From positions 142,463 to 206,462 of the forward strand of contig CAVOHM010000006.1 of the NCBI GenBank assembly GCA_963695725.1: a stretch of DNA of 64,000 bases. The letters are read 5' to 3'. The notes under the pieces are model-generated. The model was given only the letters and a program-made list of their open reading frames with translations. It searched no databases and was not told the origin of the DNA. The translations under genes and the position numbers were made by a program. Within the stretch, counting starts at the first letter, position 1. The number at the start of each line of letters is the position of its first letter. The stretch comes from an uncultured beta proteobacterium. Its GTDB lineage: Bacteria; Pseudomonadota; Gammaproteobacteria; Burkholderiales; Casimicrobiaceae. Shown here in pieces: positions 1-64,000 of this stretch.

Positions 1-413
1 AGATGGAAGTGGCTGGTCGACACGAACGGCGTCGCGACCGTCTTGCCCTTCAGGTCCGCGACCTTGGTGATCCCGCTGCCTTCGCGCGCCACCAGCGCCT
101 CGGCCGCGCCGATGTCCTCGAGTATCCAGAACATCTCGATGTCGAGGCCCTGGCTGATGGCGGTGGCGATCGGCGCGCTGCCTGCCTCGCCCAACTGCAC
201 GTCGCCCGAGGCCATCGCGCGGATGACGTCGCCGCCGCCGCCGAACTGCCGCCAGCTGATTTTGTAGCCGGTCGCCTTCTCGATCTCGCCCTGATGCTGC
301 ACCCAGCGAAACGGGATCACCATGTCCTGATACGCGAACGTCACTGATTTTTGCGCCCATGCGGGCAGCGATGCTGCCAATGCCAGCACCAGGCCGACGA
401 CGACTCTTTTCAT
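1..413 (-). CDS. tauA: ABC transporter periplasmic substrate-binding protein of the taurine/aliphatic-sulfonate (TauA/NMT1) type; N-terminal 137 codons, gene continues beyond the left edge
   Basis: Not in the ORF track because there is no stop in the window. The reverse strand from ATG 413..411, with GGAGG 7 nt upstream (421-425), reads MKRVVVGLVLALAASLPAWAQKSVTFAYQDMVIPFRW...WRQFGGGGDVIRAMASGDVQLGEAGSAPIATAISQGLDIEMFWILEDIG. This is a signal peptide plus a TauA-like core (VT.AYQ, ASGDVQ.G..GS.P.A.A.SQ). Confidence 0.7.
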   Translation of the reverse strand, partial: MKRVVVGLVLALAASLPAWAQKSVTFAYQDMVIPFRWVQHQGEIEKATGYKISWRQFGGGGDVIRAMASGDVQLGEAGSAPIATAISQGLDIEMFWILEDIGAAEALVAREGSGITKVADLKGKTVATPFVSTSHFH

Positions 414-488
414 GTGTTCTCCTCCTTGTGGCGTTTGTGAACGACTGCGGTGGCGCCCATCCGGCGCCACACGGTTGCTACGCTGAAA

Positions 489-1832
489 TCAGAGCGTCGC
501 GAGCGTCTTCTTCAGGACGTCCGCGATCTCGTCGACGTGCTTTCTCTCGGCGATGAGCGGTGGCGCGATGATTGCGGCGTCGCCGGTGGTCTTGAGATTG
601 AGCCCGTTGGCGAATAGTTTTTTCTGGAATATCTGGCCGCGCTTTCCGGGAGCGCCCTCGGTGTGGAGATCGATGGCCGCCATCATCCCGTAGCCGCGGA
701 TGTCGGCAACGGCGGGGAGGCCCTTCAGCGCAAAGAGCGCGTCGAGGAAATACGGCGACAGTTCGCGCCCGCGCTCGAACAGGCCTTCGTCCTTGTAGAT
801 GTCGAGCGTCGCGATGGCCGCGGCACACGACGCGGGGTGGCCCGAATACGTGTAGCCGTGGAAAAACTCGACCGCGCCCTCGGGTGCCGCGCCCATGATC
901 GTGTCGTGGATGCGCTCGCTCACGGCCACGGCGCCCATCGCTTGCGCGCCGTTGGTGAGCCCCTTCGCCATCGTCATGATGTCCGGCGTGACGCCGAAGC
1001 TCTGCGCGGCGAACGCCTGCCCGGTCCGACCGAAGCCGGTGATCACCTCGTCGAACACGAGCAGGATGCCGTGCGCATCGCAGATCTCGCGCAGGCGCTT
1101 CAGATAGCCCTTCGGCGGGACGAGGCAGCCGGTGGACCCGGCGATCGGTTCGACGAAGCAGGCGGCGATCGTCTCGGCGCCGTACAAGTTCACGATCCGG
1201 ACGAGGTCGTCGGCCAGCTCGACGCCGTGCGCGCCTTCGCCTTTCGTGAAGTAGTTTTCCTTGAGGTGCGTGTGCCGCATATGCGCGATGCCCGGCATCC
1301 CGGGCCCGAACTTGCGCCGGTTGTTGACGATTCCCGACAACGCGACGCCGGCGAGGCTGGCGCCGTGGTACGCACGCTCGCGTGATACGAAGACATTGCG
1401 TCCGCCCTGGCCGCGCGCTTGGTGATAGGCGAGCGCGATCTTCATCGCCGTGTCGACGGAATCGGAGCCGGAATTGACGAAAAATATCCGGTTGAGGTCG
1501 CCCGGCGTGAGTTCCGCCACCCGGCTCGCGAGTTCGAACTGCTTCGGGTGCGCGCGCAGGAACGGCGCGCAGAAATCGAGCTCGCGCAACTGCCGGCCCA
1601 CCGCGTCGGCGATTTCCTTGCGGCCGTGCCCGGCGGAGACGCAAAAGAGGCCCGACGACGCATCGATGATCCTGTCGCCGCGATCGTTCCAGAGATACAT
1701 CCCCTCGGCGCGCACGACCATCTGCGGGTCGGCCTTGAACTCCCGGTTCGGCGTGAACGGCACCCAGTACTCGTCGAGCGAGATCCGCTTCGATACGGCC
1801 TGGTCCTGAATCGTCAATTCGGCGTGGCCCAT
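489..1832 (-). CDS. tpa: Class-III omega-amino-acid:pyruvate aminotransferase; by context a probable taurine--pyruvate aminotransferase
   Basis: ORF 489..1856 shows end-to-end resemblance to beta-alanine/omega-amino-acid--pyruvate transaminases (SGLFCVSAGHGR, FDEVITGFGRTG, PLP-lysine context MTMAKGLTNG). I placed the start at ATG 1832 because GAGGGA lies 7-12 nt upstream; 1847 and 1856 are alternatives. It sits next to tauA and is divergent from ald. Confidence 0.85.
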   Translation of the reverse strand: MGHAELTIQDQAVSKRISLDEYWVPFTPNREFKADPQMVVRAEGMYLWNDRGDRIIDASSGLFCVSAGHGRKEIADAVGRQLRELDFCAPFLRAHPKQFELASRVAELTPGDLNRIFFVNSGSDSVDTAMKIALAYHQARGQGGRNVFVSRERAYHGASLAGVALSGIVNNRRKFGPGMPGIAHMRHTHLKENYFTKGEGAHGVELADDLVRIVNLYGAETIAACFVEPIAGSTGCLVPPKGYLKRLREICDAHGILLVFDEVITGFGRTGQAFAAQSFGVTPDIMTMAKGLTNGAQAMGAVAVSERIHDTIMGAAPEGAVEFFHGYTYSGHPASCAAAIATLDIYKDEGLFERGRELSPYFLDALFALKGLPAVADIRGYGMMAAIDLHTEGAPGKRGQIFQKKLFANGLNLKTTGDAAIIAPPLIAERKHVDEIADVLKKTLATL

Positions 1833-1995
1833 GGTGGTTTCCCTCATGTCGCCCATAGGTAGCCGCGGGGGCGGCGCCGGGGCGGCGTTATGCTACGATC
1901 AAACGCGAATCCTACACCTTTGCGGGCACGTTGCGGAGGGCCTCCCCGCCCGAAGCATTGACTCGTCGGCGAGCCCGGTTCTCGGAGAAATTCCC

Positions 1996-3108
1996 ATGCG
2001 TATTGGTGTCCCCAAGGAAATCAAAGTATTGGAGAATCGCGTCGGACTGGTGCCTGGCAGCGTGCGGGAACTGGTGGCGCACGGCCACGAGGTCGTGGTC
2101 GAACACGGCGCGGGGCTTGGCATCGGCATGGACGACGCCGCGTACCGCAAAGCGGGGGCGAGCATCGCACCTGTCGCCGCCGAGGTATTCGTCGCCGCCG
2201 ACATGATCGTCAAGGTCAAGGAACCGCAGGCCGTCGAGCGGAAAATGCTGCGCAATGGCCAGATTCTCTTCACGTATCTGCACCTCGCCCCGGACCCGGA
2301 ACAGGCCAGCGATCTCGTCGCCAGCGGCGCGGTCTGCATCGCGTACGAGACCGTCACTTCGGCGGCCGGCGGACTGCCGCTGTTGGCGCCGATGTCGGAA
2401 GTCGCCGGACGGATGGCCGTGCAGGCCGGCGCGTATTACCTCGAGAAGCCGCACGGTGGTCTTGGCATGCTGCTGGGCGGCGTGCCGGGCGTGGATCCCG
2501 CAAAGGTTGTGATCCTGGGTGGCGGTGTCGTCGGCTCGCATGCCTGCCACATTGCGCTCGGCATGGGCGCCGATGTCTGGGTGCTCGATCGCAGCGTCGA
2601 GGTGCTGCGCGCGTTGTGGCGGCAATTCGGCCGTCCGCTCAATACGGTATTTTCGACGCACGACGCGCTCGAGAATCATGTGACGAGTGCCGACCTCGTG
2701 ATCGGCGGCGTGCTGATTCCCGGCGCATCGGCGCCGAAACTCGTCTCGGCGGCACTCGTAAAGAAGATGAAGCCCGGCTCGGTGATCGTCGACGTCGCGA
2801 TCGACCAGGGCGGCTGCTTCGAAACCTCGCGCCCGACGACACACGCCGATCCTGTCTATGTCGTCGACGGCGTCACGCACTACTGCGTGGCCAACATGCC
2901 AGGCGGAGTGCCGCGCACGTCGACCTTCGCGCTCAACAACGCGACGTTGCCGTTCGTGCTGGCGCTCGCCGACAAGGGCTGGAAGCGCGCGCTGACCGAT
3001 GATCCGCATCTGAAAAACGGCCTCAACGTAGCGTTCGGCAAGGTGACCTGCCGGCCGGTGGCCGACGCCCTCGGGTACCCGTTCGTTCCGCCCGAGACGG
3101 TGCTGTAG
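1996..3108 (+). CDS. ald: L-alanine dehydrogenase
   Basis: Internal ATG of ORF 1831..3108 with GGAGA upstream. The product reads [27 protein letters not shown]..., has the NAD fold [10 protein letters not shown], is 370 aa and looks like typical Ald throughout. Confidence 0.9.
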
Positions 3109-3167
3109 GGCTCGGCTGCGCCAGACAGACCGGGGTCAGATGCGGCTGCACCGCAGCGGCGGCGCCG

Positions 3168-4775
3168 TCAAGGTTCTGCCCCGTCTTCAAGGATCATGTC
3201 GGAGGCTTTCTCGGCCACCATGACCGCCGGCGAATTGGTGTTGCCGGAGACCAGCGTCGGCATGATCGAACAGTCCACGACGCGCAAGCCTGCCAGACCG
3301 TGAACGCGCAACCGGTCGTCCACGACGGCCATGGAATCTACGCCCATCTTGCAGGTTCCGGATGGATGAAAGATGGTGGCGCCGTACTCGCGCGCAAAGT
3401 TCAGGATCTCTTCGTCGCTCGCGACGGCTTTGCCTGGGCGATACTCGTCACCGATGCACGACCGCAGTGCCGGCGAGCGGGCCAGGCGCCGCGCGAACCG
3501 GATCGATTCCACCGCACAGCGCCTGTCCAGTTCGGTCGAAAGGTAGCTGGGCTGCATCGACGGCGCCTCCCTGGCATCGCGCGACTTGATGCGCAGTGTA
3601 CCCCGCGACGTGGGGCGCAGCTGGCAGACCGAGAACGTGCAGCCAGACCACGGATGCGGCTTGGCGCCCGCCGCGTCGGCCGATAGCGAAGCGAAGTGAA
3701 ACTGGATGTCCGGCGTCGCCGACTCCGGCAGCACGCGGGTGAACAGCCCACCCTGGTTGATGCCGATGGCGAGCGGTCCGCGCCTTGACAGCAGCCACTT
3801 CATGCCGATCTTCATCCGGCCGCGAAGACTCGCCAGTTCGTCGTTGGTGGTGATGGGTTTCCTGACCTTGTAGATCAGCCGGTGCTGCAAGTGGTCCTGC
3901 AGATTTTCCCCAACGCCCGGCAAGTCGTTGACCACCGAAATACCCATTTCCCGCAGGAACGAACCGGGCCCGACACCGGAGAGCTGCAAGAGCTGCGGAC
4001 TCTGCAGCGCGCCTGCGGCGAGGATGACCTCGCGGGCCGCGCGAACATCGCGCAGTTGGCCGCGCTGATCGAAGCGCACGCCGGTGGCACGCGAGCCGCT
4101 GAACAGAAGCTGCGTCGCGTGGGCGTTGGTTTCCACCGTCAGATTTGGGCGCGAAAGCGCCGGCCGAAGATAGGCCACGGCGGTCGAGCAGCGCCAGCCG
4201 TTGCGCGTGAACAGCTGGTAGTAACCGACGCCCTCCTGGCTGCCCGCGTTGAAGTCATCGTTTCGGGGGACGCCGAGCTCGTTGGCGCCGCGGATGATGG
4301 CCTCCATCAGCTCGTGCTCCTCGTCGATGTCCGAGCACCACAGCGGTCCGTCGGCTCCGTGGAATTCGCTGGTGCCGCGCGTGTTGTGCTCGGAGCGGAT
4401 GAAGTAGGGAAGAACGTCGTTCCACCCCCAGTTTCGATTGCCGAGCGCCGCCCAGTGATCGTAGTCCTCCGGCTGCCCGCGAACGTAGATGAGTCCGTTG
4501 ATGGAGCTCGAGCCCCCAAGCCCGCGACCGCGCGGCCAGTAGATCCTGCGATTGTGCATGCCCGGATCGGGGTCGGTGTGAAAACCCCAGTTGTAGACGG
4601 GGTGGAACATCGTCTTTCCGTAGCCGATGGGGATGTGGATCCAGAGGTAGTTGTCTTTCGGCCCCGCCTCCAGCAGCAACACCGAGCGCCGGCCCCCCGC
4701 CGACAACCGATTGGCCAGCACGCAGCCGGCCGAACCTGCGCCCACGACGATGTAGTCGAACGTCGGCTCAACCAT
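3168..4775 (-). CDS. GMC-family FAD oxidoreductase (choline-dehydrogenase-like); candidate isethionate dehydrogenase (IseJ-like) by context
   Basis: ORF 3168..4850. It has the N-terminal FAD fold FDYIVVGAGSAGCVLANRLS and a GMC C-terminal region (HPSGTCKMG). I placed the start at the Met just before the Rossmann fold (4775); 4826 and 4850 are possible. Confidence 0.8.
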   Translation of the reverse strand: MVEPTFDYIVVGAGSAGCVLANRLSAGGRRSVLLLEAGPKDNYLWIHIPIGYGKTMFHPVYNWGFHTDPDPGMHNRRIYWPRGRGLGGSSSINGLIYVRGQPEDYDHWAALGNRNWGWNDVLPYFIRSEHNTRGTSEFHGADGPLWCSDIDEEHELMEAIIRGANELGVPRNDDFNAGSQEGVGYYQLFTRNGWRCSTAVAYLRPALSRPNLTVETNAHATQLLFSGSRATGVRFDQRGQLRDVRAAREVILAAGALQSPQLLQLSGVGPGSFLREMGISVVNDLPGVGENLQDHLQHRLIYKVRKPITTNDELASLRGRMKIGMKWLLSRRGPLAIGINQGGLFTRVLPESATPDIQFHFASLSADAAGAKPHPWSGCTFSVCQLRPTSRGTLRIKSRDAREAPSMQPSYLSTELDRRCAVESIRFARRLARSPALRSCIGDEYRPGKAVASDEEILNFAREYGATIFHPSGTCKMGVDSMAVVDDRLRVHGLAGLRVVDCSIMPTLVSGNTNSPAVMVAEKASDMILEDGAEP

Positions 4776-4934
4776 CGATGTTGCGATCTGGCTGAATGGG
4801 TGCCCGCAGGCACGGGCACGCAGCATCAACCGTTTGTGGATTGCTGGCACGCAGCAACGGATACCCCCAGGCGGCTGGGTACGCGCGTCGCGCGAGCCTG
4901 TGAAATGCTGCGGGGCAGCAAAATCTCATAGAAC

Positions 4935-4949
4935 GAGACAAAATGTCTC
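4935..4949. promoter_or_regulatory. Perfect palindrome GAGACA-AAA-TGTCTC in the divergent intergenic region (candidate operator)
   Basis: Read directly: 6-bp arms with a 3-bp spacer. It lies between the GMC gene start and the truncated Tat-signal gene at 5105. Confidence 0.35.
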
Positions 4950-5104
4950 ATTTTAGTCAACCATTGCTTGTCAGCGCAATCCTGCGTGTCTAATATCGGA
5001 CGTGTGTGCACATCCGCGCATCTCGCACGAACGACGCCCACGCACACTCGCCACGCTTAGGGTTGGTCATTCGAACGATAGAGCCCACTCAGAGGAGACT
5101 CCGC

Positions 5105-5165
5105 ATGACTATCAATGAACAGCTGTCGCAGCTAACACGCCGAGACTTCTTCCGCATTGCGAGCG
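5105..5165 (+). pseudogene. 5' stub of a gene encoding a Tat-signal (periplasmic) protein, truncated by IS insertion
   Basis: AGAGGAG SD followed by ATG 5105. The product reads MTINEQLSQLTRRDFFRIASE (twin-arginine motif RRDFF). The reading frame then runs into IS256-end sequence and stops at 5203. Confidence 0.5.
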
Positions 5166-5205
5166 AGCCTGTAAGAATTTCTGTGTATGAGCTGTTCGGT
5201 TGAAA

Positions 5206-6060
5206 TTATCCCTGCGTCATCACGAAACGATCCTCGACCTGTATCGCGAACTGGGCTTTCGCGGCATGCCACGCAATTGGCGGATTCTTCCATTTCGCGG
5301 TGACGTTGCGTAGCGCCAACCAGATCAGCTTGGTTGCTGCCTCGTCGTTCGGGAAATGCCCATGTCCGCGCACGGCTTTGCGCACCTGACTATGCAGGCT
5401 CTCGATCGCCTTGCGCTCCTCCCACGAGGCGAGCTGCATGGAGTAGCGGATCAGGTGCACGATGCAGGTCTGGACCAGGGCTTCGGGGAACACGGCGTTA
5501 ATCGCCTCCGGAAAACCTTTGAGCCCGTCGACCACGGCGATCAGCACATCGTGGGTACCGCGGTTGCGGATTTCGGTCATCCCTCGCAGCCAGAACTTGG
5601 CGCCCTTGGTCTGCTCGATCCAGATGCCCAAGACTTCCTTGAGCCCGGAGCAGCGCATGCCGATCGCCAGGTACACCGCCTTGTTCCTGACCGCCCCTTC
5701 GTCCCGGATCGCGATCCGCAGGCAGTCGAAGACGTCGATGGCGTACACCGGCTCCAGCGGCCGCGCCTGCTACGCCGCCGCCTCGTCGAGCACGGCATCG
5801 GTCACCGCCGACACCAGCTCCGGCGAGATCTCAATGCCGTACAGCTCGCGCAGATGGGTCGGGATGTCGCACGTGGTCATCCCCCGGGCCTACAGGGCAA
5901 TGATCTTCTGGTCGAAATCAGGGAAGCGCCGTTGATACTTGGCGATCAGCGCTGGCTCGAACCGACCCTGACGATCCCGTGGAATGGCCAACTCGAGCTT
6001 GCCGGTGTCAGTGAGCGCCGTCTTCGGACTCGTGCCGTTGCGCACATTGCCCGCCGCCAT
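5206..6060 (-). pseudogene. IS256-family (Mutator-type) transposase, N-terminally truncated, with two in-frame TAG codons and an apparent internal deletion
   Basis: The single reverse frame from 6060 reads MAAGNVRNGTSPKT..LELAIPRDRQGRFEPALIAKYQRRFPDFDQKIIAL*ARGMTT..AAA*QARPLEPVYAIDVFDCLRIAIRDEGAVRNKAVYLAIG...DGLKGFPEAINAVFP...CIVHLIRYS. The TAG codons are at 5892..5890 and 5772..5770, at positions where the family has Tyr and Trp. The segment between 'SWEERK' and 'AIESL' appears to be missing. Confidence 0.8.
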
Positions 6061-6099
6061 ACGACTTTCCTTTCATCGAGATTGTCGTACAGCTCAAGA

Positions 6100-6802
6100 C
6101 ACAGAATTCCTTTCACCCTCGAGGGTCGCAGCGCTGAGACCGTAGAGACCCTGGCCGGCGAGTTGAAGGAGCGCGGCTGCGCGCCCGAGCAAGTCAGCTC
6201 GGTGAACTTCGACACGCCCCCGGCGTTCATCAAGAGCTGCACCGCGCAGTTTCCGAACGCCCGCATCACCTTCGACAGGTTCCAGGTCGTCGCATGCCAG
6301 CACCGCCGTGGACAAGATGCGCCGCATCGAGCAGCGCACCGACCGTTCCTTCAAGGGCATGCGCTGGTCGCTGCTCAAGGACCGCTCCCGTCTGTCGCCG
6401 GAGGCCGCGACCGATCTTGACGCCTTGATCGCCAGGATGACTGCGGTGCGTACTGCCCGCGCTTGGAGCTCCGAGGAACAGTTGCGCGAGATCCTCGAGC
6501 ACAAGCAGATTAGCGTCGTACGCGTCATGCTTCAGCACTGGTGCACCTGCGTGATGCGCTCCAAGGTCGATCCGATGAAGGAAGTCGCCGCTCTCGTGCG
6601 TAATCATCTGGAGGACTTCGTGGCTTGGGCGCAGACTCGGCAGACCAACGGTTTCCTGGAGGCTCTCAATGGCTTGTTCCAGGCAGCAAAGCGTCGCGCC
6701 CGAGGCTTCACACGGATATCCGCCATCCGGACGGTCATCTTCCAAATCGCCGGAAAGCTCGACATCCGCGTGGTCAACCCTCATGCCTGGCAACCCATTT
6801 GA
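6100..6802 (+). pseudogene. ISL3-family transposase, C-terminal ~235 codons only, with a +1 frameshift near 6290
   Basis: Two frames carry the homology. The first reads ..FTLEGRSAETVETLAGELKERGCAPEQVSSVNFDTPPAFIKSCTAQFPNARITFDRFQVV. The second reads AVDKMRRIEQRTDRSFKGMRWSLLKD...TNGFLEALNGLFQAAKRRARGFTRISAIRTVIFQIAGKLD, which is the typical ISL3 C-terminus. Confidence 0.75.
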
Positions 6803-6876
6803 GTTTCAACGAGCCCCAATTGCGGACCACACCAGCATCAGCCATCGATCGTTCGAAATATTCGTCTGCGTTGATT

Positions 6877-7563
6877 ATGTCAACATTTGACGTCAGTGAC
6901 GGCCTCGATCTCGAGCAGGATCTCGATCATGATCATATGGTGCGCCTTTGTAATATTGGCGGCAAACAGAGATTTGCACGCAATCAGCATCTTTATTATC
7001 AAGGAGACCGGGCAAGTCACGTTTATATTCTGATGTCCGGTACCGTCAAGGCGACCTGCACAGACGAGTACGGAAACGAAACGCTCCTGAAAATTCATGG
7101 TTCGGGAAGCTTGCTCGGCCTGTCCGCACTACGGCCCGTTCCCAGACGTGATGCCAACGGCATTGCTCTAGAGCCGGCAGGAGTCACCGCTTTCACAAGA
7201 GATGAATTCTTCGCGCAGATGCGCAGCGACGGCGAACTGGGCGTGCTGCTCGTAAGGTTGCTGCTGAAACGGCAGCAACAGCTTCACCTCCGCATGGCGG
7301 AAGTGGCCGGTCATCGTGTGGAACAGCGCGTGGCCCGGGCGCTGCTGCAGCTTCATGCCGAAGCAAGAACGCGCACACCCGGCCGGGCAGCTTTGGACAT
7401 ACCGATCACGCATGAGGAGCTGGCCACATTGGTGCTGTCGCGCCGGCAATACGTAACGGCAATATTGCGATCCTTCGTTGCGAATGGATTTATCGAAAAT
7501 CGCAGACGCAAGATTTGCATTTGCAACACTAAGGGCCTGGAGCGGATTGTCTACGGTCAATAG
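6877..7563 (+). CDS. Crp/Fnr-family transcriptional regulator
   Basis: Internal ATG of ORF 6625..7563, 228 aa. It has a cNMP-binding-like beta-barrel (HLYYQGDRASHVYILMSGTVKA...LLKIHGSGSLLG) and a C-terminal HTH (ITHEELATLVLSRRQYVTAILRSF). It lies in a visibly lower-G+C stretch. Confidence 0.8.
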   Translation: MSTFDVSDGLDLEQDLDHDHMVRLCNIGGKQRFARNQHLYYQGDRASHVYILMSGTVKATCTDEYGNETLLKIHGSGSLLGLSALRPVPRRDANGIALEPAGVTAFTRDEFFAQMRSDGELGVLLVRLLLKRQQQLHLRMAEVAGHRVEQRVARALLQLHAEARTRTPGRAALDIPITHEELATLVLSRRQYVTAILRSFVANGFIENRRRKICICNTKGLERIVYGQ

Positions 7564-7830
7564 CCATCTGCAGGCATCTGCGAAAGCCTGGCGGCAGCAA
7601 ATTCAGTCGGCCCTGCAAAACCTCCACAACCCACATGGATGCCGGCTTTCAGGGGTGAATGCCGACGTTGAGAACTCCAGAGAATTAGGAAGTGGCGATA
7701 ATGCCTTACTTTCTAACACCGCGGTATTGGAACTTCCGAAGCGACCACAAGATCACTTGAACTTCAGATTGAGGACATCGGCACGTGGCGGCCGCCCGCG
7801 CCTCAGAGCAATTCGGGAAAATTCCCCAAG

Positions 7831-7846
7831 TGTCAGATTTCTGACA
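7831..7846. promoter_or_regulatory. CRP/FNR-type palindrome TGTCA-GATTTC-TGACA upstream of the SDR gene
   Basis: Read directly: TGTCAGA-TT-TCTGACA, 7-bp perfect arms. It is 130 nt upstream of ATG 7976, in a 410-nt AT-rich non-coding gap directly after the Crp/Fnr gene. Confidence 0.45.
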
Positions 7847-7975
7847 TTCACGAGCGTGTGCCTCCCATACATTGATCCTCAAGACATCATCGTCAGGCAA
7901 TGTCATCCTGAGCGCAGCAGCTCTGACATTATCAGATGCCGCACATGCTCGTCGGACTCTAGAGGAGTGCGCTTC

Positions 7976-8758
7976 ATGACACTCGCAAGCAAGGTTTGCA
8001 TTGTCACTGGTGGCGGCCAGGGGATCGGCGAAGCCATTTGCCGCGCCTATGCCCGAGCTGGTGCAATGGTCGTGGTCGCTGATATGGAGGCCGCTGCCGC
8101 AGAGCGTACCGCCAGCGCGATAACCGCCCACGGTGGCACAGCGATGGCGGTGGTCATGAATGTCACGCAGGGCGATACCATCAAGTCGATGGCGCAGGCA
8201 GCCAGACGGGCGTTCGGTGGTATCGATGTGCTGGTCAACAACGCCGGCGCGCGAATAATCAAGGGCTTCATGCAGCATTCCGAAGGTGACTGGAATGCAA
8301 TGCTGCAAATCAATCTGACCGGCCCGTTCCTATGTGGCCAGGCCGTCGTGCCCGACATGATCGAGCGCGGTGGTGGCAAGATCATCAATTTGGCGTCCAT
8401 CGCCAGTTTTGTCGGGCGCCCCAACCGTTGCGCCTATGTCGCCGCCAAGTCTGGGCTGCTGGGATTGACGCGCGCGATGGCGATGGATTTGTCGACCAAG
8501 AATATCCGCGTCAATGCAATCGCACCAGGAATGATCGCATCGCCGTTCAATCAATCCTTTGCGGAGGCAAGTGACACCGGACCTGCCTGGGCAGACGAAA
8601 ACCGTCGCGGCCGTTGGGGGCAGCCGGACGACATCGCCGGAGCCGCGGTATTCTTGGCCTCGGATGATTCCGACTTCGTGACAGGCACCGAGATCAAGGT
8701 TGAGGGCGGCTGGCTCAGCACCCGCACGCGATCAGGAGAGCAGACTATGTGGGATTAA
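7976..8758 (+). CDS. Short-chain dehydrogenase/reductase (SDR)
   Basis: Internal ATG of ORF 7478..8758 with AGAGGAG upstream, 260 aa. It carries TGGGQGIG, NNAG and the catalytic Y..xK (YVAAKSG). Confidence 0.9.
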   Translation: MTLASKVCIVTGGGQGIGEAICRAYARAGAMVVVADMEAAAAERTASAITAHGGTAMAVVMNVTQGDTIKSMAQAARRAFGGIDVLVNNAGARIIKGFMQHSEGDWNAMLQINLTGPFLCGQAVVPDMIERGGGKIINLASIASFVGRPNRCAYVAAKSGLLGLTRAMAMDLSTKNIRVNAIAPGMIASPFNQSFAEASDTGPAWADENRRGRWGQPDDIAGAAVFLASDDSDFVTGTEIKVEGGWLSTRTRSGEQTMWD

Positions 8759-8872
8759 GACGCCGCAGCCTCATGCAGGTTTTCAAATGCCAAACCCGGT
8801 CAATTTTAGCGTGGACGCGTTGGCGGCAAAAGCAAGCACGCTCAAACCCCAGCAAATGAGTGGAGGAAGAAA

Positions 8873-10105
8873 ATGCCCAAGCAATTCCTAAGCGGAAAAA
8901 TCTCCCGGCGTGAACTGTTGCAAATTGCGGGATCCTACGGGTTGACATCGACGCTTTTTGCCGGCGCAACGCTTGGGGGCGCTATCACCGCGTCCAGCCT
9001 CGCCGAGGCAGCAAACTCGATATACACCAAGCGGTTCAAGACCCCGGCAAAGCACACGCTGAAATTCGGCGCATCAGGGTTCAACGAAAACAACCTGCTG
9101 ATCGAACGGGCCGGCTGCCTGGAATTCGTGCGCGATATCGAGGAGCGAACCGACGGCGCGATACGGGTGGAATTTATCGGGTCGAACCAGATCTGCGGCC
9201 AGCTCGACTGCGTGTCGAAGACCCAGCAGGACATCGTCCAAATGTTCGCGGCCTCGACCCAGAATTCCGCCGGCAAGGCGCCGTACTACAACGTGCTCGA
9301 CTACGCCTATATGTTCCCGACCAGGGCATCGGAATATTATTTCCTCTACCATCCGGCGAGTGAGAAGCTTTTCCGCGAGCCTTTGCGCAAGCAGCACAAG
9401 CTGCAGTTCCTGTTTTCCGTTTGCGAGTTGCGAGGCCTTCAGCTTGGCCTCAAGTGGAAAGACAAACCTGATGTCACCAAGATCGAGCAATTGTACGGCA
9501 CGAAGAACCGCGTCACCGGCACGCAGCTTGGCCGGATTGCCATGCAGTTGCTCAACCTGAATCCGGTGCCGATCGCCTGGGAAGAGACGCTGGATGGCCT
9601 CAAGAACGGCCTGATCGACGGCGCCGAGACCTGGCCGTCGGCGGTGGCTTATGCGAATATGTCGCCGGTCGTGTCGCAGTGCATTGACTTGCGGTTCTTC
9701 TCGGGCTTCGAACATACTGCCATGAGCCTGCAGGCGTTCGAAAAGCTCGGCCCGAAGCTGCAGGACGACGTGATGGAGTCTGCGTACTTCACCCAGGCAC
9801 TGATCCAAGGCGCCCACGAAGCGGCGCTGGTCAACACGGTCGGCGCTTCCGTACCCCAATTGCCAAACACGATCTTCGTCAAGAACGGTACCCGCTACGT
9901 TCCGCTCAATGACGCCGAACGACTGAAAGCAGCCAAATTGTGCGCACCGGAATTCGTGCCCAAGCCCTGGGAACAGTGGCGCGAGCGCATCAACGCCTGG
10001 GCCGGCGGTATAGACACCTACTCCGAGATCTATAAGATTGCGCGCGAGATTCCGGCTGACATGCTGGTCGAAAATGTCGAGCCGCGCCGATGGTGGAGGA
10101 CGTAG
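8873..10105 (+). CDS. TRAP-type transporter solute-binding protein (DctP family) with Tat-like signal
   Basis: ORF 8873..10105, 410 aa. It has a signal peptide (SRRELLQIAG...AEA) and a DctP-like body (IRVEFIGSNQICGQLD..., NRVTGTQLGRIAMQLLNLNPVPIAWEETLDGLKNGLIDGAET). No intact dctQM follows it directly. Confidence 0.7.
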   Translation: MPKQFLSGKISRRELLQIAGSYGLTSTLFAGATLGGAITASSLAEAANSIYTKRFKTPAKHTLKFGASGFNENNLLIERAGCLEFVRDIEERTDGAIRVEFIGSNQICGQLDCVSKTQQDIVQMFAASTQNSAGKAPYYNVLDYAYMFPTRASEYYFLYHPASEKLFREPLRKQHKLQFLFSVCELRGLQLGLKWKDKPDVTKIEQLYGTKNRVTGTQLGRIAMQLLNLNPVPIAWEETLDGLKNGLIDGAETWPSAVAYANMSPVVSQCIDLRFFSGFEHTAMSLQAFEKLGPKLQDDVMESAYFTQALIQGAHEAALVNTVGASVPQLPNTIFVKNGTRYVPLNDAERLKAAKLCAPEFVPKPWEQWRERINAWAGGIDTYSEIYKIAREIPADMLVENVEPRRWWRT

Positions 10106-10173
10106 GTCATTCGGTCTCCCTGGAGTTAGATGGCGCGCGCTACTCAAGACGCTGAAGGAGATGGACTGACACG

Positions 10174-10430
10174 ATCCTTCTGACCCCAATCCCGGCTCCG
10201 ATTGCCGCTGGCATCGGAGCCGATCCGATTCACTTCGCCTTCGTCTTTCTCGTCGCCGACGCGATCGGCTTCATTACGCCGCCGTATCGACTCAACCTGT
10301 ACGGCATCAGTGGAGTAATCGGCATCCTATTTCAGATTGGTCAAATGCATCTTCCCCCATTTTGGGGCGCTGATGATCGCATGGATTGTAATCGCTCTTT
10401 TCCGATCCTCTCCGAGGTACTTCTGGCATT
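10174..10430 (+). pseudogene. 3' remnant (about the last 85 codons) of a second TRAP large permease (dctM) gene, frameshifted
   Basis: It translates to ILLTPIPAPIAAGIGADPIHFAFVFLVADAIGFITPPYRLNLYGISGVIGI. After a frame change it reads YFRLVKCIFPHFGALMIAWIVIALF. This parallels the end of the intact DctM at 14740-14995 (IFAPILAPIAVAAGVDPFHFAVIFLIGDAIGFITPPYGLNLY...YLQLVKPVMPYFIALTIAWIIVALW). By eye the DNA identity is high but not exact. Confidence 0.7.
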
Positions 10431-10553
10431 TGGCGGAGCAGGGGTTTATCAGATCGGAAAATAGCTGCGGATTCGCCGGTGGGCGGGAAGCAGACAAGTG
10501 GCAGTACGGGCAACCGGAAGGCCGTGACGCGACACGCAAAGGATCATCCAGCA

Positions 10554-12095
10554 ATGCAGACGAAACAAATAACTTCGGCGAAGGCTTTCGACCTTGTGCC
10601 GGACGCTCTGGAAGCCGCGCACAGGTTGTCGGGCAAGGTGCTCGTAGGTGGCGCTTTGCGCCCGCCCGTCACGTCTGACCGATTCGACGTTATCCATCCC
10701 GGCGACCGCAGCAAGATCGGCGAGGCGCCGCGTTGCGCCGGGGCTGATGTCGATGCGGCGGTAGCCGCTGCCAAGGGGGCATTGTCGGGCTGGCGGCGGA
10801 TGCCAGCGCGCGAGCGCGGCCGCATGTTGCAGAAAGCAGCCGACCGCGTTGAGGCGGAAACTGGCCTTGTCGAACGCCTGCTCGCGTTGGACACCGGCAA
10901 TGCCCTGCGGACACAGGCGCGGCCCGAAACGGCGTCATCCATCGACCTGTTACGCATGTTTGGCGGTCTTGCCGGCGAGCTCAAGGGCGAGACCGTGCCG
11001 GCATCAAGTCCCGGCGTGTTGCACTACACCACCCGCGATCCGATTGGCGTCGTCGCCGGCATCATTCCATGGAACGCGCCCCTGTTCCTGTTCGTTGCCA
11101 AGATCGCGCCGGCGCTTGCCGCCGGCAACACAGTCGTCGTCAAGACAGCCGAACAGGCGCCCTTCTGCGTTTTGCTGATGGCCGAAATCATCAACAAGGA
11201 CCTTCCCGCAGGCGTTCTCAACGTCATCTCGGGCTTCGGTGAGGAATGCGGCAAGCCGCTGTGTCAGCACCCCGACGTGCGCAAGGTAACATTCACCGGG
11301 TCGTTGCCGGTGGGGCAAGCCATTGCCGGTTATGCCGCGCCGAAGCTCTGTCCGGTGACCCTGGAGCTAGGCGGCAAGAACCCCTCGATCGTGCTTGCCG
11401 ACGCCGATCTCGATCTGGCGATCCCCGGCATCATCGATGGCATGCGCTATACGCGCCAAGGCCAGGCCTGCACGGCCGGTACGCGAATCTTCATTCATCA
11501 CAGGATCTATGATGAGGTCATTGAGGGTGTTGTCGAACGGCTTCGCAAACTGAAGCTGGGCAATCCCCTCGACGAAGCAACGGATATGGGCGCCATCATC
11601 TCCGATGAGCAGTTGCAGCGAACGATAGATTACATGGACATCGCCCTCGGCACGCCGGGGGTCCGCGTGCTCCACGGGGGCGCCCGGCCCAAAGACTCCT
11701 ATCTGGCGAATGGCATCTTCTACCCGGCGACACTGCTCGACGGCATTCCGCTCTCATCACCCGTCTGCCGGGACGAGATATTCGGGCCGGTCGCGACTGC
11801 TTCACCGTTCAGCGACTTCGACGACCTCATCGAGCGAGCCAATGACACGCCCTACGGTTTGGCGGCGAACCTGTGGACCCGGGATCTGGCACGTGCGCTG
11901 GACTACGTTGATCGGATCGAAGCTGGATTCGTGCAGGTCAATCAATGTGTCGCGCCGCGCTCCAACGTCTCCTATGGCGGGATGAAAATGAGCGGCCTGG
12001 GCAAGGAGTACGCCCTGGAAAGCATGATCAATCACTTTACTTTTTCAAAGACGGTTCTGATCAACCGGGGAACACCCGGACCGGCCGCGAAATAG
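10554..12095 (+). CDS. NAD(P)+-dependent aldehyde dehydrogenase
   Basis: Internal ATG of ORF 10479..12095, 513 aa. It carries VTLELGGKNP, the catalytic Cys context QGQACTAGTR and EIFGPV. Confidence 0.9.
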   Translation: MQTKQITSAKAFDLVPDALEAAHRLSGKVLVGGALRPPVTSDRFDVIHPGDRSKIGEAPRCAGADVDAAVAAAKGALSGWRRMPARERGRMLQKAADRVEAETGLVERLLALDTGNALRTQARPETASSIDLLRMFGGLAGELKGETVPASSPGVLHYTTRDPIGVVAGIIPWNAPLFLFVAKIAPALAAGNTVVVKTAEQAPFCVLLMAEIINKDLPAGVLNVISGFGEECGKPLCQHPDVRKVTFTGSLPVGQAIAGYAAPKLCPVTLELGGKNPSIVLADADLDLAIPGIIDGMRYTRQGQACTAGTRIFIHHRIYDEVIEGVVERLRKLKLGNPLDEATDMGAIISDEQLQRTIDYMDIALGTPGVRVLHGGARPKDSYLANGIFYPATLLDGIPLSSPVCRDEIFGPVATASPFSDFDDLIERANDTPYGLAANLWTRDLARALDYVDRIEAGFVQVNQCVAPRSNVSYGGMKMSGLGKEYALESMINHFTFSKTVLINRGTPGPAAK

Positions 12096-12113
12096 ATAGC
12101 CAAGGGAAGACGC

Positions 12114-13034
12114 ATGTCGGAAACCATCGGATTCATCGGCCTGGGCAACATGGGGATGCCCATGAGCGGACAGTTGATGAAGGCGGGCTACAAGGTCCGC
12201 GCCTATGACGTGTCACCAGAAGCGTCGAGCCGCGCCAAAGTCTTGGGCGCGGCTATTGCGACCTCGATCGCGGATGCCGCAGATGGCGCATCCGTGGTCG
12301 TCACTATGCTGCCGGCGGGTGAGCATGTGCGGTCGGCATATCTCGGACCCGACGGGCTGATCGCAGCTGCAAAGCCCGGTACGCTCCTCATTGAAAGTTC
12401 GACGATCGACATCGATACTTCCCGGTTTGTTGGCAAGCAGGCAGCGGCCGCCGGTCTTGAACTGCTTGATGCGCCGGTGACCGGCGGCGTAATGGCTGCG
12501 CGGATCGGGAAACTGAATTTCATTGTCGGCGGCACGCCGGAAGCCTTTGAGCGCGCCAAGCCCGTCCTTGGTGCCATGGGAAAGAACCTGCTCTACGCCG
12601 GCGCTCAAGGCAGTGGTATTGGTGTCAAGATCTGCAACAACATGGCGCTCGGCATTTCGATGATCGCCGCAGCCGAGGCGTTGATGATGGCCAAGCGCCT
12701 TGATCTTGACGTCAAGCGTACCCACGAGATCATCTCGAACTCCTCGGGCCAGAATTGGGCTCTCAGCAACTATTGCCCCTTGCCAGACCTGATAGACGGC
12801 GTGCCGTCCAACAATGGCTACAAGCCCGGCTTTACCGCCGCGATGATGCAGAAAGATCTCCGCCTCGCGATGGACGCCGCCAGATCCGTGGACGCCAATA
12901 CGCCTCTGGGCGCGGCTGCCCTTGGTATCTACTCGTTATTCTGCTCCAACGGTGACAGCCAGACAGACTATTCCGGAATTTCCAAACTGATCGGCGGCGA
13001 TGCCTGGGACTATCGGTTCGATCCATCGCCTTGA
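12114..13034 (+). CDS. 3-hydroxyisobutyrate-dehydrogenase-family beta-hydroxyacid dehydrogenase
   Basis: ORF 12114..13034, 306 aa. It carries IGFIGLGNMGMPM, DAPVTGG and GSGIGVKICNN, typical of MmsB/YihU-type enzymes. Confidence 0.9.
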   Translation: MSETIGFIGLGNMGMPMSGQLMKAGYKVRAYDVSPEASSRAKVLGAAIATSIADAADGASVVVTMLPAGEHVRSAYLGPDGLIAAAKPGTLLIESSTIDIDTSRFVGKQAAAAGLELLDAPVTGGVMAARIGKLNFIVGGTPEAFERAKPVLGAMGKNLLYAGAQGSGIGVKICNNMALGISMIAAAEALMMAKRLDLDVKRTHEIISNSSGQNWALSNYCPLPDLIDGVPSNNGYKPGFTAAMMQKDLRLAMDAARSVDANTPLGAAALGIYSLFCSNGDSQTDYSGISKLIGGDAWDYRFDPSP

Positions 13035-13175
13035 TGAGCATCTCCGCATGTCCGGCCCATGTCGTCGGGCAACCGGCGGTCGATATCGGAACAGTCCGTC
13101 GATCACGGTTCGGTTGGCCCAATTGACCCAACCCGTCCCCGGCAGCTCGTAGTCCAACTACACCAGGAGTCCGCT

Positions 13176-13703
13176 ATGGGGGTGATCATCGGCGCGCTGC
13201 GCTGGCTCGACCGCAATCTGGAGAAGACCGTCATCCTGATCGCCTACTCGACGATGGCGCTGATCATCGTCATGGCCGTCGTTCAGCGGTATTTCTTCAG
13301 CTACCAGTCGCCGTGGTCCAGCACCATCACGATCTACCTCTTTCTCTGGGTGACCTGGATGGGCGCTTCGTACAACACCAAGCTGCGCGCGCACCTCGCG
13401 TTCAGCGAGCTGCGCGAGCGCTTTCCCTACAGGGCGCAGTTCGCGTGCCTGGTGCTCGATGCGCTGCTGTGGGTCGTCTTCGGACTGCTGGTGTCCTATT
13501 ACACCTTCGAGCAGGTCAAGCTCGTCCACGACAACTTCGCCATCGTCCCGGGCACCGATAACGTGATGCAGTGGTGGTTCTACCTGGCGACGCCGCTCGC
13601 CTGGACGCTGCTGATCTTCCGCGCCATGCAGAACCTGTACGAGGATTGGCAGACCTTCGGCCGCGGCGACGCGTTCCGGCACCAGATCACGCTCGGAAAC
13701 TGA
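13176..13703 (+). CDS. dctQ: TRAP transporter small permease (DctQ)
   Basis: Internal ATG of ORF 13059..13703 with CAGGAG upstream, 175 aa. It has four hydrophobic segments and sits directly upstream of dctM. Confidence 0.85.
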   Translation: MGVIIGALRWLDRNLEKTVILIAYSTMALIIVMAVVQRYFFSYQSPWSSTITIYLFLWVTWMGASYNTKLRAHLAFSELRERFPYRAQFACLVLDALLWVVFGLLVSYYTFEQVKLVHDNFAIVPGTDNVMQWWFYLATPLAWTLLIFRAMQNLYEDWQTFGRGDAFRHQITLGN

Positions 13704-13714
13704 AGGACTGAGCC

Positions 13715-14995
13715 ATGGGCGATGGAACCCTGATTGCGCTGGTCTCGGTCGTGACGGTGATCTTCTTCGTCATCGGCGTGCCGATCTTCCTGGTGATCGG
13801 CCTGTGGGTGGTCGGCGTCAGCCTGGTGATCGATTTCACCCTCGCCAACCTGGGCGTCACGCTGTTCGAGGGCCTGAATTTCTTCGGGCTGCTTGCGCTG
13901 CCGCTGTTCATACTCACCGGCGACCTCATCAACGCCGCGGGCATCGCCAAACGCCTGGCCGATTTTGCGTACTCGGCGCTGGGGTGGATTCGCGGCGGTC
14001 TGGCGATGTCGACCATCGGTGCGTGCGGACTGTTCGCGGCGATTTCCGGGTCCAACTCGGCGACGACGGCGACCATAGGCTCGATCATGCATCCGGAGAT
14101 GGTCAAGGGCGGCTATCCACCGCGCTTCGCCGCGGCCACGGCCGCCGCCGGCGGCACGGTGGGCATTATCATTCCGCCCAGCATCATCTTCATCGTCTAC
14201 GGATTCCTGATGAACCTGTCGATCAGCGACCTGTTCATCGCCGGCTTGTTCCCCGGGATCCTGATGGTCGTGCTGATGATGCTGGCGGCCTACCTCGTCG
14301 CCAGGACCACCGGCTGGGGGCACCTCATCAAATTCGAGCCGAAGCGCGTGATGCAGACCGGGCTGCGCGCATACCTCGGCTTCGTCGCCATCCTGATCGT
14401 CGTCTACGGCGTCTATTCCGGCGCGTTCTCGCCCACCGAGGCGGCCGGCGTCACCGTCGGCTTCTGCCTGCTGGCCGGCCTGTTCGTCACCCGCGAGCTG
14501 AAGTGGAAGAGCCTGCCCGCCGTCATCCTGCGCTCGGGGACGCTCACCGGCATGCTGGCGCCGATGGTCGCCGTCTCCATCGTCATGCAGCAGGTTCTGT
14601 CGCTGCTCGGTGCGAAGGAGTTCTTCACCGATCTCGTCAACAGTCTGGGCGGCGGCTACTACACCGCGATCTTCGCCAGCATGGCCATCGTGCTCGTCGC
14701 CGGCTGCATTCTCGAGAGCCTGCCCGACACGGTGATCTTCGCGCCGATCCTGGCGCCGATCGCGGTGGCGGCCGGCGTCGACCCGTTCCACTTCGCCGTC
14801 ATCTTCCTGATCGGCGACGCGATCGGTTTCATCACGCCACCCTATGGCCTGAATCTCTACGTGGCGAGCGCGGTGACGCAGATTCCCTACCTGCAGCTGG
14901 TGAAGCCGGTGATGCCATATTTCATTGCGCTGACGATCGCGTGGATCATCGTCGCGCTCTGGCCGGCGCTGTCCATCGGTCTGATTCGGCATTAG
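13715..14995 (+). CDS. dctM: TRAP transporter large permease (DctM)
   Basis: ORF 13715..14995, 426 aa, a polytopic membrane protein with DctM hallmarks (LPLFILTGDLIN, GIIIPPSI, GFITPPYGLNLY). Confidence 0.9.
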   Translation: MGDGTLIALVSVVTVIFFVIGVPIFLVIGLWVVGVSLVIDFTLANLGVTLFEGLNFFGLLALPLFILTGDLINAAGIAKRLADFAYSALGWIRGGLAMSTIGACGLFAAISGSNSATTATIGSIMHPEMVKGGYPPRFAAATAAAGGTVGIIIPPSIIFIVYGFLMNLSISDLFIAGLFPGILMVVLMMLAAYLVARTTGWGHLIKFEPKRVMQTGLRAYLGFVAILIVVYGVYSGAFSPTEAAGVTVGFCLLAGLFVTRELKWKSLPAVILRSGTLTGMLAPMVAVSIVMQQVLSLLGAKEFFTDLVNSLGGGYYTAIFASMAIVLVAGCILESLPDTVIFAPILAPIAVAAGVDPFHFAVIFLIGDAIGFITPPYGLNLYVASAVTQIPYLQLVKPVMPYFIALTIAWIIVALWPALSIGLIRH

Positions 14996-15046
14996 GCAAC
15001 GGGGGCGTCGACGGCCCGCAGCGAATCGGTTCGCCGGCATGGTGAA

Positions 15047-15832
15047 GTGTCCACCTCCGGCATCCCGGCGGTGGGCACGCCGACCGGATCGGCGATCGTG
15101 CGGGTGCTGGGAGTGCTGGAGTTTGCCGGCGCGTCGGAGCGACCAGTGGCGCTGGCCGACGCCATGGCGGCCACCGCGCTGCCCAAGCTGACGGCGCATC
15201 GCATCCTGACCATGCTTGAGCGCGAACGGATGTTGCAGCGGGAGCCCGACGGCAAGCGGTACGTAGCGGGGCCCCGGCTATCGGCGCTGGCCCTGGGCGC
15301 GATGCGGAGCGCATCGCAGCGGGGTCCACGCCATGCGATTCTGCAGGCGCTCGTCGAGGAAATCAACGAAACCTGCAACTTCACCACCTTCGACGGCCAT
15401 GAGGTCGTCTACCTCGATCGGGTCGAAGCGCAGTGGCCGCTGCGCATGATCCTGCAACCTGGCTCCCGCGTGCCATTGCATTGCACCGCCAGCGGCAAGC
15501 TGTTCCTCAGCCTGCTGCCGCCGCGCAAGCGAACGCGGCTGATCTCTGCGGTGGGGCTGAAGCGCTACACGGAAAACACCATCACCAGCCGCAAGCGTTT
15601 CGAACGGGCGCTTGACCGGATTCGCGACGAAAGGGTGGGAACGGACGACGAGGAATTCCTTGCCGAGCTTTCGGCGATATCGGTACCCGTGCTTGATCGG
15701 TATGGGTATGCGTGTGCGGCCGTTGCAGTGCACGCGCCCACGGCCCGCATGACGATCGCCGAAGCGCGGGGTCACCTGCCGGTCCTTCGCCGCGCCGCCA
15801 CTGCGCTGGCGGCGACGTGCGTTGACGACTGA
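15047..15832 (+). CDS. IclR-family transcriptional regulator (paralog 1)
   Basis: GTG-start ORF 15047..15832. It has an N-terminal wHTH and the IclR effector domain (GSRVPLHCTASGKLFLS). It is a paralog of the regulator at 16705..17532. Confidence 0.85.
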   Translation: MSTSGIPAVGTPTGSAIVRVLGVLEFAGASERPVALADAMAATALPKLTAHRILTMLERERMLQREPDGKRYVAGPRLSALALGAMRSASQRGPRHAILQALVEEINETCNFTTFDGHEVVYLDRVEAQWPLRMILQPGSRVPLHCTASGKLFLSLLPPRKRTRLISAVGLKRYTENTITSRKRFERALDRIRDERVGTDDEEFLAELSAISVPVLDRYGYACAAVAVHAPTARMTIAEARGHLPVLRRAATALAATCVDD

Positions 15833-15856
15833 GCGAGTCAGCAGCGCCATCGACCG

Positions 15857-16633
15857 ATGCTTGATCCGGGCACGTGGACTTCGTTCCACTACGCTCTCGC
15901 CATCGTCGTGATGGCGTTGGCGGGCTTCGTTCACGGCGCACTTGGGCTGGGTTTCCCGCTCGTGGCCACACCGCTGCTGGCGCTGGTCACCGACGTCAAG
16001 ACCGCCATCGTCTGCACGCTGCTGCCGGCGCTGACGGCGATCGTCATCTCCGTCGTCAAGGGCGGGCGTCCGATGGCGGTGGTCCGCCAATACTGGACTC
16101 TTCCAGTGTACATGATCGCCGGCAGCTACCTCGGCGCGCGGCTGCTCGTCGCCAGCAACCCGACGCCGTTCCTGCTCATGCTCGCGTTCTCGATCCTGGC
16201 CTACCTCAATCTGCAGCGGATGCAGGTCGTGGCGGCCCGCTTGATCGGCGTCCATCAAGGCGTTGCGCGGGCCGCGTTCGGCCTTGCCGCCGGCGTGTTC
16301 GAGAGCACCGCTAACGTCTCTGCGCCTGTGCTGCTGATCTTTTTCCTCTCGACCAACCTGCCGTCGGTGGCGCTCGTGCAGGCACTCAATTTGTGCTTCC
16401 TGGCCGGAAAGACCAGCCAAAGCCTCACGCTGGCCTACGGCGGCGGGATTCCCGCCGGCGTTTGGGTGTCGACACTGCCGTTTGCGGCGGTCGGCGCCGC
16501 CGGCCTCCTCACGGGAATCCGCGTCCGCAGTCGAATCGACGCTGAGACCTACCGCGCCTGGCTCAAGCGCGCGCTGTGGGTGATCGCTGCACTGCTCATC
16601 GGCCAATTCGCCTTGCGTGTTGCGGGCGACTGA
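15857..16633 (+). CDS. tauE: TauE/SafE (TSUP, DUF81) family sulfite/anion exporter
   Basis: ORF 15857..16633, 258 aa. It has about 8 TM segments and the duplicated G-rich motifs typical of TSUP proteins (GFVHGALGLGFPLVATPLL; GLAAGVFESTANVSAPVLLIF). Confidence 0.8.
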   Translation: MLDPGTWTSFHYALAIVVMALAGFVHGALGLGFPLVATPLLALVTDVKTAIVCTLLPALTAIVISVVKGGRPMAVVRQYWTLPVYMIAGSYLGARLLVASNPTPFLLMLAFSILAYLNLQRMQVVAARLIGVHQGVARAAFGLAAGVFESTANVSAPVLLIFFLSTNLPSVALVQALNLCFLAGKTSQSLTLAYGGGIPAGVWVSTLPFAAVGAAGLLTGIRVRSRIDAETYRAWLKRALWVIAALLIGQFALRVAGD

Positions 16634-16704
16634 CGTTTGCGTATTGGTTTGCGAATCCGGTGTCCGCACGCCCCGCGACGGCGCGGCGGCAAACGTCGTC
16701 GCGC

Positions 16705-17532
16705 TCAGCGTTTCGAGTTGCGCCGCCCCGATGTGGAAGCGTCAACGCGTGGCGATGTCGCGACGCGCTCCGGATCAAAGGTCGGCCCCAGCGCGGCGGC
16801 AGCGCGCCGCAGCGACGGGAGGTGATCGAGCGCCGCCGCTAGAGGCATCCGCGCCACCGGCGCATGCACGGCGACGGACGCGACCACGCGGCCGTCGGCG
16901 GTGACAACCGGGACGGCGACGCAGACCAGTCCCGCGAGGTATTCCTCGTTGTCGGTCGCCACTCTCTCCCGCCGCACGCGCGCGAGTTCGTCGGCGAAAC
17001 GGCATCGATCGACAATCGTCCGGTCGGTAAACCGCGGCAGCGGGAGCGCGTCGACGATTCGCTTGCGCCGGCCGGCGGGCAGCAGCGCGAGCAGCAGCTT
17101 GCCGCTCGCGGTGCAGTGCAGCGGCACGCGGGATCCGGGCTGCAAGGTCATGCGCAGCGGCCACGCGCTCTCGACGCGATCGAGATAGACCACCTCGGCG
17201 CCTTCGATGGTCGTCAGGTTGCAGGTCTCCGCGACCTCGCGGGCGAGTTGCTGCAGGATCGCGCGACGCGGGCCGCGCGCGACGCCGTTGCGAAGTACAT
17301 CGAGGGCGAGGCGGGTGAGCCGCGGACCGGCGACCACGCGGCGTCCCTCGGGTTCGCGCGATACGAGCCCGGCATCCTCCAGCGTCGCCAGCATCCGGTA
17401 GACGGTGGGTTTCGGCAGTCCGGCCCCCGCCGTAACAGCATTGAGAGTTATTGGGGCATCGGCGGCGACGATGCGTTCGAGCAGCGCAAAGGTGCGCAAC
17501 AGTGGTGAGTCCCGGTCGATCTTTGCCGCCAT
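16705..17532 (-). CDS. IclR-family transcriptional regulator (paralog 2), divergent from xsc
   Basis: ORF 16705..17568, with the start placed at the second Met (17532, MAAKIDRDSPLLRTF..). It shares long identical stretches with paralog 1 (ETCN.TT..G.EVVYLDRVE..WPLRM.LQPGSRVPLHCTASGKL). Confidence 0.85.
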   Translation of the reverse strand: MAAKIDRDSPLLRTFALLERIVAADAPITLNAVTAGAGLPKPTVYRMLATLEDAGLVSREPEGRRVVAGPRLTRLALDVLRNGVARGPRRAILQQLAREVAETCNLTTIEGAEVVYLDRVESAWPLRMTLQPGSRVPLHCTASGKLLLALLPAGRRKRIVDALPLPRFTDRTIVDRCRFADELARVRRERVATDNEEYLAGLVCVAVPVVTADGRVVASVAVHAPVARMPLAAALDHLPSLRRAAAALGPTFDPERVATSPRVDASTSGRRNSKR

Positions 17533-17549
17533 GATGTAAACGTTATCTC

Positions 17550-17566
17550 GAAATATGGAATATTTC
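17550..17566. promoter_or_regulatory. Perfect palindrome GAAATAT-GGA-ATATTTC in the IclR/xsc divergent promoter region (candidate IclR operator)
   Basis: Read directly: 7-bp arms with a 3-bp spacer, in the AT-rich 122-nt gap between 17532 and 17655. Confidence 0.45.
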
Positions 17567-17654
17567 AATCCAAATTCTTGATTTACCCTTGCTGGAGGTC
17601 GCCCGCTGTGAAAAAATACGGACCCCGATTCGCAAAGCGCCCAAGGAGGCCCCG

Positions 17655-19455
17655 ATGAACAAGCCCGCCGAACTGCCGCTGCCGGTAACCGGAAAACAGA
17701 AAATGACGCCCTCCGAGGCGTTCGTCGAAACGCTCGTTGCCAATGGCGTGAAGGACGTCTTTGGCATCGTCGGGTCCGCGTACATGGACGCGCTCGATCT
17801 CTTTCCGCTCGCGGGAATCCGCTTCATATCCGTTGCGCACGAGCAGGGCGGCGGCCACATGGCCGACGGCTACGCGCGCGTCTCCGGGCGGCACGGCGTG
17901 TGCATCGCGCAGAACGGGCCGGGCATCACCAACTTCGTCACCTCGACTGCGGCCGCCTTCTGGGCGCATTCGCCGGTCGTCGTGATCACGCCGGAGACCG
18001 GCAGCGCGACGCTTGGCCTGGGCGGCTTTCAGGAAACCGAGCAGTTGCCGATCTTCTCGAAGATCACCAAGTTCCAGGCGCACGTCAACAACCGCGCGCG
18101 AATGGCCGAACTCACGGGCCGGGCGTTCGACCGCGCGATGCTGGAGATGGGGCCGACGCAACTCAACATCCCGCGTGACTTCTTCTACGGCGACATCGAA
18201 TGCGAAATCCAGCGGCCGATGGCGATCGAACGCGGCGCCGGTGGCGAACGGAGCCTCGACGAAGCGGCCACGCTCCTCGCCACAGCGCGCTTTCCGGTGA
18301 TCCTCTGCGGGGGCGGCGTGGTCATGGCCGACGGGCAGGCGGCCGCGCTCGCGCTCGCTGAATTGCTGCAGGCGCCCGTTGCCAACAGCTATCTGCACAA
18401 CGACTCGTTCCCGGCGCAGCATCCGCTGTGGGTCGGGCCGCTCGGCTACCAGGGCAGCAAGGCTGCGATGAAGCTCATCGCGAAGGCCGACGTCGTGCTG
18501 GCGCTCGGCACGCGGCTCGGCCCGTTCGGCACGCTGCCGCAATACGGAATGGAATACTGGCCGAAGAACGCGAAGATCATCCAGGTCGATGCCGACGCCA
18601 AGATGCTGGGGCTCGTGAAGTCCATCTCCGTCGGCATCTGCGGCGATGCGAAGGCGGCGGCCACCGCGCTCTCGGCGCGGCTCACGGGCAAGCCGCTCGC
18701 GTGCCTCGAGAACCACGACGCGCGGCGCGCCGACATCGCAGCGGAAAAAGCCGCGTGGGAAGACCGAGCTCGACGGTTGGGCGCACGAGACCGACAAGTG
18801 GTCGGTCGAGGTTTCCCGGAATTCGACGCACATGCACCCGCGGCAGATGCTCCGCGAGCTGGAAAAGGCGATGCCCGACGGCGCGATGGTCTCGACCGAC
18901 ATCGGCAATATCTGCTCGGTGTCGAATTCGTATCTGCGCTTCGACCGGCCGCGCTCGATGTTCGCGGCCATGAGCTTCGGCAATTGCGGCTACGCGTTCC
19001 CGACGATCATCGGCGCAAAGGTGGCGGCCCCCGACCGTCCGGCGATCGCCTATGTCGGCGACGGTGCGTGGGGGATGAGCTTTGGCGAAATCCAGACCTG
19101 CGTGCGGGAAAACATCCCGGTCACCGCAATCGTTTTCAACAACGGCCAGTGGGGTGCGGAAAAGAAGAACCACGTCGATTTCTACGAAAACCGTTTCGTA
19201 GGCGTGAACCTCGACCGCCAGCCGTCGTGGGCCAAGGTGGCCAAGGCGATGGGCGCCGAAGGGCACACGATCGAGAAGCTTGCGGACGTCGGCCCCGCGT
19301 TGCGCGCGGCGGCGAGCGCGCAGGGCGAGGGCAAGACGACGATACTCGAGATGATGGTCACGCGCGAACTGGGCGACCCGTTCCGGCGCGATGCACTGGC
19401 GCTGCCGACGCGGCATCTCGCGAAATACAAGGCGACGGCGGCGAAGCGCGGCTGA
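17655..19455 (+). pseudogene. xsc: Sulfoacetaldehyde acetyltransferase (ThDP-dependent), interrupted by a net +1 frameshift at ~18762
   Basis: AAGGAGG SD followed by ATG 17655. The first frame reads MNKPAELPLPVTGKQKMTPSEAFVETLVANGVKDVFGIVGSAYMDALDLF...QLNIPRDFFYGDIECEI...NSYLHNDSFPAQHPLWVGPLGYQGSKAAMKLIA...AAEKAAWE. Homology continues in the next frame (ORF 18646..19455): TELDGWAHETDKWS...MSFGNCGYAFPTIIGAK...GDGAWGMS...TRELGDPFRRDAL. Skipping base 18762 restores one ~599-aa product. Confidence 0.85.
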
Positions 19456-19482
19456 GGCACCGAGGCGGACCGCGGCGATCCG

Positions 19483-20265
19483 ATGGATTCGCGCGAACTC
19501 GCGTTGCGGCAGCAGGCGGCGGAAACCGTCGCGCGCGACGCCGGCCGGCTGGCCTTGACGTATCTCGCCGACGCGAGCTCGCTCGCTGTATCGTTGAAAG
19601 GTCCGCAGGACGTCGTGACGGCGGCGGATGTCGCCGTCGAGCGGATGATCGTCGCGTCTCTGCACGCGGCGTTTCCGGGCGATACGTTCCTTGGCGAGGA
19701 GGGCGGTGGCGTCCCCGGCGAGATGTGCTGGGTGATCGATCCGATCGACGGCACTTCGAATTTCTCGCGTGGCCTGCCGCACTGGTGCGTGTCGATCGCG
19801 TTCGTCGCGGGCGATCGTACCGAGGTCGGCGTGATCTACGACCCAAATGGCGATCTGCTGTACTCCGCGCGGCGTGGCGCCGGCGCGTTGCGGAACGCGG
19901 TGCCGATGCGCGTCAGCGCCGTCGACGATCCTGCCCGCGCGATCGTGGACATCGGGTTTTCGCGCCGCACGGAAATCGCCGACTTCGCGGGCATCATGAC
20001 GCGATTGCTCGAGCGGGGCATCCACGTGACGCAGAGCCAGTCCGCTGCGCTCGGGCTCGCACGGGTCGCCGACGGGCGGCTCGACGGCTACGCCGAGCGT
20101 CATCTCTACGCATGGGACGCGCTCGCCGGCCTGCTGCTCGTCACGGAGGCGGGCGGCCGCACCAACCCGTTCCTGGAGGGAAACGCGTTGACGGCCGGCA
20201 ACGCGACACTCGCCGCTACGCCTGCGCTCTACACGACGATCGCACGTGCACTCGAAGCCGGCTGA
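19483..20265 (+). CDS. Inositol-monophosphatase-family phosphatase (SuhB/CysQ-like)
   Basis: ORF 19483..20265, 260 aa. It carries FLGEEGG, WVIDPIDGTSNF and WDALAG motifs. Confidence 0.85.
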   Translation: MDSRELALRQQAAETVARDAGRLALTYLADASSLAVSLKGPQDVVTAADVAVERMIVASLHAAFPGDTFLGEEGGGVPGEMCWVIDPIDGTSNFSRGLPHWCVSIAFVAGDRTEVGVIYDPNGDLLYSARRGAGALRNAVPMRVSAVDDPARAIVDIGFSRRTEIADFAGIMTRLLERGIHVTQSQSAALGLARVADGRLDGYAERHLYAWDALAGLLLVTEAGGRTNPFLEGNALTAGNATLAATPALYTTIARALEAG

Positions 20266-20331
20266 CCCCGGTCCTCTGCCCGATGAGCGCCGTAGCGCGC
20301 TCGGGCTGCCATCCGACAAGAAGGCGAAGCC

Positions 20332-21318
20332 GTGATCAGCCGTCGTGATTTCATCGTTGTCATGGGAGGGTCGATGCTGGCATTGGCACCAGCGGCCCAT
20401 GCACAGCAACGTCAGAAGGTCTACCGGGTCGGCTTTCTCGAGGCGGGTGCCGCCGCCGCGAACCAGCGGTTCCTCGACAGTTTCCGGAATGGATTGCGCG
20501 AGTTCGGATATGTCACGGGCAAGAACCTGATCATCGACGTACGGTGGGCCGATGGCCGGACCGAACGCTTTGCGCCGCTGCTGGCGGAATTGATGGCACT
20601 GAAACCGGACGTCCTGGTCGTCGCTTCGCATGTGGGCGCGCTGTCGGCAAAGGGCGCGACCAAGTCGATTCCGATCGTGTTCGTCGGCGCATCGGACCCG
20701 GTGCGCCACGGACTCGTCGCGAGTCTTGCCCGTCCCGGCGGCAACATGACCGGTCTGTCGCGCGCCGTCGAAGACGGAACGCTTGGCAAGGCCGTGCAGC
20801 TTCTGCAGGAGATCGTGCCTGCCGCCCGTCGGGTCGCCATTTTGTGGAATCCCGCCGCGCGAATCGACGCTCGCCGGCGCGAAGTCGAAGCGGCGGCGCG
20901 TTCGCTTCGGATCGAACCGGTATCGTTCGAGGTGCGCGATCGCAATGAGTTCGGAAAAGTGTTTTCCGAGATGCGGCGCCAGCACATGGAAATGCTGGTC
21001 GTCATCGGCGATCCGCTGACGCTGGTCAACCGTGCGACCGTCGTCAAGCTGGCGGCCGAGAATCGCATACCCGCCATCTACGAGTTTGGCGAGTTTGCGC
21101 GCGACGGCGGTCTTGTCGCTTATGCGCCGAACGTGGTCGTCATGTTCCATCGCGCGGCCGGGTACGTCGACAAGATCCTCATGGGCGCAAATCCAGGCGA
21201 CTTGCCAATCGAGCAACCGACTAAATTCGAACTCGTGATCAACCAGAAGGCTGCCAAGTCGCTCGGTCTCGACATTCCGCAGTCGTTGCTGTTGCGCGCA
21301 GACGAAGTGATCCACTGA
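20332..21318 (+). CDS. Orphan ABC-transporter-type substrate-binding protein (ABC_sub_bind / BMP-like family)
   Basis: GTG-start ORF 20332..21318, 328 aa. It has a Tat/Sec-like signal (RRDFIVVMGGSMLALAPAAHA) and the family-typical end (PIEQPTKFELVINQKAAKSLGLDIPQSLLLRADEVI). No permease or ATPase is adjacent. Confidence 0.8.
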   Translation: MISRRDFIVVMGGSMLALAPAAHAQQRQKVYRVGFLEAGAAAANQRFLDSFRNGLREFGYVTGKNLIIDVRWADGRTERFAPLLAELMALKPDVLVVASHVGALSAKGATKSIPIVFVGASDPVRHGLVASLARPGGNMTGLSRAVEDGTLGKAVQLLQEIVPAARRVAILWNPAARIDARRREVEAAARSLRIEPVSFEVRDRNEFGKVFSEMRRQHMEMLVVIGDPLTLVNRATVVKLAAENRIPAIYEFGEFARDGGLVAYAPNVVVMFHRAAGYVDKILMGANPGDLPIEQPTKFELVINQKAAKSLGLDIPQSLLLRADEVIH

Positions 21319-21381
21319 TGCCAGTCGCGCAACTGTATCTATAATGTGGGTTGGCAACGATCGACGCGGAAGGATTCGTGC

Positions 21382-22245
21382 ATGGGTGGAGAAAACGATA
21401 TCGTCATCGCGGCGTGGAACACGGTCCTGTTCGACAAGTTCAGTCGTTTCAAGCATCTGCTGATCGACGGTCTCTCGGCGCACAGCAACGAGGCGCTTGC
21501 CCGTCACGCGCATCCGCAGGGCGCACGCGTGCTGGACGTCGGATGCGGCTTCGGGGACAGCGCCCGGCGCATCGCCAAGCGCGTGGGTCCGCGCGGTGAA
21601 GTCCTCGGCGTCGACTGCGCGGAGAATTTTGTCGCGGCCGCCACGCGAGAAGCGACGGAAGCAGGGATGGAGAACGTCTCGTTCTTCGTCGCGGACGTAC
21701 AGACCGACGACCTGCGCGGACCCTACGACTTCGCGTTTGCCCGCTTTGGCACGATGTTCTTCATGATGCCCGGTGCGGCCATGCGCAACATCCGGAAGGC
21801 GTTGAAGCCAGGTGGCGAGCTGACCATGATCGTCTGGCGCCGAAGAGAAGAGAATCCCTGGCTCCACGAAGCGGAACTTCGCGTCAGGGAGATCGTGCCC
21901 GTCGTATCGCACGAGGACACCGATCAGGTGCATTGCGGGCCGGGGCCGTTCTCGATGTCCGGCCCGGACATGGTCAGTACGATGCTGCGCAGCGCGGGCT
22001 ACGACCATATCGCGTTCGAGCGCTTCGACGCCGACATCTGCATCGGCCGGGACTTGGCGGAAGGCATCGAGTTTGCGATGGCGCTCGGGCCTGCCGGCGA
22101 GATCATTCGCCTTGCCGGAGACGAAGGTGAAAGGCGCAAGCCCGAGGTTGTCGCCGCGCTCACGGAAACACTGCGGCCGTACGCGCGGGACGATGGCGTG
22201 TGGGCGCCGTCGAGCACGTGGTTCGTCACCGCGCGCAATCCTTGA
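21382..22245 (+). CDS. Class-I SAM-dependent methyltransferase
   Basis: Internal ATG of ORF 21346..22245 with GGAAGGA upstream. It carries SAM motif I (VLDVGCGFGD) and motif II (DFAFARFGTMFF). Confidence 0.8.
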   Translation: MGGENDIVIAAWNTVLFDKFSRFKHLLIDGLSAHSNEALARHAHPQGARVLDVGCGFGDSARRIAKRVGPRGEVLGVDCAENFVAAATREATEAGMENVSFFVADVQTDDLRGPYDFAFARFGTMFFMMPGAAMRNIRKALKPGGELTMIVWRRREENPWLHEAELRVREIVPVVSHEDTDQVHCGPGPFSMSGPDMVSTMLRSAGYDHIAFERFDADICIGRDLAEGIEFAMALGPAGEIIRLAGDEGERRKPEVVAALTETLRPYARDDGVWAPSSTWFVTARNP

Positions 22246-22339
22246 TTCAACGGGTTCGCTTCGGTTCGTCGAGCACAGTCGACGTCGACGAACAATGAGA
22301 CCTGGCAAGGGCCCATCGAGTCGACGGCGGACTCCGGCG

Positions 22340-23587
22340 TTACTTCTGTGCGCCGACTTCCCGCATCGACTCGAGTTTCCCGAGATCGAGCGACCCGACC
22401 GCAGACCTGAGTTCGTCGATTGACACGCCGCGCCCATTCGCCTCGACGAGAAAGCGGTTGCCGACCATCACGGAAAACTCGTTTGGACCACCGGTCTTCG
22501 AGATCTTCTCATGCATCAGGCGGTCGCCCTCCTTGCGCGTCCGCTCGATGCCGCGGTCGTTTTCCCTTTCGCCCTGCATGTTCATCCAGCCGGCCAGACC
22601 CATCAAGCCTGCGGCGCCGCCCGTATCGGTAATTTCGAGCCGCATGCTCTTCGACGAGCCGTCGCCGTAATCGGCCTCTACTTTGGAAATCTCCAGCCCG
22701 TGCATGCCGCCGCGCGCCGAACTTTGCGCGGTGCGCGCAAGCCCGCCGATGGTTTCGGGCACGAGCGGCTTCAGCTTGTCGAGGGCCAGCGGCTCGAAAC
22801 GTTTGCCGCCGCCGAGCACATTGCCAATCCCTTCCATCGCGGCCTTCATCTGCGCCTGCGGATCGCCACTTTTTTGCGCGGCCTCCATGTTCTTGTTCAC
22901 TTCGTCCATCTTCTTGCCGAAGCCGGCAAGCTTGTCCATCGGCGAGTCCTTGTCGAACGTGACGGCCGCGCCGCGGTCGGGGCGCGCCGCGCCCATCATT
23001 CCCATCCCGCCGCCCGGGAGGCCACCGATGAACCCGCCCACGGCCGTGATAACAACGCCGACCACGATGGCACAAATCACGACGACCGCGGTGTAGCCGG
23101 TCGACTTTTCCTCGGGGTTCTTCATTAGGCGCGGCAGCCCGCGATAGAGCAGGTAGATGCCGTAGAGAGAAATCAGGACGCTCAGTGGACTGAGCAGCGG
23201 CAAGATGAGCAGCAATCCCGCAATCCAGGCCGGCGTGTACGAGTACACGGCCACCTTGAGCGCCTGCCCGGGATTCTTCTCTCCGCCGAAGCTTGGCGCC
23301 AATGCGTTGACGATGAGCGAAAGGATGAAGATCCCGACGAAGGCCATGATGAACGAGAACACCGCCATGCCGATGCCGGTGATGACGGGAGTGCGCATTG
23401 CGCCGAGGAAGGGGACGCTGAAGCCGACGATCGAATTGCCGACAAACCCGCACAGGGCCGCCGCCCCGGCGAGCGGAGCGACGTATCGTCCGAAGAGGTC
23501 GCCGGTGGACGAAGATTCGCCCGCGATCACGGTCCATTCAGTCTTCGGAGTGACCAGGATATTCTTGACGCGGTCGAGGAGACCCAT
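22340..23587 (-). CDS. Yip1-domain membrane protein with a C-terminal soluble extension
   Basis: ORF 22340..23671, start placed at Met 23587 (GAGGGA upstream): MGLLDRVKNILVTPKTEWTVIA... It has five TM segments typical of Yip1/DUF1282, followed by a ~220-aa hydrophilic tail. Confidence 0.7.
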   Translation of the reverse strand: MGLLDRVKNILVTPKTEWTVIAGESSSTGDLFGRYVAPLAGAAALCGFVGNSIVGFSVPFLGAMRTPVITGIGMAVFSFIMAFVGIFILSLIVNALAPSFGGEKNPGQALKVAVYSYTPAWIAGLLLILPLLSPLSVLISLYGIYLLYRGLPRLMKNPEEKSTGYTAVVVICAIVVGVVITAVGGFIGGLPGGGMGMMGAARPDRGAAVTFDKDSPMDKLAGFGKKMDEVNKNMEAAQKSGDPQAQMKAAMEGIGNVLGGGKRFEPLALDKLKPLVPETIGGLARTAQSSARGGMHGLEISKVEADYGDGSSKSMRLEITDTGGAAGLMGLAGWMNMQGERENDRGIERTRKEGDRLMHEKISKTGGPNEFSVMVGNRFLVEANGRGVSIDELRSAVGSLDLGKLESMREVGAQK

Positions 23588-23859
23588 GGTTTCCCTCTCT
23601 CGGTAGGTTTGGTTGGCAAATTCTAGCGCGATTGCCGTCCGGATTTCCGGAAGCCGGCAGTACTTGGACAAGGAATCGGAATATCAGCCACGCCGACCTG
23701 AGTCCCGGTGATTCCGGCCGGCCGGTCGGGTCGCGCCTGCTCTACTGATCACGTAGCCTTGTGGTGCTGCAATTGCTCCAGGGAGCGCCGTAGCGCGCGA
23801 TAATGGCGGTCGATGCGGCGCCGATGAGCGTCCGCACTGACAATCCCTGGGGAGGTCGC

Positions 23860-24171
23860 ATGACCGCAATTGGCGAATGGGTAGACGCGGAACCGGGCGT
23901 CCGGCGCAAGATCCTGCAAGCGCAGGGCCGGCTGATGCTGATGGAAGTCCGGTTCGCTGCCGGCGCTGCCGGATACGAGCACAACCACGTTCACGAGCAG
24001 ATCAGCTATTGCGTCGCCGGACGCTTCGAGTATTCGCTCGATGGGCGAACGCAGATTCTGTCGGCAGGCGAGTCCATCTACGTTCCCTCCAACGCGCGGC
24101 ACGGCGCCAAGGCGCTGGAGGAAGGGATACTGATCGACGCGTTCACTCCGCTACGCGACGATTTGCTTTGA
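23860..24171 (+). CDS. Cupin-domain protein
   Basis: Internal ATG of ORF 23803..24171 with GGGGAGG upstream, 103 aa. It carries cupin motifs (GYEHNHVHEQISYCVAG ... GESIYVPSNARHG). Confidence 0.75.
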   Translation: MTAIGEWVDAEPGVRRKILQAQGRLMLMEVRFAAGAAGYEHNHVHEQISYCVAGRFEYSLDGRTQILSAGESIYVPSNARHGAKALEEGILIDAFTPLRDDLL

Positions 24172-24327
24172 CCGTGTCATGCCGAAAGCCGCCTACGCGC
24201 ATCGGCCATCGACCGTCGCGATCCTATCGGTCGTTCCCGCCCGACGCGATTCTGCTACCCGGTATCGGCATTGGATTGTACGGTCGGAACGTGAAAATGG
24301 CCTTAATGATCGACGACGGTAGCGCCC

Positions 24328-24882
24328 ATGACCCGTAGCGAAAAGGAAAAGATGCTGGCGGGCGAGCTGTATCGCCCCGGCGCGCCCGAGATCCAGGCGG
24401 ATCAGGCGGCGACGAAGGCATGGTTGGCCAGGTATAACGCATCGCTCGCATGGCCGAGCGACGAGCGACACGCCATGCTGGCCGGGTTTCTCGGCGAGGT
24501 CGGGAAAGGCGTCGTCATCCGCCCGCCGTTTTTCTGCGACTATGGTTTCAACATTCGCCTGGGAACCGATGTATTTCTCAACTTCAACTGCGTGATCCTC
24601 GATGTGGTCGAGGTCGCCATCGGGGATGGTACGCAGATCGGCCCGGCGGTTCAGATCTACGCCGCGGATCATCCGCGCGATCCGGCGCAGCGGCGTCAGA
24701 CACTTGAATTCGGACGACCGGTCCGGATCGGCCGGAACGTCTGGATCGGCGGTGGCGCCATCATCCTCCCGGGGATTACCGTCGGCGACGATGCGATGAT
24801 AGGTGCCGGCAGCGTGGTAACGCGCGACGTGCCTGCGGGCAGCACGGTGGTCGGCAACCCGGCGCGCATCATCAAGAGCTGA
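24328..24882 (+). CDS. maa: Maltose/galactoside O-acetyltransferase-family (hexapeptide-repeat) acetyltransferase
   Basis: ORF 24328..24882, 184 aa. It has a Mac N-terminal domain (MTRSEKEKMLAGELY) and LbH repeats (IGRNVWIGGGAIILPGITVGDDAMIGAGSVV). Confidence 0.85.
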   Translation: MTRSEKEKMLAGELYRPGAPEIQADQAATKAWLARYNASLAWPSDERHAMLAGFLGEVGKGVVIRPPFFCDYGFNIRLGTDVFLNFNCVILDVVEVAIGDGTQIGPAVQIYAADHPRDPAQRRQTLEFGRPVRIGRNVWIGGGAIILPGITVGDDAMIGAGSVVTRDVPAGSTVVGNPARIIKS

Positions 24883-24975
24883 CGCCGCGGGTGTCGGACG
24901 ATGCCGCGGCCCGGCCGGTGGCCGGAGATGATCGCGCGCAGTCGATCGGCGCGCGCCGCGCCTCGGCTCAGCGTG

Positions 24976-25771
24976 TCAGATCCGGGTCAGCAGAAAAATT
25001 CCGGCCAGAATCAGCATCCCGCTTGCGATACGCGACACGAGGACCGAGGCGGGGAACAACTTCTCGACAAATACGAACGCCGCGATGAGCGCGACCCACG
25101 CGAGATTCATGACGCCGGCCACGAAGAGCAGCAGCATCAGCGCCCAGCAGCAGCCCACGCAATAGGCGCCGTGCTCGAGCCCCATCCGGAACGCGCCGCC
25201 CGGCCCCGGGCGCCAGCGCGTGATGAAGAACTCCAGCGGGTTTCGGCACTTGTTGAGGCAGGTTCGCTTCAGCGGGGTCAACTGATACAAGCCCGCGGCT
25301 ACGAGCGCGAACGCCGAAAGCCCGGTGCTTGCCGCGGCCATTGCCGGCGTCAACAGTGATGCGCGCTCGAGCAGGGCCTGCAGCAGCGTGGCAGCCACGC
25401 TGAAAGCCGCCCAGACCAGGAGGTATGCGCCGGCGAAGATCCAGACGCTCGGCAATACCGTCCCGCGCGCGCCGTTCTTGCGCACCAAGGCGCCATACAG
25501 GAGGATGGTCGGCGCCGCGCTCGGCAGCATCATGCCCGCCATCATCACGGTCCACATGACAAAGGTGAGGGCAAGCGCGCCGGCATCCATGCGACCGCGG
25601 CATCGCGGGCATCGCCATCGACGCGTGGTCCATGCCCGTCGCGCTGCGCCACAGATAGAGCCACGCAAGGGTGACGACGATCGCGAGGCTCGCGATCGCA
25701 ATGCGGCGGTCGCGGCGCGTGGCCGCCGCGAATCCACTTTCCTGCGCCGCTTTAGTCTCTAACCCGTCCAC
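24976..25771 (-). pseudogene. DUF2182 (predicted metal-binding integral membrane protein), apparent +1 frameshift at ~25591-25597
   Basis: The N-terminal part (GTG 25771: VDGLETKAAQESGFAAATRRDRRIAIASLAIVVTLAWLYLWRSATGMDHASMAMPAMP) lies in the frame of ORF 24968..25819. The remainder (MDAGALALTFVMWTVMMAGMMLPSAAP...) lies in ORF 24976..25737. A shorter intact product from ATG 25590 is an alternative reading. Confidence 0.55.
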
Positions 25772-26373
25772 GCGAAGGGCGCGAAGTGGCCATTGCGCGT
25801 GCCGCTGGTATCGTTCCACTTCATCCCGAACGCGTTGAAGATGCTGCGCGTGGCCTTGGCGAGCGCCAGGCGCGCGTTCACCGGGTGCGCGACGTTGTCG
25901 AGGTAGAGCGGCTCGCCGGGACGTGCCGCACTGGCAACGCCCTCGCAGGCCTGGTCGATGAGGTCCCCGGCTTTTGCCGCGAAATTCATGCCATCCGCCG
26001 TGAAGCTGATCGGCCGCTTTTCCACGCCGGCCACGCGGCCGACCAGCGGTACCAGAGCCGCCATCGGTCCGCCCGCTGCGCCGGTGGCAATGGCGCTGAT
26101 GGCCTCGACTTGCTTGTCCGACGCGCGCTCGTCGACGATCAGGCCCACCGTGATGTTGCCCTCCGCCATCGCCTTGGGCGAATGCAGGATCACGAAAAAC
26201 GAGAGGCCGTCGAGTTTCACGCCGTCTTTTTCACCTTTGTCGATGCGCATGGCGATCGCGGCCTTGCAATCGCCCTCGGTGGGCGTCGCCGTAAGATTCG
26301 ACGGTGCGCACGGGCAAAGGTAGGTGCAGTTGCACGTCTCCATGTACTGGCCTTCGATTCGCCAAGCAGCCAT
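25759..26373 (-). CDS. DUF1326 family protein
   Basis: ORF 25759..26373, 204 aa. It has the N-terminal Cys motif METCNCTYLCPCAP typical of DUF1326 and is in the usual pairing with DUF2182. Confidence 0.8.
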   Translation of the reverse strand: MAAWRIEGQYMETCNCTYLCPCAPSNLTATPTEGDCKAAIAMRIDKGEKDGVKLDGLSFFVILHSPKAMAEGNITVGLIVDERASDKQVEAISAIATGAAGGPMAALVPLVGRVAGVEKRPISFTADGMNFAAKAGDLIDQACEGVASAARPGEPLYLDNVAHPVNARLALAKATRSIFNAFGMKWNDTSGTRNGHFAPFAWTG

Positions 26374-26691
26374 GATGGATCTCCTTTGTGAGTTAAGGAC
26401 GCGTATGGGTTGTTCACGTCAAATCCCGTGTGTGTCGGGACGCGAACGGCGAGGAATGCAGCGCGAACGGCAAGGAGGCCAAAGGTCAGGCTACGCCGCC
26501 TGCCCGGTGTGGTCAAGGCGTTCGCGGCAGGAAATGCCGCGCATCGCCGCGTTGCCGCGCCGCACAATCTTACTAAACGTACGATGCCGATGCGGTTGTG
26601 TCGTTGGCTGTCCCAGGTTCGATCACCAATGGCCTACATCGGCGGAAGGACCGAGATCCGCCCACGATTTCTGTTGGTGCGCCTCTCTTGT

Positions 26692-27720
26692 TCAGCGCCG
26701 CACGACGAACACCATGTTGCCGCGCCGATGCGCGGGAAGCGCCAGACCCGGTGGGTCCCAGCAGCCCGAGAAGTAGAACGCGTCCACGCGCCCGCCGGCC
26801 TGGCGAACGAACTCGGCGAACTCCACCGCCTCGTACTCCCGGTAGTGGTGATGCGCATCCCAGTTGGCTTCCGCGGCCGGATAGACGGCGCAGGGGTTTT
26901 CGCCACGCGCGAGCTGGTCGATATGCGCCTGCGCGAAGAAGTTGGGCGACGTCAGATACAGAGCGCCATCCGGCGCGAGCAGCCGGAGCACGCGTGCAAG
27001 CACGTCGACCGGATGGATCGGCAGATGCTCGATCACCTCGGCAAGAACGACAAGATCGAATCGCCCCAGCGCACCCAGTTTCGCATCGAGGTCGGCCGTA
27101 CTCGCGAGATCGACGGCGACGTAACCGGTGCAGCCCAGCGCCGCGCGGCAACGTGCCTCGGTGAAACCGACATAGTCGGCCGGCACGGGCCGGTCGGCCA
27201 GCACGAGATCGAGCTCCGGAACGAGTCGCGCATACATCGCGGAAAATTCGGAGGGGCCGAACTCCAGGAGGCGCGGCGCACGGAGGCCGCGCGCCAGGGC
27301 GAGCGCCGCATTCATCAGCTCGAAAAAACGCTCCTGATGCGCGGTGGCGTACTCCGCCTGGCCCACGACGAGCGCACGTCCGGAACGGAAGATTTCGGCC
27401 CAGAGCGCATCGTACCGGTCGCGCGGCAACGCCGCGCAGCGCTGCAGCTCCTTCGCCAATGCGGTATCGCCGAGCGCGGTCAATCCCGCTCGATCCAGGC
27501 GCGCCGGCATCGGATCGCCGCGGCTGCGATATTCGTCGCTCGTGACCAGCGTTTCGAGCAGCCACGCCGCCGTGCGACCCTCTCCGAGCGCCTTCACGTA
27601 GGAATCGAGGCCCCCGGCATCCGGCTCGCGCCCGAGAATCGAGCGGAACGCCGCCGTGACCAGCGCGACGGCGTCTTCGCGTGGCACGCCCGAGCGCGAT
27701 GCGTCGCGGCCGAACAGCAT
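26692..27720 (-). CDS. DUF4214-domain / class-I SAM methyltransferase fusion protein
   Basis: ORF 26692..27786, start placed at Met 27720, 4 nt after the upstream stop. It has an N-terminal DUF4214-like repeat (ILGREPDAGGLDSYVKAL...LVTSDEY), then a methyltransferase fold (RLLEFGPSE ... FDLVVLAEVIEHL). Confidence 0.65.
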   Translation of the reverse strand: MLFGRDASRSGVPREDAVALVTAAFRSILGREPDAGGLDSYVKALGEGRTAAWLLETLVTSDEYRSRGDPMPARLDRAGLTALGDTALAKELQRCAALPRDRYDALWAEIFRSGRALVVGQAEYATAHQERFFELMNAALALARGLRAPRLLEFGPSEFSAMYARLVPELDLVLADRPVPADYVGFTEARCRAALGCTGYVAVDLASTADLDAKLGALGRFDLVVLAEVIEHLPIHPVDVLARVLRLLAPDGALYLTSPNFFAQAHIDQLARGENPCAVYPAAEANWDAHHHYREYEAVEFAEFVRQAGGRVDAFYFSGCWDPPGLALPAHRRGNMVFVVRR

Positions 27721-27724
27721 CGTG

Positions 27725-28357
27725 CTAGGCCGCGAACAGCATGTAGGTACCCACATCGGGCCGGGCATACGTCGGCTCGATGACACGGGGCGTCGTCTCG
27801 CTCAGGCGAAAAGGGGCGAACAGCGCGGCGTAGCGGTCGACGGAGCGGCCGATCGTGCAAATCCCGTGGTCGTCTTCGATGTCGCCTTCCCGATGCGTTT
27901 CGTCCGTTTCCTCGCAGAGCAGGACGTGGCCGCCGGGCGCGCACAGCCTGCGGAGTTCGGCGGCCGCGCGTGCAACCATACGGTCCGTCAGATGCTGGAG
28001 GACCGTGAAGGTCAGCACGAAGTCGAAGGCATGGTCGGGTGCGGGAATTGCCGCCAGGCTGTCCACGCGCACGATTTCGCAGTTGAGATGCAATCGCGCG
28101 GCCGCGGCCGCAAACTCGGGTTGACGCTCGAATCCGGTCACGCGGTTGGCATATTCCAGAAGAACCGGCAGCAGTCGACCATATCCGCAGCCGACCTCTG
28201 CCGCACCCGCGAATCGGCGGCCGGCGGTGACCCGCGCGAGGCACTGGCGTATCTGCGCATGTTCGAGATAGGTTCGCAGCGCAAACGCGGGCGCATCGCC
28301 GTCGACGACTTCGGCGAGTTGCCATGGCTTGAAAGTACGCGTGTCGGCGGACGTCAA
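27725..28357 (-). CDS. Class-I SAM-dependent methyltransferase
   Basis: ORF 27725..28357, 210 aa. It carries motif I (AAEVGCGYGR) and motif II (FDFVLTFTVLQHL). Confidence 0.75.
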   Translation of the reverse strand: MTSADTRTFKPWQLAEVVDGDAPAFALRTYLEHAQIRQCLARVTAGRRFAGAAEVGCGYGRLLPVLLEYANRVTGFERQPEFAAAAARLHLNCEIVRVDSLAAIPAPDHAFDFVLTFTVLQHLTDRMVARAAAELRRLCAPGGHVLLCEETDETHREGDIEDDHGICTIGRSVDRYAALFAPFRLSETTPRVIEPTYARPDVGTYMLFAA

Positions 28358-28672
28358 AGCATTGTCTCCAGGCGCGTGCTTGCTGCCTTTGGGTTGTCAA
28401 GGCAGGACGCGGGATGCATTCGCACGGTCCGAAGTATTGAGGGAACGGGCGAGAGGGTCAACATCGTTCGGAGCCGGCAGTAACGCCGGTCTTGGAACGG
28501 CTCGGGTTCGTGTTCGCGTGTCGGCATTGCGCGGTCAAGCGGATCGCCGATCCAATCTCTTCTTGAGTGATCTGGCCAATATCACTACCATGCTCGCTCA
28601 AGTCGGGGCCACACGCCCGGCGCGGCATCGTACAACAATCGGAGTGGCGGGAATCCGCCGCAGGAGGATCCC

Positions 28673-29701
28673 GTGAATCATTTTGTCCAGCGCGCCGTTG
28701 CCGCGTTTGCCGTCGTGTTCTTCGCAGGTTGCGCCACCGGACCTGTCACTGCCCCGACGATGGCGCCGGCACCCGCAGCGGCGATGGCGGGGAGTTCGAA
28801 GTACACCGCCATCCCCCCGAAGAAGGACAGCGACCTCAAGCTCTACCACGCGGACGGCCGCATCGTTTCCGGGCCGGACGCCCTCGCGCGCATGCAGCAC
28901 GACGCGCAACTCGTGCTCTGGCTCGCGGGGAACCAATTTTTCGCGATGGACGACGTCGTGCATGCGTTCCAGAAGAAAAATCCCGGCCTCTCGGTCGGGC
29001 TTATCACACTCCCGCCGGGATTGCTGCTCGACGCGATCGAAAAGGGTGGCTGGGTCTACGGCGGCAAGGAATACCCTGGGCTGCCGGATGTTTATGCGTC
29101 GGTCAACATCGGGCACCTCAAGAAGCTGAAGGCGTTGGGGCTCGCCGATCGGTACGCGGTCTACATGCACAACGAGCTGGTCCTGATGGTCGCGAAAGGC
29201 AATCCGAAGAACGTGAAGGGCATTGCCGACGTGACGCGCGCCGATATCCGGAACTCGATGCCCAATCCGGTCAACGAGGGCATCATGCAGTTCTATGGGC
29301 GCAAGGTGCTGGAGCGCCACGGGGCGTGGCAGCAGCTTTCGGCCGGCAAGGAGTGCGTGTCCTGCCAGACCACACCCAACAACTGGTTCACCGCGGTGCA
29401 TCACCGCGAGACGCCGGATCGGATTCTCGCGGGCACGTCGGACACCGGGATCGTGTGGCTGACCGAAGCGATCGAGGCGCAGCGCGAGGGCAAGGCCGTC
29501 GAGGCGGTTCGCCTGCCTCCGCAGGACAGCATGCGCGACGACGTCGCTTACGCCGTGTGCGCGGTGACCAAAGGCTCCCGCCGGGAAGCCGCCGCGCGCT
29601 ACCTCGCGTTCCTGGCCACCCCGGACGCCCAGGCGATCTACGCGAAGTTCGGCTTCGTCAACGCGTCGGTACAGGAATTGGCGTTGAAGCCGATTCCCTG
29701 A
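28673..29701 (+). CDS. Lipoprotein with periplasmic-binding-protein (ModA/SBP_bac_11-like) fold
   Basis: GTG-start ORF 28673..29701 with AGGAGGA upstream. It has a lipobox (VVFFAGC) and a type-II binding-protein-like body. No transporter partners are adjacent. Confidence 0.65.
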   Translation: MNHFVQRAVAAFAVVFFAGCATGPVTAPTMAPAPAAAMAGSSKYTAIPPKKDSDLKLYHADGRIVSGPDALARMQHDAQLVLWLAGNQFFAMDDVVHAFQKKNPGLSVGLITLPPGLLLDAIEKGGWVYGGKEYPGLPDVYASVNIGHLKKLKALGLADRYAVYMHNELVLMVAKGNPKNVKGIADVTRADIRNSMPNPVNEGIMQFYGRKVLERHGAWQQLSAGKECVSCQTTPNNWFTAVHHRETPDRILAGTSDTGIVWLTEAIEAQREGKAVEAVRLPPQDSMRDDVAYAVCAVTKGSRREAAARYLAFLATPDAQAIYAKFGFVNASVQELALKPIP

Positions 29702-29749
29702 ACCTCGGCCGGCTAGGTCCGGGACGCTTCCGGGCGAGTCGCGCCCGCT

Positions 29750-30181
29750 TCATTTCCGCATGAAGTAGATCTCGAACTTCTGCTTTGCCACGGCCTGGTA
29801 GTAGGTGCCCCTGAGCCGGTCGCTCGCGGGATCGTAGGTGAGGTCGTACGTCGAACCCGCGTAGCCGCCGGCCTGCAACTCGAAATGCGCACGCAGCGCC
29901 CCGCCTTCCTGCGATGCCTTTGCGATGGCAAAGGGTAGCCGATTCGGGTTGAAGTACATCGCCTCGAGCTGGCCGTTCGGGCCGATGCTCTTGATCGCGA
30001 TCGTGTAGCCGCCGTCGGGCCTGACCCAGGTGCCTTTCAGCGCGTCGAGCTTGGTCGCTTCCGCAGCAACCGGGGCCGTGCCGCCTTTCGTGGCCGGCGC
30101 CGCGCTCTGCGCAGTCACTGCGACGCTCGTCGCCAATGCCAGCGCGATGCCGATCACGCGCACGATAACGGATTTGTTCAT
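29750..30181 (-). CDS. Secreted hypothetical protein
   Basis: Internal ATG (30181) of ORF 29750..30352. It has a signal peptide (MNKSVIVRVIGIALALATSVAVTAQSA), is 143 aa, and I recognise no family. Confidence 0.6.
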   Translation of the reverse strand: MNKSVIVRVIGIALALATSVAVTAQSAAPATKGGTAPVAAEATKLDALKGTWVRPDGGYTIAIKSIGPNGQLEAMYFNPNRLPFAIAKASQEGGALRAHFELQAGGYAGSTYDLTYDPASDRLRGTYYQAVAKQKFEIYFMRK

Positions 30182-30272
30182 CACATGGCCCCTTTCGCCC
30201 TCATTTACCGCGATTGCCAGGTACCGCCATACGGGGATCGCGATGGAGAATCGAGCGCGCGTTTCGTGACGG

Positions 30273-30662
30273 TCACCTGACGGTTGCGTCGGCGTGTCGC
30301 TCGTTGGGCCGAGCGACGACGAGCAACAGCGCCACCAGGGCGTGCAGCGCAACTGCCGGCCACAACAGCACGCCGAAGAGGTGTCCGACGGTACCCAGGT
30401 AAGCGAGGTACAGCGCGATCAGCGCGTTGTAGATCAGCATCGCCCAGACGGCTGGCGCATCACGCGCGGCGACCCGCCCGCTCGGCCAGCACGCCAATCC
30501 CAGCGCGAGCAATGCGATGCCGAAACATCGGCCGACCAGTGTTCCCGCACCGGAAATGTCAATCCCCAGGAGCAATGCCACGACGATCGCGGGATCGATC
30601 ATCAGGACGAGGCCCGTGCCGACCTCCGCGATCGCAGCGAACGTGAGGAGCCCTTTCAGCAT
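30273..30662 (-). CDS. Small hydrophobic membrane protein (4 predicted TM segments), unknown function
   Basis: Met at 30662 within ORF 30273..31370: MLKGLLTFAAIAEVGTGLVLMIDPAIVVALLLG..., 129 aa. It is in the same frame as, and not separated by a stop from, the arylsulfatase tail. Confidence 0.5.
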   Translation of the reverse strand: MLKGLLTFAAIAEVGTGLVLMIDPAIVVALLLGIDISGAGTLVGRCFGIALLALGLACWPSGRVAARDAPAVWAMLIYNALIALYLAYLGTVGHLFGVLLWPAVALHALVALLLVVARPNERHADATVR

Positions 30663-33170
30663 CCCGCTGGCGCCTAGTCGCGCACGCTGGCCAGCGCCCT
30701 TCTTCATGATTTCGCGCTCCTCGGCCGTCAGCTGTTCCGGCCGGAGGTTGTAGGTCAGCTTGTTGATCGTGCCGGTGAAGCGGAACGGCAGCTTGTAGCT
30801 GTCGTCCACACCCGTACGCGTGTCGATCCCGATGTCGAACGATCTCGTCGATGGACATGATGATGGGAATCGTGTGCTCGATCTTCTGCCGGGACAACTC
30901 CCTGCCATCGACCGATAGCACGCCGGTGCCGCCCTTGCCAAAGCCGGGACCGTCGTATTTGAAGTCGAACACAATCGTGTGCTTACCGGGCTTGAGCGGA
31001 TCGACCCAGCCAGTCCGCGCCTCCCACGCCGCCCTCCCAGCGGTACCGCTTCAGGTTGAGCGAGGTTGTAGACGAAGACCGGCTTGCCCTTGAGGAGGTA
31101 GAGAGCGTAGCCGGCGAAGCGGCCGCCCATCGTCGCGATCATTCCCTCCGCGCCGCTCTTGGGGATCGTCACTTCGGCGGTGATCGAGTAGTCCCTGTTC
31201 AGAATGCTCGGCGCATTGCCGACGGGAATGTTGGCGTTCTCGCCTGAGTAGGTGAACATCGTTCGCCCGGCAGTCGCGCTCGGCCGCGGTGTGAGCAGGC
31301 GCGGAAGGATCGAGTTGTCCAATGGGAGGACCTGATATTTCGCCGCCTCCGACAGGAACAGCGCCTGCATCTCCTTCAGCTTGTCGGGATTCTTGGCCGC
31401 GAGGTCGTTGTATTGCGAGTAGTCGTCGGCGATGTTGTAGAGCTCCCACTTGTAGCTCGTTCACATCGCGGCAGCTTGGCGGTTCCGAGCAGCCACGGCG
31501 GGACGGGCGGCGTCGTGGCCGCGTACCAGCCGTCGTGGTAGATCCCGCGGTTCGCGAACATTTCGAAATACTGTGTGTCGCGCTTCGATGGCGCATTGGC
31601 GTTCGCCTGGTCGAACGTGTAGGCCATGCTCACGCCCTCGATGGGCCGCTGCGCGATGCCGTTGACGGTCGCCGGCGCCGGGATGCCGGTGACCTCGAGG
31701 ATCGTCGGCACGATGTCGATCATGTGATGGAACTGGGTGCGGATGCCGCCGACGTCCTTGATGTGGCCGGGCCATGAAACCACCATGCCCTGCCGCGTGC
31801 CGCCGAAGTGCGACGCCACCTGCTTCGTCCACTTGAATGGAGTGTCGAACGCCCACGACCACGCCACGGACATGTGCGGGTAGGTCTTGTCCGAGCCCCA
31901 CGCCTCGTAATTCAGCATGAGTTCCGCCTCGGGTAGAGTCAGTATGCCGTTGTAGGCAGTCATCTGATTCGGCGTGCCTTCCAGGGTGCCTTCCGCGCTC
32001 GTGCCGTTGTCGCCACTGATGTAGATGACGAGCGTGTTGTCGAGCTTGCCCATGTCCTCGACCGCCTGGATCACGCGGCCGATCTCGTGGTCGGTATAGG
32101 CGGCGTAGCCGGCAAAGACCTCCGCCTCGCGCGCGTAGAGCTTCTTCCGGATGAGTGACAGCGAATCCCACTTCGGCAGGTTGTCCGGCCACGGGGTGAG
32201 CTGGGTATTGGCCGGGATCACGCCGAGCCGCTTCTGGTTGGCGAAGATCTGCTCGCGCAGCTTCTCCCAGCCCATGTCGAACTTGCCCTTGAACTTCTCG
32301 ATCCACTCTTTCTTCGGCTGGTGCGGCGAGTGCGTGCCACCGGGCACGTAATAGACGAAGAACGGCTTGTCGGGCGCGGCAGCGTTGAAGGCTGCTCATG
32401 TACTTGATGGCCTCGTCCGCCATGTCGGTGGTGAGGTTGTAGCCGGGCTTGCCGACCCACGGGAAGATCGGCGTCGTGTTCCGGTAACAGGTAGGGGGTC
32501 CACTGGTCGGTCTCGCCGCCCATGAACCCGTAGAAGTATTGGAAACCCATGCCCACCGGCCATTGGTCGAAAGGCCCGGCCGCGCTGTACTGGTAGGTGG
32601 GGGTGTTATGGTTCTTGCCGAACCACGACGTGGCATAGCCGTTGTCGCGCAGAATCGTGCCGATGGTGGCGCTGTCCTGGCCGATGATCGAGTCGTAGCC
32701 CGGGAAGCCGGTGGACATTTCGCCGATCACGCCGTAGCCGACCGAGTGGTGGTTGCGGCCGGTGATCAGCGCCGCGCGCGTCGGCGAGCACAGCGCCGTC
32801 GAATGGAACTGCGTGTAGCGCAAACCCGCCTTGGCGATGCGATCCATGCGCCGGCGTCGGGACGACGCCGCCGAAGGTGCCCGACACGCCATAGCCCTGG
32901 TCGTCGGTCATGATGAGCAGCACATTGGGCGCGCGCTTGGGCGGCACCACGCGTCGGCGGCCACCAGGACTTCGAATCCTTGGCGCTTTCCTTGATCACG
33001 CCGCCGAACTTCGGGGGCGGTGGCGGCAGCTGCTTGCCGTCGATGGTGGTGGTGGCGCTCGGCGAACCCGGCACGCCGGTGACCGTTTGCGCTGCGGCCG
33101 GCGCCATTGTCAGCGCGGCAGCCGCCGTCAGTCCCGCAATGATGCACATTGCACTCACGTTACGATTCAT
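30663..33170 (-). pseudogene. Large (about 780-aa type) arylsulfatase, disrupted by nine successive +1 frameshifts
   Basis: Homology is spread over all three reverse frames. It includes a signal peptide (MNRNVSAMCIIAG..), [15 protein letters not shown], the formylglycine motif [42 protein letters not shown]..., ...FDFKYDGPGFGKGGTGVLSVDG... and ...FRFTGTINKLTYNL. Frame switches are at ~32954, 32848, 32487, 32387, 31468, 31458, 31061, 31006 and 30843. Confidence 0.85.
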
Positions 33171-33321
33171 GTTCGGTGGTCCTATGGAAAATCGTGAAAC
33201 CGATCTGAGTTTGGAATGCCAGGACGGCCAATTCCGATCAGGAATTGGCGCTGGTTGGTGCGATGAAAGGCGCCGATTCTATCAGCATTCATCGGGTACG
33301 CGGATCGCGCCATCAGCGCCG

Positions 33322-35025
33322 CTAGCGAAACAGCTCCGCCATGTTCTTGCCCGCCAGGCGGCTCGCGAGCAGCACGAGCAATAGCGTCATCACCGTCGTG
33401 ATCGTGCCGATCGCGCTCGCCTGCGCCAGCTGGTCGCCCAGCACCAGCTCGTAGATCGCGATCGAGATCGTCTTCCACTTTGCCGAATAGAGCAGCACGG
33501 TCGCGCTGATCTCGCCGATCAAGGTCGAGAACACCAGCACGGCGCCGGCCAGGATCGCGGGCGCGGCAAGCGGCACCATCACGCGGCGCATCGTCGTGCC
33601 CCAGCCCGCGCCGCAGATCTTCGACGCATCTTCGAGTTTCGGGTCGATCTGCGCGATGGCCGTCGCCACCGAGCGGAAAACGAACGCGACGCGTCGCGTG
33701 AAATACGCGAGCACGATGATGATGGCGGTTCCGGTCAGCACCAGCGGTCCGCTGTTGAACGCAGTCAGGTAGGCGACGCCGACGACGAGTCCCGGCAGCA
33801 CGAACGGGAGCATGATCGTGAGATCGAGCGCCCAGCGCGCGCGCAGGCGGCCCCGCGCGCTGGCATAGGCGGTCACCGTGCCGAACACGATGCAAACGGC
33901 CGTGGCGACGCCGGCGAGGATCAGGCTGTTGGCGATCGGACTGGTCAGCTGCGACCAGACGGCGCGGTAATGATCGAGCGTGTAGCTCTCCGGCAGCATC
34001 GTCCCCGGCCAGCGCGCAGCGAAAGACGCCAGCGCGATGACGAGTTGCGGCAGGATCGCGACGAAGATGACGAACCAGCAGTAGACGTTGCCGAAGGCGC
34101 GCGCGCCCGGATTCGCGAGCCGCGCGGCAGCGCGCGAAGTCCCGCCGACCGTCGCGTAATTCCGGTGCCGGTTGACGAGACCCAGCGCGAGCATCGCGAG
34201 CAGCGTGAGCAGCACGTTGACCGCGGCGATCGCCGACGCGGCGTTGAGATTGAAATACCCGTGGATCTGGTAGTAGATCAGTGTCGGCAGCACCTGGAAC
34301 TCGCCGCCCAGGATCGACGGGACGCCAAAATCCCCGATCGCCTTGATGAACACGATCAGCATTGCGGCCGCGATTGCCGGAAAGACCAGCGGCAGCGTGA
34401 TCGTGCGCAGGATGCGCGCCCGATTCGCACCCGCCATGCGCGCCGCTTCCTCGATGTGCGGATCGGCAGCGGCAAGCGCGCCCTGCACGATCAGGAAGAC
34501 GTACGGAAAATACGAGAGCGCGAGCGCCAGGATCACTCCCGGCGGACCGTAGATCGTGGGCAGCGTCCATCCCGTCCACGCGTGCACCCATTGCGTGATC
34601 GTGCCGTTGCGGCCGAGCAGGATGATCCAGGCGTAGGCGCCGATGAACGGCGGCGAGATCAACGGCACGACGGTCATCGCCGAGATGAGCCCGCGAAACG
34701 GAATCTCGATTCGTGCCACGGCATAGGCCATTGGCAGCGCGAGAGCCGTCGCGAGCAGCGTGGCCGCGAGACCGGAGTACACCGAGTTCCAGAGCGCCCG
34801 CTGGTAGCTCACTGCGGTGAAGAACCGCGCGAAGTTGGCCAGCGTGAGGCTCGTCCAGCCCGGAGGCTCGCCGTTCTTGACGAATGCGAGCAGCATCGCC
34901 TGCGCGAGCGGATAGACGAGGAAGACAATCGTCACCAGTGCGACGCCAAGTCCCAGTGCCCACGCAGTCCAGTCGCGGTCGGGATGCCCGGCCGTGGCAG
35001 CAGATGGAAAGCTTGCAACAGACAT
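33322..35025 (-). CDS. ABC transporter permease, fused two-domain type (Fe3+/thiamine/spermidine class)
   Basis: ORF 33322..35025, 567 aa, with 12 TM segments and two BPD-transporter EAA-loops (EEAARMAGANRARILRTITLP; EDASKICGAGWGTTMRRVMVP). Confidence 0.9.
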   Translation of the reverse strand: MSVASFPSAATAGHPDRDWTAWALGLGVALVTIVFLVYPLAQAMLLAFVKNGEPPGWTSLTLANFARFFTAVSYQRALWNSVYSGLAATLLATALALPMAYAVARIEIPFRGLISAMTVVPLISPPFIGAYAWIILLGRNGTITQWVHAWTGWTLPTIYGPPGVILALALSYFPYVFLIVQGALAAADPHIEEAARMAGANRARILRTITLPLVFPAIAAAMLIVFIKAIGDFGVPSILGGEFQVLPTLIYYQIHGYFNLNAASAIAAVNVLLTLLAMLALGLVNRHRNYATVGGTSRAAARLANPGARAFGNVYCWFVIFVAILPQLVIALASFAARWPGTMLPESYTLDHYRAVWSQLTSPIANSLILAGVATAVCIVFGTVTAYASARGRLRARWALDLTIMLPFVLPGLVVGVAYLTAFNSGPLVLTGTAIIIVLAYFTRRVAFVFRSVATAIAQIDPKLEDASKICGAGWGTTMRRVMVPLAAPAILAGAVLVFSTLIGEISATVLLYSAKWKTISIAIYELVLGDQLAQASAIGTITTVMTLLLVLLASRLAGKNMAELFR

Positions 35026-35028
35026 CGG

Positions 35029-36129
35029 TCAACGGTGATACAGCACGGCGTCGGCGGACGGGACGCAAAGATGCGCACCGCTGCCTTCGGCGATGCCGGG
35101 GAGCGCCCGCGTGGTCTCGACGAGAATGGCCGCTGGCGACGCCTCGGATTGCACCGTATAGCGAATGAGCCCGCCCAGGAGCTGGACGCGCAGCACGCGG
35201 CACGGAATGTCGCCGGACGATGCGGCAAGCGCCAGATGCTCCGGGCGGATCATCACGGTGCCGTCGTCGCCCTCGGGCAGGGTGGCGGCTTCCGCCGCTT
35301 CGAGCATCACGGAACGCTCCGGATGCCAATCCGTTCCGCACCGCAAGCGCACGCCCGCGTCCGGCCTTGCCCGGTCGAGCAAACGGGCCGGAAGGAAATT
35401 GGCGCGCCCGATGAAATCGGCGACGAAGAGCGTCTGCGGGCGCGTGTAGATTTCCTCGGGCGTGCCCAGCTGGATCAACCGGCCCTGATTGAACACGGCA
35501 AGCCGGTCGGACACCGCGGTGGCTTCCTCCTGGTCGTGCGTCACGTAGAGCGTCGTGATGCCGAGCCGGCGCTGAAGTGCCCGTATCTCCTCGCGCATCA
35601 TCACGCGCAGCTTGGCGTCGAGGTTCGCGAGCGGCTCGTCCAGCAGCAGCATCGTCGGTTCGTACACCAGCGCGCGGGCAATCGAAACGCGCTGTTGCTG
35701 GCCGCCCGACAATCCGGCCGGATGACGCGTCGCGTAGGCCTCGAGCTGTAGCAAGGCAAGGGTCGCCGCGACGCGACGATCGATCTCGGCGGCGCGGACG
35801 CCGCGCAGCCGAAGCCCGTAGGCGACGTTCTCGAAAATCGTCAGGTGCGGAAACAGCGCGTACGACTGGAACACCATGCCGATGTTGCGGTGCTGCGACG
35901 GGACGGCCATGAAGTCGCGGCCGTCGACGGTAATCGCGCCGGAGGTCGCCTGTTCCAGGCCCGCGATGACGCGCAGCGTTGTCGTTTTGCCGCACCCGGA
36001 AGGCCCGAGCATCGTGAAGAACTCGCCGCCGCGCACGTCGAAACTCGCGCGGTCGACCGCGGTGACCGTCGTCGCGCCGACCGCGAACACTTTGGTCAGG
36101 TCGCGCACACTCAACGCCGCATGGGCCAT
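35029..36129 (-). CDS. ABC transporter ATP-binding protein (PotA/FbpC-like)
   Basis: ORF 35029..36129, 366 aa. It carries Walker A (GPSGCGKTT), the signature LSGGQQQRV and Walker B (LLLDEP). Confidence 0.95.
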   Translation of the reverse strand: MAHAALSVRDLTKVFAVGATTVTAVDRASFDVRGGEFFTMLGPSGCGKTTTLRVIAGLEQATSGAITVDGRDFMAVPSQHRNIGMVFQSYALFPHLTIFENVAYGLRLRGVRAAEIDRRVAATLALLQLEAYATRHPAGLSGGQQQRVSIARALVYEPTMLLLDEPLANLDAKLRVMMREEIRALQRRLGITTLYVTHDQEEATAVSDRLAVFNQGRLIQLGTPEEIYTRPQTLFVADFIGRANFLPARLLDRARPDAGVRLRCGTDWHPERSVMLEAAEAATLPEGDDGTVMIRPEHLALAASSGDIPCRVLRVQLLGGLIRYTVQSEASPAAILVETTRALPGIAEGSGAHLCVPSADAVLYHR

Positions 36130-36240
36130 TGCTTTTCTTCCGGAGCGGAGCGCCGCGACGATCGCCGCGTCAGTGTCGACGATCCATGCGTACGATGACC
36201 GCGCCCGCCGGGAGGGGGACGCGGTCTTCGGGGTGTACCG

Positions 36241-37227
36241 CTATTTGCTGGAAAATACCTTGTCGAAGTGCTCGAGGTTCGCCTTGCGCAGCGACGTCGC
36301 CGCCTTGTAATCGTAGGCAAAGGTCTTCAGCGTCTTGACGTCCGGCAGGCCCGGCGGCGGCGCCATGTCGCTCCTCGCGCTGCGGCGCTTGTCGATGTCG
36401 ACGATCATCTTGTGCGCTTCTTTCGAGTTGATGAAATCCATGAACTTCCTGGCGTTGGCAGCATTCGGACCGCCCTTGACGATGCCGCTCGCGTCGTTGA
36501 TGAGCGCGGTGCCGTCCTTCGGATAGACGGCTTCGACCGGGAAACCGTCGAGCTTGCTTGCGAGTATGTTGAACTCGCTGGTGAGCCCGATCGGGATCTC
36601 GCCCTTGGCGACGTTCTGGTACGCGAGCTTCGAACTCGTGACGAACGTCGCGGTGCCGATGACCTTGTCCATCCCGCCCCAGCCGTACAGTTGTAGCATC
36701 TGCTGCATCTGCGAATAGGCCGACCCCGACTGCGCCGGATTCGCCATGACGATCTTCCCCTTGTAGTCGGGCTTGGCAAGATCCATCCACGTCTGCGGCG
36801 CCTTGTCGAGCGGCATCATCTTCGTGTTGACGATGAACGCCTGGAAGTTGGTCGAGAAACCGTAGTACTTGTGATCCGGCCCGACCGCGGTGCGCGGGAA
36901 AGCCGCGTCTTCCTTCGACTTGTAACCCTCGAAGAGGTCGATCGCGGCATCGAATACGTCGATGTCGGGTCCCACCAGCACGTCGGCGCGCGGATTGGCT
37001 TTTTCGGCCTGAATGCGAGTGAGGAGTTCACCGCTGCCGCCGCTGATCACATCGACCTTGATGCCGGGACTTTGCTTCTGGAACGCCTCGACGAACGCTG
37101 TCATCACCTTCGGACTGACGGCGTTGTAGACAACGACCGATTGCGCCTGCGCCGAAGAGACGCTGGTCAACGTACCCGCCGCCACGACCGCGGTCAGCGC
37201 CGCGGCGACTCGATTGCCGATCTTCAT
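36241..37227 (-). CDS. ABC transporter periplasmic solute-binding protein (Fe3+-type family)
   Basis: ORF 36241..37227, 328 aa. It has a signal peptide (MKIGNRVAAALTAVVAAGTLTSVSSAQA) and is co-oriented with the ATPase and permease. Confidence 0.85.
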   Translation of the reverse strand: MKIGNRVAAALTAVVAAGTLTSVSSAQAQSVVVYNAVSPKVMTAFVEAFQKQSPGIKVDVISGGSGELLTRIQAEKANPRADVLVGPDIDVFDAAIDLFEGYKSKEDAAFPRTAVGPDHKYYGFSTNFQAFIVNTKMMPLDKAPQTWMDLAKPDYKGKIVMANPAQSGSAYSQMQQMLQLYGWGGMDKVIGTATFVTSSKLAYQNVAKGEIPIGLTSEFNILASKLDGFPVEAVYPKDGTALINDASGIVKGGPNAANARKFMDFINSKEAHKMIVDIDKRRSARSDMAPPPGLPDVKTLKTFAYDYKAATSLRKANLEHFDKVFSSK

Positions 37228-37260
37228 TTCCCCATCCTCCTTGTTGGACGACCACGGCCG

Positions 37261-38190
37261 TTACGCCACGCTCGGCCGGAAGCGCACCGTCGCCGAAAGG
37301 CCGGCGCCAGGGTGAAGCGTTAGCATACCGGTATCGTCGCGACCTTGCGCGGCGAGATTGAACGCATCGGTGCAGTGGCTGACCGGCTCGACGCAGAAGA
37401 AATCCTCGCCGGCCGGCGAATAGACGACCAGAAACCCAAGGGGCGGGCTCGCGTCGAGGACAAGCCGAGCGCCGGTTTCGGGCCAGACGATACTGGCCTG
37501 CCGCTGCCAGCCGGTGAAGGCGTTGTCGAGCGCCACGTCGGCGACCGGCAATCCGGCCTCGTTGCAAAGCCGGGGATCGGCGGCGGTCAATGCCGTTGGC
37601 ATCACTTCGGCATCGGTTGCCCACATCGCGTCGACGCGGGCCACGAGCCGGCAACTCGCCGTCCGGGGGAAGTAGGGATGCAGGCCCAGGCCGGCCGGCA
37701 TCGCCTCGCGGCCGCGGTTCTCGATCGACAGCGTGACCTGCAGCTCGTTTTCGGAAAGCACAAAGTCCTGCCGCGCGCGATACGGAAACGGCCAGGCGCC
37801 GGCCGGGTGATCGTATTCGATCGCGAGCCGGTCGGCGGCGCGTTCGACGACGTGCCATGCGGACTGCCAGCCCTGGCCATGCTCGGCGTGCGGTTCCGGC
37901 CACTGGTTCAGGGGCAACTGGACGGCATGCCCGCCGAATCCGAACCGGCCATCGCGGATCCGGTTGGAAAACGGGACCAGCGGAAAACACCCCAGCCGGT
38001 CGGCCATCCGGGACGCGAGATCCGCCAGCGTGGCCGGCCGCAGCCAATCATGCTTGCGCGGGCCTTCGCGCCAATGGAAATGCGTGAGCGATCCGCCGAT
38101 GCCAGGCGCGATGCCGGCGACAGCGCGATCCGCGCGAAGCGTGATGACAGTGCCGGTGTCGTCCATGCGAAGGAAGGAATGGCGGACCAT
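37261..38190 (-). CDS. Aldose 1-epimerase-family protein
   Basis: ORF 37261..38190, 309 aa (alternative start 38166). It carries GFPLVPFSNRI, HG.GW and LGLHPYF motifs. Confidence 0.8.
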   Translation of the reverse strand: MVRHSFLRMDDTGTVITLRADRAVAGIAPGIGGSLTHFHWREGPRKHDWLRPATLADLASRMADRLGCFPLVPFSNRIRDGRFGFGGHAVQLPLNQWPEPHAEHGQGWQSAWHVVERAADRLAIEYDHPAGAWPFPYRARQDFVLSENELQVTLSIENRGREAMPAGLGLHPYFPRTASCRLVARVDAMWATDAEVMPTALTAADPRLCNEAGLPVADVALDNAFTGWQRQASIVWPETGARLVLDASPPLGFLVVYSPAGEDFFCVEPVSHCTDAFNLAAQGRDDTGMLTLHPGAGLSATVRFRPSVA

Positions 38191-38299
38191 GCCGCCGTTG
38201 CGGCGACGAAACGGCGGCGCACGCCGCCGCCCCGGAACACCAAGGCCGCCCGATTGAGCTTAAAGTATCGGGGATGCACTGACAAGGAAGCAGGGCGAC

Positions 38300-39070
38300 A
38301 TGAGCGAACAGTTTGCGCGTTATCCGAGCCTCGTCGACAAAGTCGTTTTCGTCACCGGCGGCGGGTCGGGCATCGGGGCCGGCATCGTCGAGCACTTCTG
38401 TGCGCAGCAGGCGAACGTCGCGTTCGTCGACATCGACGCTGCTGCCTCGAGCGCATTGTGCAGGCGCATCGAGGAGGCCGGCTTGCGCGTGCCGCGCTTC
38501 ATCCCTTGCGACCTGCGCGACGTCGCAGCCCTGCAGGCGATCATCGCGCGCGTTGGAAATGAGGCCGGTCCGGTCACGGCGCTCGTCAACAATGCCGCCA
38601 ACGACGACCGGCACAAGGCGACGGACGTCACGCTCGACTACTGGAACGATCGCATTGCCGTCAACCTGCGGCACCAATTCTTCGCGGCGCAGGCCGTCTA
38701 TCCGCAGATGAAGGCGGCGGGGACGGGATCGATCGTCAACTTCGGCTCGATCAGCTGGATGAACAGCGAAGGCGGATACAACGCCTACACCACGTCGAAG
38801 GCGGCCGTGCACGGGATGACGCGCGGCCTGGCACGGGACTGGGGCGTGGACCGGATCCGTGTCAACACCGTGGTTCCGGGGTGGGTGATGACGGAGCGGC
38901 AGATCAAGCTGTGGCTGGATGCGGACGGCGAACGACAGTTGTTCGAGAACCAGTGCCTCAAGGAGAAACTCTATCCCCCCGATATCGCGCGGATGGTGCT
39001 CTGGCTCGCCGCCGACGACAGCCGGCTGTGCACCGCGCAGAATTTCATCGTCGACGCCGGCTGGACCTGA
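38300..39070 (+). CDS. Short-chain dehydrogenase/reductase (sugar 1-dehydrogenase-like)
   Basis: ORF 38300..39070, 256 aa. It carries TGGGSGIG, NNAA and YTTSKAA, and is divergent from the epimerase. Confidence 0.9.
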   Translation: MSEQFARYPSLVDKVVFVTGGGSGIGAGIVEHFCAQQANVAFVDIDAAASSALCRRIEEAGLRVPRFIPCDLRDVAALQAIIARVGNEAGPVTALVNNAANDDRHKATDVTLDYWNDRIAVNLRHQFFAAQAVYPQMKAAGTGSIVNFGSISWMNSEGGYNAYTTSKAAVHGMTRGLARDWGVDRIRVNTVVPGWVMTERQIKLWLDADGERQLFENQCLKEKLYPPDIARMVLWLAADDSRLCTAQNFIVDAGWT

Positions 39071-39073
39071 ACG

Positions 39074-39094
39074 CGCCTGCCATCGCGGCAGGCG
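39074..39094 (+). terminator. GC-rich hairpin (8-bp stem, 5-nt loop) just after the SDR stop; weak terminator candidate
   Basis: Read as CGCCTGCC-ATCGC-GGCAGGCG. No U-tract follows, so the function is uncertain. Confidence 0.3.
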
Positions 39095-39237
39095 AGCATC
39101 AAGGACGGTTGTCGAGAATCGAGCGATCGCGGTCTGTTTTCGCCGCTGGCCGCGGCAGCGTGGCAGAATGCCCGTCTGATGATGGGATTCTGTGATCAAG
39201 GCTGCGCCGGTCCGACGCGAAGGCGGGCGTCGTTGCC

Positions 39238-40677
39238 GTGAACGCGCCGAATGTTGCCGCGCAGTCCGTCGAAACGCCCGACATTGCCGTGGCCGCGCTT
39301 GTCGCGCGTTCCCGCGCCGCGCAGCGCGAATTCGAGACATGGACGCAGGAGCGCGTGGACGAGGCCGTCACCGCGGCTGCGTGGGCGATCGTCGAGCCCG
39401 GCCGCAACCGCGCGCTGGCGGAACTCGCCGTGCGCGACACGGGTCTCGGTGACGTCGCCGACAAGGTCGCGAAGAACCGGCGCAAGACGATCGGCCTCCT
39501 GCGCGATTTGAGGGGCGCAAGATCGGTCGGCGTGATCAGCGCGGATCCTGCGCACGGCCTGGTCGAGATCGCGCGGCCGGTCGGGGTTGTCGCCGCGATC
39601 ACGCCATCGACGAACCCCGCCGCGACACCGGCGAACAACATCCTCAATGCGTTGAAGGGCCGCAACGCGATCATCCTGGCGCCGTCGCCGAAGGGGCAAT
39701 CCACGCTCGGCCTGTTGCTGGAATACGTGCACGCGGAACTGGACCGGGTCGGCGCGCCCCGTGACCTGGTGCTGAAGCTTCCCGCGCCGACGTCGCGCGA
39801 AGAGACCTACGCGCTCATGCGGCAGGCGGATCTCGTCGTCGCGACGGGGTCGCAGAACAACGTGCGCGCCGCCTACGAAAGCGGGACGCCGGCCGTGGGT
39901 GTCGGCGCCGGCAACGTCGCGGTGATCGTCGACGAGACGGCCGACGTGGCCGATGCGGCCGCAAAGATTGCCCGCTCGAAGACGTTCGACCACGCGACGT
40001 CCTGCTCGTCCGAGAACAGCGTGATCGCGGACGCGAGCGTGTACGCAGCGCTGCTGGCCGCGCTCACCGGCGAAGGCGGCGTGCTGCTCGACGCCGGCGA
40101 AGCGCAGCGGCTGGAGACGGCGATGTTCGGCGGCGGCAAGCTCGCGAGCGCTTTCGTCGCGCAGTCCGCGAGCGCGATCGCCGCGCTGGCCGGGCTCGAG
40201 CGACCGGCCGTTCGCGCCGCGAAGTTCCTGCTCGTCGCCGAAACCGGCGTAGGCGCGGAGCACCCGTTTTCCGGCGAGAAGCTGTCACCCGTGCTGGCGC
40301 TCTATCGCGCTGACGATTTTGCCGCCGCCGTTACGCTCGCCGAGGAGCTGTTGCGCTACCAGGGCGCGGGGCACTCGGTCGGGCTTCACACGCGCATGCC
40401 CGAGCGCGCGCTGCATCTGGGATTGACGCTGCCGGTCTGCCGTGTGATCGTCAACCAGGCGCACTGCTTCGCGACGGGCGGCAGCTTCGACAACGCGCTG
40501 CCATTTTCGCTGTCGATGGGCTGCGGCACCTGGGGCGGCAACAGCATTTCGGACAATCTCAACTACCGGCACTTCCTCAATATCACGCGGGTCGTGCATC
40601 CGCTGCCTCCGGAGCGCGTCCACGAGCCGGCCGACGCGGAATTCTTCGCGAGCTATCGCAAGAAGCACGGGCTGTAA
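39238..40677 (+). CDS. CoA-acylating aldehyde dehydrogenase (EutE/PduP/SauS-like)
   Basis: GTG-start ORF 39238..40677, 479 aa. It carries ITPSTNPAATP and the catalytic Cys context HATSCSSENS, and lacks the features of hydrolytic ALDHs. Confidence 0.85.
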   Translation: MNAPNVAAQSVETPDIAVAALVARSRAAQREFETWTQERVDEAVTAAAWAIVEPGRNRALAELAVRDTGLGDVADKVAKNRRKTIGLLRDLRGARSVGVISADPAHGLVEIARPVGVVAAITPSTNPAATPANNILNALKGRNAIILAPSPKGQSTLGLLLEYVHAELDRVGAPRDLVLKLPAPTSREETYALMRQADLVVATGSQNNVRAAYESGTPAVGVGAGNVAVIVDETADVADAAAKIARSKTFDHATSCSSENSVIADASVYAALLAALTGEGGVLLDAGEAQRLETAMFGGGKLASAFVAQSASAIAALAGLERPAVRAAKFLLVAETGVGAEHPFSGEKLSPVLALYRADDFAAAVTLAEELLRYQGAGHSVGLHTRMPERALHLGLTLPVCRVIVNQAHCFATGGSFDNALPFSLSMGCGTWGGNSISDNLNYRHFLNITRVVHPLPPERVHEPADAEFFASYRKKHGL

Positions 40678-40688
40678 CGGGGTTACCG

Positions 40689-42198
40689 ATGCAGACCCTG
40701 CGTGACGTGATCGATCGGCACGCCGATGCGCAACCGCGCGCGCCGTTTCTGTTCGCGCCAGAGACCGGCACCGAGTTGACCTACGCGAATCTTCGGGCGG
40801 ACGCCCGATCGCTTTGCGCCGAACTTTCCGCGCAGGGGATCGCGCCTGGCGAAGTGGTGTCGTACATGCTGCCCAACGGCGTTGCCGCCGCCAGCGTCTT
40901 CCTTGGCGGGATGTACGGCGGCTACATCGTCTCGCCGGTGAGCCTTCTCGCGCAGGATGCGCTGATCGAACACACGCTCGCGCACTCCGAAACGCGGATC
41001 GTCTACGCTGCACCCGAGTTCGTCGCGCGCCTGCGCGCGATCATCGCGCGGATCGGCAGCCGCGCCGTGGTACGGCCGGCGTCGCCGGACAGCCTCGACC
41101 TGGTTCCCGCATCCGGTGCCAGGTCGGGGCCGGTCCCCGTGCCCACGACACCGGCGATGCTGATGTACACATCGGGCACCACCGGCACGCCCAAGGGCGC
41201 GCTGTTATCCCATGGCAACCTGATTCACGCCGGCCGGTCCGTTGCAACTGCGCACCAGTTCACACCCTCCGATCGCGTCCTGTCGTCGCTGCCGCTCTAC
41301 CACGTGAATGGCCAGAGCATCGGAACCGTCTCGCCCCTCGTTTCGGGCGGGAGCATCGTGATCCCGCATCGCTTCAGCGCGTCGCGCTGGTGGCCGCTCG
41401 TGGAGCGCTATCGGCCGACGTGGCTCAACGTCGTCCCGACCATCATCGCCTACCTGATCAACGGACCGGACCTGACACCCGCGCAGGCCGCGGCATGCGC
41501 CGGCATCCGGTTCGCCCGCTCGGCGTCGGCGCCGTTGCCACCGGAGCATCATCGCGCGTTCGAAGCGCGCTTCGGCATCTCGGTGCTGGAGGCGATGGGG
41601 TTGACCGAGTGCGCATCGGTTGCGTTCGCGAATCCGCTCGACCCCGGCGAGCGCAGGATCGGCTCCCCGGGCCGGCCGCTGGGCATGGAGGCGCGCGTCC
41701 GGGCGCCCGACGGCAGCGACGCTGGCGGATGGAGCGCGCGGCGAGATCGAGCTTCGCGGCGACAATGTGATGCTCCGTTACCACAAGGATCCGGACGCGA
41801 CGGCTCGAACGCTGCACGCCGGCGGCTGGCTTGCCACCGGGGATCTCGGTTATCGCGACGCCGACGGTTTCTATTTCATCACGGGCCGGCTGAAGGAACT
41901 CATCATCAAAGGTGGCGAGAACATTGCGCCGCGCGAGATCGACGAGGCGTTGCTGGCGCACCCTGCCGTGCTCGAGGCGGCGGCAGTCGGGATTCCGGAT
42001 CCGGAATACGGACAGGAGATCCTCGCGTGCGTCGTGCTGAAAACGGGCGCCGCGTGTACGGAGGCCGAACTCCGCGCGCATTGCCTCGCAGTGCTCGGCC
42101 GCTACAAGACTCCGAAGGCGTTTCGTTTTATCGCGGAGCTGCCGAAAGGGCCATCGGGCAAGGTGCAACGACTGAAGCTCGTGACGGCCGGCGGTTGA
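40689..42198 (+). pseudogene. AMP-forming acyl-CoA synthetase/ligase (SauT-like), net +1 frameshift at ~41718
   Basis: Frame 1 (ORF 40689..) carries the AMP motif MYTSGTTGTPKGA and runs to ...EARVRAPDGS. Homology continues in ORF 41620..42198: TLADGARGEIELRGDNVMLRYHKDPDAT...GWLATGDLGYRDADGFYFITGRLKELIIKGGENIAPREID...KTPKAFRFIAELPKGPSGKVQR. Confidence 0.85.
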
Positions 42199-42301
42199 TA
42201 TGGGCCCGCAGTACCGGTACATTGGTGCGCGCTGCGGCTATCGTCGACGATCACCGTGGCCGGCGGACCGGGTAAAGGTTGTGCACCCAACGAGAGAGGA
42301 G

Positions 42302-43285
42302 ATGGCGATGATCACACTCAACGCACGTCGTGCCGTAGTGGGCGCATTGGCGGGAGTCTGTTTGGGCCTGGCCATGGGAACAGCGGGCCTGGCCGCGGCG
42401 CAGGAAGCGTACCCGACGCGTCCGATCGAATTCATCGTCCCGTGGGGACCGGGCGGAGGCGCCGACCAGGTGGCGCGCAAGGCTGGCGCGATCCTGGAGC
42501 CGATGCTCAAGGTGTCGTTCCCGGTCATCAACGTGGCCGGCGCTTCCGGGCAGACGGGGCTCGCCAAGATGCTGACGGCGGCGAACGACGGCTACACCAT
42601 TTCGATCATGACCGGCGATACGTTCGGCACGCAGGCGGCCGGAAAGCCCAGCTGGAAATTCTCGGACATCACGCCGGTAGCGATCATGATCAAGCAGCCG
42701 TCGGCGTTCTTCGTTCCGGTCGCGAGCCCGATCAAGACGTGGAATGACCTGGTGGCCGAAGCGCGCAAGCGTCCGCTGAAAGTCGCGGTCACGGGATTTG
42801 GCACGCCGGACGACATCACCGTGAACTACTTCACGAAGAAGGGAATCAATCTGCAGTCGGTGCCCTTCGCCAAGCCGGGCGAGCGCTATACGGCGATCCT
42901 CGGCGGCCACGCCGACCTGTTGTACGAGCAGCTGGGCGACGTGAAGAGTTTCCTCGAAAGCAAGCAGATGCGCCCGATCGTCATCTTCGACAACGAGCGC
43001 TTCCCGCTCTATCCTGATGTCCAGACGTGCGTCGAGATCGGGCACCCGGTGATCATCAACCAGTTCCGCATGGTGATCGTCAAGGCGGGCACCGATCCGC
43101 AGAAGGTCAAGGTGCTGGCGGACGCGTTGGCCAAGGTGGCGGCGAGCGACGACTACAAGACCTACCTGGTGGACCAGTACGCGGACCCGAAAAGCTATCT
43201 GCCCGGAGCGGACGCGCAGGGCTTTCTCAATAACGAACTCAACAACATGAAGAAATTTGCCAAGGAAGCGGGCATGGCGCAGTAG
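42302..43285 (+). CDS. tctC: Tripartite tricarboxylate transporter (TTT) substrate-binding protein, Bug/TctC family
   Basis: Internal ATG of ORF 42200..43285 with GAGAGAGGA upstream. It has a signal peptide and the Bug hallmark YPTRPIEFIVPWGPGGGAD. Confidence 0.9.
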   Translation: MAMITLNARRAVVGALAGVCLGLAMGTAGLAAAQEAYPTRPIEFIVPWGPGGGADQVARKAGAILEPMLKVSFPVINVAGASGQTGLAKMLTAANDGYTISIMTGDTFGTQAAGKPSWKFSDITPVAIMIKQPSAFFVPVASPIKTWNDLVAEARKRPLKVAVTGFGTPDDITVNYFTKKGINLQSVPFAKPGERYTAILGGHADLLYEQLGDVKSFLESKQMRPIVIFDNERFPLYPDVQTCVEIGHPVIINQFRMVIVKAGTDPQKVKVLADALAKVAASDDYKTYLVDQYADPKSYLPGADAQGFLNNELNNMKKFAKEAGMAQ

Positions 43286-43369
43286 GCACGTCGTACCGGC
43301 GCCGCGGCTGCAGGGGCGGGCCGCGGCCGCTTGCGTTGCCCCGCTCCTTTGAAATACTTGACACTGGTC

Positions 43370-43939
43370 ATGGCCATGCGCCGCAAAGCCGCTCGCATCG
43401 CGCCGTACGGCATCGTGCTCGCGATCGCCGGGTATCTCTACTACAGCGCCAGCCAGATCGAATACTTCGCGCCGGGCGGACGCATCGGGCCCGATTTCTG
43501 GCCCAAGATGGTGCTGATCCTGATGATCGCCACCTGCGTCTACGAGATCGTCAAGATCGGCTTGTTCTCGCGGGACGAAACGGTGAGCGGGGTGCTGCAG
43601 ACCCTTTCCGCATCGCCGCCGGCGCATGAGAGCGATCCGGCAGACGCGACGGGCGGCCGAACCTACCCGCTGCTGCTGATCCTCGGCATCGCGGCCACCG
43701 TGCTCTATGCGGCGGTGGTGCCGGTCGCCGGATTCTTTCTCACCACCCTCGTGTACCTGGTGGCGTTCATGTACGTCGGGCGCTACCGCAGGATGGGCAT
43801 CGCGTTTGGCGTGAGCCTCGTCGGCACGCTGCTCATGCTCTACTTCTTCATGAAGGTGGCCTACATCTCGCTGCCCATCGGCACTGCGCCGTTCTCGGCG
43901 GTGAGCCTCTACCTGATGCAGATCATGGGTGTCAGGTAG
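43370..43939 (+). CDS. tctB: TTT small membrane subunit (TctB family)
   Basis: ORF 43331..43939, with internal Met starts at 43370/43376. It has four TM segments and sits between tctC and tctA. Confidence 0.75.
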   Translation: MAMRRKAARIAPYGIVLAIAGYLYYSASQIEYFAPGGRIGPDFWPKMVLILMIATCVYEIVKIGLFSRDETVSGVLQTLSASPPAHESDPADATGGRTYPLLLILGIAATVLYAAVVPVAGFFLTTLVYLVAFMYVGRYRRMGIAFGVSLVGTLLMLYFFMKVAYISLPIGTAPFSAVSLYLMQIMGVR

Positions 43940-43947
43940 GCGCTGCA

Positions 43948-45453
43948 ATGGATGTGCTGCAGCATCTCGCGACGGGATTCCTGCATGTGCTGGCGCCGGC
44001 CAATCTGCTGTCGCTGGTCATCGGCCTCGTGCTGGGCCTGCTGGTCGCGGTGCTGCCCGGGCTGACGCTGGTGATGGGGGTGGTGCTGGCGCTGCCGTTT
44101 ACGTACCACATGCAGATCACGCCCGCGATCATCCTGCTGACCGCGATGTACGTGTCGGGCACCTATGCCGGGGCCTGGACATCGATCCTGTTCCGCGTGC
44201 CCGGCGAGCCGATGGACGTGCCGCTGCTCTGGGACGGCTACACGATGGCGCGCAAGGGCGGCGCGGCCGCGGCGCTGGGCTGGACCCTTGTGTCGGCGCT
44301 GTTCGGCGGCCTCGTTTCGGCCACCGTGATGGTGACGCTGGCGCAGCCCATTGCCGATGTTGCGCTGACCTTTTCGACGCCCGAGTATTTTGCCGTCATC
44401 TTCTTCGGACTGGTGAGCGTCGGGTCGCTGGGAGGAGGCTCGATGACCAACGCCTTCATCAGCCTCTTCTTCGGACTCCTCATCTCGACCGTCGGCGTCG
44501 ACGACATCTACGGCGCCGAGCGTTTCGTGTTCGGCGTGCCGCTGTTCAAGGACGGGATCGACTACCTTGTGGTGATGGTGGGCGCGTACGGCCTGGGCGA
44601 GGTGTTCTCGCGGATGGAAAAGGGCTTCGTCTCGGTGCCGGTGGAGAGCGCCGGCGACGTCCGGACACGCTTGCCCACGTTCAAGGAAATCATGGCTACC
44701 AAGATGACGTTCCTTCGCGGTTCGTTCATCGGCATCGTCGTCGGGCTCGTGCCCGGCGCGGGCGCCACCATCGCGTCATTCGTGTCCTACGGCAGCGAAC
44801 TGCAATACGGGAAGAAGAAGGACCAATTGGGCACGGGCATCCCGGAGGGCATCATCGCACCGCAGACCGCTGCCACCTCGTCGGTGGGCGGGGCGCTGAT
44901 CCCGCTGGTGACCATGGGCATACCGGGAAGCGGCGCCACTGCGATCATCCTGGGGGCGTTTCTCCTGCACGGACTGCAGCCCGGACCGCAGGTCTTCAAG
45001 ACGTCGCCCGAGATCGTCTATGCGATGTTCGCCTCGCTGTTCGTGGGCATCATCGGCATGTGCGTCATCGGCTACTTCGCGGCGAAGATGATGGTCAAGG
45101 TCCTGGAGTTGCCGGAGTCGATCGTCTCCGCCTACGTGGTGATGTGCTGCTTTCTCGGCGCCTACGCGTCCCGCAACAACGTCACCGACCTCTGGCTGCT
45201 GACGGGCTTCGGCATCGTGGGTTATCTCTTCGAGCGCTTCCGGTTCCCCATTACGCCGCTGGTGCTGGGCGTGATCCTGGGACCGCTCGCGGAAACCAGC
45301 TTCATGACGACCATGGTCAGCTTCAACAACGACTGGACCGTGTTCTTCACGCGCCCCATCAGCGGAATTCTCATGATGATGGCGTGCATCGCGCTGGTCT
45401 ACCCGCTGGTGCGGCACCGGCTGCAGCAGCGCAAGGTGCGGCGCGCGAGGTGA
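43948..45453 (+). CDS. tctA: TTT large membrane subunit (TctA family)
   Basis: ORF 43948..45453, 501 aa, polytopic. It carries TctA motifs (GLLVAVLPGLT, GIVVGLVPGAGATIASF). Confidence 0.9.
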   Translation: MDVLQHLATGFLHVLAPANLLSLVIGLVLGLLVAVLPGLTLVMGVVLALPFTYHMQITPAIILLTAMYVSGTYAGAWTSILFRVPGEPMDVPLLWDGYTMARKGGAAAALGWTLVSALFGGLVSATVMVTLAQPIADVALTFSTPEYFAVIFFGLVSVGSLGGGSMTNAFISLFFGLLISTVGVDDIYGAERFVFGVPLFKDGIDYLVVMVGAYGLGEVFSRMEKGFVSVPVESAGDVRTRLPTFKEIMATKMTFLRGSFIGIVVGLVPGAGATIASFVSYGSELQYGKKKDQLGTGIPEGIIAPQTAATSSVGGALIPLVTMGIPGSGATAIILGAFLLHGLQPGPQVFKTSPEIVYAMFASLFVGIIGMCVIGYFAAKMMVKVLELPESIVSAYVVMCCFLGAYASRNNVTDLWLLTGFGIVGYLFERFRFPITPLVLGVILGPLAETSFMTTMVSFNNDWTVFFTRPISGILMMMACIALVYPLVRHRLQQRKVRRAR

Positions 45454-45456
45454 ATC

Positions 45457-46530
45457 GTGGCCATGATCGATCGACTGAATCTGTACCGTCTGGAAGTGCC
45501 GCTCACAACGCCGTACAAGCTTGCGTTCGGCCCCGTGACGAAGTTCGACACCATCGTGGTCGAGGCGCTGGGCGCCGAGGGTGGGATCGGGCTGGGCGAA
45601 GCCACGCTGCTCACGGGGTATACCGACGAGACGATCGACGGGAGCTGGAACCTGATGCAACAGCTGGCTGCGGGTATTCCCGGCCAGGCCGCGGAGCGCT
45701 GCATCGAACGGGTCGCGAGCGTGACGCGAACCGCGCCGTTCGCCGCCACCGCGCTGGCGACGGCCATGGAGATGCTGCTCGCCAATCCGTGGTTGCGTGT
45801 GCGGCAGCCGGCGCGTGTGCCGCTGCTCGGATTGGTGAACGGCACCGGTGCCGCGGACCTCGAGGTCGAGATCGCGCGACTGCTGAGCGATGGCTTTCGC
45901 ACGCTCAAGGTGAAGGTAGGCTTCGACGTGGAGCGGGACGCGCGTCGGGTCAGCCTGATCCAGCAAGCGGTCGCCGGCCGATGCCGTTTGCGCATCGATG
46001 CCAACCAGGGTTACGACAGGGAACAGGGTTGCGCCTTCGCTGCCGCGCTCGACCCGACCGGGATCGAGTTGTTCGAGCAGCCCTGCGCTGCCGGCGACTG
46101 GGACGCGGCGCAGGCCGTGGCCGCCGTGTCGCCCGTCCCGATGATGCTGGACGAATCGATCTACGGCGTCGCCGACATCGAACGCGCGGCCGAGCTTGGC
46201 GCGGCACGCTTCATCAAGCTCAAGCTGATGAAAATGGGCAGCCTCGATCGTCTCGCGCGGTCCATTCGGCGCATCCGCGAACTCGGCATGGAGCCCGTGC
46301 TCGGCAACGGCGTCGCGGGAGAAGTCGGCTGCTGGATGGAAGCCTGCGTCGCCCGCGAGTTGATCACCAACGCGGGCGAGATGAACGGATTCCTGAAGCC
46401 GGTCGCGCCTCTGCTGCAAGATCCGGTGCGCTTCGAGGACGGCGCGCTGGTGCTGGCAGCGGGCTATGCGCCGCGCCTGGATCCACAAGCCGTGTCGCGA
46501 TACGCCGTGGCTCGTGCCACCTATCACTGA
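45457..46530 (+). CDS. Enolase-superfamily enzyme of the muconate-lactonizing-enzyme (MLE: racemase/epimerase/cycloisomerase) subgroup
   Basis: ORF 45457..46530 (GTG; ATG at 45463 is equally possible). It carries KxK (LKVKVG), the metal ligands RIDANQGY / ELFEQP / MLDES and a second base Lys (KLKLMKMG). It does not resemble methylaspartate ammonia-lyase as I remember it. Confidence 0.8.
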   Translation: MAMIDRLNLYRLEVPLTTPYKLAFGPVTKFDTIVVEALGAEGGIGLGEATLLTGYTDETIDGSWNLMQQLAAGIPGQAAERCIERVASVTRTAPFAATALATAMEMLLANPWLRVRQPARVPLLGLVNGTGAADLEVEIARLLSDGFRTLKVKVGFDVERDARRVSLIQQAVAGRCRLRIDANQGYDREQGCAFAAALDPTGIELFEQPCAAGDWDAAQAVAAVSPVPMMLDESIYGVADIERAAELGAARFIKLKLMKMGSLDRLARSIRRIRELGMEPVLGNGVAGEVGCWMEACVARELITNAGEMNGFLKPVAPLLQDPVRFEDGALVLAAGYAPRLDPQAVSRYAVARATYH

Positions 46531-46546
46531 TCGTGTTTCGCGCCCC

Positions 46547-46984
46547 ATGTCGAATTGGACCTTGATCACCGGCGTCATCGGCTCCGACACGCACATCGTC
46601 GGCAATCGCATCCTGTCGATGGCGCTGGAAAAGGCCGGCTACAAAGTCGTCGCATTGGGCGCGCTCACGCCGGCGGCGGAGTTCGTCAAGGCGGCCGTGG
46701 AGACCAATGCCGACGCCATCCTGATATCGTCGCTGTATGGCCAGGGGGAGCTCGACTGCCGCGGCTTTCGCGACCTGTGCATCGAGGCGGGGCTCGAGCA
46801 CATCCTGATCTACGTCGGCGGCAATCTGGTCGTGGGCAAGCAGGCCTGGGACGAAGTCGAGCGACGCTTCGTCGCCATGGGCTTCGACCGGGCCTTCCCG
46901 CCCGGCACCCGGACCGACGACGTGATTCGCATCCTCGCGCAGGACTTCGCGGCGCGCGCGCCGGAAATGCCGCCGCAGCGGTGA
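46547..46984 (+). CDS. glmS: Glutamate (methylaspartate) mutase small subunit, B12-binding (sigma/S)
   Basis: Internal ATG of ORF 46466..46984, 145 aa. The sequence TLITGVIGSDTHIVGNRIL contains DxHxxG. SSLYGQGELDC and YVGGNLVVGKQ are close, position by position, to clostridial MutS/GlmS. Confidence 0.9.
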   Translation: MSNWTLITGVIGSDTHIVGNRILSMALEKAGYKVVALGALTPAAEFVKAAVETNADAILISSLYGQGELDCRGFRDLCIEAGLEHILIYVGGNLVVGKQAWDEVERRFVAMGFDRAFPPGTRTDDVIRILAQDFAARAPEMPPQR

Positions 46985-46999
46985 CGGGTCGACCTCACG

Positions 47000-48415
47000 A
47001 TGAAAGCCGCGCTACTGATCGACTTCGGCAGCACCTACACGAAGCTGCGCGCCATCGACGTCGAGCGGGCCGCGATCCTCGGTGCGGGACAAGGGCCCTC
47101 CACGGTCGATTCCGACATCACCATCGGCATGCGGGCGGCGCTTGCCGATCTGGAACGTCGCCTCGGCGTCCTGCCCCGGTTTGCCTGGCGCCTCGCCTGC
47201 TCCAGCGCCGCAGGCGGTCTACGCATGGTTACCGTGGGGCTGGTGCGGGAACTCACGGCGGAGGCGGCGCGTCAGGCGGCGCTGGGCGCTGGCGCCCGGC
47301 TCGTCGGAACCTTCGCGTACCGGCTGACCGCATCGGACGTGGACCGGATCGAAGAGCTCGCGCCGGATATTCTGTTGCTGGCGGGAGGCACGGATGGCGG
47401 CAACAGCGAGGTCATCCGCCACAACGCCGACGCGTTGGGAAAGAGTCGTCTTGCCTGTCCGATCGTGCTTGCCGGAAACCGCTCCGCGATGGATCAATGC
47501 GGCCAGTTGCTCGCCCACAAGACAAGAATCGTCACGGAAAACGTGATGCCGGAGTTCAACGTGCTCAACATCGAGCCGGCCAGAAGCGCGATTCGCAACG
47601 TGTTCATCGATCGCATCGTGCACGCGAAGGGCATCGATCGGGCGCAGGCGATGTTCGACCACGTGCTGATGCCGACGCCGGCCGCGGTGATGGAAGGCGC
47701 GCGCCTGCTCGCGGACGGCTGCGACGGGGCGCCGGGACTGGGCGCGCTGCTGGTGGTGGATCCCGGCGGCGCCACCACCGACGTGCATTCCATCGCGTCC
47801 GGCGAACCGAGCCGGGCGGGCGTGATCCCGCAGGGTCTGCCCGAGCCACGCGTGAAGCGCACGGTGGAAGGCGATCTCGGCATGCGCCACAACATCGCGG
47901 CCATCGGCGATGCGGCAGGGGCCGGCGTCATCGCGTCGGAAAGCGGCATTGCGGCGTCGCGCGTGCACGAGCTGATCGGCGAACTCGGGAGCGACGTCGG
48001 GCGCGTTCCGGACACCGCCGAGGAACGCGCGCTCGATCGCGCGCTGGCCCGCGCCGCCGTCAGGCTCGCCGTGAAGCGTCACGCCGGCACCGTCGAGACG
48101 GTCTACACGGTATCGGGCCCGGCGTTCGTGCAGCGCGGCAAGGACTTGAGCGATGTGCGGGTCGTGATCGGCACCGGCGGCGCGCTGGCACACAGCCCGG
48201 ATCCGGCGGCGATCCTCGAAACCGCGCTCGCCGATCCCGGCGATCCGCTTTCGCTGCGGCCGCGCTCGCCGCGCCTCTTGCTCGACCAGGCGTACATTCT
48301 CTACGCGTGCGGCCTGCTGGGCCAGGTGGAGCCGCGCCAGGCGCTGGCGCTGGGTCTTGCCCACCTCACGCCATTGGACGAGGACAGGGGCCATGAGCGC
48401 ACCGTCGGAAATTGA
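47000..48415 (+). CDS. glmL: Glutamate mutase accessory protein GlmL/MutL (ASKHA-fold putative reactivase)
   Basis: ORF 47000..48415, 471 aa. It starts MKAALLIDFGSTYTKLRAID, carries LLAGGTDGGN and DPGGATTD, and sits between the S and E subunit genes. Confidence 0.85.
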   Translation: MKAALLIDFGSTYTKLRAIDVERAAILGAGQGPSTVDSDITIGMRAALADLERRLGVLPRFAWRLACSSAAGGLRMVTVGLVRELTAEAARQAALGAGARLVGTFAYRLTASDVDRIEELAPDILLLAGGTDGGNSEVIRHNADALGKSRLACPIVLAGNRSAMDQCGQLLAHKTRIVTENVMPEFNVLNIEPARSAIRNVFIDRIVHAKGIDRAQAMFDHVLMPTPAAVMEGARLLADGCDGAPGLGALLVVDPGGATTDVHSIASGEPSRAGVIPQGLPEPRVKRTVEGDLGMRHNIAAIGDAAGAGVIASESGIAASRVHELIGELGSDVGRVPDTAEERALDRALARAAVRLAVKRHAGTVETVYTVSGPAFVQRGKDLSDVRVVIGTGGALAHSPDPAAILETALADPGDPLSLRPRSPRLLLDQAYILYACGLLGQVEPRQALALGLAHLTPLDEDRGHERTVGN

Positions 48416-49895
48416 ACTGAAGCTGCCGTTGTCACAGCAGCGCATCCCGGACGATGTATTCGCCGGGATGCGGCAGGCGAATCTCGCGCGCTGGCCCACC
48501 GGCAGGGATGTCGACCTCGACGAAGCGGTGGCGTTGCATCGGGCGCTGCCGAACCACAAGCAGCTCGCGTGGGTGGTGCGGCGGGCGGTGGCGGAGCGGC
48601 GATGCCTCACGCAGCCGCGGGGTGGATTCGGTACGTTCGCGCTGCAGTTGAAGCTGATGGAGACGCTGGACAAGGAGGGCCTCGCCGACGTCGTGCCCAC
48701 GACTACCGACAGCTATACGCGCAACGAGCACTTCGCGCTCGCCCAGCGCGGCGTCGAGGAATCGGAGCGGGAGGGTCGTTCCATGCTGAACGGCTACCCG
48801 CTGGTGAACTACGGTGTGGCGGTGAATCGACGGCTGATCGAGGCCATCGACAAGCCGGCGATCATGCTGACCGGGACCGCGATGCCGAAGCTCACCGGCG
48901 AAATCGGTTTTGCCTCCGGCTATTCCGGTTACCTGGGATCGGGCATCGCCTACACGGCGTCCTACATCAAGGAAATGACGATCGAGGAGGGCATTCGCAA
49001 CTACCAATACCTGGATCGCCTGGTCGCCTTGTACCAGGAGCATGGCGTCGAATTGCACCGGCGTCAGCCGGGTTTCCTGACAGGGACCAACATTCCGCCG
49101 TGCATCGCGATCATGACCGGCGTGCTGGACGCGCTGCTCGCGGCGGCCCAGGGCGTGAAAAATTACGGCCTCGAACTGGGCCAGACGCTGCATCTTGTCC
49201 AGGATGCGGCGTCGATCGCCGCCTGCGGCGAGCTGGTGCAGGAGTTCCTGGTGAAGTGTGGCTATCCCGACGTGTTCACCTCGGTGACGTCACTGCAATG
49301 GATGGGAGCCTGGCCCCACGACGACGCCCAGTCCGCGGCACTGGTGGTGTATGGCGGAACCCTGGCCGCCATCGGCGGCGCAGTCAGCGTCACGACCAAG
49401 ACCACGCACGAGGCGTTCGGGTTGCCCACGCCAGAGATCAATGCCGAAGGTCTGCGCATGACCCGCATGGCGATTTACCTGGCGCGCCAGATCCGGTTGG
49501 ACGGGCTCGCGGAGTTCCAGTTCGAGAAGGAACTGATCAAGCGCGAAGTGCGGCCGATCGTCGACAAGGTGCTCGAAATGGGCGACGGCGACGTGGCCAT
49601 CGGCACCGTGCGCGCATTCGCCGCCGGCGTGATGGATGTTCCGTGGTCGCCGAACCGGCACGTCAGGAGCCGCGTGATGCCGGCGCGGGACGCGGACGGG
49701 TGCCTTCGTATCCTCGATGCGGGCCTGATGCCGTTCCCCAAGGACGTGCTCGAAGTGCACGAGTCGCGGCTGCGGCAGCGCGCCGTCCGCGATGGCGTGC
49801 CGTGCAACGACGAGCTGGCGGTCGCGAGCGTGTTCGAACTGTCCGAGCCGCTCTCGAAACTGATGTCCGACAAATGGATGCCGCAGGCTGTCTGA
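48393..49895 (+). CDS. glmE: Glutamate (methylaspartate) mutase large subunit (epsilon/E)-like
   Basis: Internal ATG of ORF 48357..49895, overlapping the glmL end by 23 nt; 500 aa. It carries WPTGRDVDLDEAV, TQPRGGF, TTDSYTRNE, SMLNGYPLVNYG, AAAQGVKN and DVPWSPN, and is collinear with clostridial GlmE. Confidence 0.85.
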   Translation: MSAPSEIELKLPLSQQRIPDDVFAGMRQANLARWPTGRDVDLDEAVALHRALPNHKQLAWVVRRAVAERRCLTQPRGGFGTFALQLKLMETLDKEGLADVVPTTTDSYTRNEHFALAQRGVEESEREGRSMLNGYPLVNYGVAVNRRLIEAIDKPAIMLTGTAMPKLTGEIGFASGYSGYLGSGIAYTASYIKEMTIEEGIRNYQYLDRLVALYQEHGVELHRRQPGFLTGTNIPPCIAIMTGVLDALLAAAQGVKNYGLELGQTLHLVQDAASIAACGELVQEFLVKCGYPDVFTSVTSLQWMGAWPHDDAQSAALVVYGGTLAAIGGAVSVTTKTTHEAFGLPTPEINAEGLRMTRMAIYLARQIRLDGLAEFQFEKELIKREVRPIVDKVLEMGDGDVAIGTVRAFAAGVMDVPWSPNRHVRSRVMPARDADGCLRILDAGLMPFPKDVLEVHESRLRQRAVRDGVPCNDELAVASVFELSEPLSKLMSDKWMPQAV

Positions 49896-50058
49896 TGCAG
49901 AGCGCCCGGGGCGTTGGCAAATCCCTGCGCCGGATCTGTCAGGTGCGGCGGCGCTTGGTTGTATCATCGGTTTCTCCGGTGCCGGTTGGCCCCGCGCTTG
50001 GTCCGACACCTTGTCCGTCCGCTTTGAGGCGACGCGCGCACGTGATCACGACATTCGC

Positions 50059-50784
50059 ATGAACATGCTTTCGGTTCGCGTCTGGCGCAGCGGCGCGGTC
50101 GCGGCGGGCGGCAGCTTCGTGCCGTACGAGGTCCCGCGGGCTCCCGCGCAGACCATTCTCGACGTCGTCACGCACATCCAGCGCCGCATCGACGCGACGC
50201 TCGCGTATCGCTACGCGTGCCGCGTCGGCATGTGCGGTTCGTGCGCCATGACGGTCAATGGCCGCGCGCGGTGGACCTGCCGCACGCACGTGCAGGCCGT
50301 TGCGGGTGACGGCGCGCTCGAAATCGCGCCGCTCGCGAACCTGCCGGTCGTTCGTGATCTCGTCACGGACATGGGCGAATTCTTCGACAAGTGGGCGCGG
50401 GCGAAAGGACAGTTCGCCCCGACTGCGACGCGCCACGACGATTTCGCGACGATTGCGCCGGCATCGCACGCGCGTCGTGCGGCCGATGCCGCGATCGAAT
50501 GCATCGGCTGCGGCGTCTGTTACGCGAGTTGCGATGTCGTCGGCTGGAACCGGACCTATCTGGGTCCGGCGGCGCTGAACCGCGCCTGGACGCTCGTCAA
50601 CGACGCGCGCGACGGCGCCCGGGCCGAACGGCTCGCGGCGGTGGCCGGTGACGCGGGCTGCCACGCGTGCCACACCCACCAAAGCTGTACCGAGCGCTGC
50701 CCGAAAGCGCTGGCGCCTACGGCGTCGATCGCAGGGTTGAAGCGCGCGACGGCGATCGCGGCGATGACGGGAGCCCTGTTGTGA
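50059..50784 (+). CDS. Succinate-dehydrogenase/fumarate-reductase-type iron-sulfur subunit
   Basis: Internal ATG of ORF 50011..50784. It has three Cys clusters: CRVGMCGSCAMTVNG..C (2Fe-2S), CIGCGVCYASC (4Fe-4S) and CHACHTHQSCTERCP (3Fe-4S). Confidence 0.9.
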   Translation: MNMLSVRVWRSGAVAAGGSFVPYEVPRAPAQTILDVVTHIQRRIDATLAYRYACRVGMCGSCAMTVNGRARWTCRTHVQAVAGDGALEIAPLANLPVVRDLVTDMGEFFDKWARAKGQFAPTATRHDDFATIAPASHARRAADAAIECIGCGVCYASCDVVGWNRTYLGPAALNRAWTLVNDARDGARAERLAAVAGDAGCHACHTHQSCTERCPKALAPTASIAGLKRATAIAAMTGALL

Positions 50785-51134
50785 TCTCGGCGCGGAGCCA
50801 GTCGTTGCTGTGGCTCGCGCAACGCGTGAGCGCCGCGGTGCTGGCGTTCTGCGTCATCGTGCATCTCGCCACGATGATCCTCGCCGTGCGCGGCGGCCTC
50901 ACGGCGGCCGAGATCCTGGAACGCACGCGCGGCAGCATCGTCTGGGCGACGTTCTACGGCGTGTTCGTTCTGAGTGTGGCAGTACACGGCCCGATCGGCG
51001 TACGGGCAATCGTCGCCGAAATGCGCGGGAATCATGGTCGCGGCATCGATGTGGCGATGCTGGCGTTTGCCGGGGTGTTGCTCGCCCTCGGATTGCGTGC
51101 GGTGTACGCGGTGACGGCGGGGCACGCCCGATGA
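50781..51134 (+). CDS. SDH/FRD-type hydrophobic membrane anchor (SdhD-like)
   Basis: GTG 50781 overlaps the preceding TGA (GTGA), 117 aa. It has three TM segments with conserved His (VIVHLATMIL; VAVHGPIG). Confidence 0.7.
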   Translation: MISARSQSLLWLAQRVSAAVLAFCVIVHLATMILAVRGGLTAAEILERTRGSIVWATFYGVFVLSVAVHGPIGVRAIVAEMRGNHGRGIDVAMLAFAGVLLALGLRAVYAVTAGHAR

Positions 51135-51520
51135 GCGCGAAGAGCGCACCGATGAACGCACATGTGATCCGTCGCAACGACTGGCGCGCGCGCGGCCACG
51201 CCGGCTGGTGGGCGTTCGCCTTGCATCGTGCCTCCGGACTTGCGCTCGTGGTATTCCTGCCGGCGCATTTCCTCGTGCTGGGACAGGCGCTCACGGGCGC
51301 CGACGCGCTCGACGGCACCCTCGCCTGGACGGCGCAGCCGCTCGTCAAGGCGAGCGAAGTCGCGCTCGTGTTCCTGCTCGCCATGCACCTTGGCGGTGGC
51401 CTGCGGCTGCTGCTGGCGGAATTCGGGGGGTGGCGCGCGTCGTGGCAGTCGGCGCTGATCGCCGCTGCGGGTGGCGTCGCGACGCTTTGCACACTGTTGT
51501 TCGCGCTCAATCTCACATAG
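51131..51520 (+). CDS. SDH/FRD-type cytochrome-b membrane anchor (SdhC-like)
   Basis: ATG 51131 overlaps the preceding TGA (ATGA), 129 aa. It carries an SdhC-like HR.SG motif (ALHRASGLALVVFL) and three TM segments. Confidence 0.7.
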   Translation: MSAKSAPMNAHVIRRNDWRARGHAGWWAFALHRASGLALVVFLPAHFLVLGQALTGADALDGTLAWTAQPLVKASEVALVFLLAMHLGGGLRLLLAEFGGWRASWQSALIAAAGGVATLCTLLFALNLT

Positions 51521-51526
51521 ATCGCG

Positions 51527-52402
51527 ATGCACTTCACATCCGAACGGATCGAGAACGTTGCGAAAGAGCTCTACGTTCGCGCGCTGACCGATCTGCCGCC
51601 CGACATCAAGCGCGGCTTCGACGCGCTCGCGGCACGCGAGACCGGCGCCACCGCCCGGGCAGTGCTCGGCACGATGATCGAAAACATCGCGGTCGCCGAA
51701 CGCACCGGCAATCTGCTGTGCCAGGACACGGGCATCCCGATCTACAACGTGACCATCGGCCGCGAGGCGCAAGTCGACGGCGTTGCGCTGAAGGCGGCGA
51801 TTCGCGCGGGTTGCGAGCGTGCGACGCGCGAGACGCCGCTGCGCTCGTCGATCGTGCATCCGCTTACGAGGAAGAACGACCACACATCGTGCGGCATCGC
51901 CGTGCCGGTGATTCAGATCGATTTCTCGGACACGTTCGCGGGCCTCAGGATCGAGATGATCCCGAAGGGCAGCGGTTCGGAGAACAATTCGTGGCTTCGG
52001 ATGGCGATTCCAGCCGAGGGACTCGACGCGATCAAGACGTTCGTCGTCGACTGCGTGCTGAATGCCGGCGGCAGGACCTGTCCACCGACGATCGTCGGCG
52101 TCGGCATTGGCGGCACCGCCGACCTGTGCGTGCACCTGGCCAAAGTCGCGGCGACACGCGCGCTCGGCTCCCGCTGCGCGGATGGCGAGGGCGCCCGGCT
52201 GGAGGCGGCGTTGTCGGCGGCGGTGAACCTGCTCGGCGTCGGCCCGCAGGGGCTCGGCGGCGACGCGACGGCGTTCGCCGTGCACGTGGAGCTTGCGGCG
52301 ACCCACATCACGATGAATCCCGTCGCGGTGAACATGCAGTGCCATTCCGCACGCCGGTCCAGTGCCACGCTGAACGGCGACGAAGTCCAATACGGATACT
52401 GA
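51527..52402 (+). CDS. Class-I (Fe-S) fumarate-hydratase / L-tartrate-dehydratase-family hydro-lyase, alpha subunit
   Basis: ORF 51527..52402, 291 aa. It carries LCQDTGIPIYNV, IPKGSGSEN and the cluster cysteines, i.e. a TtdA/FumA N-terminal-domain type. Confidence 0.85.
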   Translation: MHFTSERIENVAKELYVRALTDLPPDIKRGFDALAARETGATARAVLGTMIENIAVAERTGNLLCQDTGIPIYNVTIGREAQVDGVALKAAIRAGCERATRETPLRSSIVHPLTRKNDHTSCGIAVPVIQIDFSDTFAGLRIEMIPKGSGSENNSWLRMAIPAEGLDAIKTFVVDCVLNAGGRTCPPTIVGVGIGGTADLCVHLAKVAATRALGSRCADGEGARLEAALSAAVNLLGVGPQGLGGDATAFAVHVELAATHITMNPVAVNMQCHSARRSSATLNGDEVQYGY

Positions 52403-52407
52403 GGGCC

Positions 52408-53038
52408 ATGGCGCATCACGAATTCGCGTTGCCCGTCACCGAGGCCGCAGGTGCGCGCGCTGGTGGTCGACGACACGGTCGCGTTGAATGGCGCGCTATT
52501 CGGAATCCGCGACGCCACTCAGATCGCGCTCTTCGATCGTGGCCGCACGACGCGCTTCGATCTCGCCGGTCACGCCGTCATTCATACGGCACCTAACGTG
52601 AAGAAGGTCGCGCCATCGCCGGCGCACCCTGTGGGCTATGCGCCGATCTGCGTCGGAACGACGACCAGCGCGCGGATGGAGCGCTTCACGCGCCCGTTGT
52701 TGAGCCGCTGCGGCGTGCGCATCGTCATCGGCAAGGGCGGCCTCGGTGCCGAATCGGCGGCGGCGTTCCGCGAACTGGGCGGCGTCTATCTCGCGATCGT
52801 CGGCGGTGCGGCCGCGCTGGAGACCACGTGGATCGAGGCGATCGAGGATGTCGACCTCGACGACCTCAATCCCGAGAGCCTGTGGAAATTCCGCGTGCGC
52901 AACTTCGGTCCGCTGCGGGTCGCGATGGACAGTAGCGGCGGCAATCTCTACGCGGTGGTCGACACGGACGCGCGTGCGAAGCGTGCGGCGGTGCTCGCGG
53001 CGCTGGGCGTGGGATCGAGTTCACCCGGCCGCTCTTGA
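52408..53038 (+). pseudogene. Class-I Fe-S hydro-lyase beta subunit (TtdB/FumA C-terminal-domain type), net +1 frameshift after codon ~14 (or a shortened product from GTG 52451)
   Basis: ATG 52408 (MAHHEFALPVTEAA) is one frame off from ORF 52451..53038 (VRALVVDDTVALNGALFGIRDAT...GPICVGTTTSARME...VIGKGGLG...ESLWKFRVRNFGPLRVAMDSSGGNL). The joined sequence aligns with TtdB N-termini. Confidence 0.7.
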
Positions 53039-54765
53039 GGACGCTGCGCACCGACGTCCTGATCCTCGGCGCCGGTGGTGCGGGGCTGTTCGCCGCGCTG
53101 CACGCGCACCGTGCGAATCCCGCGCTTCACATCACGATCGCGGTCAAGGGCCTCCTCGGCAAGTGCGGGTGCACGCGGATGGTGCAGGGGGGCTACAACG
53201 TCGCGCTCGCATCGGGCGACTCGGTCGAGCGCCATTTCATGGACACGATCGAGGGCGGGAAATGGCTGCCCGATCAGGATCTCGCGTGGACACTCGTCAA
53301 CGGCGCCATCGAACGCATCCGCGAACTCGAAAACGAACTCGGGTGCTTTTTCGACCGCAATCCCGACGGCACAATCCACCAGAAGGCGTTTGCCGGGCAG
53401 ACCTTCGACCGCACGGTGCACAAGGGCGATCTCACCGGCATCGAGATCATGAACCGGCTCGCCGAGCAGGTGTGGGCGCGCGGCATCCACCGGCTCGAAG
53501 AGCACCGCGCACTCGATTTCGTCGCGGGCGCCGGGGACGAAAGTGCGAACACGCCTGCCGGCGTGCTGCTGGCCGACGTCCGCACCGGCGGGTACGTATT
53601 CGTGCAGTCCAAGGCCGTGCTGCTCGCCACGGGGGGCGGCCCGACGATGTATCGCTTCCACACGCCGTCGGGTGACAAGAGCTGCGACGGCCTCGCGATG
53701 GCGTTGCGCCTCGGATTGCCGCTGCGCGACATGGAGATGGTGCAGTTCCATCCGACGGGTTTGCTCGCCGGTCGCGAAACGCGGATGACCGGAACGGTGC
53801 TGGAGGAAGGGCTGCGCGGTGCGGGAGGGTATCTGCTCGACGGCGACGGCAAGCGCTTCATGGATCGCTACGACGAGCGCGGCGAGCGCGCGACGCGCGA
53901 CATCGTCTCGCGCGCGATCGATGCCGAGATGCGCGCCGGGCGAACGACGCCGAACGGCGGCGTCTATCTCAGCATGGGCCATCTCGGACCCGATAACGTG
54001 CGGCGACAATTCAAGGGAATGGTCGAGCGCTGCGCCGACTGCGGCTTCGATCTCGCCGCGGGTCGCGTCGAAGTCGTTCCAACCGCGCACTACATGATGG
54101 GCGGCGTCGAGTTCGCGCCGGACTGCACGACCGAGCGACCCGGCCTCTTCGTCGCGGGCGAGGATTCGGGCGGCGTGCACGGTGCCAACCGGCTGGGCGG
54201 CAACGGTGTCGCAAACTCGACGGTGTTCGGCGGCATTGCCGGGGATGCGATCGCGGCGTGGCTCGCGCGCGACGGTGCGTGGCGGGAGCCTGATGCCGCG
54301 GCGCTGGATGCGGCGGTCGCGCGCGCCGAGGCGCCGTTCGCCGGCAGGCGTTCCGACCCTGGCGCGCTCGAATCGATACGCGAGCGCCTGTACGACGTCA
54401 TGTGGGACGACGCCGGTATCGTCCGTGAAGCGGCAGGCCTTGCCCGCGCGGCCCATGGGCTTGCGGACCTTGCGGGCGAGTTGGCGGCAACAGGCATCGA
54501 GGACGGCCAGCGCGCGTTCAACCTGACCTGGCAGGACGCGCTCAACCTGGCGAATCTGATCGACGTATCGCAGTCCATTGTCCGTGCAGCCCAGGCGCGT
54601 GAGAACTCGCGCGGCGCGCACTACCGTTCCGATCGCCCGGATGAAGGCGATCTCGCGACGTCGACGTTCACGCGCATCCGCCAACGCGACGGCCGGATAG
54701 ACGCCGAAGCGGCGCCCGTGCGCTTCACGCGCGTTGCGCCCGGCCGGTCGTTGCTCGATGCGTAG
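53035..54765 (+). CDS. SDH/FRD/L-aspartate-oxidase-superfamily FAD flavoprotein subunit
   Basis: TTG-start ORF 53035..54765 overlapping the preceding TGA, 576 aa. It carries VLILGAGGAGLFAA, MVQFHPTG, RGAGG, PTAHYMMGGV and GANRLGGN. Confidence 0.9.
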   Translation: MRTLRTDVLILGAGGAGLFAALHAHRANPALHITIAVKGLLGKCGCTRMVQGGYNVALASGDSVERHFMDTIEGGKWLPDQDLAWTLVNGAIERIRELENELGCFFDRNPDGTIHQKAFAGQTFDRTVHKGDLTGIEIMNRLAEQVWARGIHRLEEHRALDFVAGAGDESANTPAGVLLADVRTGGYVFVQSKAVLLATGGGPTMYRFHTPSGDKSCDGLAMALRLGLPLRDMEMVQFHPTGLLAGRETRMTGTVLEEGLRGAGGYLLDGDGKRFMDRYDERGERATRDIVSRAIDAEMRAGRTTPNGGVYLSMGHLGPDNVRRQFKGMVERCADCGFDLAAGRVEVVPTAHYMMGGVEFAPDCTTERPGLFVAGEDSGGVHGANRLGGNGVANSTVFGGIAGDAIAAWLARDGAWREPDAAALDAAVARAEAPFAGRRSDPGALESIRERLYDVMWDDAGIVREAAGLARAAHGLADLAGELAATGIEDGQRAFNLTWQDALNLANLIDVSQSIVRAAQARENSRGAHYRSDRPDEGDLATSTFTRIRQRDGRIDAEAAPVRFTRVAPGRSLLDA

Positions 54766-54829
54766 GATGTGTTTGCGCCTGTCGGCGGAAATGCCCTAAG
54801 CTCATTCGCACCGACCGCGCTCTTCGACG

Positions 54830-57800
54830 ATGACGACACTCCAATGCCCGAACTGCGGCACCGGCAACCGGCCGGGCCGGCGCTTCTGCGCGCAATGTGG
54901 CGCCGGGCTGCCCGCTCCGTGCCAGGCTTGCGGATACGCGAACGAAGCCAGCGAAAAATTCTGCGGTGGGTGTGGAGCGTCGCTGTTGGCAGGGGACGTG
55001 AAGACCAGCAAGGCGCCGGCCACGCCGGTCCCGACCTTGGCCGCGAGCACCGCCGCGAGCACCGCCGCGGCCACGGCGCCATCTTCTGGCGGCAATGGCG
55101 GCAGCGACGGCGAGCGCCGGCCGGTCACCGTTCTTTTCGCGGATCTCGTCGATTACACGCGGATGTCGCGCGCTCTCGACCCGGAGGACGTGCACGCGAT
55201 GCTGGGGCGCTTCTACGAGGCGGCCGACGCGATCGTCGAGCGCTTCGGCGGCAGCATCGACAAGCACATCGGGGATTCGGTGATGGCCGTGTTCGGCGCA
55301 CCGGTCGCACACGATGACGACGCGATTCGTGCCGTCCGAGCCGCGGCCGAAATTCACCGTGCGATGCCGTCGATCGGAAGCAGAACGGGCGAGGCGCTGG
55401 CGGTGCACATCGGCATCGCATCCGGCGAGGTCGTGGCGAGCGGCCTCGGTGCCGCCCGCAACCGTGCGTATACGGTGATCGGCAACTCGGTCAATCTGGC
55501 GGCGCGCCTGTTGAAGCTCGCGAAAACAGGCGAAACCGTCCTCGACGATGTGTTGCACTCCGGCGTGCGGCGAGTCGCCCGCTGCGAGGCCATCGAAGGC
55601 GTCGAGGTGAAAGGGATCGACGCCACGCTCACCGCGTGGCGCTTCGTCGAGTTCATCGACGCGCCGGATCGGGAAGGCGGCCATCCGTTCGTCGGCCGGC
55701 ATGCCGAACTCGCACAACTCGCGGCATCGCTGGAAAGCTGTACGTCGGGCGGAACGGGCGGCACCGTGTTCGTGCGCGGGGACGCCGGAATCGGCAAGTC
55801 GCGTCTCGTCGATGAGCTGCGCCGGCGGGCGATCGCCGCGGGATTCGCCTGCCATACGGGACTCGTGCTCGACTTCGGGATGGCCAAGGGGCGCGATGCC
55901 ATCCGCGAGATCGTCGCCGGCCTCGCCGGCTTGCCTCCCGGATCGGATGCCGAAGCGCGCAGCGATACGTTGCAGCATCTCTTGCTGCGATATCCGTCGC
56001 TGGCCGACGTCGAGCTGTTCCTGCGCGACCTCATCGACTTGCCGCAGCCCGAGGGCGGTGGCGCGTTGTACGAGGCGATGGACAATGCGGCGCGCCAGCG
56101 GGGTCGGGCCGCCGCGGTGGTTCAGCTGCTCGGCGCGGCCTGCGAAAATTCCCCCGTGCTCCTGATGGTCGAGGACGTGCACTGGGCCGATCGTCTGACG
56201 CTCGATTACCTCGCCGCGCTGACGCGTGGCGCTGGATCGATGTCGGCGGTACTGGCGCTGACGTCCCGCGTTGCAGGCGATCCGCTGGATGCCGCCTGGC
56301 GTGGCTCGGTGCAGGGGAGTCCGCTGATCACGATCGATCTCGGCCCGCTCGGCCCGAAGGACGCGCTGGCGCTCGCCGGTGGATTCCTGTCGGCCCCGCA
56401 GGCATTCGCGCGCAAATGTGTCGAGCGCTCGGGCGGCAATCCGCTGTTTCTCGAGCAGTTGATGCGCGCGGCCGATGAGCGCGACGACCGGCTCCCCGCA
56501 TCGTTGCACAGTCTGGTGCTCGCGCGGATGGATCGATTGCCGGAACCCGATCGAGCGGCGTTGCGCGCCGCTGCCGTGATCGGCCAGCGTTTTCCACTTG
56601 CACTCGTCCGCCAGTTGGCGCAGTTGCCGGATTATTCGTGCGACGTCCTGGTCGCGCATTTTCTGGTGCGTCCGGAGGGCGACGAGTTCCTGTTTGCCCA
56701 CGCGTTGATCCGCGACGGCGTCTATGCGTCGCTGACGCGTGCGCGCCGGGCCGAGCTGCATCGCGCGGCCGCCGACTGGTACGGCGCGCGGGATCCGTCG
56801 TTGCGCGCCGAGCACCTTGATCGTGCCGAGGCACCCGAGGCGCCGCGCGCCTACCTCGATGCGGCGCTTGCCCAGAACGCAGCGCTGCATTCCGAGCGCG
56901 CGCTGGCCCTGGCCGAGCGTGGTGCGGCGCTGGCGAAGAATGCGGGAGACGTGGTTGCGCTCAATCTGCTGCGCGGCAGGCTGCGCTGCGAATCGGGAGA
57001 GGGCCGGCCGGCGATCGACGCCTTCGCGGTCGCCGAGGCGGCGGCGCAGAGTCCCGAGGATCGCTGCCGCGCGCTGCTCGGGATCGCGTCCGGGCAGCGC
57101 TTGATCGCCGGCCTGGAAGAGGCGCTGGTGGCGCTGGCCGACGCGGAGCCGCTCGCCCGCGAAAGCGGCCTCACGCGCGAACTCGCCGAGTTGCACTACA
57201 CGCGCGGCAACCTGCATTTTGCACGCGGCGACATCGCCGCATGCGGCGCCGAGCATTCCGCGGCGCTGGCGGCTGCGCGAACGCTCGACGATCCGGCATG
57301 GGAAGCACGGGCAACGAGCGGGCTGGCCGACGCGGCGTATGCCGAGGGGCGAATGCTCACGGCACTCGCGCGTTTTCAGCATTGCGTCGCCCTGTGCAAT
57401 GCGCATGGGCTTACCCGTGTCGTGATCCCGAACCGTGCGATGGTTGGGCATTGCCGAATCTACACCACGGAGTTTGACGCGGGCGCTGCCGACATGGAGG
57501 CGGCGTACTCGCTTGCGGTTCAGGTCGGCGACCGGCACGCCGAGATGTTTGCGCTGGAGTCGCATTCGCTTCTGCTGGCGTTTTGCGAACGCTTCGCCAT
57601 GGCGGGACCGCTGACCCAACGAGGTCTCGCGCTCGCCGAGGCGATCGGCGCGCGACGCTTCGAGTCGACGATCCTCCTGTCGATGGCAGAAATGGCGCTG
57701 GGGTTAGGGCACCTCGATGAAGCCCGCGAGCGGGTGGGCCGCGCGCTGGTTCTTGCGCGCGAAACCGGGATGCGCTTCTGCGGGCCGCTGCTCCTCGGAT

Positions 57801-58165
57801 TCACGGCCCGCCTGTGCGACGATGCACACGATCGCGAGCGATGCCGCGCCGAGGCCGAAGCCCTGCTCGCACAGGGATGTGTCGGCCACAACGCGATCGG
57901 CTACTACCGATATGGCATCGAAGATGCGCTTGCGCGTGGGGAATGGGCGCGTGGACTCGAACACGCTGCTGCGCTCGAAGCGTACACGCAGGCCGAGCCG
58001 TTGCCCTACAGCGAATTCCTGATCGCACGCGCGCGCGTGCTCATCGGGCTCGTGTCGCATCCGGACGATCGCGCCTTGCGCGAAGAACTCGCGCGGCTGC
58101 GCGCCGAAGCGGAGCGCGTCGAATGGCCGATCGGCTGGACAACCGCGGCGGGCGTTTCCCGATGA
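54830..58165 (+). CDS. Multidomain signalling protein: double zinc-ribbon + class-III adenylate/guanylate cyclase + AAA/STAND ATPase + TPR-like repeats
   Basis: ORF 54830..58165, 1111 aa. It has CPNCG..CAQCG..CQACG..CGGCG, a cyclase core (RRPVTVLFADLVDYT...KHIGDSVMAVFGAP...GNSVNLAARL) and a P-loop (VRGDAGIGKSRLV), followed by a long helical repeat region. Confidence 0.9.
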   Translation: MTTLQCPNCGTGNRPGRRFCAQCGAGLPAPCQACGYANEASEKFCGGCGASLLAGDVKTSKAPATPVPTLAASTAASTAAATAPSSGGNGGSDGERRPVTVLFADLVDYTRMSRALDPEDVHAMLGRFYEAADAIVERFGGSIDKHIGDSVMAVFGAPVAHDDDAIRAVRAAAEIHRAMPSIGSRTGEALAVHIGIASGEVVASGLGAARNRAYTVIGNSVNLAARLLKLAKTGETVLDDVLHSGVRRVARCEAIEGVEVKGIDATLTAWRFVEFIDAPDREGGHPFVGRHAELAQLAASLESCTSGGTGGTVFVRGDAGIGKSRLVDELRRRAIAAGFACHTGLVLDFGMAKGRDAIREIVAGLAGLPPGSDAEARSDTLQHLLLRYPSLADVELFLRDLIDLPQPEGGGALYEAMDNAARQRGRAAAVVQLLGAACENSPVLLMVEDVHWADRLTLDYLAALTRGAGSMSAVLALTSRVAGDPLDAAWRGSVQGSPLITIDLGPLGPKDALALAGGFLSAPQAFARKCVERSGGNPLFLEQLMRAADERDDRLPASLHSLVLARMDRLPEPDRAALRAAAVIGQRFPLALVRQLAQLPDYSCDVLVAHFLVRPEGDEFLFAHALIRDGVYASLTRARRAELHRAAADWYGARDPSLRAEHLDRAEAPEAPRAYLDAALAQNAALHSERALALAERGAALAKNAGDVVALNLLRGRLRCESGEGRPAIDAFAVAEAAAQSPEDRCRALLGIASGQRLIAGLEEALVALADAEPLARESGLTRELAELHYTRGNLHFARGDIAACGAEHSAALAAARTLDDPAWEARATSGLADAAYAEGRMLTALARFQHCVALCNAHGLTRVVIPNRAMVGHCRIYTTEFDAGAADMEAAYSLAVQVGDRHAEMFALESHSLLLAFCERFAMAGPLTQRGLALAEAIGARRFESTILLSMAEMALGLGHLDEARERVGRALVLARETGMRFCGPLLLGFTARLCDDAHDRERCRAEAEALLAQGCVGHNAIGYYRYGIEDALARGEWARGLEHAAALEAYTQAEPLPYSEFLIARARVLIGLVSHPDDRALREELARLRAEAERVEWPIGWTTAAGVSR
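55040..55063 (+). repeat. 12-bp tandem duplication GCCGCGAGCACC x2 (plus a partial third copy) inside the cyclase gene linker
   Basis: Read directly. It encodes AAST-AAST in the Ala/Ser/Thr-rich linker between the zinc ribbons and the cyclase domain. Confidence 0.8.
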
Positions 58166-58187
58166 GGCGTAGCGGCGCCCCGTAACC

Positions 58188-59669
58188 TCAGGGCGCGACC
58201 AGCCGCCATGGGTGGCCCAGTGTGGTCCATTGCGCGCGCTCCCGGCCGAGCATATGAGCACTCAACGGATGCGCAGCGAGCCAGCGCTGCGAGATGCCGA
58301 ACCGGATGCCGCCCGCAAGCTTGAGCCCTATGCGCGGCACGACGATCTGGGTGCGCGCGTGATGGATGATGACGGCGAGGCGCACGGCGAGCACGGCGGC
58401 ACGGATCTGCCTGTCGCCGAGCGCATGCGCGATCTTGGCGAGACCGCCACGGCAGGCGAAGACCAAGAGCGCGAGCCGGCTTTGTTCACCCGCGGAGAAT
58501 CCGGGCATGTCGGCATTTTGCAGGACATAGGCGCCATGCTTGTGGAAAGCGGTGTGCGAGATCGACATGCCGATCTCATGCAACAGGCCCGCCCATTCGA
58601 CCAGCTTCGCGAGCGCCGGATCGGAATCGGGAACCGCGCGCCGGAAGAGTGCGGCCGCATAACCGCCGACGCGAAGCGCCTGCGTGCGATCGATACCGTA
58701 GCGCGCGATGCAACGCTCGACCGTAACCGCGCGCGCGTCTTCGTCGGTGGTGCGTCCCAGAAGATCGTAGAGCACGCCCAGGCGCAGCGCCCCGCCGACG
58801 GGATCGATGCGTTGCGCCTTGAGTTGCGCGACGGCCGCCGCCATGATCGCGAATCCTCCGGCCAGCACGGGCGCCCGTTCGCCCTTGAGCGCGTTGAGCT
58901 TGAGGCGCGAGACGTGGCCGGCGTCGAGCATGCGCCGCCGCAGCCGGGCGAGCCCGCCGGGCGTGATTCCGCCGTCGGAAAACGCGTTCTGTTCGAGAAT
59001 GTCCGCCAGGGCGACCGCGCTGCCGGACGAGCCATAGGCTTCGCGCCAGGAACCGGGTCCGAACGCGCCCGCAATGCCTTCGATTTCCGCGCGGGCCACG
59101 GTTTCGGCCGCATCGAGTGCCGCCGCGGAAATCGTGCCGTCACGGAAAAAGCGCTGCGTCATCCCGACGCAGCCGATCTTGAGCGATTCGAGCCGCTCGG
59201 GCTCGAATCCGCGGCCGAGGATGAACTCGGTAGAGCCGCCGCCGATGTCGATGACGAGCCGGGGCTCCGTCGTGCGCGGCAACTCGTGCGCGACGCCGAA
59301 GAACGTGAGGCGCCCCTCTTCGTGTCCGCTGATGATATCGATCGGAAAGCCCAGCGTGCGTTCGGCAAGAGCGACGAATTCCTTCGCGTTGGTCGCGACG
59401 CGGAATGTGTTCGTGGCGACCACGCGCACCGCGGCAGGATGCAGGCCTGAGAGCCGCTCGCGGAATCGCGCGAGGCACGCGAGCGCCGCGTCCATCGCCG
59501 GGCGTTTGAGCCGGCCCCGGTCGTCGAGCCCGGCACCCAGCCGCAGCGTCTCGCGCCAGGTGTCGAGCTGGTAGATCTGGTCGCCCTCGACCCGGCCGAT
59601 TTCGAGCCGGAAACTGTTCGACCCGAGGTCGACGACGGCCAGCAGAGGGTCGGATTTTCTTTCGCGCAT
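58188..59669 (-). CDS. ppx: Exopolyphosphatase (Ppx/GppA family)
   Basis: ORF 58188..59669, 493 aa. It carries AVVDLGSNSFRL, DIGGGSTE and a C-terminal HD-like domain. Confidence 0.9.
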   Translation of the reverse strand: MRERKSDPLLAVVDLGSNSFRLEIGRVEGDQIYQLDTWRETLRLGAGLDDRGRLKRPAMDAALACLARFRERLSGLHPAAVRVVATNTFRVATNAKEFVALAERTLGFPIDIISGHEEGRLTFFGVAHELPRTTEPRLVIDIGGGSTEFILGRGFEPERLESLKIGCVGMTQRFFRDGTISAAALDAAETVARAEIEGIAGAFGPGSWREAYGSSGSAVALADILEQNAFSDGGITPGGLARLRRRMLDAGHVSRLKLNALKGERAPVLAGGFAIMAAAVAQLKAQRIDPVGGALRLGVLYDLLGRTTDEDARAVTVERCIARYGIDRTQALRVGGYAAALFRRAVPDSDPALAKLVEWAGLLHEIGMSISHTAFHKHGAYVLQNADMPGFSAGEQSRLALLVFACRGGLAKIAHALGDRQIRAAVLAVRLAVIIHHARTQIVVPRIGLKLAGGIRFGISQRWLAAHPLSAHMLGRERAQWTTLGHPWRLVAP

Positions 59670-59885
59670 GCGGCGGCGGATCGGAAGGTGATCGTCGCAC
59701 AGAGGTTAGCAGAAACTGCCGATGTACCCCACCGCGTGCGATATCGTTGCTGCGCGGTAAAATGAGCGCTGCCCGCGTTGCGTGCGGTTGCAGGTTGTGG
59801 TGCGCCTGATCGGGGCCGCGCGGGAGTCGTGCGGTGACTGGCGTCCTGGCATCGGCAACAGAGGCTACTGAACGGGAGCGATACG

Positions 59886-60338
59886 ATGGACCTGATCCTT
59901 TGGCGTCATGCCGAGGCCGAGCCCGGCCTTCCCGATCTCGATCGTCGCCTGACGGCCAAGGGCGTGCAGCAGGCCGCGCGCGTGGCGAAGTGGCTCGATC
60001 GGCAGCTGCCCGACTCGGCTCGCGTACTCTCGAGCCCGGCGGTTCGCGCAGAACAGACGGCACGTGCGCTGAAGCGCAAGATTCGCATCGTGCCCGACCT
60101 CGCGCCGGACGCGACGGCAGCGGCGATATTGGCCGCGGCGGGCTGGCCGGACGCGCCCGAGCCCGTGCTCGTCGTCGGCCACCAGCCGACGCTGGGCGAG
60201 GTCGCCGCATTTCTGCTGACCGGCGAGGAATCTCCGTGGAGCGTGCGCAAGGGCGCGGTGTGGTGGCTATCCCATCGTGTGCGTAACGGCGTCACTTCCA
60301 ACGTGCTCAAGGTCGTGATCGCCCCAGATTTCGTTTGA
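59886..60338 (+). CDS. sixA: Histidine-phosphatase-superfamily protein, SixA-like phosphohistidine phosphatase
   Basis: ORF 59886..60338, 150 aa. It carries the catalytic RHA motif (LILWRHAEA) and a downstream GHQP. Confidence 0.8.
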   Translation: MDLILWRHAEAEPGLPDLDRRLTAKGVQQAARVAKWLDRQLPDSARVLSSPAVRAEQTARALKRKIRIVPDLAPDATAAAILAAAGWPDAPEPVLVVGHQPTLGEVAAFLLTGEESPWSVRKGAVWWLSHRVRNGVTSNVLKVVIAPDFV

Positions 60339-60365
60339 CGCGATCCGCCGCTGGGGCTCATCGGA

Positions 60366-60383
60366 TTGTCATCGGTTTGTAAC
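60366..60383 (+). promoter_or_regulatory. Pho box candidate (two 7-bp direct repeats spaced 4 bp): TTGTCAT-CGGT-TTGTAAC
   Basis: Read directly, ~50 nt upstream of pstS. It resembles the enterobacterial consensus CTGTCAT-N4-CTGTCAY. Confidence 0.5.
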
Positions 60384-60431
60384 ACGCGACCATGACAATG
60401 GCCGTTCCTGTGACCGATGGGGAAAATCGAA

Positions 60432-61472
60432 ATGCGAAAGATATTGGCAAGGGCGTTGCTGTCCGTGGCAATGATCGCGGCCGGCCTTTCGACGGCCGGT
60501 GCTGCCGACGTCACCGGCGCCGGCGCGACGTTCCCGTATCCAATCTACGCCAAGTGGGCTGAGGCGTATAAGCAGAAGACCGGCGTCGGGATGAACTATC
60601 AGTCGATCGGTTCGGGCGGTGGCATCGCCCAGATCAAGGCGAAGACGGTCGATTTCGGGGCGTCGGACATGCCGCTCAAGCCGGACGACCTCGCGGCAGC
60701 GGGCCTGATCCAGTTTCCGGCCATCATCGGGGGTGTCGTTGCGGTCGTGAATATCGAAGGGGTCATGCCCGGGGCCATGAGGTTCACGGGGCCCGTGCTC
60801 GCCGACATCTACCTCGGCAAGATCAAGAAATGGAGCGACAAGCCGATCGCCGATCTCAATCCGGGCGTCAAATTGCGCGACGAGTTGATCACGGTCGTCC
60901 GTCGCTCCGACGGTTCGGGGACGACATTTATCTGGACCGATTATCTGTCTAAGGTCAGCCCCGAATGGAAGCAGAAGGTCGGCGCCAGCACCGCGGTGGC
61001 CTGGCCGCAAGGTGTCGGGGGCAAGGGTAACGAGGGCGTTGCCGCGTACGTGCAGCGGATCAAGGGCTCAATCGGCTACGTCGAGTATGCCTACGCCAAG
61101 CGCAACAAGATGTCGCACGCCGCCCTGCAGAACAAGGAAGGACAGTTCGTGCAACCCGACGACGACACCTTTCAGGCGGCCGCCGCGTTCGCTGACTGGA
61201 AGAATGCGCCGGGCTTCTATCAGATTCTGACGGATCAACGAGGCAGGACCAGTTGGCCGATTACCGCCGCGAGCTTCATTCTGATGCACCAGAAGCAGGA
61301 CAAGCCGCAGAACGCCATCGAGGTGTTGAAATTCTTCGACTGGGCATTGAAGAACGGCCAGACGATGGCCGCCGAGCTCGATTACGTGCCGATGCCCGAG
61401 AGCGTGGTCAAGATCATAGCCGACGCGTGGCAGGCGCAGCTTAGGGACAGCGCGGGCAAGGCGATCTGGTAG
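60432..61472 (+). CDS. pstS: Phosphate ABC transporter substrate-binding protein
   Basis: ORF 60417..61472, with Met 60432 preferred (GGGGA upstream). It has a signal peptide and carries GAGATFPYPIYAKW and SIGSGGGI. Confidence 0.95.
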   Translation: MRKILARALLSVAMIAAGLSTAGAADVTGAGATFPYPIYAKWAEAYKQKTGVGMNYQSIGSGGGIAQIKAKTVDFGASDMPLKPDDLAAAGLIQFPAIIGGVVAVVNIEGVMPGAMRFTGPVLADIYLGKIKKWSDKPIADLNPGVKLRDELITVVRRSDGSGTTFIWTDYLSKVSPEWKQKVGASTAVAWPQGVGGKGNEGVAAYVQRIKGSIGYVEYAYAKRNKMSHAALQNKEGQFVQPDDDTFQAAAAFADWKNAPGFYQILTDQRGRTSWPITAASFILMHQKQDKPQNAIEVLKFFDWALKNGQTMAAELDYVPMPESVVKIIADAWQAQLRDSAGKAIW

Positions 61473-61559
61473 CCATCGATGGGCCTTTTCCCGGCCGTTC
61501 TCGGTCGTCGGCGAGCGCCTCTTGCGACGGGTTATCATGCCGACTGCTACGGCCGCAAT

Positions 61560-62558
61560 ATGACCCTGACCGCAGAGAATATGCCGCTCGCCCGGCCGGA
61601 GCCCATACTGCCCGCCGTGCATCGCGGCGCCCCCCCATGGCAGGACTGGCTGTTCGAGCGGACCACGATGTTCTTCGCGCTGTTCGTGCTGGCCACTCTC
61701 GTCGGGATCATCGGCGTGCTTGCCTGGGCGGCCGCCCCGGCGTTCGAAAAATTCGGCCTTGGGTTCTTCTTCACCAACGTCTGGGATCCGGTGAAGATGA
61801 ACTTCGGCGCACTGGCGCCGATCTACGGAACGCTCGTCACGTCGGCGATCGCCATGCTGATCGGCGTGCCAGTAAGCTTCGGCATCGCGATCTTTCTCAC
61901 TGAAATGTGCCCGGTCGTCCTCAAGCGACCATTCGGCACCGCGGTTGAATTGCTGGCGGCGATCCCATCGATCATCTACGGGATGTGGGGGCTGTTCGTG
62001 TTTGCGCCGGTGTTCGGGGATAGCGTCCAGCCCGCGCTCACCACGGTTTTCGGTCAGCTTTGGATTCTCGGGCCGCTGTTTCAGGGCGCACCCAATGGCA
62101 TCGGCATGCTTTCGGCAGGCATCATCCTGTCCGTCATGGTGATTCCGTTCACGGCGTCGGTGATGCGCGACGTGTTCGAGATCGTGCCGCCGATGCTCAA
62201 GGAATCGGCGTACGGTGTCGGCGCGACGACATGGGAAGTGGTCTGGAACGTCGTGCTGCCCTACACCAGGGTGGGCGTCATCGGCGGCGTCATGCTCGGC
62301 CTTGGCCGCGCGCTGGGCGAGACGATGGCCGTGACATTCGTCATCGGCAACGCATACCGGATCAGCGCCTCGTTGTTCGAGCCTGGGAACTCCATTGCCT
62401 CTGCGCTGGCCAACGAGTTCAACGAGGCAGCCGAGCCCGTGCATCGAGCATCGCTGATCGCGCTGGGCCTCGTGCTTTTCCTGCTTACGTTTGTTGTGCT
62501 GGCTTGCTCCCGAATGCTGCTCGCGCGCCTTGCCAGAGGGGAGGGGAGGACGACGTGA
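61560..62558 (+). CDS. pstC: Phosphate ABC transporter permease PstC
   Basis: Internal ATG of ORF 61479..62558. It has 6 TM segments and an EAA loop ([20 protein letters not shown]). Confidence 0.9.
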
Positions 62559-63397
62559 CCTCCGTCTACCGCAGACGGCTCCTCGTCAACCGGTTGAACC
62601 TGGCGATGTCGCTGGGCACGATGGCCTTCGGGATGAGCTTTTTGCTCTGGATCCTTTGGGTGCTTTTCGCCAAGGGATTCGCCGCATTGTCGCCGACGCT
62701 GTTTACCCAGATGACGCCACCGCCCGGATCAGCGGGCGGGCTCGCCAACGCCATCAGCGGCAGCGTCATGATCGTTTTCGCAGCGACGTTCATCAGCACG
62801 CCTATCGGAGTCCTCGCCGGGATCTATCTGGCGGAATACGGCAAAGACGGCCGGGTCGCGCGGGTCACGCGCTTCGTCAATGACATCCTGCTTTCCGCGC
62901 CGTCCATCGTGATCGGCCTTTTCGTCTACACCGTATACGTAATGCGAGTCGGCCACTTCTCCGGCTGGGCCGGATCGTTTGCGTTGGCGCTGATCGCGAT
63001 TCCGGTGGTGGTCCGGACGACGGAGAATATGCTGTCCCTCGTGCCGGCGAGTCTGCGCGAGGCGGCGGTGGCGCTCGGCGCGCCGATGTGGAAGGTGATC
63101 GTGTTGGTGACGCTCAAGGCGGTTCGTGGCGGCGTCATTACCGGGGTGCTCCTTGCGCTCGCGCGCATGTCGGGAGAAACTGCGCCGCTCTTGTTCACGG
63201 CGCTCAACAATCAGTTCTGGAGCGCGAACATGGATGCGCCGATGGCGAATCTTCCCGTGGTGATATTCCAGTTCGCGATGAGCCCGTTCGAAGACTGGAA
63301 GTCGCTGGCGTGGGCGGCGGCTCTGCTGATCACGGTCACGGTTCTCATCATTAACATCCTGGCGCGGACCGTGTTCCGCCAGTCCACCATTCGCTGA
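62555..63397 (+). CDS. pstA: Phosphate ABC transporter permease PstA
   Basis: GTG 62555 overlaps the pstC TGA (GTGA), in the frame of ORF 62060..63397. It has an EAA loop ([20 protein letters not shown]). Confidence 0.9.
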
Positions 63398-63422
63398 CGA
63401 TGGCACCCCGGGAGAGCAAGCG

Positions 63423-64000
63423 ATGAATCTTGGTGTCGTCGCGACGTCATCGGAGGCCGAGGCACGCAGCCTCCAAGAGGCCTCGCCCAAGCTTTCCTGC
63501 CGCCATCTTGACTTCTTCTACGGAAAATTCCAGGCGCTCAAGAACATCGATCTCGACATTGCCGAACGTCGCGTCACCGCGTTCATCGGACCGTCAGGCT
63601 GCGGAAAATCGACGCTTTTGCGGACGATGAACCGGATGTACTCGCTGTACCCCGGGCAACGGGCGACCGGCAAGATCATGTTCAACGACCAGGATATCCT
63701 CGGTGCGGGCATTGATCTCAATATGCTTCGGGCCAAAGTCGGAATGGTGTTTCAGAAGCCGACGCCGTTCCCGATGTCGATCTACGACAACGTGGCCTTT
63801 GGTGTCAGCCTGTACGAGAATCTCTCGCATCGCGACATGGACGAACGCGTGGAGTGGGCCCTGACCAAGGCTGCCATGTGGGACGAGGCGAAGGACAAGC
63901 TGAAACAGAGCGGGATGGCCCTTTCCGGCGGGCAGCAGCAGCGATTGTGCATCGCGCGCGCGGTGGCGGTCAGGCCCGAGGTGCTGCTGCTTGACGAGCC
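63423..64000 (+). CDS. pstB: Phosphate ABC transporter ATP-binding protein PstB (N-terminal 192 codons; continues past the right edge)
   Basis: Not in the ORF track because there is no stop. GGAGAG SD followed by ATG 63423. It carries Walker A (GPSGCGKST), [29 protein letters not shown] and LLLDE. Confidence 0.95.

Follow-up and report, generated by a model that had tools for sequence, protein, structure and literature searches.

We analysed a window of 64,000 nucleotides from an uncultured beta proteobacterium (contig CAVOHM010000006.1, positions 142463 to 206462 of the forward strand); the source contig measures 340,339 bp, and all of its closest relatives come from metagenomes. Six genes in the window carry single extra bases that interrupt their reading frames. 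A type I (aryl)sulfatase gene carries ten of them, and one each is found in xsc, an AMP-forming CoA ligase gene, the gene for the beta subunit of an Fe-S hydro-lyase, a DUF2182 membrane protein gene and the remnant of an ISL3 transposase (Table 1).

Table 1. Affected genes, their extra bases and two intergenic differences, in window coordinates.
Feature	Position	Strand	Remark
Type I (aryl)sulfatase gene	30674-33170	minus	828 codons once ten extra bases are read through; PF00884 on pieces
Sulfatase extra base 1	32953-32955 (~32954)	minus	gene strand CCG[A]CGC; can be read as tandem CCG/CCA alleles
Sulfatase extra base 2	32848-32849	minus	gene strand GC[G][C]ATG
Sulfatase extra base 3	32486-32488	minus	gene strand CT[G]TTAC; T duplication also possible
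Sulfatase extra base 4	32387-32391 (~32389)	minus	gene strand CC[T]TCAAC; T duplication possible
Sulfatase extra base 5	31468-31469	minus	gene strand CC[G][C]GAT
Sulfatase extra base 6	31455-31456	minus	gene strand GA[G][C]TAC; 13 nt from extra base 5
Sulfatase extra base 7	31061-31062	minus	gene strand CT[C][G]CTC
Sulfatase extra base 8	31003-31004	minus	gene strand GG[T][C]GAT
Sulfatase extra base 9	30840-30843	minus	gene strand GAG[A][T]CGTTC
Sulfatase extra base 10	30697-30699	minus	one G in AAGAA[G]GGCG; frame shifted past stop 30676-30674
xsc (sulfoacetaldehyde acetyltransferase)	17655-19455	plus	599 codons through one extra base
xsc extra base	18761-18763	plus	nucleotide alignment, 15 homologues
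AMP-forming CoA ligase (sulfoacetate-CoA-ligase-like)	40689-42198	plus	502 codons through extra base
CoA ligase extra base	41716-41720	plus	window GGCAGCGACGCTG vs relatives GGCACGACGCTG
Fe-S hydro-lyase beta subunit	52408-53038	plus	209 codons through extra base
Hydro-lyase beta extra base	52445-52447	plus	window GCC[G]CAG vs relatives GCGCAG
DUF2182/PpoB2 membrane protein	24976-25770	minus	264 codons through extra base
DUF2182 extra base	25592-25594	minus	gene strand TC[G][C]ATG; relative TCCATG
ISL3 transposase remnant extra base	6290-6291	plus	window GTC[G]CAT
Intergenic extra base, 16th in window	24175		one relative's contig without the base; 4 nt past cupin gene stop
Only opposite-direction case	37226-37229		relatives +1 A/T in run between ribosome-binding site and ATG 37227

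Read through its extra bases, the sulfatase gene runs from an ATG at 33170-33168 to its true stop, a TAG at 30676-30674, without internal stops, and the product has a signal peptide and a CSPTR active-site motif of the C-x-P-x-R formylglycine type. PF00884 matches the pieces with E = 1 × 10-27 and 4 × 10-18. In a MAFFT nucleotide alignment with 15 homologues, ten columns hold a base in the window alone, and no column lacks a base in the window sulfatase alone; the frame path along the minus strand is 1>2>0>1>2>0>1>2>0>1. The sequence-only reading had reported nine frame switches in this gene, all in the same direction. Each of the nine lies within 0-3 nt of an aligned site and the common direction holds (ten single-base insertions, no deletions), while their number has to be raised to ten. 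The tenth extra base (~30699), overlooked in that reading, deprives the gene of its stop codon, so that the frame continues into the next gene. No common motif was found among the ten sites.

Apart from the insertions, the sulfatase shows no substitution decay. The restored protein of 828 aa keeps all 125 positions that are invariant among 80 homologues and 327 of the 328 columns conserved in at least 95% of them, the single deviation being mild; it ranks among the best-conserved members of the family and is 82-85% identical to the ten closest intact homologues of the 80 loci. Conserved columns and stops, checked against the same 80 homologues, gave no sign of relaxed selection beyond the indels. 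Neutral decay to the point of ten indels predicts 14-28 damaging hits in this gene if substitution:indel ratios of 5-10 are assumed (P ≤ 1 × 10-5).

For the five other genes, comparison with homologues and profiles confirmed in every case the net +1 that had been proposed from the letters of the DNA; for hydro-lyase beta the sense of the shift stood and its position moved slightly to the left of the 52448-52450 first given. In xsc, the Pfam TPP_enzyme N and M domains share one frame and the C domain lies in the next. The joined products have the length of their homologues, with 502 aa and no gapped columns for the CoA ligase, 209 aa for hydro-lyase beta (where the homologues read TEAQVRAL) and 264 aa for DUF2182. 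The last two are publicly called as truncated proteins of 195 aa (P0121) and 204 aa (P0248). In the ISL3 copy, a remnant in which the transposase domain is found only in part, positions 88 and 89 of the Pfam profile are contiguous across the frames, and the joined piece aligns with intact ISL3 transposases as a single piece of equal length.

That the neighbouring genes are untouched, as had been stated, is supported by the adjoining permease of 567 aa, which lies 150 nt from the sulfatase and recurs letter for letter on a 2.4-kb contig of an independent public assembly, and by a GC3 frame scan, which detected no further same-strand frame switches in the whole window. The remaining changes of GC3 frame mark separate genes, according to Pfam for sdhB/C/D, the hydratase alpha/beta boundary and two methyltransferases, and according to annotation rather than Pfam for dctQ/dctM, tctB/tctA, an enolase-family gene/glmS and glmE/sdhB. 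At 50-51.5 kb and at 27.7 kb, frameshifts of -1 were considered and rejected, since Pfam shows separate genes there (sdhB, a pair of Sdh_cyt genes and two methyltransferases). The only case in the opposite direction concerns a homopolymer between genes.

To these data we added short-read metagenome contigs aligned to the window. They come from relatives and not from the source strain, and are 88-99% identical to the window overall, at least 95% identical at xsc, DUF2182, the ligase and the hydro-lyase (96-98.5% for the crossing contigs listed) and 88-97% identical at the sulfatase sites. Eleven of the 15 coding sites are crossed, each crossing contig being without one base there. Every crossing contig is one base short at 18761/3, 25592, 41716, 52445, 30840/3, 31061/2, 32387-91, 32485/8, 32848/9 and 32951/4; no ungapped crossing of an extra-base site was seen among these contigs, which at 31004 and 31456/31469 are clipped instead. 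Over 48 kb compared at an identity of at least 95%, the differences listed include ten places where the window has an extra base and one of the opposite kind, in an intergenic A-run. The ISL3 site, where the depth of contigs from relatives is ~0.2, is the least tested. A search for the source reads among public sequencing runs found none, the matching metagenomes sharing no more than 23% of the sequence words and a nanopore-only search being empty.

At four or five sites, different relatives omit different adjacent bases (xsc, 32848/32849, 31061/31062 and 30840/30843, with ACG/AGC at the ligase), so that the window reads as the union of two natural alleles; the identity of the alleles is taken from gap placement in the contig alignments, and at the remaining sites one allele or none was seen. 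By gap placement, the window has GAAGACC at the xsc site where relatives have GAAGCC (X25, X26) or GAGACC (X27), and both shorter forms are also present among more distant homologues. At extra base 2 of the sulfatase, one contig of run X25 is without 32848 and another without 32849, and their gaps suggest that GCC and GCG alleles both occur. Similarly, 31061 or 31062 is omitted at extra base 7, depending on the relative, and at extra base 9 one relative omits 30840 and another 30843, the ACG (Thr) and TCG (Ser) readings both agreeing with homologues. In the ligase, the AGCG of the window is a superposition of ACG (Thr) and AGC (Ser), residues that are counted among the homologues. Elsewhere in the sulfatase, relatives omit 32951 or 32954 (extra base 1), the base at 32485/32488 (extra base 3) and one at 32387-32391 (extra base 4). 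Near extra bases 5 and 6 the contigs are clipped at 31454-31456, and contig depth drops from several hundred to ~0 over 31460-31489; at extra base 8 many contigs are clipped at the site, their alignments beginning at 31005/31008.

Taken as a whole, the coding frameshifts have a one-sided spectrum [15/15 are single-base +1 events, with no deletions; two-sided P = 6 × 10-5]. The earlier tally of 14 out of 14 was right about the single direction and becomes 15 out of 15 with the site at ~30699. Nor are the insertions confined to homopolymers, as had been remarked: only 5/15 could have arisen by doubling an adjacent base, whereas random bases would give 52%. On the assumption that duplications make up 80% or more of natural +1 events, so low a count has P = 1 × 10-4. 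Because at least ten of the 15 do not duplicate a neighbour, replication slippage does not explain them. At ten sites the sequence can be read as a tandem of two different bases in a synonymous position, compared to 43% for random insertions, which is a marginal excess (P = 0.06); a more lenient test, in which either adjacent deletion should give the same protein, is uninformative, with a null rate of 97%. The extra bases are also strongly clustered, 10/15 being inside the sulfatase, which makes up 4% of the window (P = 2 × 10-11).

These results indicate that the extra bases have almost certainly no biological origin, and we regard it as fairly probable that all 15 are consensus errors of the assembly, made where natural variants were merged, and not mutations. 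The sequence-only reading had left the choice between consensus error and an unusual mutational process, and the first is now strongly favoured by the lack of substitution decay, the mostly non-duplicative form of the insertions, their absence from relatives at the 11 sites crossed and the superposed alleles at several sites. A technical origin, for which we rely on the relatives and on the logic of the sequence, is well supported, not proven. Since errors of this kind leave the genes themselves unharmed, the sulfatase, xsc, the CoA ligase, hydro-lyase beta and DUF2182 are probably intact in the organism.

We infer that the assembly is long-read or metagenomic and that the mechanism is allele merging. 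The 340-kb contig, draft or metagenome-derived and belonging to an uncultured soil or sediment bacterium, would have been assembled from the reads of a mixed population. Where alleles differ by one or two adjacent substitutions, an aligner or consensus caller may score an insertion plus a deletion, and a consensus that retains the bases of both alleles would end with a net +1. As merging adds bases only where those of both alleles are retained, it would explain the pure insertion spectrum. The ten errors in the sulfatase, in turn, may be explained by the abundance of foreign sulfatase sequence and by the strong conservation of the family across phyla. On conserved segments of the sulfatase, foreign contigs with an identity of 94% or more reach a summed depth of 300-1100, against ~3-6 on the organism's own flanks, and the family shows 80-85% protein identity across Alphaproteobacteria, Verrucomicrobia, Acidobacteriota, Planctomycetota and others. 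Reads of the family from other organisms would thus be recruited onto the window gene in large excess. Among the 80 sulfatase loci no synteny of the flanks was found beyond the gene itself, plus a small downstream membrane gene in three loci. All 80 of these other copies are unbroken, ~45 of them from long-read soil MAG projects, which implies that cross-recruitment does not generally damage the gene; the idea that this sulfatase always breaks in long-read MAGs was dropped.

The errors could also be plain insertion-biased consensus noise with no link to population alleles, arising from low local coverage, from an unpolished long-read consensus or from a polisher that adds bases in G+C-rich contexts, and we hold this to be possible, if rather unlikely. 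Such noise would be compatible with a single direction, mostly non-duplicative bases, the absence of substitution decay, the low share of duplication-compatible sites relative to random bases and the further extra base in intergenic DNA at 24175. It is also favoured by a C[G]C context on the gene strand, observed at 5-7 of the 15 sites against 7% under the null (P = 0.002, post hoc and uncorrected for the many contexts examined), and this excess speaks against allele merging insofar as it may reflect a contribution specific to the chemistry or the caller, which merging does not predict. However, noise does not explain why the window is the union of two relatives' alleles at xsc, 32848/9, 31061/2 and 30840/3, or why two thirds of the events fall within one gene when the permease, at a distance of 150 nt, is flawless, and noise of the raw-read type would bring substitutions too, of which none are seen.

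An improbable explanation is that the insertions are real and that six genes, including four of organosulfur metabolism, were lately inactivated in the strain by an unusual insertion-only process. The bases are present in the deposited sequence, the damage is limited to gene bodies, as selection on the neighbours would also yield, and the intact genes of relatives, at 88-99% identity, would be compatible with a strain-specific loss. An organosulfur theme does unite xsc, the ligase, the hydro-lyase and the sulfatase, but it reflects the base rate, since such genes occupy most of the window. Ten indels in the sulfatase without one damaging substitution or nonsense codon do not agree with real inactivation at ordinary substitution:indel ratios, nor does the lack of deletions, bacterial pseudogenes being reportedly deletion-biased (Mira, Ochman and Moran 2001; Kuo and Ochman 2009); two thirds of the insertions do not repeat a neighbouring base, and the exact superposition of two existing alleles at several sites is not expected of polymerase error. 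A mixture, with true frameshifts in the ISL3 remnant and perhaps in one further gene and artefacts everywhere else, seems to us very improbable: the ISL3 copy has a partial transposase domain and its site is without coverage by relatives, but its extra base has the same non-duplicative form as those at other sites, and intact transposases align with the joined piece from end to end. Least probable of all, a process of the lineage might add real single bases, mostly non-templated, where alleles differ, for example by faulty heteroduplex processing after recombination of diverged gene copies; this would amount to a new insertion-only mutational signature and a very recent inactivation of an organosulfur gene set. 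Programmed +1 ribosomal frameshifting of the prfB type was rejected because the homologues are unshifted (80 for the sulfatase, 15 for xsc, and those of the ligase, hydro-lyase and DUF2182, all single-frame), and the lesions do not fit genuine pseudogenes formed by neutral decay, being neither mixed (15 insertions, no deletions, no internal stops) nor of the slippage type (5/15 duplication-compatible).

If the extra bases are consensus errors from merged alleles, then functional status should be assumed for xsc, the sulfoacetate-type CoA ligase, hydro-lyase beta, DUF2182 and the sulfatase, which bears on the reading of the window as an organosulfonate-degradation island. Public protein calls are truncated for at least two genes (195 vs 209 aa and 204 vs 264 aa). 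For draft and metagenome-assembled genomes, frameshifts in one direction, together with the absence of amino-acid damage and with tandem alleles at the sites, provide a cheap artefact flag that works without reads, and such errors would be expected to concentrate in very abundant, horizontally spread gene families, this sulfatase being an example.

In frameshift-rich long-read assemblies of bacteria and metagenomes, single-base indels split conserved genes and public callers report truncated proteins, as they do here (P0121, P0248); frameshift-aware annotation and the checking of protein lengths against references address this general problem. The classic residue of nanopore sequencing is homopolymer deletion, whereas the window has no coding deletions and two thirds of its events lie outside homopolymers. 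True pseudogenes, such as those of Mycobacterium leprae and Rickettsia, combine nonsense and missense changes with indels of both kinds, among which there is a bias towards deletion. The window is similar to these in having several frameshifts in one gene next to intact neighbours, but the sulfatase differs from them in carrying +1 insertions only and in its near-flawless amino-acid sequence (327/328). In a collapsed PacBio assembly of Trypanosoma brucei Tb427, nearby allelic variants shifted the read alignments and led to indel errors that truncated ORFs (PMC8445201). Both there and in our window, apparent frameshifts truncate ORFs and the errors come with essentially no substitutions. For Tb427, a diploid eukaryote, the alleles are two haplotypes and the reads were available, while here we propose strains of a bacterial population and foreign homologous reads; neither a restriction to insertions nor an accumulation of ten errors in one gene is described for Tb427. 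In Tb427, separating the alleles restores the genes (PMC8445201).

The 15 coding frameshifts in the window all consist of a single extra base (two-sided P = 6 × 10-5), which confirms the one-directional +1 pattern claimed by the sequence-only reading and widens it from 14 to 15 of 15, or to 16 if an intergenic site is included. In the type I sulfatase (30674-33170, minus strand), whose gene pieces match Pfam PF00884, the conserved peptide follows the minus-strand frame path 1>2>0>1>2>0>1>2>0>1, and when 15 homologues from other genomes are aligned with it at the nucleotide level, a base is present in the window alone at ten columns and missing from the window alone at none. The first nine sites are the nine frame switches recognized earlier, and the total of nine has to be raised by one, as a tenth extra base was found at ~30699, where it abolishes the stop codon so that the open frame continues into the next gene. 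Omitting one base per site restores a frame of 828 codons from ATG (33170) to a TAG stop (30676-30674), with a signal peptide and the CSPTR active-site motif present.

Single extra bases and their positions (nucleotide alignment with 15 homologues for the sulfatase, alignment against 15 homologues for xsc)
Feature	Position	Strand	Remark
Sulfatase extra base 1	~32954	minus	
Sulfatase extra base 2	~32849	minus	
Sulfatase extra base 3	~32488	minus	
Sulfatase extra base 4	~32389	minus	
Sulfatase extra base 5	~31469	minus	
Sulfatase extra base 6	~31456	minus	
Sulfatase extra base 7	~31061	minus	
Sulfatase extra base 8	~31004	minus	
Sulfatase extra base 9	~30840-30843	minus	
Sulfatase extra base 10	~30699	minus	new
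xsc extra base	18761-18763		exactly one
Hydro-lyase beta extra base	52445-52447		GCC[G]CAG

The other five genes behave in the same way. The N and M domains of xsc share one frame and the C domain lies in the next; the joined CoA ligase has 502 aa, the same as its homologues, with no gapped columns; and the joined DUF2182 protein (264 aa) has homologue length. The joined hydro-lyase beta subunit reads MAHHEFALPVTEA-QVRAL, matching its homologues also in length (209 aa), and its insertion stands, slightly to the left of where it had been placed. Across the two frames of the ISL3 remnant, Pfam profile positions 88 and 89 are contiguous, and the joined piece gives a single match of equal length to intact transposases. 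For hydro-lyase beta (52408-53038) and DUF2182 (24976-25770) the contig's public proteins are only N-terminally truncated (P0121, 195 aa, and P0248, 204 aa, respectively), so the frameshifts have already passed into protein databases. A homology-free GC3 frame scan revealed no additional same-strand frame switch across all 64 kb; some of the other frame changes are separate genes by Pfam, and the remainder were counted as such following the first-stage gene notes. The adjacent permease has a letter-for-letter copy in an independent assembly.

We compared these sites with contigs from low-coverage short-read metagenomes, which contain 12-23% of the words sampled from the window's flanking regions. 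The crossing contigs belong to relatives: their identity is 96-98.5% at the four single-gene sites and, across the sulfatase sites, 88-97%. One base is omitted by every contig crossing 18761/3, 25592, 41716 or 52445, and likewise by every contig crossing sulfatase sites 30840/3, 31061/2, 32387-91, 32485/8, 32848/9 and 32951/4; contigs are clipped at 31004 and at 31456/31469, which lie close together, and none of the relatives' contigs was seen to pass ungapped over an extra-base site. Among the single-base differences listed over 48 kb at ≥95% identity, the window holds an extra base at ten places, one of them intergenic (24175), and is one base short at a single place, 37226-37229. Position 24175 lies 4 nt beyond a cupin gene's stop codon (gene at 23.8-24.17 kb); the contig of one relative is missing a base there, possibly marking a sixteenth extra base, in non-coding DNA. 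At 37226-37229, between a GGAGG ribosome-binding site and the ATG of gene 36241-37227, the window has A3 versus A4 in relatives from three metagenomes, a difference that either strain variation or an undercalled homopolymer could explain. Near the start of a tctB-like gene, a 710-nt contig from run X27 omits 19 nt at 43347-43367 with long flanks on either side, which may reflect a genuine difference in length among strains.

At several sites the relatives differ in which of adjacent bases they omit; the allele identities given here are deduced from gap positions, not from contig sequences. The xsc site in the window reads TGG GAAGACC GAG. Without 18763, as in contigs from runs X25 and X26, it becomes GAA GCC (Glu-Ala); without 18761, as in the X27 contig, it becomes GAG ACC (Glu-Thr); both versions are found among more distant homologues, so that both alleles are real and the window is their letter-by-letter union. 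The window is likewise a union at 31061/31062 and, with ACG and TCG forms, at 30840/30843, and also at 32848/32849, where GCG and GCC forms occur in one sample. In the ligase, relatives have ACG (Thr) and the window AGCG, consistent with a union of ACG and AGC (Ser); both Thr and Ser rank among the three most frequent residues at that alignment column. A tandem reading of two different bases at a synonymous position fits 10 of the 15 sites, against 43% for random insertions (P = 0.06), an excess that is suggestive only.

The extra bases are very probably an artefact of some kind, and we favour, with some reserve, the merging of alleles in the consensus as their source. The pattern is what would be expected of a consensus caller that splits a substitution into an insertion and a deletion when aligning it, and then retains the bases of both alleles. 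In the aldehyde dehydrogenase gene, an X27 contig lacks a base at 39959 and gains one after 39963, a compensated pair of the adjacent-variant type at which allele merging could make a frameshift.

Ten of the 15 events fall within the 4% of the window occupied by the sulfatase (P = 2 × 10-11). Its nearest proteins share 80-85% identity with it and belong to Alphaproteobacteria, Gammaproteobacteria, Verrucomicrobia, Acidobacteriota, Planctomycetota, Myxococcota and others, the family holds 70-85% protein identity across at least eight phyla, and no flanks are common to the window and the homologue loci. Homologues are often multicopy per genome, and the gene often stands in two or three tandem copies (three at locus L010; two at L038, L059 and L074). 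Soil and sediment metagenome contigs ≥94% identical to its conserved segments reach a summed depth of 300-1100; the depth over the organism's own flanks is 3-6. The sulfatase thus has the look of a gene under strong constraint that has been transferred widely, and in soil metagenomes it is extremely abundant; in a sample of this kind, foreign alleles would flood any consensus step that recruits reads precisely at this gene. The other copies are unbroken in 80 of 80 cases, many from long-read soil MAGs, so the damage is peculiar to this assembly. Immediately downstream, a small membrane-protein gene (30273-30650, minus strand) without a Pfam match recurs alongside the sulfatase at three or more unrelated loci (L008, L025 and L067), which suggests a two-gene unit.

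Plain insertion-biased noise, also an artefact, is a less likely source, although the context C[G]C, over-represented in a post-hoc count, may indicate a caller-specific component. That the bases are real mutations is quite improbable. Read as gene decay, they are contradicted by intact conservation: against 80 homologues the read-through sulfatase retains all 125 invariant columns and 327 of the 328 that are ≥95% conserved, has no internal stop and is among the best-conserved members of its own family. Under ordinary substitution:indel ratios, drift long enough for ten indels predicts 14-28 damaging substitutions, and the probability of one or none is <10-5. Bacterial pseudogenes are deletion-biased, and there is no deletion among the 15 coding frameshifts; moreover, ten of the 15 are not explicable as copies of a neighbouring base, which excludes slippage as their source, and the relatives' contigs that cross the sites are without the bases. 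The least probable reading of all is a mixed one, with true breaks in the ISL3 remnant and perhaps in one further gene.

The suspicion of assembly error voiced in the sequence-only reading is thus supported by the intact conservation, the mostly non-duplicative bases, the relatives' contigs and the allele unions. The genes should be handled as intact, and the pattern is of practical value both as a quality-control signature and for a corrected annotation of the organosulfur gene island. The contig measures 340,339 bp, and all of the organism's relatives are metagenomic. In a collapsed PacBio assembly, alignments shifted by nearby allelic variants produced indels truncating ORFs (PMC8445201), and that indel error is the pattern we propose for the window.

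Follow-up and report, generated by a model that had tools for sequence, protein, structure and literature searches.

The 'glutamate mutase' encoded in this stretch of DNA is probably not part of a glutamate pathway but a so far uncharacterised vitamin-B12 enzyme that acts on sulfonated acids, because it lacks the residues that hold an amino group, never lies beside a methylaspartase and recurs in clusters for sulfoacetate degradation. Its genes belong to a run of 15, all on the + strand, which fills positions 39238–54765 of the 64-kb window (the whole stretch of DNA analysed). The run is a composite of three modules, comprising genes 1–5, genes 6–9 and genes 10–15:

39238–40677, +, SauS-type acylating aldehyde dehydrogenase
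40689–42198, +, frameshifted AMP-forming CoA ligase occupying the place of SauT
42302–43285, +, TctC (PF03401)
43370–43939, +, TctB (PF07331)
43948–45453, +, TctA (PF01970)
45457–46530, +, MR/MLE enolase (Pfam MR_MLE_C/N)
46547–46984, +, GlmS-type B12-binding subunit (NF002612 and TIGR01501)
47000–48415, +, GlmL accessory protein (NF040745)
48393–49895, +, GlmE-family catalytic subunit (TIGR01503) with R149L, H150T and E171L
50059–50784, +, SdhB-like iron-sulfur subunit (Pfam Fer2_3 and Fer4, TIGR00384)
about 50781–51134 and 51131–51520, +, two Sdh_cyt membrane anchor subunits (Pfam Sdh_cyt twice)
51527–52402, +, Fumerase alpha subunit (NF004885)
52451–53038, +, Fumerase_C beta subunit (TIGR00723, below cutoff)
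53035–54765, +, SDH/FRD/NadB-family flavoprotein (NCBIfam matches all below cutoff)

This gene content bears out the 15 co-directional genes of the original prediction, which had also given 49896–50058 as the only gap above 100 nt. That gap is the largest (163 nt), but it is not the sole sizeable one: about 103 nt separate SauT and TctC, 45–87 nt TctC and TctB, and 48 nt FumA and FumB. TctA, MLE, GlmS, GlmL and GlmE are joined by gaps of 3–15 nt or by overlaps. An accidental juxtaposition unique to one strain, a possibility raised at the time, was checked by neighbourhood; the identical gene order was found again in seven species-level MAGs and metagenome contigs (L019–L025, L031), so the arrangement is not a product of chance. 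There are also a transposase fragment and a region of low GC in the window.

All three mutase proteins score above their NCBIfam equivalog cutoffs: GlmS (NF002612, 192.9 bits against a cutoff of 110; TIGR01501, 179.1 bits), GlmL (NF040745, 579.4 against 475) and GlmE (TIGR01503, 443 against 390). The DxHxxG B12-binding motif claimed for GlmS is present in its translation as GSDTHIVGN. GlmE aligns without gaps to the solved enzyme 1cb7_B and retains R66, R100, Y177, Y181, K326 and E330, whereas it carries the substitutions R149L, H150T and E171L, together with A67G and A70G. The R149L/H150T/E171L motif is fixed in 120 of 120 GlmE homologues. The E. coli and Ensifer enzymes keep all three original residues, and R149 and E171 are kept in the Clostridium, E. 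coli and Ensifer enzymes that adjoin methylaspartase (MAL). According to PMC10947579, from which the residue roles were taken, R149 and E171 are among the residues that hold the glycyl moiety, and E171 is the amino-group ligand. Judged on these comparisons, the mutase appears to have kept both its adenosyl site (K326 and E330) and that half of the glutamate-mutase pocket which holds the 'acrylate' part (R100 and Y177), and to have lost the ligands of the glutamate ammonium and part of the alpha-carboxylate grip (E171L, R149L), which leads us to propose an amine-free anionic acid as substrate. Of the two routes first envisaged, one through a non-glutamate substrate fits an active site in which R149 and E171 are both Leu, whereas one from glutamate through 3-methylaspartate to mesaconate is at odds with an enzyme that has lost its amine ligand. 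Members of the GlmE clade are 64–93% identical to one another and at most 40% identical to any other full-length GlmE cluster representative.

The reported absence of methylaspartase and citramalate lyase is upheld. A tblastn search with E. coli and Ensifer MAL (E ≤ 1e-3) found no methylaspartase across the entire window, nor in any of 16 related loci, and MAL occurred in 0 of the 94 related loci of a neighbourhood survey, 25 of which (the long loci) have at least 8 kb on both flanks. The enolase belongs to the MLE subgroup, with Pfam matches to MR_MLE_C/N and none to MAAL; among proteins of solved structure it is best matched by dipeptide epimerases and muconate cycloisomerases, and K151/K153, D181, E207, D232 and K254/K256 are conserved across 119 sequences. 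Its predicted pairing with the mutase also holds, since MLE is present in 19 of the 25 long loci. The other frequent partners in these loci are SauS (16), CoA ligase (16), a quinone-reductase-like (QOR-like) ene-reductase (13) and TctA (12); 18 contain SauS, Xsc or TauD, and a TauD-like dioxygenase is found in some relatives. Six long loci have GlmSLE but no MLE. MLE is also missing from loci of the GlmSLE–TctCBA–SauS–SucCD–QOR type, which speaks for an accessory enzyme, such as a racemase, and against an obligatory lyase.

The flanks of the mutase module differ widely between lineages, and the 16 long loci that have SauS and a ligase show four or more different arrangements and two types of ligase that are not homologous. 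In many loci the TTT genes are interspersed with glmSLE, and GlmSLE is found inserted between tctC and tctB; L042, L061 and L066 combine such interleaving with flanking Xsc and SauS, and in L014 the genes xsc–MLE–QOR–glmSLE–tctCBA–SDR–sauS form a single co-directional cluster. Only 7 of the 94 loci have Xsc within 10 kb, and a saccharopine-dehydrogenase-like gene adjoins the module in 10.

CoA chemistry is not missing from the run: its first gene encodes an acylating aldehyde dehydrogenase and its second a CoA ligase. SauS passes the NCBIfam equivalog model NF047625 (739.8 bits against a cutoff of 600) and is 60–62% identical to the aldehyde dehydrogenase of canonical sauS–sauT–transporter clusters in Caballeronia and Paracoccus; across canonical sauS–sauT–MFS and TctCBA–SauS–SucCD–Soe–Xsc clusters of cultured bacteria, identity is 56–62%. 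In a neighbour-joining (NJ) tree, it is intermixed with the canonical-cluster proteins, and the SauS proteins adjoining the mutase module are ordinary lineage orthologues that form no specialised clade. The ligase, for which NCBIfam has no SauT-specific model, matches Pfam AMP-binding and AMP-binding_C in two different frames; tblastn with the intact L015 ligase places the switch at 41708/41710, and the split is probably an assembly indel. TctC orthologues are 58–67% identical. The published sulfoacetate pathway consists of a TTT system, SauS, SauT or SauCD, and Xsc, and the published importer SauXYZ is itself a TTT system (PMC10413351); genes 1–5 match its uptake and activation module.

The original prediction missed further organosulfonate genes, which lie in the same window 20–38 kb upstream of the run and include:

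15857–16633, +, TauE/SafE exporter (Pfam TauE)
16705–17568, -, IclR regulator (Pfam IclR)
about 17679–19434, +, Xsc sulfoacetaldehyde acetyltransferase, with a frameshift near 18761

Xsc is 75–79% identical to the Xsc of L002 and L014 by tblastn, and its N-terminal half scores 587 bits on TIGR03457. An IseJ-like GMC oxidoreductase, a Tpa-like aminotransferase and an alanine dehydrogenase are also encoded in the window. Features shared with the systems of Cupriavidus necator (SauSTU/Xsc) and Bilophila wadsworthia (SauXYZ–SauCD–SauS; PMC10413351) are an acylating SauS, TTT uptake and an AMP-forming ligase (in relatives SucCD-like), and Xsc and a sulfite exporter are likewise encoded in the same genome region. 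Unlike the present run, described sulfoacetate clusters contain no B12 mutase, MLE enolase, QOR-like reductase or FRD/fumarase block.

The third module is found beside the mutase in only 6–7 of the 25 long loci, and again, rearranged, in L037. Its SdhB-like subunit scores 189 bits on dhsB TIGR00384. The genes at 51527–53038 are predicted to encode a two-subunit class-I Fe-S hydro-lyase of the fumarase/tartrate dehydratase type; compared with archaeal-type two-subunit class-I fumarases, its alpha subunit passes the fumarate-hydratase model NF004885 (290.5 bits against 276), whereas the beta subunit falls below the TIGR00723 cutoff (130.6 against 145). With the quinol:fumarate reductase, thiol:fumarate reductase and L-aspartate oxidase family, the complex shares four subunits and the catalytic, dicarboxylate-binding His/Arg/His/Arg set (FrdA H232, R287, H355 and R390, all conserved). 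The flavoprotein differs from FRD-type proteins in that every model score is below its cutoff (best TfrA, 483 bits against 718) and in having Cys at FrdA H44, the FAD-linking His of SDH/FRD, a change fixed in 14 of 14 flavoproteins compared (its own and 13 homologues). Covalent FAD attachment via His is needed for succinate-type oxidation, and the respiration-linked methylsuccinate oxidation originally envisaged is weakened.

Our preferred, though tentative, explanation is that the run is an organosulfonate-catabolic supercluster in which a non-glutamate AdoCbl mutase may feed Sau/Xsc desulfonation; we found no paper describing such a combination. In module 1, TTT uptake would be followed by formation of sulfoacetyl-CoA by the ligase and of sulfoacetaldehyde by SauS, which Xsc, encoded 20 kb upstream, would convert to acetyl phosphate and sulfite; TauE would serve as the exporter. 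For modules 2 and 3 we infer the substrate, the directions and every reaction. The mutase would interconvert Z-CH2-CH2-COO- and CH3-CH(Z)-COO-, an amine-free anionic acid. The leading candidate, possible but doubtful, has sulfonate as Z: 3-sulfopropanoate would fragment into acrylate and a sulfite radical that recombine as 2-sulfopropanoate. To our knowledge, there is no precedent for a B12 enzyme that moves a sulfonate group, and we know of no natural occurrence of 2-sulfopropanoate. Racemisation of the acidic C2 centre would fall to the MLE enzyme, a role like that of methylmalonyl-CoA epimerase, and the sulfonate, now alpha to the carbonyl, would be removed by ligase, SauS and Xsc, or by the TauD-like dioxygenase of relatives. 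Genes 10–15 would feed this route from sulfolactate through sulfoacrylate to 3-sulfopropanoate, a part that the QOR-like ene-reductase would play in relatives. No genes have been published for the degradation of 3-sulfopropionate, a natural product that is excreted, and a thesis cited in PMC11489063 gives this compound a route via sulfoacrylate and sulfolactate; SauCD has 20% activity on 3-sulfopropanoate (PMC10413351). Several points tell against this explanation. Because the neighbouring SauS proteins are ordinary lineage orthologues, they may act simply on sulfoacetate, and the link could be one of co-regulation only; Xsc is near the module in only 7 of the 94 loci; the FrdA-type residues and the hydro-lyase alpha subunit would suit fumarate or mesaconate no less than sulfoacrylate; a racemase role leaves the tight MLE–QOR pairing unexplained; and a sulfonate substrate does not obviously require the loss of R149.

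A route through a 2-substituted glutarate is an unlikely alternative. Here the mutase would convert 2-hydroxyglutarate (or 2-sulfoglutarate) to 3-methylmalate (or 3-methyl-2-sulfosuccinate), following methylaspartate-pathway logic without the amino group; the MLE enzyme would take the methylaspartase role, beta-eliminating water (or sulfite) to give mesaconate, which would then be processed by the fumarase-like hydro-lyase and by either the FRD-like complex or QOR, the sulfoacetate genes being merely co-located. Canonical clusters do pair glmSLE with MAL and a class-I fumarase, whose places MLE and the hydro-lyase would take, and the conserved dicarboxylate ligands, the alpha subunit's model match and the reappearance of the Sdh/Fum block in L037 are in keeping with this. 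R149L, H150T, A67G and A70G would widen the amino-group pocket, and 2-hydroxyglutarate is known to be a slow substrate of glutamate mutase. However, the lyase, indispensable on such a route, is missing from 6 of the 25 long loci; SauS, the ligase, Xsc and the TTT genes between glm genes would have no role; a hydroxyl would be expected to retain polar ligands and both carboxylate arginines; and we know of no natural 2-sulfoglutarate. Still less probable is a glutamate substituted at its nitrogen (by an acyl or an opine-like alkyl group, perhaps with a sulfoethyl or sulfoacetyl moiety) that the MLE enzyme epimerises or cleaves. Loss of E171, R149 and H150 with R66, R100 and Y177 kept would make room for an N-substituent, N-acyl-glycyl radicals are stable, and a saccharopine-dehydrogenase-like gene adjoins the module in 10 of the 94 loci, but the clusters contain no conserved amidohydrolase or opine oxidase. 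The enolase's relatives include dipeptide (L-Ala-D/L-Glu) epimerases and the N-acetyl-D-Glu racemase DgcA, yet the likeness to the epimerases is of a generic kind (E about 1e-25, with NCBIfam scores well under the cutoffs) and the 20s-loop Arg of the 3rit alignment is Gly here; nor do we know of a sulfonated glutamate derivative of this kind.

We also consider it highly improbable that this is a genuine glutamate mutase, with the MLE-type enolase replacing methylaspartase in an aerobic route from glutamate through mesaconate to methylsuccinate or citramalate, as first suggested. The equivalog scores, the adjacent enolase and the class-I hydro-lyase would suit it, but E171 and R149 are Leu clade-wide, the flavoprotein has no covalent-FAD His and the consistent partners are sulfonate genes. 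Rather improbable, too, is a catabolic island of independent modules placed side by side, with unrelated substrates and no shared pathway. Variable flanks, the patchy Sdh/Fum block, the ordinary SauS orthologues and the transposase fragment and low-GC stretch speak for it; the recurrence of SauS and ligase in varied arrangements, the insertion of GlmSLE between tctC and tctB, and the close joining of TctA through GlmE speak against.

Compared with the GlmS/L/E and MAL clusters of Clostridium, E. coli O157-type strains and an Ensifer plasmid, the mutase proteins have the same S/L/E architecture and DxHxxG motif, and GlmE is 38–40% identical; an enolase-superfamily gene and a class-I hydro-lyase lie nearby in both. 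Here, however, the neighbours are SauS, CoA ligase, TTT, QOR-like, Xsc and TauD-like genes in place of citramalate lyase or CoA-transferase. For the sulfonate route that we favour, a parallel in logic may be seen in methylmalonyl-CoA mutase with its epimerase and in the ethylmalonyl-CoA pathway (Ccr, epimerase, Ecm, Mcd, Mch), in which a B12-dependent 1,2-shift from linear to branched acid or back is likewise coupled to epimerisation of the acidic branched centre. Their MDR-family reductase, hydratase and step of the succinate-dehydrogenase type also seem to have counterparts here. Those pathways use CoA thioesters, mutases of the MCM family and VOC-type epimerases, whereas here a GlmE-type mutase with a carboxylate-binding pocket is joined by a candidate epimerase of the enolase superfamily. 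Genes 6–9, the MLE-type enolase with GlmS, GlmL and GlmE, are a widespread uncharacterised module.

The 15 genes on the + strand at 39238-54765, which the original prediction read as a glutamate-mutase module, were confirmed by open reading frames, Pfam and NCBIfam matches and start codons, and comprise the following.

39238-54765, + strand, in order (ORF, Pfam and NCBIfam evidence): acylating aldehyde dehydrogenase, AMP-forming CoA ligase, TctC, TctB, TctA, MR/MLE enolase, GlmS, GlmL, GlmE
End of the same run, + strand (same evidence): SdhB-like iron-sulfur protein, two Sdh_cyt anchors, class-I hydro-lyase alpha and beta, SDH/FRD/NadB-family flavoprotein

The run is less tightly packed than had been described: the 163-nt gap ahead of the iron-sulfur gene is indeed the largest, but others of about 103, 45-87 and 48 nt occur too. 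The TctA-MLE-GlmS-GlmL-GlmE junctions measure 3-15 nt or overlap. The same gene order is kept in seven species-level metagenome-assembled genomes (MAGs) and in further metagenome contigs. A promoter and terminator scan of 38000-55500 gave counts no higher than the shuffle level, and neither Rfam nor tRNA searches of the window returned a match. The CoA ligase, which occupies the position of SauT, carries a single-base frameshift at 41708-41710 that places its N- and C-terminal ORFs in different frames, and the window's Xsc gene is likewise broken near 18761, within an A5 run. Because the closest relatives come from long-read MAGs whose loci hold many comparable breaks, both frameshifts are probably assembly indels and the ligase is probably not a pseudogene.

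The first five genes appear to be an already known sulfoacetate module, an identity that the original prediction overlooked. They agree in every part tested with the published pathway, in which a tripartite tricarboxylate transporter (TTT), SauXYZ, is followed by SauT or SauCD, SauS and then Xsc (PMC10413351); binding of sulfoacetate by SauZ was shown there for the Bilophila protein, not for that of the window. The aldehyde dehydrogenase scores 739.8 bits against the NCBIfam model of acylating sulfoacetaldehyde dehydrogenase SauS (NF047625; cutoff 600), is 56-62% identical to SauS of canonical clusters in cultured bacteria and is intermixed with them in a tree. Directly downstream lies the AMP-binding ligase, as in Caballeronia and Paracoccus, a frameshifted candidate for SauT, an enzyme that has no model of its own in NCBIfam; the transporter is TctCBA by Pfam family membership. 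Cultured bacteria show the canonical context on their annotated plasmids and chromids: IclR-SauS-AMP ligase-MFS in Caballeronia, the same genes adjoining an IseJ-type GMC oxidoreductase, Xsc and Pta in Paracoccus, and Pta-TctCBA-SauS-SucCD-SoeABC-type genes-Xsc in Azospirillum.

Further sulfonate-type genes, two IclR regulators among them, lie elsewhere in the window.

489-4850: class-III aminotransferase, alanine dehydrogenase, GMC oxidoreductase
About 17679-19434, split near 18761: Xsc, 75-79% identical to Xsc proteins passing TIGR03457

The GMC oxidoreductase is 79% identical to the Xsc-adjoining one of a related locus (L002), and the three genes at 489-4850 look like an entry of taurine and isethionate to sulfoacetaldehyde. 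The sulfonate-handling block at 13059-20265, 20 kb upstream of the run, holds TRAP DctQ/DctM, IclR, a TauE/SafE exporter, a divergent IclR, Xsc and an inositol-monophosphatase-family gene. A Mutator-family transposase fragment at 5206-5748 and lower G+C at 6000-14000 (0.57-0.61, against 0.65-0.69 elsewhere) suggest recent rearrangement or acquisition in this island.

The mutase itself belongs to a familiar family and carries an unfamiliar pocket. GlmE scores 446.5 bits against PF06368 and 443.4 bits against TIGR01503 (cutoff 390.1), GlmS and GlmL likewise exceed their NCBIfam equivalog cutoffs (NF002612 and TIGR01501 for GlmS, NF040745 for GlmL), and the cobalamin motif DxHxxG reported for GlmS is present in the translation as DTHIVG. 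In the solved GlmE of Clostridium cochlearium (1cb7_B), whose residue numbers we use, R66, R149 and, at its amine, E171 hold the glycyl part of the substrate, and R100 and Y177 hold the acrylate part (PMC10947579). The window protein aligns with it without gaps and keeps R66, R100, Y177, Y181, K326 and E330. Its arginine claw is incomplete: R66 and R100 are present, whereas position 149 is Leu, followed by Thr 150, and the amine-ligand position 171 is also Leu; the stretch after R66 reads RGGFG instead of RAGVA. Glu occupies position 171 in C. cochlearium, E. coli and Ensifer, and the E. coli and Ensifer proteins, encoded directly upstream of annotated methylaspartate ammonia-lyase (MAL), keep R149, H150 and E171. 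By contrast, the motifs IMLTGT and GYLGS are common to all 120 of the closest 120 database homologues (74-91% identity), every one of which has Leu 171. Judged by these residues, the window mutase is predicted to be something other than a plain glutamate mutase.

Among 50%-identity cluster representatives the clade stands apart, consisting of the window's cluster and one 66% relative, with the next full-length matches at 40%. Of 118 full-length PF06368 representatives at 50% identity, just 35 have the canonical R66/R100/R149/E171/Y177 signature, a count limited by alignment quality at 30% identity, and the GlmE family is on that account predicted to be functionally broader than its name. Many other residue combinations, and fused forms of about 640 amino acids, occur among the family sequences compared (P0241-P0390). 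Annotations as 'methylaspartate mutase' probably cover several unknown activities. The module described here bears that label too; it represents a new version of a familiar kind of enzyme.

A contig scan with a single protein gave only seven very close MAGs, and the broad survey was therefore made on metagenome contigs, where more than 513 relatives were found; the clade is common in soil and freshwater Betaproteobacteria. Gene contexts came from 16 loci reached through protein look-ups and from 80 metagenome loci; 94 of all these loci were scored by tblastn with reference proteins.

Genes found around the GlmE clade; a locus counts as long if each of its flanks reaches 8 kb or more (25 loci)
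MAL: 0 of 94 loci
MLE enolase: 19 of 25 long loci
Quinone-reductase-like (QOR-like) MDR reductase: 13 of 25 long loci
SauS: 16 of 25 long loci
CoA ligase: 16 of 25 long loci (8 AMP-forming, 8 SucCD-like)
TctA: 12 of 25 long loci
TauD-like dioxygenase: 4 of 25 long loci
Sdh/Fum block: 6-7 of 25 long loci
Xsc: 2 of 25 long loci, 7 of 94 overall
SauS or Xsc or TauD: 18 of 25 long loci

The architectures of these loci show that the mutase has repeatedly become part of an otherwise ordinary cluster for sulfoacetate, at times lying between the transporter genes. One arrangement runs SauS(-) and ligase(-), then MLE-QOR-TctC-GlmS-GlmL-GlmE-TctB-TctA, then Xsc(-); another (L014) runs IclR(-), then Xsc-MLE-QOR-GlmSLE-TctCBA-SDR-SauS; and a third, GlmSLE-TctCBA-SauS-SucCD-QOR, is without MLE. 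The MLE enzyme and QOR are therefore usual, not obligatory, companions of the mutase. The fumarate-reductase-like (FRD-like)/fumarase block is restricted to the window lineage and at least one rearranged case, L037, with SdhCD-SdhA-MLE-QOR-TctCBA-GlmSLE and convergent FumBA. The original prediction had found no methylaspartase, citramalate lyase or CoA-transferase in the window, and their absence was borne out: tblastn with E. coli and Ensifer proteins found no MAL in the window or related loci, and no citramalate/CoA-ester lyase or family-III CoA-transferase there except one CoA-transferase in L013.

Several features of the surveyed loci vary. At the TctA/MLE junction the window genes abut with a 3-nt gap (45453-45457), three close relatives (L005, L006 and L020) have an oppositely oriented gene for a QOR-like reductase there (at about 5900-6890 in L005 and L006), and L003 has a PEP-mutase/isocitrate-lyase-family gene and a methyltransferase instead (4116-6984). 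At L015 (10001-12059) an MLE enolase is followed by a TauD-family dioxygenase and GlmSLE is missing, with flanks otherwise as in L012 and L016; elsewhere TauD-like genes accompany GlmSLE (L013, L041, L049, L083 and L089). The idea taken from L015 that TauD replaces the mutase was dropped, as the two usually co-occur in the wider survey. A 472-residue saccharopine-dehydrogenase-family protein without an NCBIfam match lies directly after GlmE, on the opposite strand, at 10 of the 94 loci; the loci concerned are L011, L012, L015, L016, L029, L032, L035, L041, L045, L048 and L095.

The companion enzymes can be characterized in part. The enolase matches Pfam MR_MLE_C/N, passed no specific NCBIfam model and showed no MAAL match, and hence no MAL signature, in a Pfam search. 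It has all the catalytic residues of the MLE subgroup (the KxK of strand 2, the Asp/Glu/Asp metal ligands and the Lys of strand 6), with K151/K153, D181, E207, D232 and K254/K256 near-invariant across 119 sequences (K153 is Gln in one), and its similarity to dipeptide epimerases and cycloisomerases is generic only. The relatives' 'Zn-ADH' was considered as an alcohol dehydrogenase; its nearest NCBIfam models are NADPH:quinone reductase and enoyl reductases, and it is treated here as the QOR-like ene-reductase. The complex-II-like enzyme has four subunits by Pfam, and FrdA residues H232, R287, H355 and R390 are aligned and conserved in its flavoprotein. Covalent FAD is what enables complex II to oxidise succinate. 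The position of the His that links FAD covalently, as 8-alpha-N3-histidyl FAD (FrdA H44), is Cys in 14 of 14 sequences, the window's own and 13 homologues, which makes it more likely that the complex is a reductase or works on a lower-potential couple. Hydro-lyase alpha passes the fumarate-hydratase model NF004885 with 290.5 bits (cutoff 276), whereas beta, with 130.6 bits against TIGR00723, stays below its cutoff of 145.

At the upstream boundary of the run, the SDR at 38300-39070 has D-xylose 1-dehydrogenase as its best match (341.8 bits; cutoff 400). Its neighbours are genes for an aldose 1-epimerase and a sugar-type ABC transporter, oriented the other way, and 35029-39070 is therefore a separate sugar module; inclusion of this SDR in the cluster, by analogy with L014, where an SDR precedes SauS, was rejected at 30% identity between the two. 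None of the genes next to the 15 encodes a transcription factor of a classical type. Directly after them, 54830-58165 encodes a 1111-residue protein with a zinc ribbon, an adenylate/guanylate cyclase domain and AAA_16, also found downstream in L005, L006 and L008 (72-78% identity), which could be a regulator. A phosphate-related group follows at 58188-63397, with a Ppx/GppA phosphatase by Pfam and a SixA-like phosphatase, PstS, PstC and PstA recognized by eye from translations only.

What might such a mutase do? The pocket suggests a substrate whose propionate arm is retained and whose migrating group is anionic and lacks an ammonium, and the gene context suggests that its substrate or product belongs to Sau/Xsc chemistry. 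To our knowledge, Xsc removes a sulfonate only from the carbon alpha to an aldehyde; such aldehydes are what SauS, together with the ligase, makes from alpha-sulfo acids. Built as simply as possible from the smallest set of recurring genes (TTT, mutase, QOR, ligase, SauS and Xsc), a scheme would begin with reduction of sulfoacrylate to 3-sulfopropanoate by QOR or the FRD-like complex, the sulfoacrylate being formed, in the window lineage, from sulfolactate by the hydro-lyase. The mutase would convert 3-sulfopropanoate to 2-sulfopropanoate via acrylate and a sulfite radical, much as glutamate mutase proceeds through acrylate and a glycyl radical; the MLE enzyme would racemise C2; and CoA activation, reduction and Xsc-type cleavage would follow, possibly replaced in some relatives by TauD-type hydroxylation. 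3-Sulfopropionate does arise in the environment, and no genes for its degradation have been published; a route through sulfoacrylate and sulfolactate, described in a thesis, is mentioned in the literature (PMC11489063). Our literature search found no relevant link of mutase, cobalamin, methylaspartate or enolase superfamily with sulfoacetate or sulfoacetaldehyde, and nothing pairing glutamate mutase with an MLE-type enolase.

That a non-glutamate mutase works with sulfonate catabolism seems to us about evenly balanced. The 3-/2-sulfopropanoate scheme as a whole is tentative and rather unlikely to hold in full, and less likely again is its strongest form, a GlmE-family AdoCbl sulfonate mutase whose C3-C2 shift in sulfopropanoate, through acrylate and a sulfite radical, opens an unknown aerobic C3-sulfonate route to sulfoacetate/Xsc desulfonation. 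In a competing reading, the methylaspartate pathway is adapted to 2-hydroxy- or 2-sulfo-glutarate, the MLE enzyme is the lyase and mesaconate is the product. This reading agrees with the FRD/fumarase block and with the parallel to MAL, but it fails at loci without MLE and leaves the Sau genes unexplained.

Two other rivals are unlikely: that the substrate is an N-substituted glutamate, and that the enzyme is a true glutamate mutase. Mere co-location of the modules is a further, likewise unlikely rival, against which stands the recurrent insertion of the mutase at other loci. An anaplerotic role, as a free-acid ethylmalonyl-CoA or methylaspartate cycle for the acetyl units of C2 sulfonates, was rejected: either a bare carboxylate would have to migrate or the glutamate site would have to be a true one, and such a role gives no account of glm genes inserted in a transporter operon.

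Annotation pipelines call this clade methylaspartate mutase, all three subunits passing equivalog cutoffs; the pocket and the neighbours say otherwise. If the substrate were identified, the few reactions known for B12 carbon-skeleton (or heteroatom) mutases would gain a new one. A recognized gap in the sulfur cycle might be filled as well, since the 2024 literature consulted gives no published genes for what becomes of 3-sulfopropionate and C3 sulfonates related to it; if true, the sulfonate-mutase reading would cover C3 sulfonates including 3-sulfopropanoate from homotaurine and from sulfoquinovose fermentation. Even with a hydroxy or N-substituted acid as substrate, a widespread mis-annotation would be corrected and the specificity code of GlmE positions 149, 150 and 171 defined.
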